A stretch of 64,000 nt of DNA from Leptogorgia sarmentosa (taxonomy: Eukaryota): contig OZ210885.1 of the NCBI GenBank assembly GCA_964658305.1, forward strand, positions 15,872,001 to 15,936,000, given 5' to 3'. The translations under genes and the position numbers were made by a program. Positions 1 through 64,000 of this stretch are shown piece by piece; the first letter of the stretch is position 1; every line of letters starts with the position of its first letter. The notes beneath the pieces are model-generated. The model was not told the DNA's origin, did no database searches, and worked only from the letters and a program-made list of their open reading frames with translations.

Positions 1-270
1 GAAAATGATGTCTGAAGAAAAAAAGCTTTTAAATTTTTTTTTTAAAATCAAAATAAATTTTCAAAAAGAAATTTTCAAAAAGAAATAAAATTTATTCGGA
101 AAATTTCGCTTTTTTTTTAATTAATTATTTTACGAAAAATATTCAAGCATTTTTTTTATATTATTATTTTTTTCTAAATTTAATTTGTTTTAATTTTTAT
201 TTTGCTAAATTATTCATTTCTTGCAGTTGTTAATGTGTTGAATTTACTATGAGAACAATGGGCCACCATA
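1..270. mobile_element. Probable right end of an IS3EU-like DNA transposon extending left of the window
   Basis: An A/T-run-rich stretch ends in CAATGGGCCACCATA (256-270). Its reverse complement TATGGTGGCCCATTG matches the TATGGnnnnCCAT end at 6735. TAY..RTA termini are what I recall for IS3EU. Confidence 0.45.
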
Positions 271-271
271 A

Positions 272-520
272 AGTGCCCCCTTTAGCTAAATGTATTATAA
301 AAGGGGTACCCTTTTTGACCTTATTTTTGACGAGTGGAAAAGCTGAAAAAACTTTTTCACTTTACTTCTTGACAGGTTAGCAGTAAAGCATGGCAGCAAT
401 TTGAAATTAATATATAATCTATGCTAACAGTTTTTCTGCGTAAAATTTGTCGCTATCTTTATGAATAATCAGTAGCAGAATGGAGTGACTCATGCAGAGA
501 GAGATATTAACAACATAATA
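272..520. mobile_element. Kolobok-like non-autonomous element end (right boundary uncertain)
   Basis: TAA|AGTGCCCCC start, resembling the TTAA|AGTGCCACTG end at 59132. TTAA target with an AG terminus is typical of Kolobok. Confidence 0.3.
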
Positions 521-2666
521 TTTAACATAGTGATTTGTGTATTGATAGTATATACTCTATGTATACATCGGATTTTATTCCGTTTCATACTTTGAATATA
601 CTGTAGTGTCACCCACACAATCAAAGAATGCGCAAAATATGCGTTTGCGCGCACAAACTTAATTCGTCAGTGGAACAATATTCATCGTCATAATGCTGTT
701 AGGAAATGAACTCGCCCATATTTTTTCCGTTACGCCCGCGAATGACATCAACTTAAAATTTCCGTTTAACACCTAGCCTAATAGTGCTAACACGCCCCAA
801 TTATCTGGACACTAATCCTAATTGCATTTCCGCCTCGCCTTTACTAGCTAACGTATAAAATAACGCGCGAATTCATATAGTCAGACAGTCTTAGTTTCGC
901 GCTTGGTGAGTTATTATCAACTGTATTCTTTTGTGATGTTACTTTAAAATATGTGAATAAATATTATACGTGTACAAATCTTATTAGTGTTGAGTATTTC
1001 ATATAAAACTTCGCACAATACAACTCGAGCGAATCTCACATACTCAAATACTAAAATACTTTTAACAAATGTTGAATAGGTTGTGATAACATACGGTAGG
1101 CAAATAATGCCTGGTGTAGCTTTATAATAATATGTACGCAGCAAAGCCAAATGAAAGGTCACATTCAGTGCGACTCATCGTGTATGAAATCGAGTTCCAT
1201 ATAATTCAGTGGCATATATTATGGCATTATGATGTATGGACATGCTGTACTGTGAATGTATACACTATATGATAACTGTGCGAATCCAAAACTGACTTAG
1301 TGATCTTTGCTTCATAATATATACCCTTACGTTCCAGCCATTATTTCCATTCCTTATGATGTTCCAAATTATTCATTACATTCATCATATTTATGGTGCC
1401 AAGTCTACAACTTTGGCAATTTAAATTGTGAATGGGAATTTTAGTATATTGTCATATTTCTTTCCAAAAATCCTTTAGTTAAGTTTACTAAAACTTTGTT
1501 TATTTACCATGCTACTGATCAAATGCTATTGATGAATAATGATATAATTTGCTTGATATTTCATTGACAAGTGTACTTGTTGAAAAACTGGCAGGCCAGC
1601 TGAAATTGCCTGAATAGCGAAATTTACCTGTGTAAATGCCACAAAAGGAAATTCCCGAGCCGCGAGTGCGCTGGGACAAGGATGGATGAGGGCCACTGAT
1701 GAGGAGATGTGGCAATAAAATCAATGTCCAGATTTGGGCCACCAATTTTAATACTGTGATTGTTAGCAATTATGGCAGTTCGTTGGTGCGACAATGCAAC
1801 TCCTTTTGCAGTCACTTCAATCCCGAGAAAGAATATGATGAAATCATCGAGATATTAAGAGGACATGCCTGGTGCAGATTTGAAAGCAGTAAAAGGTGAA
1901 ACTGTATAGCTTACATTATTAAATGCAACAAGACGGAAAGCCACAAAGTCTTTAAAATCTACTTCGACTATTCCTGCGCATTTTGTCTACCATGGTGTAT
2001 AACATTGTAGAGAAATGTGACATTTCCTTTCTTCCCTTTTTATTGCAAAGTTTAACTTTGCAGTATTGTGATGAGGGGCGAAAATTCACATCAGTGATTC
2101 AGCTATTCATTCATAGTGTAAACTCCGGGGGGGGGGGGGGGGGAGCGTCCAAAATCCTCCTGATAAGCTTGACTGATATCCTTGGAATGTTTGAACAGAA
2201 ATGATTCGATTGCAGCTATATATCATTATAGGCAGTTGTTCTCATCGATACGATGAGAAATGTGATCAAAGAAGTGCTCAAATACAGTACACAATGGCGG
2301 AGGCCCCTCCGGAATTTCAGTTTTTGCAAAAATTGCAACTCAGCACAATTCTGGGGAATGAAATTACACAATATGGCGGACGCTAAGAGAGAGACTGTGA
2401 ATCAGTAATTCACTATGATGATAATAATATATAATGTGGTAATTATGCGTAATAATATGTTGATAAAGCAGTTAAAATGCCCTTTATATATCAGCAATGA
2501 ATTTAGATATTTTAATTTATTATCATTATTAGTAGAAAACTTGTATTTGGCTCGTCATGCACAATTTAAAGTAGCTACTGTTAACTGCCGCCATGCGTAT
2601 TATTTTAAAACATTTAGTTGGCCGACATTGCCATCGCAATTCGCAAATAGCGGGCAAACTGAGATG

Positions 2667-3017
2667 TGTAACACAGTAGAGCTCGTCACAACAAGATAGC
2701 CATAATTTTAAATCGTATTTAGTTAATATGGTTGATGATAGCCAACATATTTGCAAGCTTTCGCATTTATAGCTTTTGTGTTTGTTTTCCCCGCCTTTGA
2801 CTCGCAGTTGTTTGTTTAACCAGACATATCAGGGATTTACAGAATTTTCGATTCTAAAAGAACTAAACCATATACAGGGATACAAAAGTAAATTTGACAT
2901 TGGCCTGATACTGTTAATAAACTTTATCTTATTACGACTGTGACGTCACCTTTATATATATTTAAAATGAAGTAACTAATTAGTGGTAGCTAGGCCCCAG
3001 GCTCACAGATTAGGACA
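2667..3017 (+). repeat. Possible 5' LTR of the truncated BEL/Pao element
   Basis: Starts TGTAACA, has AATAAA near 2917 and ends ...GGACA just upstream of gag. No second copy is available to confirm it. Confidence 0.25.
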
Positions 3018-3059
3018 TAAATATGCGGTTGGCGGCCATTTTCCTTTTTTTTGTCTGAA

Positions 3060-5315
3060 CATTGTCTTCGAGGCAGGATAGAGCAATTCGTGTAAGTCTA
3101 GTATGAATTGTTTATTTGTATTTGAAGTCGAAGTCGAAGAAAATATGAAAATATTTTGGTGGATACAACATTCACATTCAATGAGATTACGAAGGATATT
3201 CAAAGACAGACCAAATGAATAGATGAAGCGACGAAAAGTACAGAGAACATAGAAACCGCGATAGAATCACTTCAACAAGTAAAGACACAATATATGAAAG
3301 TTATTGACGAGTTAGAGCAGCTTTCCCTTCAAGACAAGTGGGGAGAGTCGAAGGAAGTTAAAAAGACAGTCGAAGTAGTCGGCCCAAAGTATTTAAATCT
3401 CTTAGAGTCAAAAATCCAGGAAATTTCGTCTGTGAAGGAAGTCTCCCATCACCGGCACGAACAATCACGTACTGTCAGAGCACCGTCAAAAGAGTCAATC
3501 CGCTCGGCCAGAACAAGAGTATCGAAAGCTAGTTCATCCGTTGAACGTATTTGCGGAGATAGCAGCGGCACAGAAGCAAGTTGAATACGATATTCTTATT
3601 GCCAAGAAAGAAAAAGAAAGAAGGGCACTTGAAGCGGAGGAGGAAAAAAAGCGTGTTGAAGCAAAAGCAAAATATGATCACGAAATAGCAGTTCTCAAGG
3701 CCAGAATGAATGCAGTAACTGCGGAAGCAAAGCTGAATGCCATGGAGCAATTCACAGACGTGGAACAGACTGAATTCGATTCTGGTCGCAGCAGAGATGA
3801 TAAGATGAGCGCTAGAAATGAAGGGAAAACCGAAGCTCAAAGCCTCGAGTCTCAGTGTTATAGAAGATCGTGGATAATCTCTCAGCAGAGTAACCCTAAA
3901 GAATCACCTCATGGTCATCCCACTACATTCGAGAATGGCAAAGCATCAGACAGTGTGAGCGATGTCCCGACCCGACTAGAAAGAGAATATAATGGGGGCG
4001 ACCTTATTACAATCAACAAGAAAGTGATGGAGAGCTTGGCAAGAATTAGTCTTCCTAAATGTCACCCGGATGTATACAATGGAGATGTAACCATGTTCCA
4101 TACATGGAAAAATTCCTTCAAGGGTATGATTCGCGATTGCCATCTGTCACCGGAACAAGAAATGAACTATATGAATATATACACCACAGGCGAACCTCTA
4201 AAACTTGTAAATACCTTTCGTAGACGTCACAGTTCTGATGCATTGAAGTTACTTGAAGACCTGTGGCATGAATTAGAAAGTCGATTTGGCAACGTAGCGT
4301 CAATCTCGAATGAGCTGCTCAAGCGTCTGAGACAAGCAGCAAAATTCGAGGAACCCGATCGGAAGAGATTACAAGCCTTTGCAGACTTATGCGCTGATGT
4401 TGCATCTCAAATGGTAGAATTACCGGGATTGTCCTGTTTGAACTATCCTAGTGTGTTACAACCGATGTTAAGAAATTTACCCGTGTTGATCTGTTCCAAA
4501 TGGGAAGAAAGGGTAGTCCAATATGCATTGAAGAAGAACGACAAGTACCCAGGTTTTAAGGAATTTGCTTCCTTCATCAGGAAACGAGCACTTTTGAAGA
4601 ACCACCCCAACATAACTACTAAGGAATCAAGTGATAAGAGAGGAGTGAAGTGTTCGGACGATCACATCAAATCTTACAAAGGAAATGCTGAAGAAGGCAA
4701 AGTAGTACAGAAAGTTATGAAACACTGTCCCTTCCATGATTTAGACGGACATGGTTTGTTGGAATGTAAAGCCTTTACTCATAAGACTCTTCAGGAACGG
4801 ATCGACTGGATGAGGAAAGCAGGCTTATGCTTTCTCTGTTCGGCAAAAGGTCATCTTTCAAAAGAATGCAAACGAGAGGTTAAATGCACAAAGTGTGGTA
4901 GCTCTCGCACCAGACCATCCTGCATCGGAAAAGGAAAACACCTATTGATGGCGAGGAGATAATATCGAAGCAAACCAAAGTCAATGAGTCAGTTGTCGGT
5001 GGGTGGTCTTGCAGCAAGATAGTCCTCCTTGATGTGTTCCATCCCGATAATGCACAAAACATTGTGAGAACTTATGCAGTGATAGATGAACAAAGCAATG
5101 CGTCTATGATTTGGCCTTCTCTACTGGAACAACTCGGAATCTCAGGGGAAAAGCAGAGATACTGCTTGTTGTCTTGTAGTGGCGCCCGTGAAATGAAACT
5201 CGGTTACAGGGCCCTAGATTCGCCAAGAATCTGAAAGAATGCAAGTTGAAATTGCCAACCTTGGTTGAATGTGACAACATCTAGCGATAAAGGTGAAATT
5301 CCAGTTCCAGAAAAA
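3060..5315 (+). pseudogene. BEL/Pao LTR retrotransposon gag-protease, frameshifted and 3'-truncated
   Basis: ORFs 3294-3584, 3541-4962 and 5034-5234. They show a coiled coil, BEL gag core (PDVYNGDVTMFHTWK...LESRFGN), Cys/His knuckles (CPFHDLDGHGLLEC, CFLCSAKGHLSKEC, CTKC) and a protease-like YAVIDEQSNASM. Confidence 0.85.
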
Positions 5316-5745
5316 GTTTAATTTCCGCAGTTTACTTTGTTTCCTTCCTTAAATATGGGAGTCACTTTTGCTATAATTACGGGAAATTGCCCTTTGAAGG
5401 AATGTATTGAAAATATTCACTAGTAGCCCAGCCACAATGTTAGATGCGTCTTTTGATAACCTTGCACTAATGCCATCAAGCCCTGGAGATTTCTTGGTAT
5501 TAATTTCATTGAGTGTGTCTATTGTTACTTGGAGTGTAATGCTAGTGAAGTTGAATGTGCTACCATTATTGGGAGTCATAAAGTGCATTGGATCAGTGCG
5601 GTTACCTGTGATCTTGTCAGACAACATACTGCCAATTGTAGAAAAATATTGATTGAAAGCATCTGCAATTTTATCATCATCAGTAGTAAGTTGGCCATTT
5701 ATATCTAGTTCTTTAACCTCTGGTTATCCCAGAACATTTGTTCTC
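5316..5745 (-). pseudogene. LINE ORF2 fragment (pre-RT region)
   Basis: KKSPGLDGISARLSK...LVNIFN in ORF 5349-5627 is the KSPGxDG motif preceding LINE RT. Confidence 0.8.
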
Positions 5746-6580
5746 TTGTTGAAAGACCATCAGTAATCAAGCAACAATCCCCTTTCTCTTTGTTAATTGT
5801 AGTTTCTTTCTTCAATGCTTCAAATGATTCTTTTATAAACCCAGGTTCACATTCCAATATACTAGACCATTTCCTGATTAGAGATGGTTGGGATAGGGGT
5901 AAAATTGATCGTACATACTCATATACTTTTGGGGAGTAATAGTCAAGTGTTACAGCAAATTATCTGACAATATCCGAATATCGTCGTCCACAAGAGGCAT
6001 GTGTGACATTGTTTTTGTATCTCTAAAAATTGATAGTTGTAGGGCATCAAATTGGCAATGCATCATTTCAGCATCTTCAGTGACATGACAAGAGTTTTTG
6101 TTGCATTTCATCAATTGTGTCAGATTGATTGTTGTTTTGATTTTGTTCGCCTTAATTGTTGTTGCAATGATTTAATTTTCCTTTTTAATTTCATTTGTAG
6201 ACCTGCTCATTCAGCATTCTTATGTATGCTTTCATCAATTGTGGTGGAGCTGCAACAGTAGTTGTGGTCATATGAAACTTTTTTCCTTTGGTGACAACAT
6301 GGATGTTAATGGCTGTAAGTCACAATGATCTTCTAACTTTCTATGGCTTTGTCTTTGAAATTCCGTATTCTTTGTTGCCTTTGGAAATTCGTTTGGCACA
6401 GCATTTTTTTTATCCTACAGCTTCAATCTGTTGTTGGGTTGACAATATAATCACAGGTCAAGAAATGATTGCTGCAAATGCAACTGGCTGGTGTTGCTTG
6501 CCATTCTTAGTCATGATTCTCATTTCGAATAATATTTTCCCATTTTTCGAGAAGTAGTTTGTTTATTAAGGGAAATCTAG
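5745..6580 (-). pseudogene. THAP-domain P-element/THAP9-like transposase N-terminal fossil
   Basis: Manual minus-strand translation gives RFPLINKLLLEKWENIIR...ICSNHF...KKNAVP (THAP FP/W/CSxHF/AVP motifs). It then gives FAVTLDYYSPKVYEYVRSILPLSQPSLIRKWSSILECEPGF...CCLITD (P-transposase N-terminus). Stops are present, and an AG acceptor lies near 6578. Confidence 0.85.
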
Positions 6581-7377
6581 ACTTGTCGTATTTCAAAATA
6601 TGTTATTTCGTAGAAGTTGAAGTACCAAAAATTATATAAATCTTGTTTCTTCTTTATTTCTCCTTCAATAATAAATTAGATTATTTAAATCTAGTAACTA
6701 AATCTATTTGTCTGGAGGTAACTTATTACACTTTTATGGAAAGCCATAACTGTCAAAAGTGTGCAAACGTCATTACAAACTGAGGTTCGGAATAAGAAGT
6801 GTAGTTATGGCGTTACATATTGATGTAATGACATTACGTATTCATGTTATAACATTATACATTGTCGTTATGAAGTTACATGCACCGCTCATCACTTTAG
6901 GTACTGCGACTATTTAACTATGTGCTGTAGTTAGAACAACCTGCTCATGTTACATTGTTATATAATGTTATTTTGTCTTTAGGTAAGTACATTATCATAT
7001 TACATACGACGATTTCTATATTACATGATGTTGCCTTTGAAAAGTGACATTCTGCCACTACGGCATTACGCTATGATGTTTTGACACGACACGTTCTGCA
7101 GTCTTGTTCTTGATGTGCACTAATTAACGATACAGTTCCGGTTGACCCGGCTTTACCTCACTGAACTCTATATGAATGTATATCATGGAGTTCAATCAAG
7201 TTCACTGCTTTTTGACCTTTCGTGCCAGTCTCCAGCGTTTCAAAATGGCCACCAGCCATGCAAATTTAAAGTATTTTGATAATTTGATATAAATGAGGAT
7301 TTGCTGCATTTCTATATAAAACGTCCCGAAATTTGCCTCGTTTTATTCAAAAAGTCTTCTTACACTGTTCCCAGCAG

Positions 7378-8544
7378 TGGATGATGTGCTAATGAAAGCA
7401 AATCTGGCTGTCTTTGCCGATCGTTTTCGTGATGAAAGAATCGAACCAGAAACCATTGATGGAGTGAGCGATGATGAATTAATCAGGCTAGGTGTGGTAG
7501 GCTGTTGCGATATATCGATATTTTTCGAATATTGATATTTTTCAAAAATTTCATATATTCGAATTCACAAACATCGAAACCAATGCAAATTCCGTCAAAG
7601 TCAACTTCACGAGGCAACATACCCCTATAAAATTGTACGATTCAACCTGAGAGAATGTACTTACTTCGCTGAGAAACGTAATTTTACGCAGCTACGACGG
7701 ATTTGTGGGCTTCCCACAACTCAAGGACTGTGGCAGTTTTGAAATTTTACACTGTGTATCTAATTGTAAGGATCTCTCGCCGATTTCATGCTCTTGGTCT
7801 GTTTGTGATCTTAAACCAAACCTTGGACCACAGACAAAACTTTATCTATGTCAAATTCAGAAGAATCTTTCCACAAAATCTAGTCTGCCTGATAACAAGT
7901 GTCAAGTGAAGGAAGAATATTTATCTTGTCAAAAGCAAGTTCTTGTTACAAAACTTCAACAGCACATGTATGTATGCAGATATGGAAATGCAGTGCCTTT
8001 ATATGAAGAATCAGATTCAGATTTGCCACCATTCTCATTAACCCAATCTCAATCTACACACATTTCACAGGCATCTCCTAGCAATCCCTCTATTACCTCA
8101 CCTCAAGCCATTCCGGCTCAAACCACTCCTGTTCAAACCACCCCAATTCAAAGCACCCCAGCTCAGACCATGGAAGCTCAAACCATTCCAGCTCAAAATC
8201 CCCCACCTACTGAAGCTTCACAACAGCAGATGCCTGATCCCCTAACAGAGGTTATAGATGTAGATCAGATAAACAGTGAAACGACTGATACATCTTCTCT
8301 GGAAGAAGTGGTTGAAAAGGTTATTGTAAAGTGAATCAAGTGTCTGATCCTGTTGAGATTTTAAGATGCCTTCAGAATGAAGTTGTTATTGGATGCCAAT
8401 TGGAAATACAGAATGTCACAGAGAATATTGAGGTGAGCACTAATTACACACTGGTTGACTGTAGCAATTTACTAAACTGCATTTGAGGAGTTAGATTCTG
8501 TTGACAACTACCGCTTTACACTACAAGTGCAGTTCTATGGAGAA
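7378..8544 (+). pseudogene. HECT (G2E3-like) ligase gene, 5' part with SAM-like N-terminus
   Basis: VDDVLMKANLAVFADRFRDERIEPETIDGVSDDELIRLGV is SAM-like. It is followed by FPQLKDCGSFEILHC...KLYLCQIQKNL, a P/T/Q-rich tract, then DPVEILRCLQNEVVIG...LVD..NLL.TAFEEL....NYRFTLQVQFYGE (start of HECT N-lobe) ending at a GT donor. Confidence 0.7.
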
Positions 8545-8699
8545 GTAATTTTTTTATATGATCACATTATGTATATGCATTCTGTAAGTGCTTATTGTAT
8601 ACATATAGTTTACTCACTTAGAGTGTTGTTTTTTTAAGTGATCATTGTATGCCAAGGTGATATTTGTTTGGAGCAAGTCATATACCGGTCTTTCATCAT

Positions 8700-9292
8700 T
8701 CACACTATCAGCATCATCATGTAATCTGCCACTGCCACATTTTCAAGGCCTTTGTCGGTACGTACCCTGCTTCGTAGGCCATAAATTTGAACTGCTGAAA
8801 CAAAGCAATTTAGAATTGTTTCAGCATGATTATTGTCAGCACGTGACAACATCACAGGAAGTCTAGTGAAGCCATCAATTCCACCATTAACAACTACATG
8901 CCATTGAATAAGTTTATGATTAGTATCAATGTGCCAGATATGCATGTCTACGGAGCCAACACCTTTTTCTGATCTCGCCCCCTGTATTGTCTACGCGATG
9001 GATACTATCTCTGTCTTATTCATCGAACTTTAATACCCTTATCTCTAAGAAGTTGCTTTAGCATATTTTCCTCACAAAATGGGAACTCTACCATAAGCTG
9101 ACCAATTATTTCATCCGGATCATCGTCGCTTATGTCGGAAAATTCCACCTTACTCAAATTGTAGCAACACATTCTCCGACGCATTCTCCGGTAAACAGTG
9201 CTTTCTGTAACATTTAATAAATGGGAAATATCTTGAATGGTAAAGTCATCTTCAATGTATGTTTCTAATACTGACACGGGGATACAAAATTC
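8700..9292 (-). pseudogene. IS3/IS481-type DDE integrase fragment (unit 1)
   Basis: HTH ISHLLNVTESTVYRRM; core [25 protein letters not shown]...[10 protein letters not shown] with two catalytic Asp; truncated before the Glu. Confidence 0.85.
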
Positions 9293-9295
9293 AGG

Positions 9296-9725
9296 TGCAC
9301 AAGATATATTTTTTCCTGATAGGATGATATGAAGTGAGAATAATTATGTAATATATAGTAAATCCACGCTCAAAGTTCCTGGGCAAGATATATTTTTTGG
9401 TGATACGATGATGCTCATTTTCTCCCATAAGAAATGAAAGCATCCCAAGCCATCCATGCATATAGTAATGCCTCTATTTTTTGGTTTAAAGTTGGAATTG
9501 TACAACCCACAATTTTTGCCACCCACAAAATAGCCTGTATGGGATGCTTTTGATTGCTTACAGAAAAAAAATTGCTATGACGATACAAAGTGAGAATAAT
9601 GATGTAATATATAGTAAATCTGAGCAACCTCAAAGTCTCTGGGCAAGATATATGTTTTCGTGATACAATGACACGAAGTGAGAGTAATGACCTAATATAT
9701 AGTAAATCTCAGCCATCTCAAAGTT
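9296..9725. repeat. ~88-bp minisatellite, about 3 degenerate units, interrupted at ~9415-9570
   Basis: Repeated AAGTGAGAATAATGAYGTAATATATAGTAAATCTGAGC..CTCAAAGT..CTGGGCAAGATATAT. The same unit resumes at 17084-17186. Confidence 0.8.
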
Positions 9726-9787
9726 TGATATCATTCGAAAGTTCAGTTCATTAGCTTTTAGATGACATGTTTTATGTGGCATTTAGT
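9722..9787. mobile_element. Left arm (terminus lost) of a Tc1/mariner-type MITE
   Basis: AGTTTGATATCATTCGAAAGTTCA...ATGACATGTTTTATGTGGCATTTAGT is an imperfect inverted copy of ~16944-17011. Confidence 0.65.
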
Positions 9788-10216
9788 TAAGAAACCAGTG
9801 AGCAGTGCTTTGGTGAACGTTTTAAGTGAATATGGCATATTTCCACCAATGGAAATTTAGTCCCAAGAGGTTTAAACATCTTAATCATCCTGCAATTATA
9901 ATTGCAATTCAAATATTCAAATTAGTGCAAGTTTTCATATTCAGCAAGCGACAAAGGTGAAAAAGATGGGTCAATTGACAATTGTTGATTAAAAATGCAT
10001 ATCCATTGTCTCGTTTATTCCCGTCAGTGTAAATAAAATGTTGAGAAAATAAATAATAGTCGAGAATAAAAATTTACTGGTTGAGATGAAAAATTCGTAC
10101 GTTGAGATTTATGGAGCACTGTATGAGTAATATTTTTAACACAATGCTGAAAGTGTTATATGCGAGTGTGGTTGAGTTCGTACCCAGTCTTAGTAAATAA
10201 ACACGGTCAAATCAAA

Positions 10217-12448
10217 ATGGCAGAGGATCAGGTTGGAGATCTTAGAGAGTTCTTTTCCTCTTTACTTGAAATTCTTCATAGGACTAATAAAGTTAGTGTT
10301 TTAGACACTGTTCAACTAGAGTTATGCGAGAGGAGACTTGAGGGAAGCCTTGGTATTATTCTAGCACTTTCTTCAGCTGTAGATGAAGCATCAAGTCTTA
10401 AAGACCTTTTAGATGGATTAACTGACATTCTAACTGCAGTTGAACACAGGATTTATTTTAAATTTGCTGAGAAATGCTGTCGTTGCAGAAAACCTGTACC
10501 AAGATGCTCTTCCAAGTACAGGGGGGAGACCAGCATATAATGTAACAAAAGAGCAGATCAATCAACTTCGCGAGACTGGCATGAATTGGAGAGCCGTGGT
10601 GAAGGTCCTTAGGATAAGTGACAGCACATTGTATAGGCGTAGGCTGGAGTTAAACGTGGCCAAGACATTCTCACCAATTCAGGATGATGAACTTGACCGC
10701 ATAATTCAAGATATATTGAGCTTAACTCCCTACAGTGGTGAAAGCTATGTTAAAGCAGCCCTCCAGGGTTGAGGAATTGCAGTTCAGAGAGCTAGAATAA
10801 GAGAAAGTCTCTTTCGTATTGACCCTGTTGGGAGGGCAATAAGACGACGACGTCAGATTGTCAGGAGGACATACAATGTTACTTTTTCAAACCACCTCTG
10901 GCATATAGACTCCAATCAAACTGATCTCTTGGAGATTCGTCATCCATGGATGTATCAGTGGCTTTAGTTGTGCAATCATTTATCTCCATTGCTGTGTGGA
11001 CAACAAAGCCGTATCAGTTTTGGAATTTTTTGAAGGTGGTGTCCATGACTTTGGTCTTCCTAAGAGGGTCTGTGCTGACCGTGGGATGGAAAATGTGGAA
11101 GTTGCACGGTAGATGATCAGAACCGAGGGTTAAATAGAGGCAGCTTTATTGCAGGAAGAAGTGTCCACAACCAAAGGATTGAAAGGTTGTGGGCCGAGGT
11201 TAACAAGGTGAGCTCAGCTGTTTATATAGACTTATTTCGCTTCCTTGAAGGCTATGGCTTGCTGGACTCACTAAGTGAGATGCACCTTTATGCTTTGCAC
11301 TTTGTTTATTTGCCTCGAATAAGTGCTTCATTACAAGAATTTCGGCAACAATGGAATCACCATGGTTTGTTTACTATGAATCACCAGTCTCCTCTGGCCA
11401 GTGCCAGATTATCTAGGGGGCAATTGGGCCATTTGCCCCCGGCTCCAGCTCAAAAGCTTGTTTACCGGCCCAAGAAAAACAATGTAAAAAAACTTTCAGT
11501 TACTGTGGGTTTCGAAAAAACAAATTTTGATTAAAAATTGGTCAATTGAAAGCCAGGAAATTCTAGAGTCCTAAATTACTCAAGAATTATCTGCATGTAT
11601 AGACAGATTGCAAACTTCAACCTACTTAGCATCATAGGCGTACGAGGCCGGCGGCCCCAAAAAAATTCAAATTGGAAAATTCGGGCACTGATTTTGAGCA
11701 TAATTCGGGCATCATGAGGAATAGGTTGAAGGAATAAGGTAATGTCAACAATCCTCCAGTCGTTCACCTGAACGAGCGTACCAAGAAAGTGGAGTTAGGA
11801 CTTTGAAATCGCCGTTTCCGGCAATCCGAGGTTGTAAAAGTTCAAAAATTTCTCGCTCGGTGCCAACCATGGTGGCGCCTCGTGACATTCGCTCCCCTCA
11901 AATTCGGGCAAAGATAAACTTTCTGCCCCCCTCTGAAAAAATGTACCATGTACGCTTATGCTCAGCATTGAACACAAAATACTAGACTCACTTAATTTAA
12001 TGTCGCTGTGGTAAATGCCACTATCATGTTAAAATGCTATTCCCTATGTTCATGCATATTATCGTTTTTGACTATATAACGGACAAGACTTTCAATTTCA
12101 TTACATATATGTTTCATGTTTTCATATTCACCAAATTACGGCCCTTTAATTTTTGTTTGTCCCCGGCCCAATGACGGGTTAATCCGGCGCTGCCTATGGC
12201 ATACAGGTATGCTAAATCACATGCAAGATTTTGAAGGGGATACAACATTTTATGGCACAGATTTTTATCAAACATTCACTAACATCCAATCAGACAATGT
12301 TACTGTTCCTGAAACTGCTGTTGTCTTAACACCAGAGCAGATTGATCTTCTGGAACAATCTATACACCCTCTTGAAGATGATGGTAATCATGGTATCAAT
12401 CATTACACGAATGCTCTTGACATTTTGCAAAGCTTCAATTTAGATTGA
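10217..12448 (+). pseudogene. IS3/IS481-type DDE integrase, full length but decayed (unit 2)
   Basis: Start [53 protein letters not shown] (Glu ~34-35 residues after the second Asp); WNHH..SPLALW; acidic tail DDGNHGINHY. Stops and frameshifts are present, and it is split by the 11399-12192 insertion. Confidence 0.9.
11399..12192. mobile_element. Non-autonomous hAT-like element (794 bp)
   Basis: TIRs CAGTGCCAGATT / AATCCGGCGCTG, flanked by CCTCTGGC and CCTATGGC (8 bp, 1 mismatch). Confidence 0.75.
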
Positions 12449-13806
12449 ATGCAAGTTGACGTGCAGCAAATGAAGTCGGGCCGATTGCTTTCCTCCACCT
12501 CCAAGTAAAGTACATTTGGAAATAAATTTTCCTTACCTTATTAACCAGTTAGGTACATGAATATAAAATACAACTCATCTATGTTTTTGTCCTGCTTTGT
12601 GCAAAAATTTCGTCTTCCTGATTACATGCACATTATATTCTTGCCTACATAACCAATAGCAATGTTCCAGGTCCTCAACTGTACCATGAACAATTGCTCA
12701 ATTTACATATTACTATTGGCTGACTTGAGAATAATAAAACATGCAAGCGACGAGAAAGTAACAAATTCCTGCATATATTGTACTTATACCAACACAGATT
12801 GTAATGATGTGCTTTCATTGCTTCATCAACTCTACTATATTTTACAAACTATGCATAATGCCAAGTCCACTTTGCATATAAGGAAGGGAAATGAGTCTGA
12901 ATTTACACAATCATACAGAAAAGCAAATTTAATTGAATTCTCAACATTTCACCATCATAACATGGACAAAATAATACAACTTTATAATAAATATGAAACA
13001 ATACATTGCTGTAACTACCATAACAGTTTTTTCATAAATGCAAATAATACAGTTTGTAGCTATCTGTACAGGAGAGCGAGGAGACCGTCTCTGAGCTTAA
13101 CGTTGGCAAGAACCTTGCAACTAACATGCAATGATTATGTTAAAGCTAGTCCAGATTAAACAATTGTAAACCCCCAGGCCATTGTATCCTTTATGATAAA
13201 GTTGAACTCCTCTGCAAGCTCGTTGTATGCCTGGTATGTTGAGGGTAGTTCCAATACAGGGCCACAAGTGTGAGCAATTGGCCTTCTAGAAGCTTCAGTG
13301 AGTTCCAAAAATGTAACGCCTATGCTGGTACAAGTAATAACATCACTACCAGTAACAAAAGCAAAGAACTGGCTTACTCTACCACCATCTAGGGATCTTA
13401 TATATCTCTTTAGATGGTCTAAACAAGCATGTTCAGCTTCAGACAATGGACTAGCACGAAGAAGCTAACAATTTTCCTTGGGGTTGGCTTTTTGGCATCA
13501 TACATCTCCTTCAAACTGTTTACAGATTGAAAGGGACTAAAAGATTTAAGCACAGCTATGATACTTGCAAAACAATCAATGATATACTTAGGTTTTTGCA
13601 ACATTTCTTGATGAGCTAACTCGTTTATGGTTTGTAAAATGTTATCTTTAGTAACATTACGTTTACATTTGTAATTACCCAGCACATCAAGTAAATCATC
13701 ATCATCCATGCTCAAATTACCAGACAAGGCATCTACCAAGGTATCTCTTTCCTCAGAAGACATATACAGTTGAAAGGAATCAAACAGGAAGTCGTTGGAC
13801 ACACTT

Positions 13807-15024
13807 TGTAGGGTATATCTGGCGATAAGGACGAGTTCCATACTGAATCGACAATCGACGTTTTGTGTTTGATTTATATAATTGGTCGACACGTAAAAAC
13901 TACAGATAAGCAAACAACATTTAAATACATATACAACTAAACAGGACTACATATACGAATCACATAAGTATCACTGACATATAAAACATATAGTGATATA
14001 CAGGGTGTATCAAAAAAAGCGCAATCCAAGTTTAAGGCTTTATAACCAAAATAATATAGATTTCCATGTCTTAACTTTTAGTTCATGTTTTAGCCCCATC
14101 GTTTTTCTACTCAATAAGTGGTCGATTGTGACTTTTTAGGCCATTTAGGACTTCAAAATAAGTGATTTACTGCAAGCAGTCAATTTTAGATGCTTCAAAT
14201 TCGACTTTCTTAATTCAGAAGGGGACGTTATCGTTACATGCGAATATTTTGTTTTGAAATATTTTCGCGAAATAATTTTAAAGTCTTAGGCATCATGCTA
14301 CAGCTCACTACAGCAGAAAGAACTTTATTGTTGAAGGTTACTTGGTAACAAAAAGTATTCAGGAAGTGTTAACATTGTTTCGAATAGCTTTCCCGGATCG
14401 ACAAGTCCCAAATTCGACGACCGTTTGGCGTAACGTACGTAAATACCGGCAGATACAGCTTGAAGCAGATGCTTTACATGGAAATCATGAACTAATAAGA
14501 AGAGTTGCACGGGAAATGCAACGTCGAAGTGATTTGTGTGTGCTGAGAAATGCCGGCCACGTCGAATGATTGTAACCAACTAAGTTAAATTTTTAATAAA
14601 ATTCAAGCTATCTCAAATTTTAAATTGTCCAATCACACATACTAAAAATAACATTACTCGTTCATTTCCTACTCAAATTTAACAAACAAGCAGTCTTAAG
14701 AAAGCGGAATGATAGAGCTTTCTAACGGTGGTAAATATAGCCTATTTTCTATTTCTTTTCGTTATGAAAATTGCATTTGAACGTAGGATTGCGTTTTTTT
14801 TGAGACACCCTGTATAACATACCTCTGTCCTCGTATTTTACAATAAACTACAGTACGTTTCCAAGTACGAACGATTTCGAGTATGAACAGATACGATGTC
14901 AATTACAAGATACAAATACGTCCAGGAGCGTTTACTTTTATACTCAATTTGCATACACGTAACACAATACCTTACAACACATACGTCACACTACATTACA
15001 ACACATACGTCACATTACATTACA
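13807..15024. mobile_element. Solo LTR (~400 bp once the nested mariner is removed) inserted in a HECT exon
   Basis: TGTA...TACA termini with 5-bp TSD CACTT (13802-13806, 15025-15029). Removal restores FGDESV-SNDFLF. Confidence 0.85.
14001..14812 (+). mobile_element. Internally deleted Tc1/mariner element
   Basis: TIRs CAGGGTGTATCAAAAAAAGCGCAATCC / GGATTGCGTTTTTTTTGAGACACCCTG with TA on both sides. Remnant transposase at 14295-14569 joins an N-terminal HTH (FPDRQVPNSTTVWRNVRKYR) to the C-terminal CVLRNAGHVE. Confidence 0.9.
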
Positions 15025-15904
15025 CACTTTCATCCCCAAAAAGTGCTGCTGCAATGAATGCTGGTGATAAGTGTATGGGAAAATACTTCTCTCTGACATA
15101 TCCATAAACCAAAACGCGTGCAATGGCTTGCCAATGGGATTTTTGGTAGTCGTGCCTGATACTTGGAACCTTTTCCTGTGTGCCAAGTGTCAGTGAATCA
15201 AAAACATGCTGCCAAAAATTGGTCAGCATTTCCAACACTACACCTCTACCACTGCCGTTTTCAGGATTACCATCATTTCCAATAATGGTGACGTGTTTGA
15301 AGGAATTTAAAATACTTGGATCTTGGAAGATTTCTACTACTACATTTCGTATCAGATTCCTGTGCACAATGATGTTTCTATGTTCCAGAATTTCATCGTC
15401 TAGTTCCAAAAACTTTTCAACTGAAGAATAAAAGGGGATAATATAACAATTGCATGGTAAAAGTAATAAACCTTTTCCAAACAAAAAAAACAAAGAAAGT
15501 AATTAATATGTGGATGTAATATCTGTGAATGTGCAATGTCAGTCTGTTACACATTTTTGGTATACTTTTTGTAAGGCTAACAATATTTTCTGCGATATGA
15601 CTAGTAAACAACAATAGCATGGTGAATACTCCATTGTGTGACAGCACTCTCCCATTGACAAATAAAATTGTGGCAATCCCGTGGCATTTGATGAAAATAT
15701 TAAAGTAGAGCACATCAGGGTGCATTACCTCAAATGAGTAATGAATCAATTAAGACATGACACAGAATTGCATGTACGTGTATGTAACTCAATAAAAAAC
15801 TCACCAGTTTCTGAACTGTCATTGTTAGTTGGTTGTACTTGATATGATATATCAGAATGAGGTGAATAATCTGGCTGAACCGGAGGTAAATTAGTTGACA
15901 GAGT

Positions 15905-16222
15905 GAATCTGAGGTGAATTAGTTGGCTGAAGCTGAGGTGAATTAGTTGGCTGTATCTGAGGTGAATTAGTTGGCTGAATCTGAGGTGAATTAGTTGGCT
16001 GAATCTGAGGTGAATTAGTTGGCTGAATCTGAGGTGAATTAGTTGGCTGAAGCTGAGGTGAATTAGTTGGCTGAAGCTGAGGTGAATTAGTTGGCTGTAT
16101 CTGAGGTGAACTAGTTGGCTGAATCTGAGGTGAATTAGTTGGCTGAATCTGAGGTGAATTAGTTGGCTGAAGCTGAGGTGAATTAGTTGACTGAATCTGA
16201 GGTGAATTAGTTGACTGAATCT
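15905..16222. repeat. 24-bp coding tandem repeat (~13 units) in a HECT gene exon, encoding QPTNSPQ(I/L)
   Basis: Unit GAATCTGAGGTGAATTAGTTGGCT repeated head-to-tail with no spacers; ORF 15891-16274. Confidence 0.95.
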
Positions 16223-16943
16223 CGTATGGATCAACTGGTTGTGCAAAACGTATAATAAGTGGCTGAACATCCATAAAATGAGTTTCATTCTCAATGTGTT
16301 CTTCAAGGGTTTCTTCAGTCTAAATGCAGAACAATGAGTGAAATTAAGATAAAATATCTCCGCCAAATAATAATAACTTCAGTATAGAGTGAATCAAAAG
16401 TTTGGAACACAAACAAATAACACAGGTGTAATAAGTGAGAAAGTGTACATGTGTACGTATGTACACAAATTATTCCAAAAATTCTCCTATTATTTACCAT
16501 TTACATGTATCGACCATCCTTTAAATGATGCAAATATATATACCTCACACAGTAGAAAGGGCATTGATATTTGTGGTGACTTAATGTGGTGACTTAAATT
16601 ATAATAAATATCATTACCATCTTGTTATTTTGTGATGACAAAGGCAGCCTGGTTGAGTCAACAATTTGATCTGCTGGTTGTACATAAACAGGTTTTAATC
16701 CCTTGAATATGCGATGAATCATTACACCATTTTGTCCAGGAGCAAGTGTTGGTGGAAGCAGAGAACTGTGGATAGACATCAGGATTTCAAAATCTGTATG
16801 TGGAGGGATTTTATCCTCAAATGCTTCTTTTATAGCCAATTCCACCTGGCATGCATCCATTAATTTCATGTTAATTTTCAAACTCGTCAACTGAATTTTA
16901 AATCTCAACTACCAAACATTGTATTTCAACTTACAATCTTGCC

Positions 16944-17083
16944 ATACTAAATGCTGCATAAAACATGTCATGTAAAGAGGAACAATTGAACTTTCGAATG
17001 ATGTCAAACTCGATAAAATCCGTTAATGATTTGTCGAGATATGGCGCGCCACATTTGTGTTACCATTTTTTTTATACACCCTG
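16944..17083. mobile_element. Right arm and TIR of the Tc1/mariner-type MITE
   Basis: Ends ...TTTTTTTATACACCCTG|TA (CAGGGTGT terminus plus TA). The inner part is inverted relative to 9722-9787. Confidence 0.75.
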
Positions 17084-17186
17084 TATAGTAAATCTGAGCA
17101 ATCTCAAAGTTCCTGGGCATGATATATTTTTTCGTCATACGATGATAGAAGTGAGAATAATGACGTAATATATAGTAAAATCTGAG
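17084..17186. repeat. Continuation of the ~88-bp minisatellite
   Basis: TATAGTAAATCTGAGCAATCTCAAAGTTCCTGGGCATGATATATTTTTT...AAGTGAGAATAATGACGTAATATATAGTAA matches the 9296-9725 unit. Confidence 0.8.
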
Positions 17187-17302
17187 ATATATCTTTGCAT
17201 CTATGTAAAGGCTATGTGAGCGTAAAATTTCTGGCTCAATCCACTTATACTACCATTGCTAAAATATTTTTCACTGCACTCATTTTTTCAAAAATATAAT
17301 TA

Positions 17303-18490
17303 CAATATGTTCCAATTTATTATGCAAATCAATTTAATTTAAATATTTCGTGAACTACTTATTGTGAACATGTGAAACCTTCACAGGTTGTTAAGTGCAC
17401 ATTGTTCAACATTATACATTGATTTTATATGGATATTTTCATTGATAATGCCACTAGGGCCTTTTATGCAAAAAAGGTGCTTCCTGTCCTGTACCAAATT
17501 ATTATGCAACACATAAATGATGGGTTGAACTCCCACAAAGAAGTAACATTAAGCAGAAATTTTAACAAATCAATAACCACACATTGAGGGGCTTGTACAT
17601 TATTATTGTGTATGTGAAGTGTGAATGAATGGAACATATAAGATTTTTCATAATTACTTATTTACATAACATCCCTTATTTGACAGAATTTCTACAAGTT
17701 GACCATCAACAGATTTTGTGAGTTTTTGTATTTCGCTCGCCGTAATGCTCTTAGATGCTTCACAAATACCACACCATAATTCATCTTTTGAGGCATACTG
17801 TCGACCACCAACGTAAATTTGACGTTTCAAAATACTCCAGTAGTTCTCAATAGGATTAAGATCTGGTGATGCAGGTGGCCATATCATGAACTTGTCCTCT
17901 TTGAAACCATGTTTGGCCAGGAAATCAATGGTATAACGCGCAGCATAGGATGGTCCATTGTCCTGCATGAATGTGATCTTCTTTTTGAATGCTGGAGGGC
18001 GTTGTCTTCGATACCAAGGGAGTAAGTTTTCTTTCAAAAACTGTGTATATGATTGGGCATTCATCTTTAACCCGTCTGGTACCCTGAATGACCCAACAAC
18101 CTCCTTGCCAATCAGTGCAGCCCCAAACATAACACCGCCGCCTTCTTGCTGCCATCTTGCCCTTGTTGGTTTTGTGGTGCCATTAACAAATCAGCCCCTG
18201 CATCATCCATCAGGCCCATCTAATGTCGCTCTACATTCAGTGAAGAGAACGGTCTGGAAATCTACCCTCATATACTGCCTGGCCCATTCAACTTGTTTGG
18301 CCTTGTGTCGGGAATTCAAGGGTGGACAAATAATCGCCTTTACATTTTTTGCAACCGTTTGAAGAATGTGACAGCGGGAGGTTTGGGGCACTTCACCAAC
18401 ACCAGCTTGCTCAAATAGTTGTTTACTTGTTAAGAGAGGATGTTTAACAGCCTCTCGCTTTATGGCAGATACTTGAAGAAAAGTTGGCAT
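17303..18490 (-). mobile_element. Tc1-family transposon, 5'-truncated, frameshifted transposase (17654-18490)
   Basis: VLFTECRATLDGPDG, FMQDNGPSY and WPPASPDLNPIENYW. Terminus TA|CAATATGTTCCAATTTATTATGCAA, with an inner direct repeat CCAAATTATTATGCAA near 17494 (IR/DR type). Confidence 0.9.
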
Positions 18491-18855
18491 GTGATATCAT
18501 AGCCTTGGTCAATTTCTACTTCTCAAGGGAAATTACTGCAGAGCTTAATGACATGTTTAGAAAACCCCTTTGTGGTAATGCACAGGATATTCTAAAATCT
18601 TTAGGTAAGGAAGAAAGGAAGCAGCTTATGTCGGTAATTGAAAATTTTGATGTTAGCGTTGGTGAACAAACTATTTCAAAGCTCAAAATTGAAATTTCTG
18701 ATTTAAAATCTAACCTATGCGAGAAGGAAGTAAAAATTCAATCCCTCGAGTCGGAACTAGCGTCATTTCGAGGGAACCATAAAGCAAACCTTGAAGAGAT
18801 TAGGGGAAAATAATCGTCGGACAAACTGAGAATATTATTAAACTTGAGCAAAAAT

Positions 18856-21800
18856 GGGAAACGACAAAACGCGGACCTCTGGTCCACGGATTACCCCTGC
18901 GGACGCAGTCCGTGGACTATCGCGCGCGTGTCACGAGCTGACATGAGCAGTTTTACTTTGCGAAGTCCGAACACTGGTCCGAACTCAAGTCGAATTTCGG
19001 AGATGTTAAACACGCGCTTCATGTAAATATGGCCGTGGAATTGAAAGTCGAAGGTACAGTTAAAATCCTTTTTCATCTCGAACGTTAAACTTAGTGCATA
19101 AAGTTTTACGTTGCATTTAACGTTTCTTTGCTCTTCTCATTTTAGAGAACGATATATTATATCAAAAGAAAATCGAGTAAGTACAATAAATATAATATTT
19201 AAACAGTGTCTCTTTAATGTGGCCGGACAACCCGTATCTGACTCAAAATCATGGTGAATATTGCTTTCTAATATACTATTTATAAACGGGAAAGGTCTGG
19301 TACAAGTTGTTTAAATGGTATATCTTTTTAAGGCAGTTATTTCTGGCATTTTTACTGCATTTTTTCTGAGAAAGAAAACGCACTGTCCGAGCATTGGTAC
19401 CGTCCGAAGGGCGGAGACTGGGCAACATACTGTATTTAATACTATTAGTTCTTATACCAGTTCTACTGTTAAAAGTTACACATGTATAAGTTAGTGCCAA
19501 CCGTGTCGGTACAGCATTGAACAAAATACTATGTCTATGCCTATAACCATGAATTCAGATTTCCTTATAATTTGAACCGTTAAGAATAACTTAAGATGGC
19601 CATACGACATGACCAGCCCTTTTTAAAAGAATGTGACTTGTAAAAAGTTCAAGCTGCATTGGGGAATTTGCTGTCTGACAGTGACAGTGTACTTTCTGAA
19701 TATCCTGTTGAATATGTTGCTGCTCTGTACTGGCATTGCCAGTCTGGAAAAGGGTCAGTGAAGGCAAATGCCAGTGGCCCAGTGGCATGGTTCCTTAAAC
19801 ATACTTTATGTTTTGCCAGCATTAAAAATTTCAACTGACACCCAGGAGTAGTGCTTCTTTTAATCCAACACAGATTTTGGGATCTGGAACCTCCTCTGAC
19901 ATTTAATAGCCCTGAGGATGACATTTTTAGAGGTCAAAAATTGCAGCTGTAGTATATTGTAATGAACTGAATAAACTAGCAAAATTAACATAGTATTCCT
20001 TTGAGTTGGATCAACATAGTTTTTGTGGTGTACAGTGCTGTAATAATTTTTGCTGGCTGAGATTTTTCCCAATATATTTGTACTGCATATTGTGCCTATT
20101 GCTTGCATATTGCCATATTTTAATAATTATCCAACTTTCTATCGATGTAAATTAATTTTAACACTATTTTGTTGTTTCTAATAGGTGCCCGACCATTACT
20201 ATTAGTGACAGCGAAAATGAGTCTGAGGTATGTACATGTAAATAAGTTTCAATGATAATTAATTATTATCATACTTTCCTCTGACACTCCTACCGGTATT
20301 AAGATAGGTATGTCAAAAGAAAGGTTTGACGTCTAACAGGAAAGGGAGAGGTCATGGTAATGTTGGCATGTTGCACAACAGGCTGTTCAGCACTATCGTC
20401 ACAGTTTCGTTTCTATATTAATTGTTCGAATCTTTTCTGTTTTTCCTAAATTGCAGGATGATAGATGCTTGGAAACAGATGAATCCCCATTGAAACAAGC
20501 AGCAGAATTTGAAGTTTATGAGAAAAATCAACATTGCCGCTTCCTAAAATCTTTACAGAGCACAGAGAATTCTTTCCTAGTGCCCCTTCTGATGAACTGC
20601 AAACAAGAAAATCCAGAAATAATCAGTACATCAGTTCCTTATGGGGTGCAGCAGAATGCATGCCTTGTTATTGATTTGGACTCCCTGGAGGCAAGGGAGG
20701 ATATTCTGAGTGATGACAATGGAGCATGGAGACAAAACGGGTGCAGAACTAAATTCTTTGCAACAAGCAAAAATAAGGATGGAAAAGTAATGTCACTTAC
20801 AAGAGTTGGCAAAGAAGAAAGAGGGGATATCGTTGTCAGAAGGCGCTACTACACATGTGTCTCATGCCCATCATACCATAAGATAATTGTAACAGTAGAG
20901 TTTGGAAGAGACATTGTCCAGTGGTACCCTATTGCATTCATGCAATATAGGTATGATGGTAAAGAAGTTAAGTTTTCAGTTAAAGCACATGGTAACCGTA
21001 ATGAGGGTGATGAAAAGCCTTATATTCGTACAAAGTGCAGCACTAAGGTCAAGTCACTTCACCACCTGCAAAACAATGGTCCAAAAAGAGCACTTTTTAA
21101 AACAATGAAAGATGTTGGTAAATGTGAAAGTCAAGGTTCACTACCACGAAATTCACGACAGATGCATTATCTTAAGAAAGATGCCAATGTTGAGCTGTCA
21201 GTCCAGTCAAGAGACCCTCTGGCCTCCGTTATAGAATTGCAGAAGTCTTTTCTCAGTGGCTTTGTTCGTGAAATTACGTGCAATGATCTTCCAACTGTGA
21301 TGCTGTTTACAGATCAGCAAATTGATAATATAGTGCGATTCTGCTGTTTAAAAAAGAAAGGCTATGTTTCAGAGCTTGGTGTAGACTTGACATTTCAGCT
21401 TGGGCCTTTCTACTTGCTTGTCACAACTTTCAAAAACACAATTTTGCAAGTAAAGGGAAGTGGACACAGTCCCGCTTTTCTAGGGCCAATGATGATCTGT
21501 ATGACAAAAGATCAACAGACATATCTATCGTTTGTCCATCGTTTGGTGAGAGAGGTCCCAGGTCTATCCAAATTCCTACATGCCTATGGAACGGACAGTG
21601 AAGACGCACTGACAAGTGCCCTGGCAACTGGATTTCCCTCATCTGCACATCTTTGTTATATTCACTGCAAGAAAAATGTCCAGGAGAAATGTAAGCAAAT
21701 TGGCCTGTCTCAGACACTGTGTAGTCAAATCTGCACCGACATATTTGGACGGAATGGCTTGCTGTGGTGTTCGTCAGGTGAATCGTTTGAGGCACACATG

Positions 21801-24619
21801 GATGAACTTGTGAACAAGTGGAATGCACTTGAATCCAATGAAAGAAAGTGTAATCCACAGTTTGCATTATATTTCCTACGCTACAAGAAGCTAGATATGA
21901 AGAACAAGATGTGCAGGTATGATGTGTTGAAAAATTTAAATTATACCTGTAGACTAGTAAATACAGTAGAATACTGTTTACTAGTCTAGTAAACTAGTCT
22001 AGTAATTCATATTGCGTAGGACCATCTGAAGTGGATACAGTGTATGTACATGTTCGCTGTGCGCTTTATTTTTTCTTTTGCACATAGATTTGTTGTGAAG
22101 AACCTTGGTTTGGGCGATGCACCGTATACCCAGAATGTTGTAGAGAGAGTAAATGACCTTATCAAGGACTGGGTGAACTTTACAGCTCAATACATGGATA
22201 AGCTTATCCTGGCTCTGTACGAGTTACTTGGAAGTTTTGACGAGGAAGAAGAGCTTGCTTGGTTTGGATTGTCAGAGAAGTGGGAAGTAAGAAATGACTA
22301 CCAAGATGTTCGACCGGGCAGCTTTAACGACATGTCACCTGATGAAAGACAACGTGAAATTGCCAAAATGAGGAAGATACGTCCTGACGTTACCGCATAT
22401 AACAAGTGCAAGTCTTTCAAATTTACTAGTCCTGAAACCTCAGAACAGGTGAGATATTTAAGTTCGGTTTTAACTTCGCTTCTGTTTAGTTGCATTGTAC
22501 AGCATTTGTCTTACTGTTTCGTGTTTTATTCAAAATATTCAACAGGCTGGCCTTCCCGAGCAATCCACCAATTCGTCCGTAATTCCAAGGCACATACTCC
22601 AGCCTCTAAACAGATGGTTCAGCCAAGAAGAACTTGTGGCAATGAAAGCCAAGGCAGAAGGTATTCTTCAAGGAAAAAAGCTAAGAGAAGGATTTCAAGA
22701 TGGAGTTTATTTCGTTGACAGTGGAGAATGTATGCCTCACAAGGTAATCTCTTTCAAGAGCGGGAAAACCACATGTGGATGTTCGTATTATTCTAGGAAT
22801 GGTATCTGCGCACATTCCGTGGGGGTTGCTAAACACAGAGAACGACTGGACGGTTTGTTGAAACACTTCCCTGGGCGTAATCTCAACAACGTTGCAACAA
22901 CTTCAGCCTCAAAGAACGTCGGTTCGAAAAAGCCAGTGCGTCCACCAAGAAAACGACGCCTTGAACAACCCGAACAATCCACCTCGGAAATGGGTTCATC
23001 CATGACTACAAAGCCTACCGAAGCTAGACAATCGGCAAACTATTCTGTGAGTAACTTAACGCCCACTAATTTAGTCATTTCGAAAAGTCAGAGGCCTGCA
23101 GATCCCGTCACGTCATTGCCATTAGTTGTAAGAAGGATTGGTGGTGGAATACGAAAATGTTCGGGTTGCGGAAAGCATATTGCGCAGAAGATCCTGGGTT
23201 TCGAAAGTGAAGAAGATTCCTTATATTGTCTCGGTAGACACGAGGCTTACTACTACTGGAATCAAAATGATGGCTGTTACAAAATGTCGTCAGGTGTCAG
23301 GCATTATCACATGAATGATGTTTGTACGAAGTCTTTTGCTAATTCTACGTCGACAATTTCAGCAGGGAATGTTCAGTTGACGAATGATTTAAAGTGCCTG
23401 TTGATTGATAGGTTTAACATGTTTATCGCAGACTAATGACTTGTTTTGTGCATGTTGTGTATGACATATGCAATTAATTAGCTACCCGGTTGATTTTTCG
23501 TTCTATGGCAATTAGTTTTACATCATTAACATTCCATTGCATAAACCGTGACTTTTCACTACCTGCAATAACGAATATGTTATTCTGCTATGCGAATGTT
23601 CAGGGCTGAATAATAAATCGTCGGATTTCGACCCAATGTCATCCAACATGTGTATAATTTAATTCGTTTTTGAGATCTACAACACTACCCATAACGTTTC
23701 TCGTCCTTGAACGTGCCTGTCAAAACTTTGATGAACATACGACTTATTGGCAGACTTGATACTGGCGTAATTTAGCCCTGAACTTTTGCAAGCAAAATAT
23801 GAAATGCTGGACTTGTATATATGTATTTAGAGCCTCTTGTGTTTTTGTTATTCAGCCATTAAATTTGATGTTTTTTTATGTGTGACACTCTATTGCTTCT
23901 TATATGCTAAACAAGGAAGGGATGTGTATACTCACTGTGGTATACCGCACACTGTATCATTATATGACCATGTTTCATCAACATATTAATTAACCAAATT
24001 TTATGTGATGTGTGTTTAAAATGTTTCACACTAGAGATAGTTGAACGGTAGTTTTATTTCATACTGAGGGCCATGCATGAAAAATAGGTAAGGGTGGTGC
24101 CGCCCATATACAGTCTGTTGTCGGTAACAATTGTTGACCAGGTAAACAACAAACAAAATCGTTGGAGCGACCCTTATGAATACAATTCTTATACAGCGCA
24201 TGTGTGGGTCCAGGTTTATAGGCATGGTATAGCTTATAACATAATCCGAAATTGAACAAATTACCGAATCAATGTGCCTGATTTTGTCACATGATGCTGG
24301 GCCCAAAGTTCAAGGTGCCGTCAAGTTCGTTCGGTTAGAGGAGTCCTCTCCATTGAGATATAATATTATTGATAAGGTACATCGCAATGGTGACGTTAGA
24401 TGAAAGCCTGGCAAATTCCATGGTGGTTTAATCGCTGCAAATCCTGCAAAAAACTGTTTATAAATCGATTACACGTTGGATTACTGACTTTTGGATGGTT
24501 TCGATTTGGTAACCTGACAAGCTAGTGATCCCAAAATAAATTTCAGCAGTCCGGAGGTAGTCCGTGGACGTAGTCCGCAGGTAGTCCGTGGACCGGAGGT
24601 CCGCGTTTTGTCGTTTCCC
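18856..24619 (+). mobile_element. Complete Mutator-like (MULE) DNA transposon, 5764 bp
   Basis: TIRs GGGAAACGACAAAACGCGGACCTC.GGTCCACGGA at both ends; perfect 9-bp TSD AGCAAAAAT (18847-18855, 24620-24628). Confidence 0.95.
20185..23436 (+). CDS. Spliced MULE transposase with SWIM zinc finger (first exon(s) not resolved)
   Basis: Exons 20185-20227, 20457-21916, 22088-22448 and 22546-23436 have phase-compatible GT-AG junctions. Motifs GVDLTF (D), GTDSEDAL (D), CYIH, TQNVVERVN (E) and SWIM CGC..GICAH. Confidence 0.85.
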
Positions 24620-25261
24620 AGCAAAAATTTGATAAAATATGCAAAGATTTAGAGCGTATTAAAAAACAACAAGGTCAACATGTCCAACTGATTGACCTGG
24701 ATTGTCCACAAGGGAGTTTAGATGTTTCGGATCCTTGGACAGTTAAGTCACCAGAGGTTTATGAGTTAAAAGATTCAACGGATAATGATGTAATCTGCAT
24801 GGAATTCATACAAAAGAATCCGGAAAATAGCAAGCCTGACACCTCAGCAACAGTTAGCTTGCCTGCTTCTGAACAACAACAAAAGAATGACTCAAGCATA
24901 TCATATGCAAATGTACTCAAAAAGATTTAAATACCTCTGAATTAAATAACCAATTACAACAAACAAATTGTACTGATACGCAGGCAAAGTGCAAAGCGAT
25001 TAATTGTGATAATACTAATTCTGAAGAAGGCCGAAAGAGCTCAAATATTGAGGAAGAAACAACCGATTTTGTAGGTGTACAGAGACAAAAAATAAAACGT
25101 ATTTACCTGGGTGGTGTACGCGAAGGCACAAATGCAAATGTAATTAGGCAGTATATGCAGGAAAAAGGGATATCTCCAACTTTCGTTAGACTTTTCAACA
25201 GCAAAAGAAAAGGCACTGTTGCAGTGCGAATCAATGTGAAGAATGATGATTTCGGTCATGT

Positions 25262-25527
25262 TGTCGAGAATGTTGCCTCCAAACTGTAGTCCTCGACTAA
25301 GTCACTCACTTCGGTTTGAATTGTATTTATTATTTACTATAAAAACTCACTAGCGCACGGGCTATTATTTCACGTTCACACTCAAACGGTCGTTTTGACA
25401 CACAAACTCACACTCTACTCACTAGCCTACAATCGACTCTATCTATAGTGAGCCAAATCGAGGCTCACACGTCACAGATGGTTACATAATAATCATAATA
25501 ATCCTAACTAGCCCCCAGTCTCCGACA
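25262..25527 (-). repeat. 3' LTR of the BEL element
   Basis: TGTCGAGAATGTTGCC...CAGTCTCCGACA; direct repeat of 30955-31220. Confidence 0.97.
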
Positions 25528-25700
25528 CACTCCCCCATATAGCTCGAGCTCGAGCTATATGTCCAGTTGAGACTGGCTATGTGTTCGTTAGTTCAAAGTT
25601 CTGGGCGAAACAAAACAAACAAATTTAAAGTAAACTAAGATAGCTATAGTTTGTGTTGATTCATGCAATAACTTAGCTATTTTCAGTTCTTCATCAACCG

Positions 25701-28700
25701 TCACTGTTCGTCGCTCTCTGCGATGTCCTGCATGCGTAGTGTCGCTGCCGCATCTCTCGTTGCTCGTGGTACAAAGGTGGATGCCGTGGGGTCGGGTTTC
25801 CTAAAATTCTCTACGTCGCAGGTTAATTCCAAGGGGTAAAGGTGTTGAATTGGTCTTTCGAGCTCCCCGTTAGCCGTCTTCACTCTCGTTCCCCGAACAA
25901 CTCCGTCTTTTCCTTTGATATTTTCCTTCACAACTCCGAGCTTCCATGTGTTTCTGTTTTTGCTCTCGTCCTTGATGATTACCGCCATGCCTTTCCGTGG
26001 TGTAATGGTCTGCTTGCCGCCCCCGTTCACGTGACGTTCACGTAGTCCTTTGATGTACTCACGAGACCATCGCTTCCAGACTGATTCCTTGCACTTGATC
26101 AAGAATTTCGCGCGCTTTCGTAAATCTCGACTTTCGACGTGGTGGGGTTTTAACTCGGGTAGGACACTCGGGTTGACGTTCAGCATTGAATTTGGGGTAA
26201 GTACCGGCAGCTCAACATCGTCTTCAACGTAACTTAATGGTCGGTTGTTCAGCGCAACTTCGACATCGAGAATTACTTCAGACAATTCTTCCCACGACAA
26301 CTTGTTGCTACCGATAGCCTTGTAGAAGGCACGTTTGAAAAGACCAATCAGCCTTTCAAACTGCCCTCCCCACCATGGAGCTCGGCTTAGATTGAACCTC
26401 CAATGAATCCCACGATCTACCAGGAACGCGTGGAACTTTTCGTCTATTCGTACTCTGTTGAGCCACTTGTCTGCTGCTTTAAAGGTTGCGGCGTTATCTG
26501 AATAGATAACCTCGGGTCGACCTCGTCTCGCAATCAATCTCTTAAGGCTGGGTAGAAACTCTTCCACTTCTAGGGATTTTAGAACTTCGAGGTGGACTGC
26601 ACGGGTTAGACTGCAACCGTATAACACCAGATATGCCTTCTTTTGAGCCTTTGCTTTGGACTGGTAGCGGATTGGTCCCGCGAAATCTACTCCCAGGACT
26701 TGGAAGGGCGCCGAGCCTTCAGTTCGCGTAATTGGTAGTTTCCCCGGTGGTGGCTTTAGGTATGCTTGGCTTCTGAATTTCACGCATCCGAAACACTGGC
26801 TTCGAATTTTCTTTACCGTCCGCCGTAACCTTGGTACCCAGTACCGCTCTCTTACTCGTGCCATGGTTGAGGCTACTCCCCCGTGGAGTGTCGTTAGATG
26901 TGCCTGTTCCACGACCCTTTTCGTAAAGGTGCTGTTCTCTGGTAGGAATATTGGGTACTCCCCTACTATTCTTCCTCTACATTCGAGAATTCCAACGTCA
27001 TTGGGTTGCAAATTCAGCATCACCTTCATGCTTTCGACTTCGCCGTTGTTAACCGCTTCTTGCTGCACACGTTTTATCCACCAGACAGTTTGGTTCTCTA
27101 CTTCACTTGTCTTCAGTGGACCATACTCCCGTTCATCACTGTAGCGTTTCCGAATCCGACTATTACGACCGAACCGTTGGATCCACGCACAAATTCTGAG
27201 GGCCTTTCGCAGCGGATATGATTCTAGAAGCTTGTCGAACTCGTCTTGGTTTGGGCTCGAGGTCACTAACGCTTGAATCCTGCGTGTGCACTTCGATTCT
27301 TCGGTTGTTTCTCGACTTGGCTGCAGTGTTATCTCAGGTGGCCACTCTGCTTTGTCGTTTAACCATTTCGGACCATGTCGCCACAATTCGTTGGTGATAA
27401 CGTCTCCGCCACGGCTTCCGAGATCTGCTGGGTTTTGGTCTGTTGGTACATGGTGCCAGGTTACCCGTTCGTGTTCACGAATTTTCCTCACACGGTTGGC
27501 AACGAATTGACGATACTCGCCCTGTCCATTGATCCAGTACAACGCCACTGTAGAGTCCAGCCAGCAATGTATCTCCGTCACTTTCTCGAGCCCTATGGCC
27601 GTCTCAACGTTAGTCACCAGATTCACCGCCATATGTCCAGCTACGAGCTCCAGCCGTGGAATCGTGAGATTCTGTTTTGCTAGCCGTGCCTTGGCACTGA
27701 CCAAGCCTTGAGTGGTCGTTTGGTTTTGCTCGACAACGGCGTAGACAACCGCGGCGACTCCGTTCTTGCTGGCGTCCCCAAATGCATGTAAAGTGATTGC
27801 ATTGATGGGATGGTGAAGAGGGGCCAAAGGTCGCGGTACTTCGAAGCGGGGAGGTAGATGTAGGCACCACTCCTTCCACTGCTTAGCGATCTCTTCCGGA
27901 AGCTCGCCGTCCCAGGGATGATGAGCTTCGCACATTTTACGATAAAGGAGCTTTCCAAGCAGCGTCGTTGGGGAGATCAAGCCGAGGGGGTCGTACACAC
28001 TAGCAAGTTGTGAAAGGGCTCCTCTTTTCGTGGTGGCTGGCTCCTTCTGCTCGGTCACGACGCTCAACGTGTCTTCTGTCTTATTCCAGGAGAGCCCGAG
28101 TAGCTTTGTTTCCGCGCGTTTCATTCCCAACAGCCGTTTAGCAAAGGTGCATTCGTCATCGTCGGTCGATTTCTCGTTGGAATTCGGTTCATCACTCTCG
28201 AGATTCCTAACGTTTGAGTGCCACTTATGCAATTTGAACTTCGCGTCTTCGAAGACTTCGATTGCCTTGATCTTCTTCTCCTTTACCTCCTCTGCACTCG
28301 TCCCGCCCGTCATCAAATCATCGACGTAAAGCCCCTTCCGCATTTCTTCTACGAGACGAGGATATCTTTGCTCCCATGACTTCAAGTGTTCGTTTAGAAC
28401 TCCACCCAATAGGAATGGGGAGCATGTAAGCCCGAACAATGCTCTGGTGAAACGATACACAGCTGTTTCGTCACTTCCGGGGGACTTCCAATGGAATCTC
28501 AAGGCATCTCGTTCATCCTGTTTGATTCTCACCTGCAGGAACGCTTTCTCGAGGTCACCAGTGAGAAGGACAGGTAGGAATCTGGAGCGGACAAGTATGG
28601 ACCAAAGCAGGTTTTGGAGGGTTGGCCCAGGATTAAGGCAGTCGTTTAGAGACGGTTGATTGTTAGAGGCTTTCGCTGAGGCGTCGTACACAATACGGAG

Positions 28701-30914
28701 TTTTGTGCTCTCTGCACTCGTTTTCACCACTGCTTTGTGCGGAATGTAGAATTCCTTCTTTGTTGGGTTTGCTGGCGCTGTCTCGATGACCCCTTGTTTC
28801 AACTGGTCCTGGATGATTTCGTCGTATTGTTCGTAGGTTCCGTTTCGCTTAAGTCGTTTGACGAGATTGTCCAGTCTCCGTCGACTTCCGTCTTCGTTCG
28901 TTGGTAGGTCTGGATGGCTAGGCTTCCAGGGTAGGTTAGTCTCATACCATCCCGCAGGATCTCTCTTCAGTTGCTCTTTGAAATCCTCGTACACGGTGTC
29001 TTGGTTCTCCGAGGTGTCTGCAAGTCCTAAGACGTCCAGGCGACATAGATTTTCGAAATCAGCGCGCGACGTTTGCGTTAACAGCATGGTGCCTTTGTCG
29101 AACTCTGCCCCAGGGCTCATGATGGACCACCCGAATTTCGTGTGCTCTGCTACGGGTTCACCAGGACCACCCACGAGAGGCTTCGATCCCGTCTTGATTC
29201 GAGCATATTCGCTTACACCAAGTATGATGTGTATTGGTAATTTCTCTTTCGTGTCATTGTCGTCCATTCGAACTGTGTTGAGGTGTTGATGGCGTTTAAT
29301 AAGTGTATCATAATCCGGATTATTGATTGTCAAGAGTTCACTCTTGTTGACTTTAGTTAGCTTCGCATCTAATTTAAAACTTCCGTCTACCGAGCTAATC
29401 TCCGTGTCATAGATTTCCATTTGCGCAGTTTTGGAGTTCATTAACATGTCAATTTGCTGCAGTTTAGTTTCGCTAGGTTTTATCTTGAGAGTGTCAATCA
29501 TCTTAGCTGATACATAAGAGCTCCCGGCGCCTGAGTCAATTAGAGCTCGACACATTAATCCATTAACTTTGACAACTACGACTGGGAAAACACCGTCCCC
29601 ACTTACACCATCCCCACTTACACCATCCGTCATCATCTTCTTATTAACTTGGCCATTTTCGTTCTTCACCTCACAAATGGAAGTATGATGACGTCTGTTG
29701 CAGTGGCCGCAGGATACTTTGCTAGAACATTCTGAGGCGCGGTGCCTTTTCGTTGCGCAATTGAAACAGAGGCCGTTTTTCGCTAGGATTCCCTTTCGCG
29801 TTTTTACATCAGTGATTTTCTCGCATTGGACCGCTTTATGCCCCGCGTCGCCACAATAAACACAACCCCGGGGTTTAAAATCACCGTCCCTGGCGTGAAA
29901 CGACTTCCTACGGTTGGGCTCGTCCCGATCATTGCTCAGTATGGGGTTCCTTTTCACCCATTGCTTCAAGGCGTTCGTTAGCTTCCCAAAATCCCAAGAC
30001 TCCCATTCGGGGTCGGTGCGTACCAGATCCCCCCGAATTCCTGACAGTTTTTCCAAGGTCATGGAAACATTTCCGCTTATGTGGCTCAGTTCCCCCATTG
30101 TCTCGAGGGCCTGGACTGAATGGGACAGTTTTTCATAAAATTCTGCTACTCTACGAGGGTTGGAATTAGTTATGTTCGGTAAATCTAGAATCTCCTTCAC
30201 ACGACACTTTATAATTTCAGACTGTTTGCCATATCTGTCTTTAAGTATGGCTGTCGCGCGATTATAACCTTCCAAGGAGAAGGGCAGGGCTTCAACAGTA
30301 CGTTTAACTTTCGGTTCGAGTAATTCTAATAGGTATGTTAATTTACTAATTGGGGCGATCGAACTTTTATCAATTGCCTCGGAGAATTGACCCCAAAATC
30401 TGGGCCAATCCATGTAGGACCCATCAAATTTTGATATCACGAGTTTTGGCAATTTCGCAAGTTTAATCCCAGATGCTTCGAATTCCACAGCTTCCGACTG
30501 CTTTTGGGGCACGTTAAGCTCTGCCTGCATTTTTAACTTTTTCTCATGCATTGCCATTTCTAATTTAAACAACTCCTCTTGGGCTACAAACTTCTCATTA
30601 CGTTCGCTTTCAGTCAACCATTGTTCAAGCCGAGTCACTTCGTTATCTGCGATTTCGAGCTTGCCCTCGATTTCAACATTCCATTCGTCGATTTTCGTAA
30701 CATCTTCTTTATTACTAATTTTTTGTGCTTCGACAGTGCCTTTGCACTGGTTTGCTTCTCGAATGATAGTTTGTAGCGTTCCGAGATGTCGTTTAATGGG
30801 TTGACGCTTACCTGCATCCAAAATCTTGCCTGTTCTTTTCACGGCCATGGTCAGTTGGGTAAGCTTCGTAGACAGATTCGTCTCTACATTCATCTCCATG
30901 CTGGTTCTTCTCAA
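25701..30914 (-). CDS. BEL/Pao gag-pol polyprotein (1737 aa)
   Basis: LPKLVISKFDG..WPRFW gag, three Cys/His knuckles, protease ALIDSGAGSSY, RT GDLEKAF/LYVDD, RNase H FGDAS, integrase H..H..C..C with VDFAGP/SDNA/ERL. Order PR-RT-RH-IN; no stops. Confidence 0.97.
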   Translation of the reverse strand: MRRTSMEMNVETNLSTKLTQLTMAVKRTGKILDAGKRQPIKRHLGTLQTIIREANQCKGTVEAQKISNKEDVTKIDEWNVEIEGKLEIADNEVTRLEQWLTESERNEKFVAQEELFKLEMAMHEKKLKMQAELNVPQKQSEAVEFEASGIKLAKLPKLVISKFDGSYMDWPRFWGQFSEAIDKSSIAPISKLTYLLELLEPKVKRTVEALPFSLEGYNRATAILKDRYGKQSEIIKCRVKEILDLPNITNSNPRRVAEFYEKLSHSVQALETMGELSHISGNVSMTLEKLSGIRGDLVRTDPEWESWDFGKLTNALKQWVKRNPILSNDRDEPNRRKSFHARDGDFKPRGCVYCGDAGHKAVQCEKITDVKTRKGILAKNGLCFNCATKRHRASECSSKVSCGHCNRRHHTSICEVKNENGQVNKKMMTDGVSGDGVSGDGVFPVVVVKVNGLMCRALIDSGAGSSYVSAKMIDTLKIKPSETKLQQIDMLMNSKTAQMEIYDTEISSVDGSFKLDAKLTKVNKSELLTINNPDYDTLIKRHQHLNTVRMDDNDTKEKLPIHIILGVSEYARIKTGSKPLVGGPGEPVAEHTKFGWSIMSPGAEFDKGTMLLTQTSRADFENLCRLDVLGLADTSENQDTVYEDFKEQLKRDPAGWYETNLPWKPSHPDLPTNEDGSRRRLDNLVKRLKRNGTYEQYDEIIQDQLKQGVIETAPANPTKKEFYIPHKAVVKTSAESTKLRIVYDASAKASNNQPSLNDCLNPGPTLQNLLWSILVRSRFLPVLLTGDLEKAFLQVRIKQDERDALRFHWKSPGSDETAVYRFTRALFGLTCSPFLLGGVLNEHLKSWEQRYPRLVEEMRKGLYVDDLMTGGTSAEEVKEKKIKAIEVFEDAKFKLHKWHSNVRNLESDEPNSNEKSTDDDECTFAKRLLGMKRAETKLLGLSWNKTEDTLSVVTEQKEPATTKRGALSQLASVYDPLGLISPTTLLGKLLYRKMCEAHHPWDGELPEEIAKQWKEWCLHLPPRFEVPRPLAPLHHPINAITLHAFGDASKNGVAAVVYAVVEQNQTTTQGLVSAKARLAKQNLTIPRLELVAGHMAVNLVTNVETAIGLEKVTEIHCWLDSTVALYWINGQGEYRQFVANRVRKIREHERVTWHHVPTDQNPADLGSRGGDVITNELWRHGPKWLNDKAEWPPEITLQPSRETTEESKCTRRIQALVTSSPNQDEFDKLLESYPLRKALRICAWIQRFGRNSRIRKRYSDEREYGPLKTSEVENQTVWWIKRVQQEAVNNGEVESMKVMLNLQPNDVGILECRGRIVGEYPIFLPENSTFTKRVVEQAHLTTLHGGVASTMARVRERYWVPRLRRTVKKIRSQCFGCVKFRSQAYLKPPPGKLPITRTEGSAPFQVLGVDFAGPIRYQSKAKAQKKAYLVLYGCSLTRAVHLEVLKSLEVEEFLPSLKRLIARRGRPEVIYSDNAATFKAADKWLNRVRIDEKFHAFLVDRGIHWRFNLSRAPWWGGQFERLIGLFKRAFYKAIGSNKLSWEELSEVILDVEVALNNRPLSYVEDDVELPVLTPNSMLNVNPSVLPELKPHHVESRDLRKRAKFLIKCKESVWKRWSREYIKGLRERHVNGGGKQTITPRKGMAVIIKDESKNRNTWKLGVVKENIKGKDGVVRGTRVKTANGELERPIQHLYPLELTCDVENFRKPDPTASTFVPRATRDAAATLRMQDIAESDEQ

Positions 30915-30954
30915 TAACTGGCGATACAGCTATCCCGTCTCGGAGGTGCCACTT

Positions 30955-31220
30955 TGTCGAGAATGTTGCCTCCAAACTGTAGTCCTCGACTAAGTCACTC
31001 ACTTCGGTTTGAATTGTATTTATTATTTACTATAAAAACTCACTAGCGCACGGGCTATTATTTCACATTCACACTCAAACGGTCGTTTTGACACACAAAC
31101 TCACACTCTACTCACTAGCCTACAATCGACTCTATCTATAGTGAGCCAAATCGAGGCTCACACGTCACAGATGGTTACATAATAATCATAATAATCCTAA
31201 CTAGCCCCCAGTCTCCGACA
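30955..31220 (-). repeat. 5' LTR of the BEL element
   Basis: Direct repeat of 25262-25527; I see one substitution (CACGTTC vs CACATTC). Confidence 0.97.
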
Positions 31221-33394
31221 ATGTATCTGAAAATAACTATTGTAGGCCTTAGCTTTCGAAACAAAGCTGGATTAATAAAAACGAACCAAAAGATAGCTCA
31301 TAGACAAATTCATATCTATGCAAAGAATCTTTTACGGGAATTAGATATACTTGAAAGCTTCAATGAATATATGAAAACATTGGAAACTTTAGAACATATC
31401 TGTTTGCAATACAAAAATAGTCATACAAATTTGACCTTGCTTGGCGACTTCAATTCACATATCGAAGAAAACAAAGTAGGCCAAAAATAGAACAAACGTG
31501 CTATAAAATTACAATCGTTATGCAATAAACTTAATTTGGTTCCTGTGAACTTATTCCCTTTCTGTGACTCCCCACAACTCACATATTTGTCAGCCACAGG
31601 CAATTCCATTATTGACTATGTCATTTTGGACAAAGACCTGGTGCAGCACATGAAGTCTGTCCGAGTACTAAATGAACATCCAGATAACGTTGGCCTATCA
31701 CTTGCCATTAATAATCGAGCTATGTAAAACAGTGACAGAAAATTATAAGCAATCAAAGGATGAGGCTAACCAAAATGATATGTCTGAGTATGACAATATC
31801 TGTTGGAAAAAATGTTCTGCGGACATATTGAATATATACAATTATAACTTAACCACCTCGGTCTCTGAAATCTTGAACAGTGAATATAGTGATGCAAATA
31901 ATCTGTGCAATGATATATGCAAAGCAATTAAAAGTGCTGACGCTGTCTTGCCCAGAGTCAGATACAGAAAGCATGTAAAACCTTTTTGGACTAGCACACT
32001 TAAAAACTTAAGGAAAGCAGTGATGGCTGCAAGATTGGAGTGGATGCAAAATGGATCTTCAAGATGCTTGAATAATATTTATCATAGACAATATAAGAAA
32101 GCTAAATGCAATTACAGACAAGAACAAAGAAGAGCAGTTTGGGAATTCGAGAGAAAGGAATTTGATGAAATAGCTTATTCGAACGAGCTAAATCAAGAAA
32201 AATTTTGGAGATTGCTTACGAACAGACTAAGTAAAAAAAGCAAAAAGGGCAAAATAACTGTTCTAGAAAAGGATGAAAAGGTATACAGTAATCCGCAAGT
32301 GATAGCCGATCTTTGGGCTGATTACTATGAAAAACTAGCAACACCAACTAAAGACAAGCGATTTGACGATATGAATACGCAAGTTATGGATATCTTACAA
32401 TGCTCGGAGTTTAAACAAGATTATATATTTAGTACTCCGATTACCACGGAAGAAATAAATAGAATTGTGAAGAATTTACCCAACGACAAAGCACCTGGAA
32501 TCGATGGAATAACTTATGAGCACATAAAGTATGGAGGATTAGCTGTTATTGATGCCCTATTTAAACTTTTCAACCTGATTATCTGGACTGAGAAAATCCC
32601 TGACTGTTTCAAATTGGCGATAAAAATACCAATTCTGAAAGATAATAAAAATTCTCGATCATTCGACAATCACCGAGGGATAAGCTTACCATTGAGTGTG
32701 AATAAAATTCTTGAACGAATTGTTTTATCACGACTATTAAGGGAATCGAAGCATGGACATCATCCACTTCAAGGAGGCTATCAAAAACAACAAGATGCTT
32801 TTTAACAACATGTTTTACGATCGAAGAAGTTATTAACCAATGTTTGAAAGAAAAGAAAAAGTCTATGTCGCCTATATGGATATCAGTAAAGCGTCTGACA
32901 CTATGGGAATTAATTCTATGCTTTTTAAGTTGTATCATAATAAAGGTATCTGTGGCAAAGCTTGGCGACTTATAAGAGAATGGTATACTGATATGGCAGA
33001 ATTTGTGCGTATCGAAGGGAAAAGTTCTAGAACATATATCATTCAACAAGGAACAAGGCAAGGCAGTGTCCTGTCGCCCTGGCTTTTCCAGGTCTTTATT
33101 GATGATTTAATTGAGGAACTACAGAGCACAGACGCTGGGATCTCTTTACATACTGTTTATCTGGGATCGCCTATGTTTGCAGACTACCTGACTATGCTTT
33201 CGCGAAAGAAACCAGGGTTGGACAAATTATTACAAACTTCGTGGGAATACAGTAAAAAATGGCAATTTACATTTAACATTAACCTTTGGTGAGAAGCGGG
33301 AAGAGCATGTTACAAATTGTGGTATTAGAAAATGGAAACTTGGCTCTCTGGACATAAGCGAAAAAGACACTTGGTTAAATTTGGGGAAAATCTG

Positions 33395-33634
33395 GGGCCG
33401 GTTGTTCGAAAGGTGGATAGCGCTATCCATTGGATAGCGATTTTTTCAAGCTTCCCAAAACAACCTGTTGATCACTCTTATTTAGATTAAACTTTGATAT
33501 TTTAAAGTTGGACTTTCTCTCAATTACTTGCCAGGCCCACATCTGCAATTTCATAGCTTTTTGAACATTTTTACAACGGTTGAAAAAATCACTATCCAGT
33601 GGATAAAGTTATCCGACTTTCGAACAACCGGCCC
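33395..33634. mobile_element. PIF/Harbinger-type MITE (240 bp)
   Basis: TIRs GGGCCGGTTGTTCGAAAG / CTTTCGAACAACCGGCCC with 3-bp TSD CTG. Removal restores LINE frame GKIWDISG. Confidence 0.9.
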
Positions 33635-33861
33635 CTGGGATATAAGTGGAAACTCTTCAACGGTTATCTCAAGGGCAATTGGCAGAGGAAGAGAGGCTTG
33701 CTTCTTTCTAATGAGCCTTGGATCAAGGTATGGTGGGTTGAATCCTATCATTGCATCATGATTGGTATTCCTAAATTTCTTTAAGGATCCGAACTTTGGA
33801 CGTTAAGTAAAAGCGATCTTATCGAATTGGAACACGTCCAAAATATTATGCTGCGCATAAT

Positions 33862-34190
33862 TAACAATTATTGGATGAGGTTTTTATGCGGAATTATCAA
33901 GGTTGAGGTTAGGTAAGCGTTATTCAATAATTCAATAATAATACCGAATTTAATAATTGTTTTATTATACATTTGAAGAATAATAAACAATATTAACACA
34001 TGAAAAACTTTATTTATGAAAACATGGGCTCATTTTGTACCTAATTAGTTATCTGCTAGCAGATAACTCAGTTAAACTTATAATTCAGTTATCTGCTAGC
34101 AGATAACTGGATTTCCTGTGGGTTGTGTGATTGTGTGATTTAACTGTATGCTCTTAGCCAATCAGATTGTTTACCATCTACAATGTATAA
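33862..34190. mobile_element. Non-coding insertion without TIRs, containing palindromes (possibly Crypton-like non-autonomous)
   Basis: Interrupts LINE ORF2 between two copies of ATTATGCTGCGCATAAT. Contains two perfect palindromes AGTTATCTGCTAGCAGATAACT. Its start resembles ~57391-57435. Confidence 0.5.
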
Positions 34191-34799
34191 TAATGCAGAT
34201 TATGCTGCGCATAATGCAGGGCCTTCTCCCTGGTACATCTGGTTCAGCAGCAAGAGGACTTTTGGGAATATTATCAATTGAAGCTGAAATAGATAAACGT
34301 AAATTGAGAAGGTTGATTAACATCGGTGCTGGTGTACTATGCCGACGTGTCTTTCTTTAGAATGGCTCATTGGAAATGGAATCACAGAAATAAAACATAC
34401 GGCTTTGTACCGTATATAGTGAGCGTTTTGACAAAATATGATCTTTTGGATTACTTGATGAAATTTATTTCAACAAACTGTTTTCCCACGAAGAAGCATT
34501 GGAAACGGACTGTAAACCAGCATCTATATGAAAAGAACAATTCGAAAAGAGAAAATCGAAAAAAATGAGCAATTATACTTCTATTCTCAGGTCCATACGG
34601 AGAACAAGACTTCTCAATGGTGGTTTCTTGCAAAAGAGTATCCCAAGTATCTTCCAGAAATAACTAATGTGATAAGACTGCTGTGTGGGTCATACAAGAT
34701 CAGAGGGAAACGCATTTCCAACCCAGTTGTATACACAGACGTTTGTGATATTTGCCAAAAGAATTTTGTTAACCCGGTAAACCTACGTTGTTGTATTGT

Positions 34800-35274
34800 A
34801 TGGAAACCACACGTTGTATTGGAAAAAAATCAACAATTGAATGAGTTATTTGTTAAAACAAGTGAATCAACTATGGCTGGAAATAGCAATAGCTTTGTTG
34901 CAGTTACTGAGGTTGAGCAGGTAGAACTATTAAGCTGCTTAGAAAAACTGGAATCGAAGTTTACAGCGTTTACAGCAGAATGTTCTGCTTCAATGAGTGT
35001 AATGAAGAGCGAGATTGAAGAGCTACGAAACAGTTTAAAATTGAGGGACACGAAAATTGAATTGCTGGAAGCTGAAATTGCTTCTCTGAAAACCTGTTGC
35101 AAAGTAAATAATGAACGTGCAACAGAAAATGTGAAAGAACTCGGTTTTGAACTTGGTCTTGCTAAAGGCAAAATACAAAACGTTGAACAAAGGCTTGTAA
35201 AATTGACTAAAACCTTTGATCAAAGTATAAACAAGGAAAATGTGCATAAAGGGCACACAAAAAAAGACAATTAA
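34800..35274 (+). pseudogene. Coiled-coil fragment, probably ORF1 of another LINE
   Basis: Heptad-rich MKSEIEELRNSLKLRDTKIELLEAEIASLK, fused to the end of the preceding LINE. Confidence 0.45.
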
Positions 35275-35600
35275 CACTTATTGACTGGGCCCTGGAAACA
35301 CACTGGTTTCCCGAGGGCCCAGTAAATAAGTGCTTTATTATATACCAATCGTCGAAGAAACGATAAAATAAAGCGGAACAAGTGAACAAGAATGAACGAA
35401 ATATTTTATTCTTAAAATATTAAATTAAATTAAAACATTAGCAGGTCGTCCAAAGGTCGCGTCTTCACGTGATGGCCCACGTGATTTTTTGTTGTTGTTC
35501 ACCGGTGAATAACGTATTATCTCCCTCTCTTGCTGATGCGAGGGAGACAGTCTAATTTTGTCACTCTCACATGATACGCTCTCGACCAATGAAACAGAAG
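35275..35600. repeat. Non-coding repeat beginning with a ~57-bp hairpin
   Basis: CACTTATTGACTGGGCCCT.GGAAAC / GTTTCCCGAGGGCCCAGTAAATAAGTG form inverted arms (35275-35331). Confidence 0.5.
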
Positions 35601-35689
35601 AAAAGAGAAACTTTGACGATTGGTATATAATAAAAATGTATCTTCCATGGGAATCACAGCTGAGGTGATTAACACAAGGCAAGCAATGG

Positions 35690-36031
35690 AAGGATTCTGG
35701 AATGATACAAATTGTTCGTTGGAAGTATAGGAGGAAAATTTCGACTGGTTTTGTAGCTGATGTGATGAGGATCGTGTTCAAACATAGTTTGTGGCCATAC
35801 ATTGAAAATTTTCTTGATGATGGCGTGTTTCCGACTTATGCCCAATGGAAAAGACTTGTACTCAATGCGATCCAAGCTACCGAGGACACATGGAAAGAAA
35901 GACTTGCTTCAAAGGGGATGGATCGATATCTGCACGTGCATGGAGAGTTACGAGCCTCTTCTTGGTACTTCTTACCTAAGCGTCAACCGGTTATCAGAAC
36001 GTGTGTGATGACAATACTAAGGCTGCTATAG
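35690..36031 (+). pseudogene. LINE ORF2 C-terminal fragment
   Basis: GFVADVMRIVFKHSLWPYIENFLDDGVFPTYAQWKRLV parallels GFVPYIVSVLTKYDLLDYLMKFISTNCFPTKKHWKRTV at 34326-34568. Confidence 0.7.
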
Positions 36032-36147
36032 AACTCATTTGTGGTTAGTAACCCAATTTAAAAAAAATCGCATAATACAGTGGTATAATATAATGAATGT
36101 AATATGTTATACTTAATTACTTTAACACATGAATTGCTGAGCGTGTT

Positions 36148-38030
36148 CTAATTTCTAGTTCTTAAAATTCTTCTTGTGTTGGTATGCCTCACTTCTTTAC
36201 AAATCCTTTTAATGAGACCAAGTGTTTTATTAGCCTCAGAAACGATGCTTTCTATGTTTTTCGACCATGATAAGTTGTTTGATATGAGCACACCTTGTTT
36301 GAGTATGTTCTCATTGATTGAATACTGAGTTCGCGTAGGTGTTCTTTTTCTTGAGATGCGCATTGTCTGACATTTTGTTGCGTTTAGTTCCATTTGATTT
36401 TAAGCTGTCCAGTTTGTTATATTGGAAAGATCAATTTGAAGTAAAGTAGAAGATATGGAAACAGAAGAGGTCAGTGAAGTTTTGAATCGTCCGCAAATAG
36501 CACAAGTTTGGAATTTTTTTTAATGTAGGTTGGAATGTTGTTACAATAAACAAGGAATACCAAGGGTATGAGCATGCAACCGTCTGTCACACCTGATGTT
36601 ACGGGAAGCCATTCAGAGAAAACACTGTGTAGAGCAACTCTTTGCTGTCTATCTGTAAGCTTTGTAACCAAGATAATAGAGATCCCCTGATTCCCAAAGT
36701 CTCAAGCTTTCTCACTCAGAAGAAGATGATCTGGTACTTTGTCAAATGCCTTTGAAAAGTCAAGGTATATGGCATCAACTTCATTCCCACTTGCAACTGA
36801 TTCCTTAATTTCATGGTATACTTCAAGCAGGTGTGTGGTTGTGGATTTTCCTCGTACGAAACCATGCTGCATTTGAGAAATGTGTGGCTGAAGATGCTGG
36901 CAAGAATGATTGTGAACAAAACATTCTAAGACTTTTGACAAAGTGCAAAGTAGTGAGATTGGCCTGTAGATCACTGCATTGGATCTTCGTGTTTGAATAC
37001 AGGTGTAATGTTTGCCATTTTCCATGTAAGTGGGGGGGTACTACACCAAGATCCAATGACATGTTAAATATTTTACATCACGAAGGTGCAATAACTTCCG
37101 CAAGTTCGATCAGCAGTCTATTCGGAATGTTATCTGGACTGCTCACTTTTTGAGCATTTAGATTGCGAAGAACTCCAACAATTTCAATTTCCTAGATTTG
37201 GATACTGGATAAGGGTAAAGAAGATTTATTTAATGCTTCAGAGCTCTTAGGATTAAAGACAGAATGAAAGAAGGTATTTAAAGTATTTGCCATCTCAAAT
37301 TTGTCTGTTGCAAAACGAGTCTTCGGTTTTCAGGAAATTGATATTCTTTCGGTTTTCCGTTGAGTGTTTTACAGCTGCCCAAAATCGTTGGGGATTCATC
37401 CAAGGACTCTGTAAGCTTGATGTTGTGTTGTTTCTTTTAAGGTTTTGTATTTCTCTAGGTGTTAGCTTATCTATCCGCCGGTGGTCATACACACTCTTGA
37501 TGCAATACTTTGGTATGTGGTTATCTATGGCTGAAAGGAACATGCCACACCAGTTTGAAAGTGTGTCATCGATATTACCAGGAACAAAACATAAATTCCA
37601 ACGAGTGTTTCCAAGTAATACCTTGAGATTGGACCAATCAGATTTAACAACATTTTAAACGAAATGCTCTTCTGTTGGTTTACTTTGTATTTTCAAGTTG
37701 GTTTCAAAGCTTATCAGTTTTGCCACAAACTATAATTTGATCAAACCTACTCTGTCTGTGAATGAGCTGAGGAGATTTTTTTGAATTCCTTAATGTACAT
37801 TAAATCCGAGTCTGGAAAACAATCGCTGCAATCTTCTTCTTCGACTCCGCACAGAGTTCACATACCAGGTTCTCATGCACAGTTAGTAAAACACTGCCAC
37901 CGGTAGTAAAACACTGCCATCATTCCTGTCTCGCTGGTGGATGTTAAAATCATTGCCAGGAAGAATTTTGCTATCCAGGTACTCGGGTTTAAGCCAGGTT
38001 CCTGTAATTGCTAAGAGGTCAATATCAATA
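36148..38030 (-). pseudogene. Decayed CR1-group LINE ORF2 (endonuclease remnant + RT)
   Basis: YRPISLLCTLSKVLE, QHGFVRGKST, YLDFSKAFDKV, TSGV, LFADDSKL, LNATKC, ANKTLGLIKR; many stops. Confidence 0.9.
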
Positions 38031-38783
38031 GACCTTACGCCTTATGACGTCATAAAGGTTAACATGTACCGTGAATTCTGGTCTTAGTAGTTAAATTCCA
38101 AACCACGAAAATGGCGGGCTTGTTAGTTGGAAATACTTCAGGTGCTTTTTTTTGAAAATGAAATCATTTTTGGTGACCCTAGTTCTTCTAAGAGCCCTTG
38201 TACAGGTGGCCGCTAAGTTACCAATACTGTTTACAGATCGATGTGGCGTATTTTTCATTCAAAATATGGCGTTAATGTCCCAAGATCAGTTGTTCAAGTT
38301 CTTTTGGCTGAGCTTGATCCATTGGGAACCCAGCAAAGAAAAGCTCATCGTCTGTAAAGGCTTACCTTAAGTTGAAGTTTGATTGAGATTCTACGAGTCA
38401 TTGGTCAGGAACGTAGGAGTCATGTGTGAGATAGCGCGGCAATCCATGAGCTTCAGTCTTCAAAGTGTGCGAATGGCCATTTCGATATATATTGGGTGGG
38501 TGCAATTTGGATTTTAGTCAGAATTTGGGTGGGAGTGTGACTCCTACGTTCCTGACCAATGACTCGTAGAATCTCAATCAAACTTCAACTTAAGGTAAGT
38601 CTCGTTTAATTTTCTAATTCTACTTCGTCATTGGTCTACGTCACTACGGAGTCACGTGTGAGACTTTAAAGCAATGGCCATGAGCAATAGTGGAATATTG
38701 GCATTTGGCAACCCTGCCAGATGTTGTATTAAACAAGTTAACAATGTGAAAAGAACATTCAGTAATATTAATAATAACATAGT

Positions 38784-39776
38784 CTAATGGGAAATGTCAG
38801 TGGCATTTAAAAGGCTTGTGCCAAAGTTCTCATTACTATCCTTTGTAATGGGTTTATCATAAAACCTACGAAACGTTTCAGATTGCCTCCAACCTGCTGC
38901 GTCCATAATTTGTGTAATTGGAATGTTTGCCAATTTAGCAGCGGACGTAGATGCTGACCGTGTGCTGTGAGCCCCAAACAGGTTCACATCTATTCCAGAC
39001 TTACTGAGGATCACTTTCAACCATTTTCCAATAGTTTCTGAAGTCACGGGTTTGTGTGGTTTGCAATAACTTAACAACAGCTGCGTGCTCTCGCCCCGGA
39101 GTGATCTTGTTCTATTAATGTACTCTTTTAGCACTTGGATAATGCACAACTTTTTATCCTCTGTATAAGCATGGAACTCAAGTTGTCCAAAATGGTGCCC
39201 TGGTTTGGAAGTTTTTAACAAATCTTTGATCTGAAATGTACATTTGTCAGCAGATAGCATCATATGGCTGATGTTTAAACACTGTAGAGTTTGGCATCTC
39301 TGGCTGGAAAGCAATGCTAAGAGCATTGTAACCTTTAATGTTAAGTCTTTAAGGCTAAGCGTCTCTGGTGGGTCAAGAGATTGAAGGTATTTTAGCACAA
39401 CCGCAACATCCCATACGTGCTTGTATCTAGGTAGAGAAGGTCTTGCATTGAAGACCCCTTTCAGGTATTTGGTTACCAAAGGGTGATTGCCGAAAGTGAT
39501 GTTGCTCGTTGGCTGTATGACGCTAGAGAGGGCAGAACGTGCCGAGTTGATGCCACTATATGACAGTCTCTCCTCAAATAACTGGTGCAAAAAGTTCACT
39601 GCAGTTGCTATAGGCGGACAAAATGGATTAATACTCCATTGATCACAGTACCGTTCCCATCTAGATAGGTAGGATTTGTATTGCTTTCTTGTTCCAGGTC
39701 TCCATGCTTGGATAATGACATTTGCAGCTCCTGTTGAAATTCCTTGCTTTTGCAGGTATCCCCCGATAAGTGGCAC
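38784..39776 (-). CDS. DIRS tyrosine recombinase
   Basis: SQRCQTL (R), AHSTRSAST (HxxR), AGW and FRRFY (Y); open 330-aa frame. Confidence 0.92.
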   Translation of the reverse strand: MPLIGGYLQKQGISTGAANVIIQAWRPGTRKQYKSYLSRWERYCDQWSINPFCPPIATAVNFLHQLFEERLSYSGINSARSALSSVIQPTSNITFGNHPLVTKYLKGVFNARPSLPRYKHVWDVAVVLKYLQSLDPPETLSLKDLTLKVTMLLALLSSQRCQTLQCLNISHMMLSADKCTFQIKDLLKTSKPGHHFGQLEFHAYTEDKKLCIIQVLKEYINRTRSLRGESTQLLLSYCKPHKPVTSETIGKWLKVILSKSGIDVNLFGAHSTRSASTSAAKLANIPITQIMDAAGWRQSETFRRFYDKPITKDSNENFGTSLLNATDISH

Positions 39777-41994
39777 ATCAGAAGTTGGAGGGTGTGATGA
39801 AGTGGATGTGGATGTTGTGGGTTGGAGGGTAGGGTTAGTGTGTTTCTTTTCCTGGGTAGAAGAATAGGAAAATTAATTAACATATTTGTAAGGTATGGCC
39901 ACCAGGATTGGGTTGGCTAGTAAGGAGCAACAAGGATTCCTGTTGCCTCCTCCTCAGTAATTTTCTGTAACACTCTCTGGATAATGCAAAAAGGTGGGAA
40001 TGCATAGAATGTTAAATCCTTCCAAGAAATATGGAAAGCATTGATAGAGTAAGCCCCCGGGTCAGGCGTAAATGAAATGTATGTCTTGCACTTAAAATTC
40101 AGCCTTGAGGCAAACAGGTCTATAGTTGGTGTGATGTTTAGTTTTCTAATAGCTTGGTCAAACACTGCTTGGCTCAGGGACCATTCTATGTCCCTACGGG
40201 TGTTCCTGGATTCTAAATCTGCTAATGTGTTGTCCTTTCCTGGTATATGTGCTACCGTTAGCCAAATATCATTGTCAATACATAGTTGCCAAATGTCTGC
40301 CACAAGCATGTTTAGTTCTTCAGAATGACTAGTGCCCATTTGATTTAAACAGGACATTGCTATAGTATTATCAGTTAAGATTTTGACATGTTTGTGTTTC
40401 AGTTCAGATAAAAAACATTGAATTGCAAAGGCAATAGCTTTAGTTTCCAGCCAGTTTATGTGACGTTGACTCTCTTCTACGACATGTTTGTGTTTCAGTT
40501 CAGATAAAAAACATTGAATTGCAAAGGCAATAGCTTTAGTTTCCAGCCAGTTTATGTGACGTTGACTCTCTTCTACTGACCATGTGCCCCCAGTGGTTAT
40601 TTTACCAAAGGAACACCCCCAGCCGATTTTGGAGGCATCTGTGCTCATGGTAGCAGTAGGCTGATGATGTGAAATAACATTATAACAATGTTCAATATTT
40701 CTGGCCCACCAAGTCAGGTCCTTCTGGGCTTGAGGGGACCAGGTCATTGGCCTGTCAAAATTGCCTTTGTTCTCTTTGAGTGCCTTAGTTTTGTTCATGT
40801 CTAACCATCTGTAGTGCAGGGGTCTATACATGACTCCTGGGAAACTAGATGTTAAAAGGCCTAGGACTCTGGCTACCTCACGAATTAAGGGTTTGCTAGA
40901 GTTCATAAGTGTTTGACAAGCATCTTTTATTTTGGCTGCTTTCTCACATGTGAGAGTAATTGTCATATTGATGGAGTCAAGGACAAACCCAAGAAACACA
41001 AGTTTTTGTGTAGGTTGTAATACTGATTTTTCAGGGTGGACAACAAATCCCACTCTGTCTAGTAAAGTAAGTGTATCAATGAGGTTTTGTACACATTGTG
41101 CAAAATTAAAACCTATCAGAAATGAGTCATCAATAAAAATTACAGACATGTGCCCCTTGTTATGCAAGGTAGAGAAAATAGGCTTCAAAAGCTTTGTGAA
41201 TTTTCTGGGGCATGGAGCCAAATCCGTTAGGAAAACATGTGTATTGGTACAGTTTTCCCCTCCAATAAAACTTCAAGTATTTTTGATGTTCTGGGTGAAT
41301 TTTCACCGAGTAGTAAGCGTCTTTTAAGTCAATGGAGGCCATGTAACAACCTGGTCGCATCATACGCACAGCTGACCATATTGTGTCCATTTTGAAAAGG
41401 TGGTATTTTACACTTTGGTTTAGACGTTTTAATTTTTAAAATCATGCGGAAATGCCCATCCTTTTTTGGACGGAGAAAAATAGGGGAGATAAATTGACCT
41501 GGTTCATTTGTTGATGGTCTTATTACCCCTTTCTGTAATAGGATTTCGATCTCAGAGTCGATAAACTGCGATTCTGTGTTGGACCACTGCAGTTGTAGAG
41601 GTTTAGTTAGTTGAGCTGGACATTGCTCGAATTCAATGAGTTGTCCGGACACTGTTTCCAGAATTTCTGGATCAGATGTGAGTGATTTCCACTCATGAAG
41701 GTAACAAGACAGTTGTCCCGCATAGGATTGTGAAACTTTTCCCTCAAAATAACGTATAAGTGACGGGACTAGGGCCGTATACTGGCTTACCTGATTCAAA
41801 TTATTTAGCTTGGTAATGGCAGTTACTTCTTGGGTTGTTGCAGGTTCCCTCGTTTGAAATTGTTTTGAAACAGAACCGATAGAGGTTGTCCTCGGCGGTT
41901 GTCCACTCGTCGGTACGACTGGGGCGCTCCCCGTAAAAAAGACGACGGTTGATTTTGCCGCCTTTGATTTGAATTGCTTTGAGGCCTTTGTCAC
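39760..41994 (-). pseudogene. DIRS RT-RNase H-methyltransferase-like ORF, frameshifted with a premature stop
   Basis: SPIFLRPKKDG..RMI, SIDLKDAYY, IFIDD, STDAS..GWG, HINWLE, TDN, HIPGKDNTLAD, IDLFAS and YAFPPF. TAG at 39917 replaces W of PYWPTQSWW. Confidence 0.92.
40385..40576. repeat. Exact 96-bp tandem duplication in the DIRS RNase H region
   Basis: 40385-40480 equals 40481-40576; VEESQRHINWLETKAIAFAIQCFLSELKHKHV appears twice. Confidence 0.95.
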
Positions 41995-43043
41995 GGCCAG
42001 CCTGTGGAGGATGACGATGGCGTGGTACTTGTATTGCCGATCTTATTCGTAGCTTTGATACGCGTCAGCTCCGTTTGGAGGTCGTTTCCAAACAGAGAGT
42101 CTGTAATAGGCCCACTTGGTGAGCACAGGCCGAGATAACCTTTGTTTAAATGCGGCCTAATGTTGTCACGTCTTCGTACTGACAAGTCGTAACTCATGTG
42201 GCTCATAAGCGCCAAGGCGTCTGTGTTCATGCGAACAAGACTGTTGATATCAATGTCTTTTGATTGACTTTGGGCGGTTAGAAGCGCGTCAGTGGTTTTC
42301 AATGTGATGTAAGCAGCTTTACAAAGCTGATTTTGGATGCGTGACAGTTTCGTGTCCGCACCTCGCACTACATTTGGCAATTTTGCCCATATTTCGGGAT
42401 TAACCCGAGGGACCAGAACTTGTTCACAGTTGACTGGTCGAAGGTGTTTATCAAGTTTATCCTTCAGTTGGTCATCGCCAAGTTTATTCAGCCATCGTTT
42501 ATTAACGATTTGTGCAAGTTTGTCGTGCACAGCTAGCCCTGTGGGCTCTGTTTCGTCAAGGGACTGTGCAATCTCCTCGAGCAAAGCGTTGTCGCTTGGC
42601 TTGTCATTTTGGGCGCCATCTTGGCTTGTCGATGTTTCGACAGTTACATTTGTGCGGCGCTCGTCGTCTAATAGCAGTTCGCTATCGGATTCACTGTCTT
42701 CAGACTTATTTTGTGAATCATGGGCTAATTTAGCCTTTTTTGCAGATATTTCTGCTGTGGCGACCCCATCTCTGTGTGGGTCATTTGCTTCGTGCAAGCG
42801 TTTGAGTGATTCACTCATGGAACACATATTTGCATTCAAGCTTGACAGTAACTGGACCACGGTGTCGTTGTTCGGTGACAGTCGGGTTTCGTATTCTTCC
42901 TGCTCGGCCAGAAGCTGAGCATCTTCATCTGTAGTTTCTTGTTGATCCATATCTTCCGATTTGCAGTTCACACAATAATGTTTGTGCAACAACCTGTTGC
43001 ACGACGTTCGCTCAGTAGAAACCAACGCAAAACTGAAGCTCAT
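41991..43043 (-). CDS. DIRS ORF1 (gag-like)
   Basis: RPVNC..VLVPRVNPEIW, LSVRRRDNIRPHL and LFGNDL; first ORF inside the DIRS ends. Confidence 0.85.
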   Translation of the reverse strand: MSFSFALVSTERTSCNRLLHKHYCVNCKSEDMDQQETTDEDAQLLAEQEEYETRLSPNNDTVVQLLSSLNANMCSMSESLKRLHEANDPHRDGVATAEISAKKAKLAHDSQNKSEDSESDSELLLDDERRTNVTVETSTSQDGAQNDKPSDNALLEEIAQSLDETEPTGLAVHDKLAQIVNKRWLNKLGDDQLKDKLDKHLRPVNCEQVLVPRVNPEIWAKLPNVVRGADTKLSRIQNQLCKAAYITLKTTDALLTAQSQSKDIDINSLVRMNTDALALMSHMSYDLSVRRRDNIRPHLNKGYLGLCSPSGPITDSLFGNDLQTELTRIKATNKIGNTSTTPSSSSTGWP

Positions 43044-45410
43044 GGATTGCAGCGCTATCTCACACGTGACTCCGTAGTGACGTAGACCAATGACGAAGTA
43101 GAATTATCTGGCTTAAACTGACCAATGATCTGCATATTATTCCCTCGTTCTTTTAAGAATCTATTAAGGAATTGCAAGCTTGTCCAACACTCTTACGAAC
43201 AGGTAGAGGCACAGAAAATGGAAGTACGGTCAGTGCAGTGTTTCCTTCGGAGAGACGATAATGATTCGTTATCTGGTTTGTGTGCTCACTGTTACGGCTC
43301 ATCGCATGCAAATCAACAGAGGCGTGGTGGTCCTTACTGCGAAGGAGCTGGAGTTCATTGTGGATTAACCTGTTTAAGGATATGGTAGATATCGGGGATT
43401 TGGATACAAGCAACAGCATGCATATGGAATGCCTTTGGTTTTCATTCAACAAAATAAGCGAAAATGAGTTGAGTCAAGTTCAAAGTAATTGGAACAATCA
43501 CTATATACCAAACCATGGCTGGGATTCCAAACAAACTGTACTTTTTGCCAGAAGAGATTGGATCAGAAGATTAGAAACCATTTAATCCTGCTGATCTCAG
43601 AGAAGCCGAATATGAAGTTCACTCTGCTGATACAGATGATTCTAACAATGAAATAAGTGACACCAGTGACCACCATTGATATTTTAACTATGCACTTCAA
43701 ACTCTTGGATTTGACCATCCAACCAGTTAGAGAGAAAGCTTGCATGTTTATCAAACATTGTTAACCAATGCCACTTAGTTATAATAAGTCATTTACTCTA
43801 ATATGGTTGTAAGCAATATGCATCGAATAATAGAAAACACAAAAAAAGAACAGTTAGAACAAATGAAGGCTGCTTTGTTGGATTTTTTGTTTAATTAACA
43901 TTTATTGTTACCTTTTATGTATATACGGTTCTTGTACCGAAAATGACAGAACACAATTAAACCATCAAATATCCTTGAAGAGTTACACCTCATGAACTGT
44001 CAACTGTTTAATGAACAAATATTTCAAATATTAACATCAATAAACTTAAACATGTGAATATATTTTTCATGTTTAACCAAAACTGAAAGAATTCAAAATG
44101 ACCAAATCCATTTCTAATGTGAAAAGTCACCAGTTAATTGAAACAGTCTATTGACCATATTATCATGCTTGACCAAAACTGGGGGAATTAAATGGAAAAA
44201 TCCATTTTTCCCTTGAACACTTCGTATTCTTCGTAGACTGTTGGCAGGTGTAAGGTAGTTGAGCATGTATTTGCTGTTGGAAAATTTCCATCTGTTAACT
44301 CTATAGTGGGTGTTGAGTCAAAGCCCAAAGGTGGAGGCACATTCGCTCCGGTGATAAAGACAAGCACATCTTCAAGATTGGCTGATGCTTCATCAACTAG
44401 AAATAAATACAAGTCTTAGTTAAGATGAAATGTACATGAATAATATACGAGGAGAGTGTTAAGAACTAGAAGGAAAGATATAAGAAAATATTTCTGGAGA
44501 GTAATGCGAGATAATCAAACATGATATGTAATTTTCATCAAGTCAATTTGCTCTGCTTCTGGGCAAATGACAAGTTATACCATGGCATTATAAAACCATT
44601 GAATTATCACATATGATAAACTTACGTTGGCAGTCTTGTAGAAGTTGATGTTTTCACTAGTAAACATTTCACGAAACTGTTCAGGGTACTGAATGATGCT
44701 ATCAAGTATGCAAGGGTCTGAAGGGCATCTTTGAGCCCTTCGATTAATGATCGGAGTCCATCAATAAGAATGTGTTTAGTGAAAATCCGTTCCTTTTCTT
44801 CAACACGACTAGCATAGCTGGCATGTCCCTGTGCTTCTAATATGGCTTGGATATTAGGATCATTCAAGTTTTCTAGTAGCATTTCAATTGTCGAGGAAGC
44901 AGCAATCTAAATCAATATGAAATATTTGCTCAGGGAAGGATAAAAATATTCATAACATTAAGAAAAACTATACTTTCCAATCCATAATTTTTTACCAAGA
45001 ATTAAGATATGATAACTTACTTGTTGTACTTTGTACCTCACAGCCGGATCTGGAATGTCGGCAATCTGTGGTTCTAATGTATATCCATAAGCTATAGCGT
45101 TGGGCAAAAGAAGTTACCAGCAGGTCCTTCATGGGCAATAGACCAAGCAATCAACACCCCAGCAGTGCGGTAATGATCATTCCTTCGCGCTGAAAATATA
45201 ATTTAAAGTATTATTTTTATTTAAATCAATGCATATGCGTGACAATTGAAATTCTTGAGCGTTTTTATAGCATCTGTTTGGTTAATGCCATAATGTTAAC
45301 AGTTGGATTGAGTTTCCCGGTGATAGAATGATATTAAATCATTCATTTAACACATTTTTGGAGATACCAGTTGACTCATCAAACACCATGATGCTACACA
45401 GCATGACATG

Positions 45411-48400
45411 CAGGGACGTAGCGACCGGGGGGGTGTGGGGGGTGGTACACCCCCAAATCATGTTATTTAGAAAAAATCAGGTAAATTAGAAGCAAATACA
45501 AATTAAATTCAGGTAATTTGTATCGTCAAACCTGATGCGATTTTGTGTAAATTAAAATGTAAATAATAGAAGTTGGGTCAAAAAATGACAATCACAGAAA
45601 CAGGATGACAACACGTGGGCCCAAAGCGCTGCACGCGTCCAACGCCAACATGTTTTTGCGAAATACGACACCCTTGTTTACAACGCACACAGCGCACAAA
45701 AGCGCAGTTATCCCATTCATTCAAAGGAAACGTAAACGGTTGTGGAATGGACAGATAGACTGATAGTATTGATCACTGCCAGTGCCATGCAATGCAATGA
45801 AACACAGAAAGATCAGTGAACGCTCAAATCGAAATCGCGTCGTTTGTTTGCGATGTGACAAGGTATTAAATTCAGATAACGCGACGTACCATCAGCAATC
45901 AAAGCATGGAGGTTTAACACCAAAGTTTCAAAACGTAGCAGATAAATCGCAGCGACTTCTTGACTTTGGAAGTCCAAAGCCTGCGTCTGAGGTTAGTTGA
46001 TGCTAATCATGTTATATTCCTTATATGCGCACAGTTTTGATCGTTCTGTAGTGTATGGTGTGTACTCGCAAGAGAACGTGTAATTGGCTGAAGATTCGAC
46101 GCCTGTCAAATTTTTACGGCGACAGTCGTTACTAATCTATTCATTGTGTTGTATTATTGTAGCCTACAAACACCACAGTCACTGTCGAATTGCAAGAGGA
46201 CGTTTTAGAGAATGATCCAATTATTGACATTGACGACGTCCCATCCACATCTACCGCCTACTGCGGCGAAACCAAGGACGAGCCACACCAAATCGGCGAC
46301 TCTGCATGCTCATTAGAATCCCCTGCAACTGTCCCAATAGTCATAGAATACGCTGGAAATTCCAAAGGGGGAAACGATGCTCAAGAAGGGAATAAATTGC
46401 GAGTCATCCCACAATTAGAAATAGTTCCCATGCATGAAGAGTCCAGTGATGATGATGATGATGATGTCCAGGCCGACCCAGCCAAAGAAGGACAATGTGA
46501 TGACGTTTGTACTCTGACTGAAGCAGAAGCTACACGGGAGTATTTTCGCTGCCTGGGACAAGTACGATGGAGTTCTGAAAAATTAGCAACCTGTGTTAGC
46601 CAAGCATCTGACCAAGGTCAAATTCATCTGAAATCTGGGTATACAGAACTCATCGATACTTGCGACAAGGTTGTCAAAATGCTCGGCGAGACGAAAATAT
46701 TGGCGGTGGCCGGACTAAAAGCCATACAGAACCAGTCACCAAGCGATGCCCAGGAGTTTGATGAGAAGATTGAATCAAATAACCTGTTTGAACACGATCC
46801 TGCTAGAAGACCATCGAAATTGACTAGCAACCAAGTAAAGTATGCAATCCATCTTGGACCATGCCAACCACAACTGTCAGTTTACCTGCAGACACGAAAT
46901 GCTGCCAACGCCAAAAAGGGAAAACAGAGTTCGTTTTCAAAAACCTGGTTTCAAGATTATCCGTACTTGGAGTACAGTGTGACTGAAAATAAAGCGTACT
47001 GTTTCGTCTGCAGTTTGTTCGGAGAAGGCGGTTATCAGAGTGCGCAGAGTGAAAGATCAGATAGGTCGTGGATTGAAGGCATTGACGACTGGTCAAAGAT
47101 GAAAGGTAGTCGAGGAAAAGGCAAACTAGGAAAGCTTGAGACACACTTCAGCAGTGGAGCGCACGCCTCTGCACTTCGAGTCTATACCGACTTTGTCCGC
47201 GAAGGTGGCCAGATCGACACGTTGTTGACGAAGCAGCAGCAACGAGGCATTATCGACAGCGAAACGGAGAAGGAAAAGAACAGAGAGGTTATCGAGATGC
47301 TCTTTGACGTGGCTAAAACTCTTGCAAGAAATGGGATGGCATTTCATGGCAACAACGCAGATGAAGACGGAAACTTCAGACAGACAGTGCAACTTCTTTC
47401 GCGCCACAACCCAGTGATGAGAGCCTGGATAGGTAATCGCGCTGTACGTAAGCATCATGCCACATACCTCAGCCCACAGAGTCAGAACGAGTTCATTAGC
47501 CTGTTGAGCGAGGAAGTGAGAAGCAGAATAAGCACTTGCATTAAGAATGCTGGTTTCTGCTCAGTTATGGCAGACACCACGCCAGACGTCAGTCACAATG
47601 ATCAGCTTTCTGTTGCTGTCCGTTATGTCGATAGTGAGACATGCATGCCAAAAGAGCGTTTGGTGAGGATCGCCGTCACGAAAGACAAGACAGGAGCTGG
47701 ACAAGCCGAAGATATCGTGAAGTGTTTGAAACAATCTGACATTCCATTATCCGCTGTCATGTTCCAAACCTACGACTCAACTGCAAGCATGTCTGGGAAA
47801 TTCAATGGCGCCCAACAGAAGCTGAGTGAATTGATGAAGAGAAAAATTCCGTACATCAAGTGTACCCCGCATGGGGTGAATCTCGTAGTGGAGCACGGTT
47901 GCGCAGCCTCGCCATTAATTGGAAAGGTGTTCATGGTCTTGGAGCAAATTGTTGTATTTTTTAGCAGCAGCACGAAAAGGCACGAAGAATTGCAACAAAA
48001 GTCCAACGAAGTTGAAAATTTCCTGCAGTTGCGCAACCTGTCCAAGACAAGATGGACAGCCCGTCCCGAATCCGTTGAAGCTGTTTGGAGAGGCCTAGAT
48101 GCCATTCTCTCTGCTCTCGATTCCATTAAAGATTCCAGCACGTCTGACAAGGAGTCGAAGACAAAAGCAGTGGCACTGATCAACAACATCATCAACATCG
48201 ACTTTATCTGTGGGATTATGTTTTTGAAGAATGTGATGTTCAAAACGAAACTACTTGCTGATTTCCTTCAAGGAGAGACTGTGGACATTGCTGGTGTTAT
48301 CATTGCAATAGATGCAACCCACGGTTGCTTACAAAAAATGCGAGGGGATGAGAAAGCAGTCGACGACCAAGTGCATGCCGCGATTGCAGTTGCTGGAAGC

Positions 48401-49541
48401 ATTGGCGCCGACCCAGTGGCAGATTTTTCCAGGTTGCATTGAGTAAGAAGACCTTCGGCACGCCTGGATAGTCAGCCAGAATCCGCAGCTACGGAATTGG
48501 GAAACATTGCCACCTTTTATCGCACAGAATTTTTCAAGTTCATCGATCAGTTGTGTGCCACGTTGATGGAAAAAGGCGATTCCCTCAAAGATACGTTTCA
48601 GCCCTTCCTGAAATTGCTGAATCCAGAAGATCCCGGGACGGTGGAAGACGTGCAAACATTGATAGCCATGTTTCCGTCAGTGTTCTCGCAAGATTCAAGT
48701 GCAGCAATTCACAGCGAATTGACCGTATTTTTTGAGTTCGCGACAAAGGAGCATAAACGAGAACAAGATCAACGCCAGGCAGAAGGACTGGAAGCAAAAC
48801 CGATGAGCCATACAATTGCTGCAAACATCGCTCTTCGTACAGCACAAAACCATGGTCTCTCTTGCTAGTTGCCAAGCTTTACAAGTTGTTTTTAACAGCC
48901 GCTCCGGCCGTTGTTAAGAACGAGCGATCGTTTAGTTTGCTAAAGATTGTGAAAAGCTATTCGCGTAACAAGATATCCGCAGAACGTCTCAATGACTGTA
49001 TGATTCTTGCTGCAGGAAAGGATGTCACTGACACACCGTCGATACTAATAAATTGGCAAAAAAGTGGTCCATCTTGAAAAAGCGACGACTGCAAATGGAT
49101 TGAGAACACTTTGCCAAGTTTAAGGGCCATGCTTCTGGCTAGCTATAAACACGATACGTCAGTTCATCTAGCATCTAAACTTGGCTTTTGAACGTTTTGG
49201 CAGAGGACACATGTAAATAATATCTCCGCTTAATGATCTACTACACTATAGTCATAGATATAAAATTTTTACATTATGAATCAAACATACATTATTTTAG
49301 ATTCTTAAATACATGTGGGTTGTGGGCTATGGGTTGTCTCTTTTTTAAAATATTTTTAACAGTGTTGAAATACTTGTGTTGAGTACTTAATTTCTTGGAA
49401 TGTCGTGGGAAATATGTTAGGGACGCATGGGTCACCAGAATTACCTAGCTAAATTTTCAGGTAAATTCCACTAATATTTTTTCAAATCAGGTAAAAATGT
49501 GCATACACCCCCCCAACTTCGAAGTGATCGCTACGTCCCTG
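45411..49541 (+). mobile_element. Complete hAT transposon (Tip100/ZMYM1-like), 4131 bp, in a HECT intron
   Basis: TIRs CAGGGACGTAGCGA / TCGCTACGTCCCTG; perfect 8-bp TSD ATGACATG (45403-45410, 49542-49549). Confidence 0.96.
45782..49103 (+). pseudogene. hAT transposase, lightly damaged
   Basis: 5' exon CLRC...HQQSKH; TTF-type finger WFQDYPYLEYS..AYCFVC; YLSPQSQNE; MADTTPDVSHNDQLSV; TYDSTASM; CTPH; TRW; NERSFS. TGA at 48440 and frameshifts near 48865 and 49035. Confidence 0.92.
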
Positions 49542-52297
49542 ATGACATGTGTTAAATAGAATTGCCCATTAAACACCACTACTGCACCAGCTACTGCACA
49601 TGTAAAATTTAATTGCTCTTAATGTTTTAAAGAATTAATCATTTTTATAACACATACATACCTGTATAATTTGGGAAGAGTGTTCGGCATTGTGCTGGTC
49701 CAACAAAGATCCCAAAATTTTCATTCACTGATTTTACTAACAGTCGAAGATATTCCCATTGAGGGCCACCTGCATCAACTGCCCCTTCACTATAACCATC
49801 ATCGTCAGCAAAACGGACTGATAGTCTTGCTCGCGGGTTGAACTTTTTCTTTCCAATGAGTCTACAGGAATCCTCCAAAATTGCACTTCTGCGAACATTT
49901 ACTAGTGATATTCCACAATTATCTGCACACTCCAGCATATTATCTTTGATGTTCTGTAATACTTGTACCAGTGGTATAACACTGGAAGTCGTATAGAGCG
50001 TATGATCATACAAGATGACGACACAAAGTGTAAAGTACAAATGGATTTTGATCATTGTTGTAATTATATTGCTTTAACCAAAATGATAAAAAAGAATAAA
50101 ATGTTAGTGTAACACTGAAACACTTTTTAATATAATATATCATTCCCCCCATATTACTTCTATTGAGATCTTAATCTTCATTAGTTGAAAACCCATCTGC
50201 ACCAATATTGGTGTCTTTTTGATCACCAGACAAAATTGCATCTTCTTCCACCAGAGATATATATGAGCTAAAATAAACATTAAAAAATGAGTTCTATATC
50301 AGAAAATTATAGTAAAATATTAAAAATTAAATTTAATATTTAAATATTAAATTTAATACCATGAATATTAACACAACAAAATAACACATCTGAAGGCTTA
50401 TAACAGTAACAAGAAAGCCTTGTGGATTCGGTTTCTTGACTGACCATATGTATGTCAATAAAGTACATTTCTATGCACCATGCAGACATCTGAGTTTAAT
50501 TTGATCATGAGAATTAATAAACACCATTCATTGTTAGATATATTAGTGATGGTACTTATTTTGTTAATTAAATAAAACATATATTATTATTTAATAATTT
50601 ACCTGAAAGACCCTGACATAACTACTGCTACTGCTGAGACTCTGGCTACCACTGCTACATGTAGATAAATAACCATTCTGTAGTGAGCTTACAGGTCGTG
50701 ATCTAGACGGTTCAGAAAAAGTGTATGCTGAGATATCTTATACAAATTAGAAACGTCACTGTTTACAATTAACCTGATCAAATATGTGAACAGTACTCTA
50801 CAAACATACTAACTATAACTAACACTAAATGTATGGGCCAAATATTGAATACCACATCATGACAAGGTTGTACCAAATATTTTTCTACCAGTCAGTTACC
50901 CTAATGGACTGGTCAAAAAGTTATGACCCTCCCACTCTCTCCACTTAGGGTACAGTATATAGGGTACTAAAAACGTAAACTCCTTTACTTAACAAATTGG
51001 GGGAGAGCACATATAATATTTTGACTTTATAAACATTAAAGGAATAGCTCTGTTGTGTTTTATATGTACTTGATCCCAAAGAAATCACAATCAAAATGCA
51101 TACCCTATCACTCAAGATTTCAAAACAGTGAAACGTTTCTTATCCTCCCTGAAGAATTCCAGGCAAAAATTAACCTCCCACTCCAGGCTCCTTGATAGCA
51201 GGGGGTTCAGATATTAAATGGAATGTCATTAACTTTTAATATAAAACGCTATAAACAAATAACGTTATTTAATATAATTCAATTTTGTCAGGACAGATAC
51301 CTTTGATGTGTTACTTCTGGTAATTGCAGCAGAAGTACTAGGTTCCTCTGTACCAAGAGAGTGAATTACAGACTCGCTGCCAAAATCACATCCGTCACTT
51401 CATTTCCATTATCATTGTTCAAAAGATGTCTCTGTACAAGGTACAATGTTATGCGGTTAAACGTTTTGCCAATGTCTTCTTTGTATTTGTCCAGCTGAAA
51501 TATTTGAGTTGGTTGTCCAGGTAACGTTAGAACTAGAGTGCCATCAGGATAGGCCAAAGTGTAGTCTTCGTTTGGATCAAAATTTCGGTCATGTGCAGAA
51601 TGCTTGTCCACGGCTTTACTCAACAATGGTACTTTACGAATATCTGAAAGGACACGAACCATCATCGCCTTTCTTTTAATTGATTTAAGAACTCCATTGA
51701 CTAACTTCATCAATCCAACATTTATCATGACCTCCGTGCTACCAACTGCTTCATTCTTCTTCACTTTTTTGTTTGTATTTATTTGTTCTTGTCGCTGAGA
51801 AGACAATCGCTTACGAAATTGATCGAAAGTTTGTACTTTCTTCTCGATATTCTTCTCACTAGGTTTCTCAGTTTCCTTTTGGATTAGTTCTTCAACTTGC
51901 ACCTGTTTTCCACAATTGTGACAGAAATTAAATTCTTGTAAATTGACTACCCCACATCTAATACATTTCATGTTGAAAACAAAATCGGTGCTTGAAGAAA
52001 ACTCTAATATTGGCGGGAAACAAGATTACACGCTTTCTATATCTATGGCCTGGAATTGCATACTGGAAGTACTTCATGTAACATATATTTCGTGTTTCTC
52101 CCAGATATGGACAAAGGGTATAGATATGGTATAGATAATTAAAAAGTGCCGGAAAATTTTTACCAACTGTAATAAAAGCATTAGTTGGCAGGGTCCCCAG
52201 AGCATTTCTGGGGCCGTGGGAAAATTCCCTATTAGGCCCTCTTTCTGGTCCTCCTCCCAAAATTCCATTTCGCAGGCCCTCCTAGCCTGCCCGAGGC

Positions 52298-52845
52298 AAA
52301 CCAGCATACAAACCAGATAACGAATCATTATCGTCTCTCCGAAGGAAACACTGCACTGTCAATTCCTTAATAGATTCTAAAAAGAACGAGGCAATAATAT
52401 GCGGATCATTGTTACTTTTGGTCAGTTTGAGTCAGATAATTCTACGACTGAATCCATCAATACAGCCATGTATCGGAAACCCATAGGGCTTAAGTTTGTC
52501 ATAGCCATCAGAGTGCCAGCAATAATTGGGACCGGGGTTGGTATACTGTTGCCTTTTCAGACGATGAGCTTTTCTTTGCTGGGTTCCCACTGGATCAAGC
52601 TCAGGCAAAAGAACTTGAACAACTGATCTTGGGACGTTAACGCCTTATTTTGAATGTAAAATACGCCACATCGATCGGTAACCAAGTATTGAACCAGAAC
52701 CATGTAGCTCTCTCGATATGCATTCTCGAACAATTTCTTGATCAACATTGCGATCTCTTCTACGGAGCTGATACGCATTTAAACGATTTAAAAGCGTTCT
52801 TTTTGTAATTCGAATTATAGTTTCTTCTTGCTCAGCATCCGCCAT
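52298..52845 (-). pseudogene. Fourth integrase fragment (5' half), close relative of the unit-3 integrase
   Basis: MADAEQEE..RTLLNRL...GYRSMWRIL...GPNYCWHSDGYDKLKPYGFPIHGCIDGFSRRII. Nucleotide match to 38230-38358 and 43098-43290 in inverted orientation. Confidence 0.9.
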
Positions 52846-52925
52846 TAAGTGTTAAATAATTTGGCGGGATTTTTGTGTATCTATGTTAAAACTGGTCAGC
52901 GGTTCGATTCATTAATTAACATATT

Positions 52926-53160
52926 TGTGTGTTGTGTTATGGTTTTGTGTATTGTGTTTTCGTGTGTTGTGTTTTGGTGTTGTGTATTGTGTTGTGTTTT
53001 GGTGTGTTGTGTTTTGGTGTGTTGTGTTTTGGTGTGTTGTGTTTTGGTGTGTTGTGTTTTGGTGTGTTGTGTTTTGGTGTGTTGTGTTTTGGTGTGTTGT
53101 GTTTTCGTGTATTGTGTTTTGGTTTTGTGTATTGTTTTTTGCTTTTGTGTGTTGTGTTTG
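52926..53160. repeat. 15-bp tandem repeat (GTGTTGTGTTTTGGT)n, possibly a subterminal array of the IS3EU-like element
   Basis: About 15 units, perfect in the centre and degenerate at the edges, directly upstream of the integrase start. Confidence 0.9.
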
Positions 53161-53161
53161 C

Positions 53162-54150
<989 letters not shown>

Positions 54151-54739
54151 TAGGAGGAACAGTTCTGCATTGTTCATGTTGATCTGCCATACTATTAATA
54201 TATGCAGCCAGTGTATGAACATCAACAAGTGGCAACAGTTTCCCACAGGCTGTCACTACCTGGATGATACTGAGTGAACGCCTTGTCTTTATTACTTGAA
54301 ATGTCAAATCTCTTTGTATGGAAACTAGAACTGTTGCTGCTCATTGGTGTCTTACTGTTCAATTACCAGTGATTTTAGGCCAACAAATTCCATTTCCAAC
54401 ATGCTCTGACACAAATTAGGGGGGTTTAGTACAATTCAAGTACTGTATGCTAGCAATTTAATTAAGACAACTAAGAGCTAATGCTTTGAAAAGTTATATA
54501 TAATAGCTAATGCTTTTGATAAATGATACTTCATTCATCAAAGTAAATTATTATAGTGATCTTTATAAATTCTGTCCAAATGCCAGGGTTCTTTTTTTTT
54601 AATAATAATAAATGCTTTATTTGTATAATTGCTCTGGTATTACAGAGCGTTTGACTAATAAAGGAAGTAGGAAAGGTTAAAGGTAAATTATTTACAAAAT
54701 TTTTTATATTCTATATAAGGTTCAATGATAGTGAAATAA

Positions 54740-55001
54740 TGTTAATTAGTGTTCAGAAACTAATTACATATATGAACGAAACGTAATAAGAAATAAAAAG
54801 TAATGTTAATTAGTGTTCAGAAACTAATTACATATATATATATAAACGAGAAAGGTAATAAGAATTATATATATACTTTGTGAATTACATATATGAACGA
54901 AACGTAATAAGAAATAAAAAGTGATGTTAATTAGTGTTCAGAAACTAATTACATATATATATAAACGAGAAAGGTAATAAGAAATATATATATACTTTGT
55001 G
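54740..55001. repeat. AT-rich tandem duplication (~120-bp unit with ~63-bp subunits)
   Basis: TGTTAATTAGTGTTCAGAAACTAATTACATATAT occurs three times; AACGAGAAAGGTAATAAGAA...ATACTTTGTG occurs twice. Confidence 0.85.
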
Positions 55002-55134
55002 GAAGAGTTGGAGAGATTGGAGAGTAAGATTTATAGTGGATATAAAGATTGGTGGTTTTAAGGGCTGTTATCTCTGATATTGAAGCACCTCGAGATGTTT
55101 TGAGAAGATATCTGTTAACACAGGATCACATGCG

Positions 55135-56620
55135 ATGTGTGTCTTGACACTCTTGCTGAAAGGGGGATTAAACCAAACGATATTGCGTTGCCTATTTCTG
55201 CGTGTTTGTGGTGCTTGATTCATGTATTCAAGCTTGTGTGATCGAAATTGCTGTGCCTTAGTGTGTTTTGGTAAGCAGGAGCACTTTCATGGAATGTGTG
55301 CTCATCTGATGAGAGTGTCGAAATGTGCTTGTTGATCGATGTGGGGAGTTGTCTTATGATGCTTGGTGGGTGGTTGAAATGTTTGTTTATGTATAGTGGA
55401 TCGTCATTATGCTTTCTATAGGGCTTAAATTTTCCATTGTTAAGATCGAAAGTGACATCTAAGAAATTTACTACATGCAAATTTGCCTCAGCTGTTATTT
55501 TTAAACCAAACTTGTCGAAACATTTATGGAGTTCTTTCCTGGTTTTATCTGCCAAACGCGCTGGTTTGCTTTTCATGGTAGCCAATCCATCATCTCTGTA
55601 TAAACCGATGTTTTCTTTGCCAAATTTCCCCCCTAGATCGTTTGATATGAAAAGGCCTACAAGTTCAAAAATTTCAGCTCCGTCGTAACTACCCATGGTT
55701 ATGTCAAATAAGCTGTTGGTGTCTTTTTTTTATCCAAGGTTTTCCGTCATTGAAAAGTAGTGATTTCCTAGCGTGTTTTATTATTGAAATGTCATCCTTT
55801 GATATGTGAGCCAAATTGGAAGCCCAAGATAATGCTTGGTCCAGTAAATTTTCTGATATCGATGGGTAGAAATCAACTATGTCAAACGAAATGAAAGTGT
55901 GCCTATGTTTTTCTTTGATGTTGCCAAACCACTCTATAACGTTTTGGGTGTTTTGCCATTGGTTTAGGTTCAAAATTTTCCTCAAATTGCGATTGATTTT
56001 GTCAAGGATGGTCTTACTCAGTTTTCCAGATTCGCTTTTTGCGGGGTTGATTAGTCAGCATTTTGGGTTGTTTTCGAAATTTTCTTTGTGGTCTTTGAAT
56101 GAAATGTTCTGTTCAATCCGGTCGCCAATTCCTAAATTCTTCGAAATGTGTTTTAGTTCGTTGTCGATTTCCAAAATTGTGCCTTCTGATCTGTGTTTGT
56201 ATGTTTTTGTGATGTTGTCATGCATGAGCTTGTTATATGCGTCCAGCAATGTTTCATGAATATTTCTAGCTTTGTCAGCGAAAACGAAAATGTTCGGGGA
56301 CGAATTAAGTTTCTTTAAATCAATTTGCCAAAGACTTTTGAAATTGATTTTCCGTGGTTTGAAATTTAATGTTTTCAATTAGGTTAATAACGTCATTCTC
56401 GAAAGGTTTCATTTCTAAAATTGTGGGAGGTGTTTTGTTGGAAGGAAGATCGAAACAGTTGTTTTGTTTGGAAATTTTGTCTCCTTTTAGGAAAAAATGA
56501 GCTTTCCATCTCATGCGTTTCAGTACACTTTTAACTTTTTCAATCAAATTTCTCAAATAAACTCCTGTGATGGCATAGGAATGTTTTTCAATGAATAGTC
56601 GAATCGAAATTGTCTCGTGT
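55135..56620 (-). pseudogene. Penelope-like element RT, 3'-truncated before the GIY-YIG domain
   Basis: KRMRWKAHFF, ADKARN, SFDIVDFYPSI, MGSYDGAE, GLYRDDGL, NFLDVT, NHPPSII and WFNPPFS. Confidence 0.9.
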
Positions 56621-57275
56621 TTTAAGGTGAAATGTATATTTTCAAAACGAGAGTGCACAACCAATATACAGGTGCAAATATACAATAAAGTTTTGATTAA
56701 CGAAATTCCAAAAGAGTGCTCGATACCATATAGAGCAAATAGTATAGTTTTGCCTCAAAAAGGTTATCTATCGGTTATTATCTTTCGAAAGAAATACCTA
56801 GTAAACAACCTAAACAATGGAAGGAATGCATGCATTGTTTGACGCCCATGCCCACATTTCCAACTCAAAACACTTATAAGCAGCAAACGTTTCGAAATTT
56901 GTCAGCTATCTGATATCTACATAAACAAATTTACAGCAACATTCTAAACGTTATTATAAAGTATAGTCTATAGACATTGCTACCTGATCATCGTCTGGCT
57001 TCCTCAAAAAAATGTAATGTGATCATTTACATTGTTTCTTTAAAGCTTTTTTCCAAAATAATAATCTGTTTGAATTCATTCATATTAATGTAAAATAATA
57101 GGATAGTATTTTTTTAATAAATAGATTGAAAGAAAGAGAATTGATCTAAATGTAATCGGCCGAGATACATAAATGTGTTAAGTACACAGAACTGTCATGA
57201 CAACGATCCGAATGGAAATTTTCATTCATGGATGGATGGATGGATGTGGGTCCATTAATCATCATCAATGATATC

Positions 57276-57364
57276 ATGGTTTTACCAAAAAATCTACTGT
57301 CCTTATACTAGCATATATGGTTTTACCAAAAAATCTACTATCCTTATACTAGGATATATGGTTA
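57276..57364. repeat. 41-bp tandem duplication
   Basis: ATGGTTTTACCAAAAAATCTACTRTCCTTATACTAGSATAT occurs twice. Confidence 0.85.
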
Positions 57365-57503
57365 CTGAACTCTACTGATATATACTATATTAAACAATTA
57401 TTGAATGAGGCCAAGTAGGATATGAGGAATTATTATATGGGAATGTATGACTGTGATGACACGCTAGAGTAGCTAAGACGATTAAAGAGTTTTCTATTTG
57501 TAA

Positions 57504-58697
57504 CTACTTATTTATCATTGCTATTGTGCTTGGGAAGAAGCTGTTTTTGAAGCGTTCTGTTCTACACTTGTATAATGATAAGTCGTTTGAATTCCTGGTA
57601 TTGTGTTGGTGAGCAGTTGCTCTGGTTTGCAATACGTGTTCCTTTAGGGGGCCATGTTTAATAATTTTTTCCAAAGATTTTACACAGATTGTGTTTCGTC
57701 TATTGTCTAATCTTTTGCAACCCGCCATCACCAATGCTTCGTTGTAGGGATGACCAGGAAATATAATACGCATTGCTCGCTTTTGTAGACCTTCCAATTC
57801 GTCAGAATGATATTGAGGCAACGAATTACTCCAAACTTCGCAACTATATTCCAAAATCGAGCGAATCAGGGCGGAATATATTTTAATGAGGTCAGCTGGT
57901 AGGATGCCGCTCTGTTGCAAAATTCTCAGGATGTGCAAACGTTTGGAACCTTTCGCGATTATGGATCGAATATGTTTGTCCCATTTCAGATTGTTTTGAA
58001 TGATTAAGCCTAATGCTTTGTGGGATTCAACTATTTCTAGTTCACGTCCTGCGATTGTTAAGGGTTGGAGTTCGACGGACCTTTTTAGGTAGCATATTCT
58101 AAGTTCTTTACATTTTATTGGGTTAAGAATCATCCAATTGTTGGAACACCATGATTCGATGAGGTTAAGGGTTGGTTGAGTAGCTGACGGTATATTCATA
58201 GTAAGGTGTTTGGACACTGTGCAATCATCTACAAACTTCCACATTTTTGTATCAGGTGAGCTTATCTTCAAATCGTTAACCATGACGAGGAATAAAATAG
58301 GGCCTAGTTTGGTTCCTTGGGGGACCCCAGCTGTCACAGGGAGCCAATTAGAAAGTGATCTACCAATTTTTACTCGTTGTCTTCGGTTTGTTAGGAAATT
58401 AATTATCCATGGAATAAGAGATCTTCTAACACCCAGGTCGATCAGTTTGTCAATAAGAATATTATAGCCGATTCGATCAAAGGCTTTCGAGAAGTCCAAA
58501 AAGCAGATGCGAATATGTTTATTCTGTGAATCAAGGTGGGATAACCAAGTATGGATCATGTCAAGGAGACAGTAAGTAGTCAATAGGCCTTTTAGGCAAC
58601 CGAATTGGCAAGGGTCGATCTTCCCGTTTAGGTCATCCAACATCCATCTGACCACAAAGTCTTCCAGGACTTTAGATAGGCCTGGGGCTACGTGCAA
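57504..58697 (-). pseudogene. 5'-truncated CR1-group LINE RT (open 397-aa frame)
   Basis: LDFSKAFD, GVPQGTKLGPILF, KFVDD, LIRSILEY and TERFKNSFFP. Confidence 0.92.
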
Positions 58698-58699
58698 AG

Positions 58700-59132
58700 A
58701 GACCGAGATGTGCTTTTACTGCCATCTAAATCCGACGAAGTGTCTTGCCGTTCACTTGAGTTTTCTGGTGAGCTGACACTGCTATTCCGCTCATTACTGG
58801 ACATTTTTGCTCCGTATATTCATACAATTATATAACTTTTATCTTACATTCAGAAAACCTTTACATTCCGAAAAAAATCGAGAAAAGTCACAGACAATAC
58901 CGCAAGCGCAATAGAATCTATAGAGAAAGCTTCGAGACGTGTTCAACTTATGACGTCACACGCGTCAATATGGCGGATCCAAAAGTTCGCATGCGAAGTC
59001 GCACTTTGAGGGCAAAATTAGTCAGCTTGCAGTCAACGTACAGTGCTCATTTATATATCAAAATTCATCTAAAATCCTAAATATTGTTTAAAGCGAAAAA
59101 AAAGGGGTCGAAAATTTCGTTTCAGTGGCACT
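58700..59132. mobile_element. Kolobok-like non-autonomous element end
   Basis: Ends ...AAAATTTCGTTTCAGTGGCACT|TTAA; non-coding; left boundary set only by the LINE junction. Confidence 0.45.
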
Positions 59133-59139
59133 TTAAGTT

Positions 59140-60740
59140 GTAATCGACATAATAATCTGACAGTTCCTCAGTTCTACACGAGTGAAGTAGATGAGCAGTT
59201 TGTGCTTCAACAGCTACTCTCCTTAAAGCGAAATAAGGCGATTAGTTTGGACAAAATAAGCGCACGCTTGCTTAAGAGCTCAGCACATACGATTCCTCTA
59301 TCAGTCACCAAATTATTAAACTTATCAATTCGAACTGGTAGATTCTCTAATCTTTAGAAATGCTCAAAAATCACGCCGTTGTTTAAGACGGGCGACAGAA
59401 CCAATACATCTCACTATAGACCGATCTCTATTTTGCCTATTCTCGGCAAGATACTCGAGAAGGCCATCCACTTACAACTGTACCAGCATTTTGTTAATAA
59501 TGAGCGATTGTCAAACAAACAGTTTGGTTTCAGAAAGGGTTTTTGTACTGAATCCACTTTGACTAACTTTGCTGATGAAGTTCTTCTGAACATGGAGAGA
59601 GGGGTAAGCTGTGCGGGGTTGTGTTTTTAGATCTAACTAAAGCCTTTGACACGGTGGACCACATCTGGGAACTCCCTTAAATGGTTTCAATCTTACATCA
59701 CCGAAAGGAGACAGCGTATGTGCTGTGAGAATGAGTTGTCTAGCGAATTACCAGTTACACACGGGGTTCCTCAAGGGAGTATATTAGGACCCCTATTATT
59801 TCTCATCTACATTAATGACTTGAGCAACGTTTCAGAATCTTGCTCTGTGTCATTTTATGCAGTTGACACCATGATTTACTATTATGGAACATCATCCGAG
59901 GAATTAAGTGAGATGTCAAACAGAGATCTTCTATCAGTAGCAAAGTGGCTGAATGATCATAAATTAACTCTGAATTTGGAGAAAACTAAATGTTTACTCA
60001 TAGGCAGTAATCACTAAAGCAAAGTTTCTCTAACAGTATCGATTGTAGATCATAAAGTGGAAAATGTCCGTAGTTTTAAATACCTGGGAATTATTATATC
60101 AACTGATTTTACGTGGACAGAACATGTTGAAAACATTGCTAAAAAGATTAACCAAAGGCTGGGTCTCCTGAAACGCATTAAACATTTATTGCCATTTAAA
60201 TTGCGTCTCCTTTATTAAAGTAGTATTGTTATGCCTTTGTTTGATTATGCTGATTTAGTGTAGGGAGATAAGCACAACTCAACCTTAATGTGTAGTTTAC
60301 AGGTACTTCAAAACAAAGCTGCTAAACTAATATTAGACAAACCTCTTCACTCATCTGCATCGGATGCTTTAGCCACGCTTAAGTGGGTGTCGCTAGAAAA
60401 AAGACGCTACCAAAGGAGATGTGTTTATGTGTATAAATGTCTAAATGGACTTATACATCACAATATAAACTTGTTAAAACATGAAGATCAACATACGCAT
60501 AATACTAGAAATAAGGAGAAGCTGAGACTTGCCAGTACAAAGAGGCAATGGGGTCAACAAAGGACTGCGTATCATGCCATTAAAGATTTCAATTTATTGA
60601 ATCGGGACATCAAACGATCATCGATCAAACGCGAGATTTTAAAATTATACTAGTTTTGTTTGTAAACATATGTAATAGATTTCATCTAAATTGTTATTTT
60701 AGCTACTTATGTATCATAATTTTTTTCTTGTATCTTTGAC
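59140..60740 (+). pseudogene. Decayed L2/Crack-like LINE RT with short 3' tail
   Basis: YRPISILPILGKILE, QFGFRKG, GVPQGSILGPLLFLIYINDL, YAVDT, LNLEKTK and LQNKAAK. Confidence 0.92.
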
Positions 60741-60910
60741 TGAACACGTTGGGAAATTTATACGGAAATTTTTGCCAAATGACGCCCACAATTAAAAGAA
60801 GGAAAAAAGAATCACTTGGCAAATATGTATTACTTCATTTAAGATGCTGTGAAAGGTTCACAACGTTCGCCATTTTTGTTTTGATGAAAAGTGAAAAGTA
60901 TATTAAAAGC

Positions 60911-61546
60911 ATGAGTGACAAGGCAAATATATTCATAAATACTCTCTTGGGAGTGTTTAGAATAGCTGAAAATCGTCTTTCAGAGGAAAATATCGAGAAA
61001 AAAGGTGTAGAAAATGCGATGAAAGAACTTAAAGAATTGCTTGGACCAGTTGCTCGAAAAAATTTAGGGGATCATCAAGCTTGTCACAAATATTATGTTG
61101 GCAAGTATTTCCCAATCCTACAACGTATGGCAACACAGTGGCATAAGCAATTTTCTAGACGAATGAGTGTGCGATGTAAGGTGCTAAGTCCTCGGAAAGT
61201 TACCTTGGAAGTCAAAGTCCCAAACGAACGCTTTTCGATCATTAGGGTCATAGTTTTGGAGACTAATTATGGCTTGTACTATTCAGAAACGAAATCAAAG
61301 CCGAAGAAGTTTGTCATGGCTTTTACCTCAGCAGAACGAGTGAGAATTGTGTTCGCTCGGTTAATGGACACAGACCTACCAAGGGAAAACTTTCTTAAAA
61401 GGAAATTCAAGGGCCAAAGGCGGCTAGAGCTCATAGTCTCTGATGATAAGCAATTTGGTATGATGTACAATTCTGAAAAGGAACATTTGTGCTTCGACTT
61501 TCACTATGGATTTTGGAACGAACAAGGATTTCCGCAGCATTTGTGA
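60911..61546 (+). CDS. Orphan basic protein (211 aa from MSDKAN), unknown function
   Basis: Uninterrupted, non-repetitive, protein-like ORF in AT-rich DNA, with an ATG in AAAAGCATGA context. No motif recognised. Confidence 0.65.
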   Translation: MSDKANIFINTLLGVFRIAENRLSEENIEKKGVENAMKELKELLGPVARKNLGDHQACHKYYVGKYFPILQRMATQWHKQFSRRMSVRCKVLSPRKVTLEVKVPNERFSIIRVIVLETNYGLYYSETKSKPKKFVMAFTSAERVRIVFARLMDTDLPRENFLKRKFKGQRRLELIVSDDKQFGMMYNSEKEHLCFDFHYGFWNEQGFPQHL

Positions 61547-62037
61547 GGTTGTGAGAAGTACTAAAAAAACTGTATTCACTTAGAGTTAATGTCCATCCAT
61601 TTGTCATGTGCGTATTATATAATTATATACTAATCTGTACTAGTTGGGCAAAATTTCCATCAAATGCACATTTGATAATTTATGAAGTCTGTCAGTCTTG
61701 ATTGATGTCTTCATACTTACTGTATCAACCTCTTGAATTTGTACCGGAATGTATTAAACTATTACTATTATAAAATATTAGGCCAACTAACTGAACTTAA
61801 ATTGAATTGCAAAGCATTATGGAACTTTTATTTTCAACAGCAAACGATATACAAAAAGGCTATAAGCACCTTTATCATATAATAAATACAATATAATTTA
61901 CAATATAATAAATAATATCTGCTTAAAAACGGTTGAATTATTATAAAAAATATTTAAAATACACTCAATATGTATAAATATAACATTCTACTGTATATTT
62001 AATGTTTCAACTGAATGTAGGTAGGAATGAGACTACC

Positions 62038-64000
62038 TTACTCGAGAATGGCAGAAAGCTCTTTAGTAATCTTACAAGCTTTTACAGATTTAACTATTTC
62101 AGCCGTTATTTCGTGGTCACAGTAATAACATTTAGCAGTATGCTCAACTTTATTAAAACCACAGTGACAATATGCATCATCTTCTACCCTACTTGGTTGG
62201 GACAAGGCTTACATTTGTACGATGATACTCTAAGAGTGAAGCTTCCTTAAGTGGCAGCCAGATTTTGCTGATATAATCATGTCGGAATACTAATGACCAC
62301 CTATTTTTTACATTACTATGTTTAGCATAACTGGCGATTTGCACATGCTTTGCTTCTCGGCCTTGCATTGTATTGTTCCCTAAACCACACCCATACTTTT
62401 CATACATCCACTGTGCATGCACAGGAACCACTTTGCCAATAGTCCACTCACTGGGAGTCACTGCATCACAAAAAAGGTTTTTAGCAGTGATATAATGAGA
62501 AGTATATGAAGATAACTGCTTTAGCTTCTCATCAGAAAAATGATACATCGAAAAGAGGGAAACAGAATCTCGCAACTTAATTGCAATGAAGACAATAATA
62601 AGAAGCTTAGTTAACAACTTAGGATCACTCCTACCAGCTCGAATAGCATCAATTAGGAACATAAATCCTAAGTCTTGTAGCTTTTACTTCATGTTCAAGT
62701 GCTTCCAAATACTTTTTCATACTGCAATTTGGCATGTCAGTCATGAAAGTAATCTTTTTTGAAAGATTGCTGTCTGCAAGTGCTAATAACAAAATTTGGT
62801 TGTGCAATTTTTGAACTGCATTGTTCTTTAAATGCAAAGGTTCAACTATCTCTTTTTCACACAACATACCTATTAGGGGCTCAAACTCCTGTCTGCTTCC
62901 TAAACTCGAAATGTATTGAGTGACCTTACTTCTCTTAGTTTGATCTGGAAGTTTCTTTGGTAGCTTATTTTTGAATTTTTTTGCATCACTAATTCTGTCT
63001 TTGTAAGCCCAAGGTTTCCATTTACATTTAGAGTCGGTGCCAAATTCTCCTGTGAGACATGCAGCCCCTTTAAGATCATCAGATTTTGCATTTGCAAAGC
63101 TCGAAAAGTAAGTGGCTGAGTTTGAAAGCTCACCATTACCAAATGCTAAAAACTTCATATCTGAAGGAAATAAATCAAAACTAAATTTGACTTGAACACC
63201 AACGACATTATAGGTACGTTGTTCAATAGCCGCGCAATTTTCAGCAAGCAATTTGCAAAATCGTTTTACAGTATCATGAGTTTCTTTGCAGTTTGCGCCA
63301 AATAACAAAAAATTATCATTTGGGCTAGCAAACCGGGGACCGACATTAAGAAAACTTACTAAAAAAGACAGACTCATCCCATTTCCCAAATGGTGCCCCA
63401 TCACCTCCAACAGCTACCCTGAAATGCCCAATTTCACTTTCAAACCATCTTAGTTTATCTTCAGCCTTTCTGTATGGGTCAGTGTCAAAGTAAAATTCGG
63501 CAATAGAAAGAAGCAAGCTTTCTAAATCCCTATATTTACCATCTACTCTTTCATCTGAAGGCAAAGCATTCGAAAGCAAATCGCTTACTGGTAAGAGCTT
63601 GCCAATATCAATACTATTGATTTTACTCATCAGATCTTTATATGACCATACTTTCGGTAAGGGTATTTCCCCACTAAATGACAATCTTCGCCTCTGTAAA
63701 TAGCCTTTAGCTGTTGTTGTACCTACTGAGTAAGTACCTAAGGCAGATCTGGTTTGCGCATACTTGCACTTGCTTAAAACACCTCCTGCATATAACATGG
63801 AAAGAGAGCGATTTATATTCTGCTCACTTTGTTCAAATTTACTCACATTCTGTTTATGTACTGAAGCACTGGCACTGCCTAATTTTTTAGAAGAAACTAG
63901 AAACTTCTTGCACGTTTCTAAAGTAGCATATCTATCAAGTGTTAAGAACAAACCATCAATTGCTGGTTGGCGGTTTTCTTTAGTGGCACCATGAATTTCG
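62038..64000 (-). pseudogene. RAG1/Transib-like DDE transposase, frameshifted, 5' end outside the window
   Basis: FRVAVGGDGAP (D1), PSDMKFL (D2, DxK), EPLHL and TMQGREAKH (E), in the order of the RAG1/Transib core. C-terminal YCHCG...KCYYCDH. Frameshifts near 63370, 62665 (deletion) and 62190. Confidence 0.7.

Follow-up and report, generated by a model that had tools for sequence, protein, structure and literature searches.

A HECT-type ubiquitin ligase gene convergent with the transposase in animal IS3EU transposons

The window analysed here, a stretch of 64,000 nucleotides from Leptogorgia sarmentosa contig OZ210885.1, contains three decayed IS3EU transposase genes and a fourth transposase fragment (Table 1). 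In units 2 and 3 the transposase lies tail-to-tail with a HECT E3 ligase gene, and the stop-to-stop distances read from the sequence (707 bp and 384 bp, respectively) agree with the ~700 and ~385 bp given by the initial annotation. That annotation had described three such convergent pairs, of which units 2 and 3 are supported by Pfam matches to rva_4 and to HECT (PF00632), while the HECT partner of unit 1 is unconfirmed. Its view that the units are not local duplications was borne out by self-BLASTN of the window, where no nucleotide match was found between their coding regions, and by tBLASTx, in which the integrase cores are 28-41% identical to one another. Every transposase and ligase gene in the window is broken and these copies are dead. 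They are truncated and nested, and no TIR/TSD pair bounding any unit was found within the window. An inverted repeat at 9722-9787/16946-17010 was considered as the unit 2 TIR and rejected, given that it leads on to the end of a Tc1-like element at 17085 and is not flanked by a matching 6-bp TSD.

Table 1. Features of the three units and of the elements nested in them (positions in the window)
Feature	Position	Strand	Remarks
Unit 1 partner gene	7378..8544	+	truncated, with frameshift; start SAM-like, followed by low-complexity linker
Unit 1 IS3EU transposase fragment, clade I	8703..9343	-	HTH region and core to second Asp
Unit 2 IS3EU transposase pseudogene, clade I, DD34E	10217..12448	+	stop, frameshifts
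Unit 2 HECT domain exon, AHTC	13156..15409	-	broken by insertion and by frameshift near 13465
1.2-kb insertion in unit 2 HECT exon	13808..15021	.	9-bp target duplication
24-bp tandem array, linker of unit 2 ligase gene	15858..16222	-	24-bp repeat units
Unit 2 N-terminal module, type B	16675..16869	-	3' half of predicted ubiquitin-like domain
Unit 3 IS3EU transposase pseudogene, clade II	38222..43778	+	5' end missing
Presumed DIRS-like tyrosine-recombinase retroelement in unit 3 transposase	38358..43106	-	inverted repeats
Unit 3 spliced ligase pseudogene	44163..51971	-	zinc ribbon, type A module, linker, HECT (ANTC); stops, frameshifts
hAT-type element in intron of unit 3 ligase gene	45411..49541	+	DUF4371, E 9.5e-13; 8-bp target duplication
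Fourth transposase fragment, 5' half, unit 3 family	52303..52845	-	internal deletion; rva_4, E 1.4e-08
15-bp tandem array just upstream of fourth transposase	52933..53159	.	probable TIR remnant

Judging from Pfam rva_4 (PF24764) matches and from motifs compared by eye, the window transposases belong to the IS3EU lineage. The unit 1 piece at 8703-8990(-) matches with E 6.6e-28 and the fragment is 51% identical in tblastn to the transposase of relative L003, but a triad check showed that its catalytic Glu region is lost. The DDE triad is intact in unit 2 only, whose transposase (rva_4, E 3.3e-21 and 6.3e-31) carries a ~790-bp insert at about 11400-12190 and shares 67% nucleotide identity with the TIR-bounded relatives L003/L049. 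Unit 3 (rva_4, E 8.5e-06; 66-71% nucleotide identity to L017/L020) has lost its first catalytic Asp at the DIRS-like insertion. The fourth fragment, absent from the initial annotation, is 84-98% identical to the unit 3 transposase, and the 15-bp array beside it is probably what is left of a TIR, because its position and strand bias are those seen in L020 and L005, whose TIRs are built of repeats.

Both ligase genes match Pfam PF00632 in their HECT C-lobes, at 13159-13464(-) in unit 2 (E 4.5e-05) and at 44191-44415(-) in unit 3 (E 1.4e-08), and the catalytic Cys previously proposed for each (AHTC and ANTC, respectively) lies inside these matches, which together with the predicted fold described below indicate a bilobal C-terminal HECT domain. 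The unit 2 HECT exon is 84-95% identical to relative P0001, where the HECT domain is a single ORF, so that the description of a spliced HECT gene does not apply to the unit 2 domain, which is split by an insertion and a frameshift, but does apply to the unit 3 pseudogene. The N-terminal module of unit 2 matches exon 1 of L049 at 55%, and its fold is taken from the L049 domain, whereas exon 1 of unit 3 has full-length identity of 42-59% to 8 of its 10 matches, several of them with a Pfam HECT domain. The unit 1 partner starts with a weak Pfam SAM_2 match (E 0.021) and contains a motif of 10 residues that is similar to the first strand of HECT. This motif could possibly be the first strand of a HECT N-lobe, an assignment that is unconfirmed, as the truncated gene scores 1.7 bits against the N-lobe profile, a level reached in 23 of 500 shuffles. 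The C-lobe and catalytic Cys are absent from this gene (7378-8544), and an Atlas search yielded no usable match to it.

Other elements have inserted into both pairs. A Tc1/mariner-like element, delimited by its inverted ends, occupies 13994-14819 within the insertion of the unit 2 HECT exon. The element in the unit 3 transposase, which we take to be DIRS-like from its anatomy, matches Pfam Phage_integrase (E 2.4e-06) and RVT_1 (E 2.6e-04) and, together with the hAT element in the ligase gene, accounts for the length of unit 3.

The same arrangement recurs in relatives. Of 35 loci anchored on HECT and extending 1.5 kb or more downstream, 28 have a convergent IS3EU transposase on that side, compared with 0/25 upstream, and the two genes are convergent in 20 of the 23 scorable sequence families, with one fixed orientation in 30/31 loci holding both. 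In the remaining 7/35 no transposase was seen downstream; two of these seven have another element inserted there, and for L002, L041, L043 and L059 other copies of their families have the transposase. A count from the transposase side speaks against a strictly fixed pair: of 17 loci anchored on that gene and extending 4.5 kb or more downstream, just 5 contain a convergent HECT gene, and 3 contain a protein kinase instead. No relatives of either gene were found in viral contigs, nor of HECT in GTDB contigs. Two relatives, L020 (5,112 bp) and L057 (6,050 bp), are complete elements with both genes inside TAYGG..CCRTA ends and exact 6-bp TSDs; an exact 6-bp TSD is also present in L100, and inverted repeats lie at or near the contig ends of L003/L049, L005, L021 and L056. 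L020, L057 and L049 encode two proteins, the transposase and one convergent gene. These intact relatives support the initial annotation in taking the element for IS3EU and the HECT gene for a part of it, inside the TIRs and 6-bp TSD.

Estimates of dN/dS, which the initial annotation had called for, show purifying selection on the HECT domain: 7 diverged locus pairs gave 0.07-0.29 and 6 window-versus-locus comparisons gave 0.12-0.20, low values that come with saturated synonymous sites. The transposase behaves similarly (0.14-0.37). Close pairs gave 0.41, 0.76 and 2.6, figures resting on very few changes. The catalytic Cys is kept in 134/136 representatives and in 70 of the 71 locus copies that reach that column, in a motif that aligns with the AHTC of AREL1. 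The AF2 model of P0001 (pLDDT 91.8) has HECT domains as its top Foldseek matches (E 4.8e-11) and matches those of HUWE1, NEDD4 and UBR5.

The idea that the ligase is a fixed component of the element is not supported as worded. The deep branches of the HECT tree disagree with those of the transposase tree (AU p=0.0005), a result named beforehand as speaking against the idea, and in some animal relatives a kinase replaces HECT. The disagreement is better read as a HECT module that passes from one element to another; sister families share both genes, with 3 splits common to both trees at 95% or more. The N-terminal module, predicted to be a ubiquitin-like domain, follows the transposase clade in 10/10 families (type B in the 4/4 with clade I, type A or C in the 6/6 with clade II), unlike the HECT clades, which mix across transposase clades. 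Purifying selection acts on this module as well, and some pairs conserve it better than HECT (75% versus 52%; 66% versus 39%). Profile comparison found no similarity between types B and A, whereas types A and C match with E 2.7e-04 (probability 41.5%). A conventional protein kinase fills the enzyme slot of four related loci, around which no TIR/TSD was found, and its module is weakly similar to A and C (E 0.008 and 0.015, probability under 5%). A complex prediction for the L049 transposase and its own type B module, leaving out alignments, folded controls and HECT, scored 0.00 in two runs and counts neither for nor against binding.

We favour, at slightly less than an even chance, the reading that the units are decayed IS3EU elements in which the gene facing the transposase encodes a HECT-type ubiquitin ligase, one that probably marks host proteins keeping the element in check. 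Since both genes start at most about 250 bp from the inner end of a TIR in L020, L057, L049 and L005, each TIR may drive its adjacent gene inward. The N-terminal module (a zinc ribbon or SAM, the ubiquitin-like domain and sometimes CUE) would pick the substrate, and the HECT Cys would accept ubiquitin from a host E2 and then pass it on. The central catalytic part would be swapped among elements by recombination, leaving the slot open to a protein kinase as well as to several HECT clades. Indirect support for a host target comes from one HECT clade adjoining transposases of both deep clades, themselves about 26-30% identical, from a slot that accepts unrelated enzymes, and from the alpha-kinase and TET/JBP genes reported for fungal IS3EU (PMC12730594). 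Against it, the conservation of the ubiquitin-like module is not an arms-race signature, and we also count the 5/17 transposase-anchored loci, the text on GingerRoot that mentions no ligase (PMC6839031) and the close-pair dN/dS values.

Somewhat unlikely, in our view, is that the ligase acts on its own transposase, which the ubiquitin-like module would bind and whose level ubiquitination would tune, or whose transpososome it would clear after strand transfer. The conserved module, with a type tracking the transposase clade while HECT clades mix, fits this explanation, but the module part of the gene adjoins the TIR and TIRs must match the transposase, so that plain linkage gives the same pattern; moreover, the ten families are related, hence not independent, and a kinase in the slot could not drive proteasomal clearance. 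Less probable still is that the ligase is kept for some other benefit to the element (DNA repair, cell cycle, germ-cell survival) or to the host, unlinked to silencing or transposase: purifying selection and Cys retention name no target, and relatives pass as ordinary genes in annotations from oyster, scallop, ark clam, sea star, octocorals, an anemone and a jellyfish, yet the results indicate no specific pathway. Passive capture of host fragments as roleless Pack-type cargo would agree with the deep tree conflict, with the broken window copies and with the host gene fragments reported in GingerRoot (PMC6839031), but it is very improbable, being largely refuted by the single orientation, whole domains, low dN/dS, kept Cys and presence of both genes in sister families. 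Chance insertion of IS3EU beside a host HECT family, to which the loci lacking a downstream transposase could point, is the least credible explanation, refuted for L020 and L057 by both genes within one TIR pair and TSD and weakened by the other insertions and transposase-bearing family copies noted for the negative loci.

These results identify a selectively maintained ubiquitin ligase as the second product of many IS3EU elements in animals, which makes it possible to test directly whether a transposon of the cut-and-paste kind alters ubiquitination in its host. Some of the HECT genes that are counted for cnidarians, molluscs and echinoderms may be mobile; one query retrieved 341 clusters at 50% identity (E up to 1e-30), an unstated number of which may lie in transposons. 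More tentatively than for the HECT ligase itself, the second gene could be a superfamily-wide modular effector disarming host control, in which a TIR-linked ubiquitin-like module is joined to an exchangeable protein-modifying enzyme, namely a protein kinase or one of several HECT clades in animals and an alpha-kinase in fungi. If so, many divergent lineage-specific invertebrate HECT genes, perhaps GL-Metazoa included, would be transposon genes.

The IS3EU group has been called largely unexplored (PMC11934779). IS3EU/GingerRoot elements are described with TA..TA ends, a 6-bp TSD and two proteins (PMC10045372, PMC6839031, PMC8232023), and the core motifs found here match by eye the published IS3EU-1_DR, -1_HM and -1_SK rows (PMC10045372); what differs is the second protein, here a HECT E3 ligase whose N-terminal module is predicted to be ubiquitin-like. 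HECT as a word is absent from the main text of PMC10045372, PMC6839031, PMC12730594 and PMC11934779, and the literature searched, which did not cover the Repbase entries that list second proteins, contained no paper joining IS3EU and HECT. Fungal IS3EU share the TAYGG..CCRTA ends, the 6-bp TSD and an enzyme gene opposite to the transposase, and their TET/JBP genes are proposed to be anti-silencing (PMC12730594); the enzyme here is instead a HECT ligase or, in the four kinase loci, a conventional protein kinase, not an alpha-kinase, and TET/JBP was unseen. G2E3 and the 'GL-Metazoa' class IV likewise comprise highly divergent animal HECT domains, a divergence ascribed to lack of constraint in a text that contains no word starting with 'transpos', and G2E3 is described with three RING/PHD-like fingers and a non-functional HECT domain (PMC3673628). 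In contrast to G2E3, the IS3EU-linked proteins keep the catalytic Cys, and RING/PHD-type Pfam fingers were found in 0/30 relatives of unit 2 and in 0/4 full-length relatives of unit 3.

Ginger1, Dada and Zisupton are DNA transposons that encode ubiquitin or SUMO proteases, and the plant VANC proteins are anti-silencing proteins. With all of these IS3EU would share an accessory gene acting on host protein modification or silencing, but whereas those proteins remove modifiers or bind DNA, the IS3EU ligase is predicted to add ubiquitin.

The 64-kb window (39% GC, N-free) is dense with nested mobile elements, and among the relatives of its genes the named ones belong to octocorals, an anemone, a jellyfish, bivalves and a sea star. 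The initial annotation had described three tail-to-tail pairs of an IS3-like integrase and a HECT E3 ligase (units 1, 2 and 3). Its three transposases all match Pfam rva_4, as does a fourth piece that it had overlooked (52303-52845), and on comparison by eye the cores match published IS3EU rows (PMC10045372 supplement). The transposases of units 1 and 2 belong to deep clade I (DD34E) and those of unit 3 and the fragment to clade II. The ligase partner holds for units 2 and 3, where the transposase meets, tail-to-tail, a HECT C-lobe that has the Cys motif, at gaps of 707 bp and 384 bp, respectively, but it is unproven for unit 1, whose partner gives a weak SAM match and ends just past a motif similar to the first strand of HECT, with a score equalled in 23 of 500 shuffles. 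All genes of the units are broken; the unit 2 HECT exon, compared with the 95%-identical ORF of a relative (P0001), is interrupted by a 1.2-kb insertion (9-bp duplication) and also has a frameshift, and unit 3 contains nested DIRS-like and hAT elements. No TIR or TSD bounding any unit was found within the 64 kb, and these copies of the element are dead.

Other features surround the units. The fourth transposase piece, a second copy of the 5' half of the unit 3 transposase with a probable TIR remnant, faces the start of the ligase gene and is possibly what is left of an inverted element dimer. An array of a ~88-bp repeat, joined to Tc1-like inverted arms, occurs on both sides of unit 2, which suggests that this unit sits inside an older element inserted in the array. 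The window also holds a young LTR retrotransposon, presumably of BEL/Pao type from its motifs (267-bp LTRs, 99.6% identical; open frame of 1,742 codons on the minus strand), a pure ACAG microsatellite of ~246 copies and three ORFs (217-268 codons) without a Pfam match, possibly another DNA transposon.

Linkage was assessed from the HECT side with an alignment of 55 relatives of the unit 2 HECT that included no transposase, and the best 80 of 101 metagenome loci were fetched, which represent only the intron-free HECT clade of unit 2. Among these best 80, 35 loci extend 1.5 kb or more past the HECT ORF, and in 28 of them (20 of 23 families, clustered at 85% identity) an IS3EU transposase lies on the opposite strand. 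Another 1.5 kb or more is available upstream in 25 loci, none of which has a transposase there. In L065 a transposase lies upstream of the HECT, both genes being truncated. Two loci, L020 and L057, are whole elements bounded by TAYGG..CCRTA and exact 6-bp TSDs. Inverted repeats lie at both contig ends, or close to them, in L003/L049, L005, L021 and L056, and the starts of both genes lie close to the inner TIR ends. The pairing of transposase and ligase is real. At L002 and L047, other two-gene DNA transposons, the former with long inverted ends, occupy the expected transposase site directly downstream of HECT.

From the transposase side, an alignment query returned 24 loci (L081-L104) from metagenome-assembled prokaryote records. 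The records bear bacterial or archaeal MAG labels, yet their contigs carry spliced animal-type transposons. The presence of spliced genes and microsatellites suggests that this DNA comes from animal hosts and was binned into the MAGs. Using a Pfam scan of ORFs of at least 85 aa, which can miss short exons, a convergent HECT was recognised in 5 of the 17 loci with at least 4.5 kb downstream (4 by Pfam and L101 by our own profile). A convergent spliced protein-kinase gene takes its place in 3 of the 17 (L095, L096 and L099) and also at L088, with 2 kb downstream. Three of these four loci have in common an N-terminal module with a weak likeness to those of the ligases, and a possible Ig-like exon. 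By their transposases, L095, L096 and L099 group in one clade within clade II (FastTree support 0.998), and no TIR was found around these three. One locus, L100, has a second gene without a recognised catalytic domain: it is an 8.87-kb IS3EU element forming a near-perfect palindrome (4,366-bp arms, 99.95% identical, 6-bp TSD), each arm bearing a transposase plus a second gene that has SAM-like, type C and Cys-rich parts and no HECT match. It may be a genuine fold-back element or a product of misassembly. The remaining 8 of 17 showed no recognised convergent partner; among them, HECT pieces occur on the transposase strand in L087 and upstream in L090, L102 and L103. Linkage is weaker from this side than from the HECT side.

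Coordinates and composition of elements and neighbouring features
Feature	Location	Strand	Basis
Transposase and tail-to-tail kinase gene	L095:2432-5732	-	
Transposase and tail-to-tail kinase gene	L096:11608-14752	-	
Transposase and tail-to-tail kinase gene	L099:11912-14806	-	
Transposase and tail-to-tail kinase gene	L088:18537-20380	-	
Whole element	L020:56-5167		
Whole element	L057:348-6397		
Palindromic element	L100:4468-13336		
Other two-gene DNA transposon	L002:3450-7599		
Other two-gene DNA transposon	L047:4978-8529		
Type B module with clade I	L003/L049, L056/L057, L074, unit 2		
Type A module with clade II	L005, L020, unit 3		
Type C module with clade II	L021, L044/L045, L100		
~88-bp repeat array	window 9300-9724 and 17084-17186		
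Tc1-like transposase fragment	window 17657-18496		DDE_3 E 8.1e-11
MULE-like gene	window 20361-23433		MULE E 0.048
LTR retrotransposon	window 25261-31220		
Second copy of the unit 3 transposase 5' half, with probable TIR remnant	window 52303-53159		
ACAG microsatellite	window 53162-54144		
Three ORFs	window 60740-64000		

The histories of the two genes were compared in 22 loci, taken from the 28 that have enough of each gene by dropping copies at least 90% identical; L065 was excluded. At support of at least 95%, the trees share 3 splits and hold 7 conflicting split pairs; the Mantel rho is 0.17 overall (p 0.039), 0.41 in clade I (p 0.017) and 0.22 in clade II (p 0.13). A topology that unites the ligases of clade I is rejected (AU p 0.0005); this group was chosen on the transposase tree once both trees were in view. 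The ligases carry three types of N-terminal module, and in 10 of 10 families the type goes with the clade of the transposase. Together, the tree conflict and this match suggest that elements exchange the HECT part and that the module next to the TIR stays with its transposase, by function or plain linkage. The proposal that the ligase is a fixed component is not supported, given these conflicts and the 5 of 17 transposase-side loci; the pair is not strictly fixed.

As for the protein, the AF2 model of P0001 (pLDDT 91.8) matches HECT structures at 13-16% identity, and its Cys aligns with that of AREL1. This Cys is kept in 134 of 136 representatives reaching the column (150 examined) and in 70 of 71 such locus copies (81 examined). 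HECT dN/dS is 0.07-0.29 in 7 diverged locus pairs and saturated in 5 others; among close pairs, two near-identical ones give 0.41 and 0.76, one is identical and one gives 2.6. Full-length relatives of unit 3, to which its first exon is ~55% identical and its HECT only ~30-40%, have the order zinc ribbon, type A module, CUE (some only) and HECT. Types A and C show a weak likeness. The confident model of the L049 type B domain (pLDDT 90.3) resembles many ubiquitin-like domains (best Z 7.2, rmsd 3.4 over 90 residues), with no Foldseek match at E <0.001, and this predicted similarity is one of common fold, implying no function. One HECT relative, P0050 of Paramuricea clavata, is labelled 'Werner syndrome ATP-dependent helicase-like', a name probably owed to a fused or wrong gene model.

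The ligase gene is very probably a working part of these elements and not chance cargo. It would act on a host factor restraining the element, a target that we favour tentatively, at somewhat under even chances; the element's own transposase is a less likely substrate, and some other target seems improbable.

Full-text searches for IS3EU with HECT gave no match, their scope lying outside Repbase, Kojima 2019, most subscription journals and nearly all supplements, which could already name the gene; those for IS3EU with ubiquitin and for G2E3 with HECT and transposon gave nothing related among the matches listed. The accessible text of two HECT surveys (PMC3673628, PMC2837046) has no word beginning 'transpos', and that of PMC10853768 and bioRxiv 2021.09.26.461848 has nothing on an IS3EU second gene. 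IS3EU elements are described as encoding two proteins between TA..TA ends, with 6-bp TSDs (PMC10045372, PMC8232023). The HECT-bearing elements are a new variant within this known superfamily: whereas the available text on rust-fungus IS3EU gives an alpha-kinase as the opposite-strand partner (PMC12730594), in the HECT-bearing relatives of the window units this partner is a HECT ligase.
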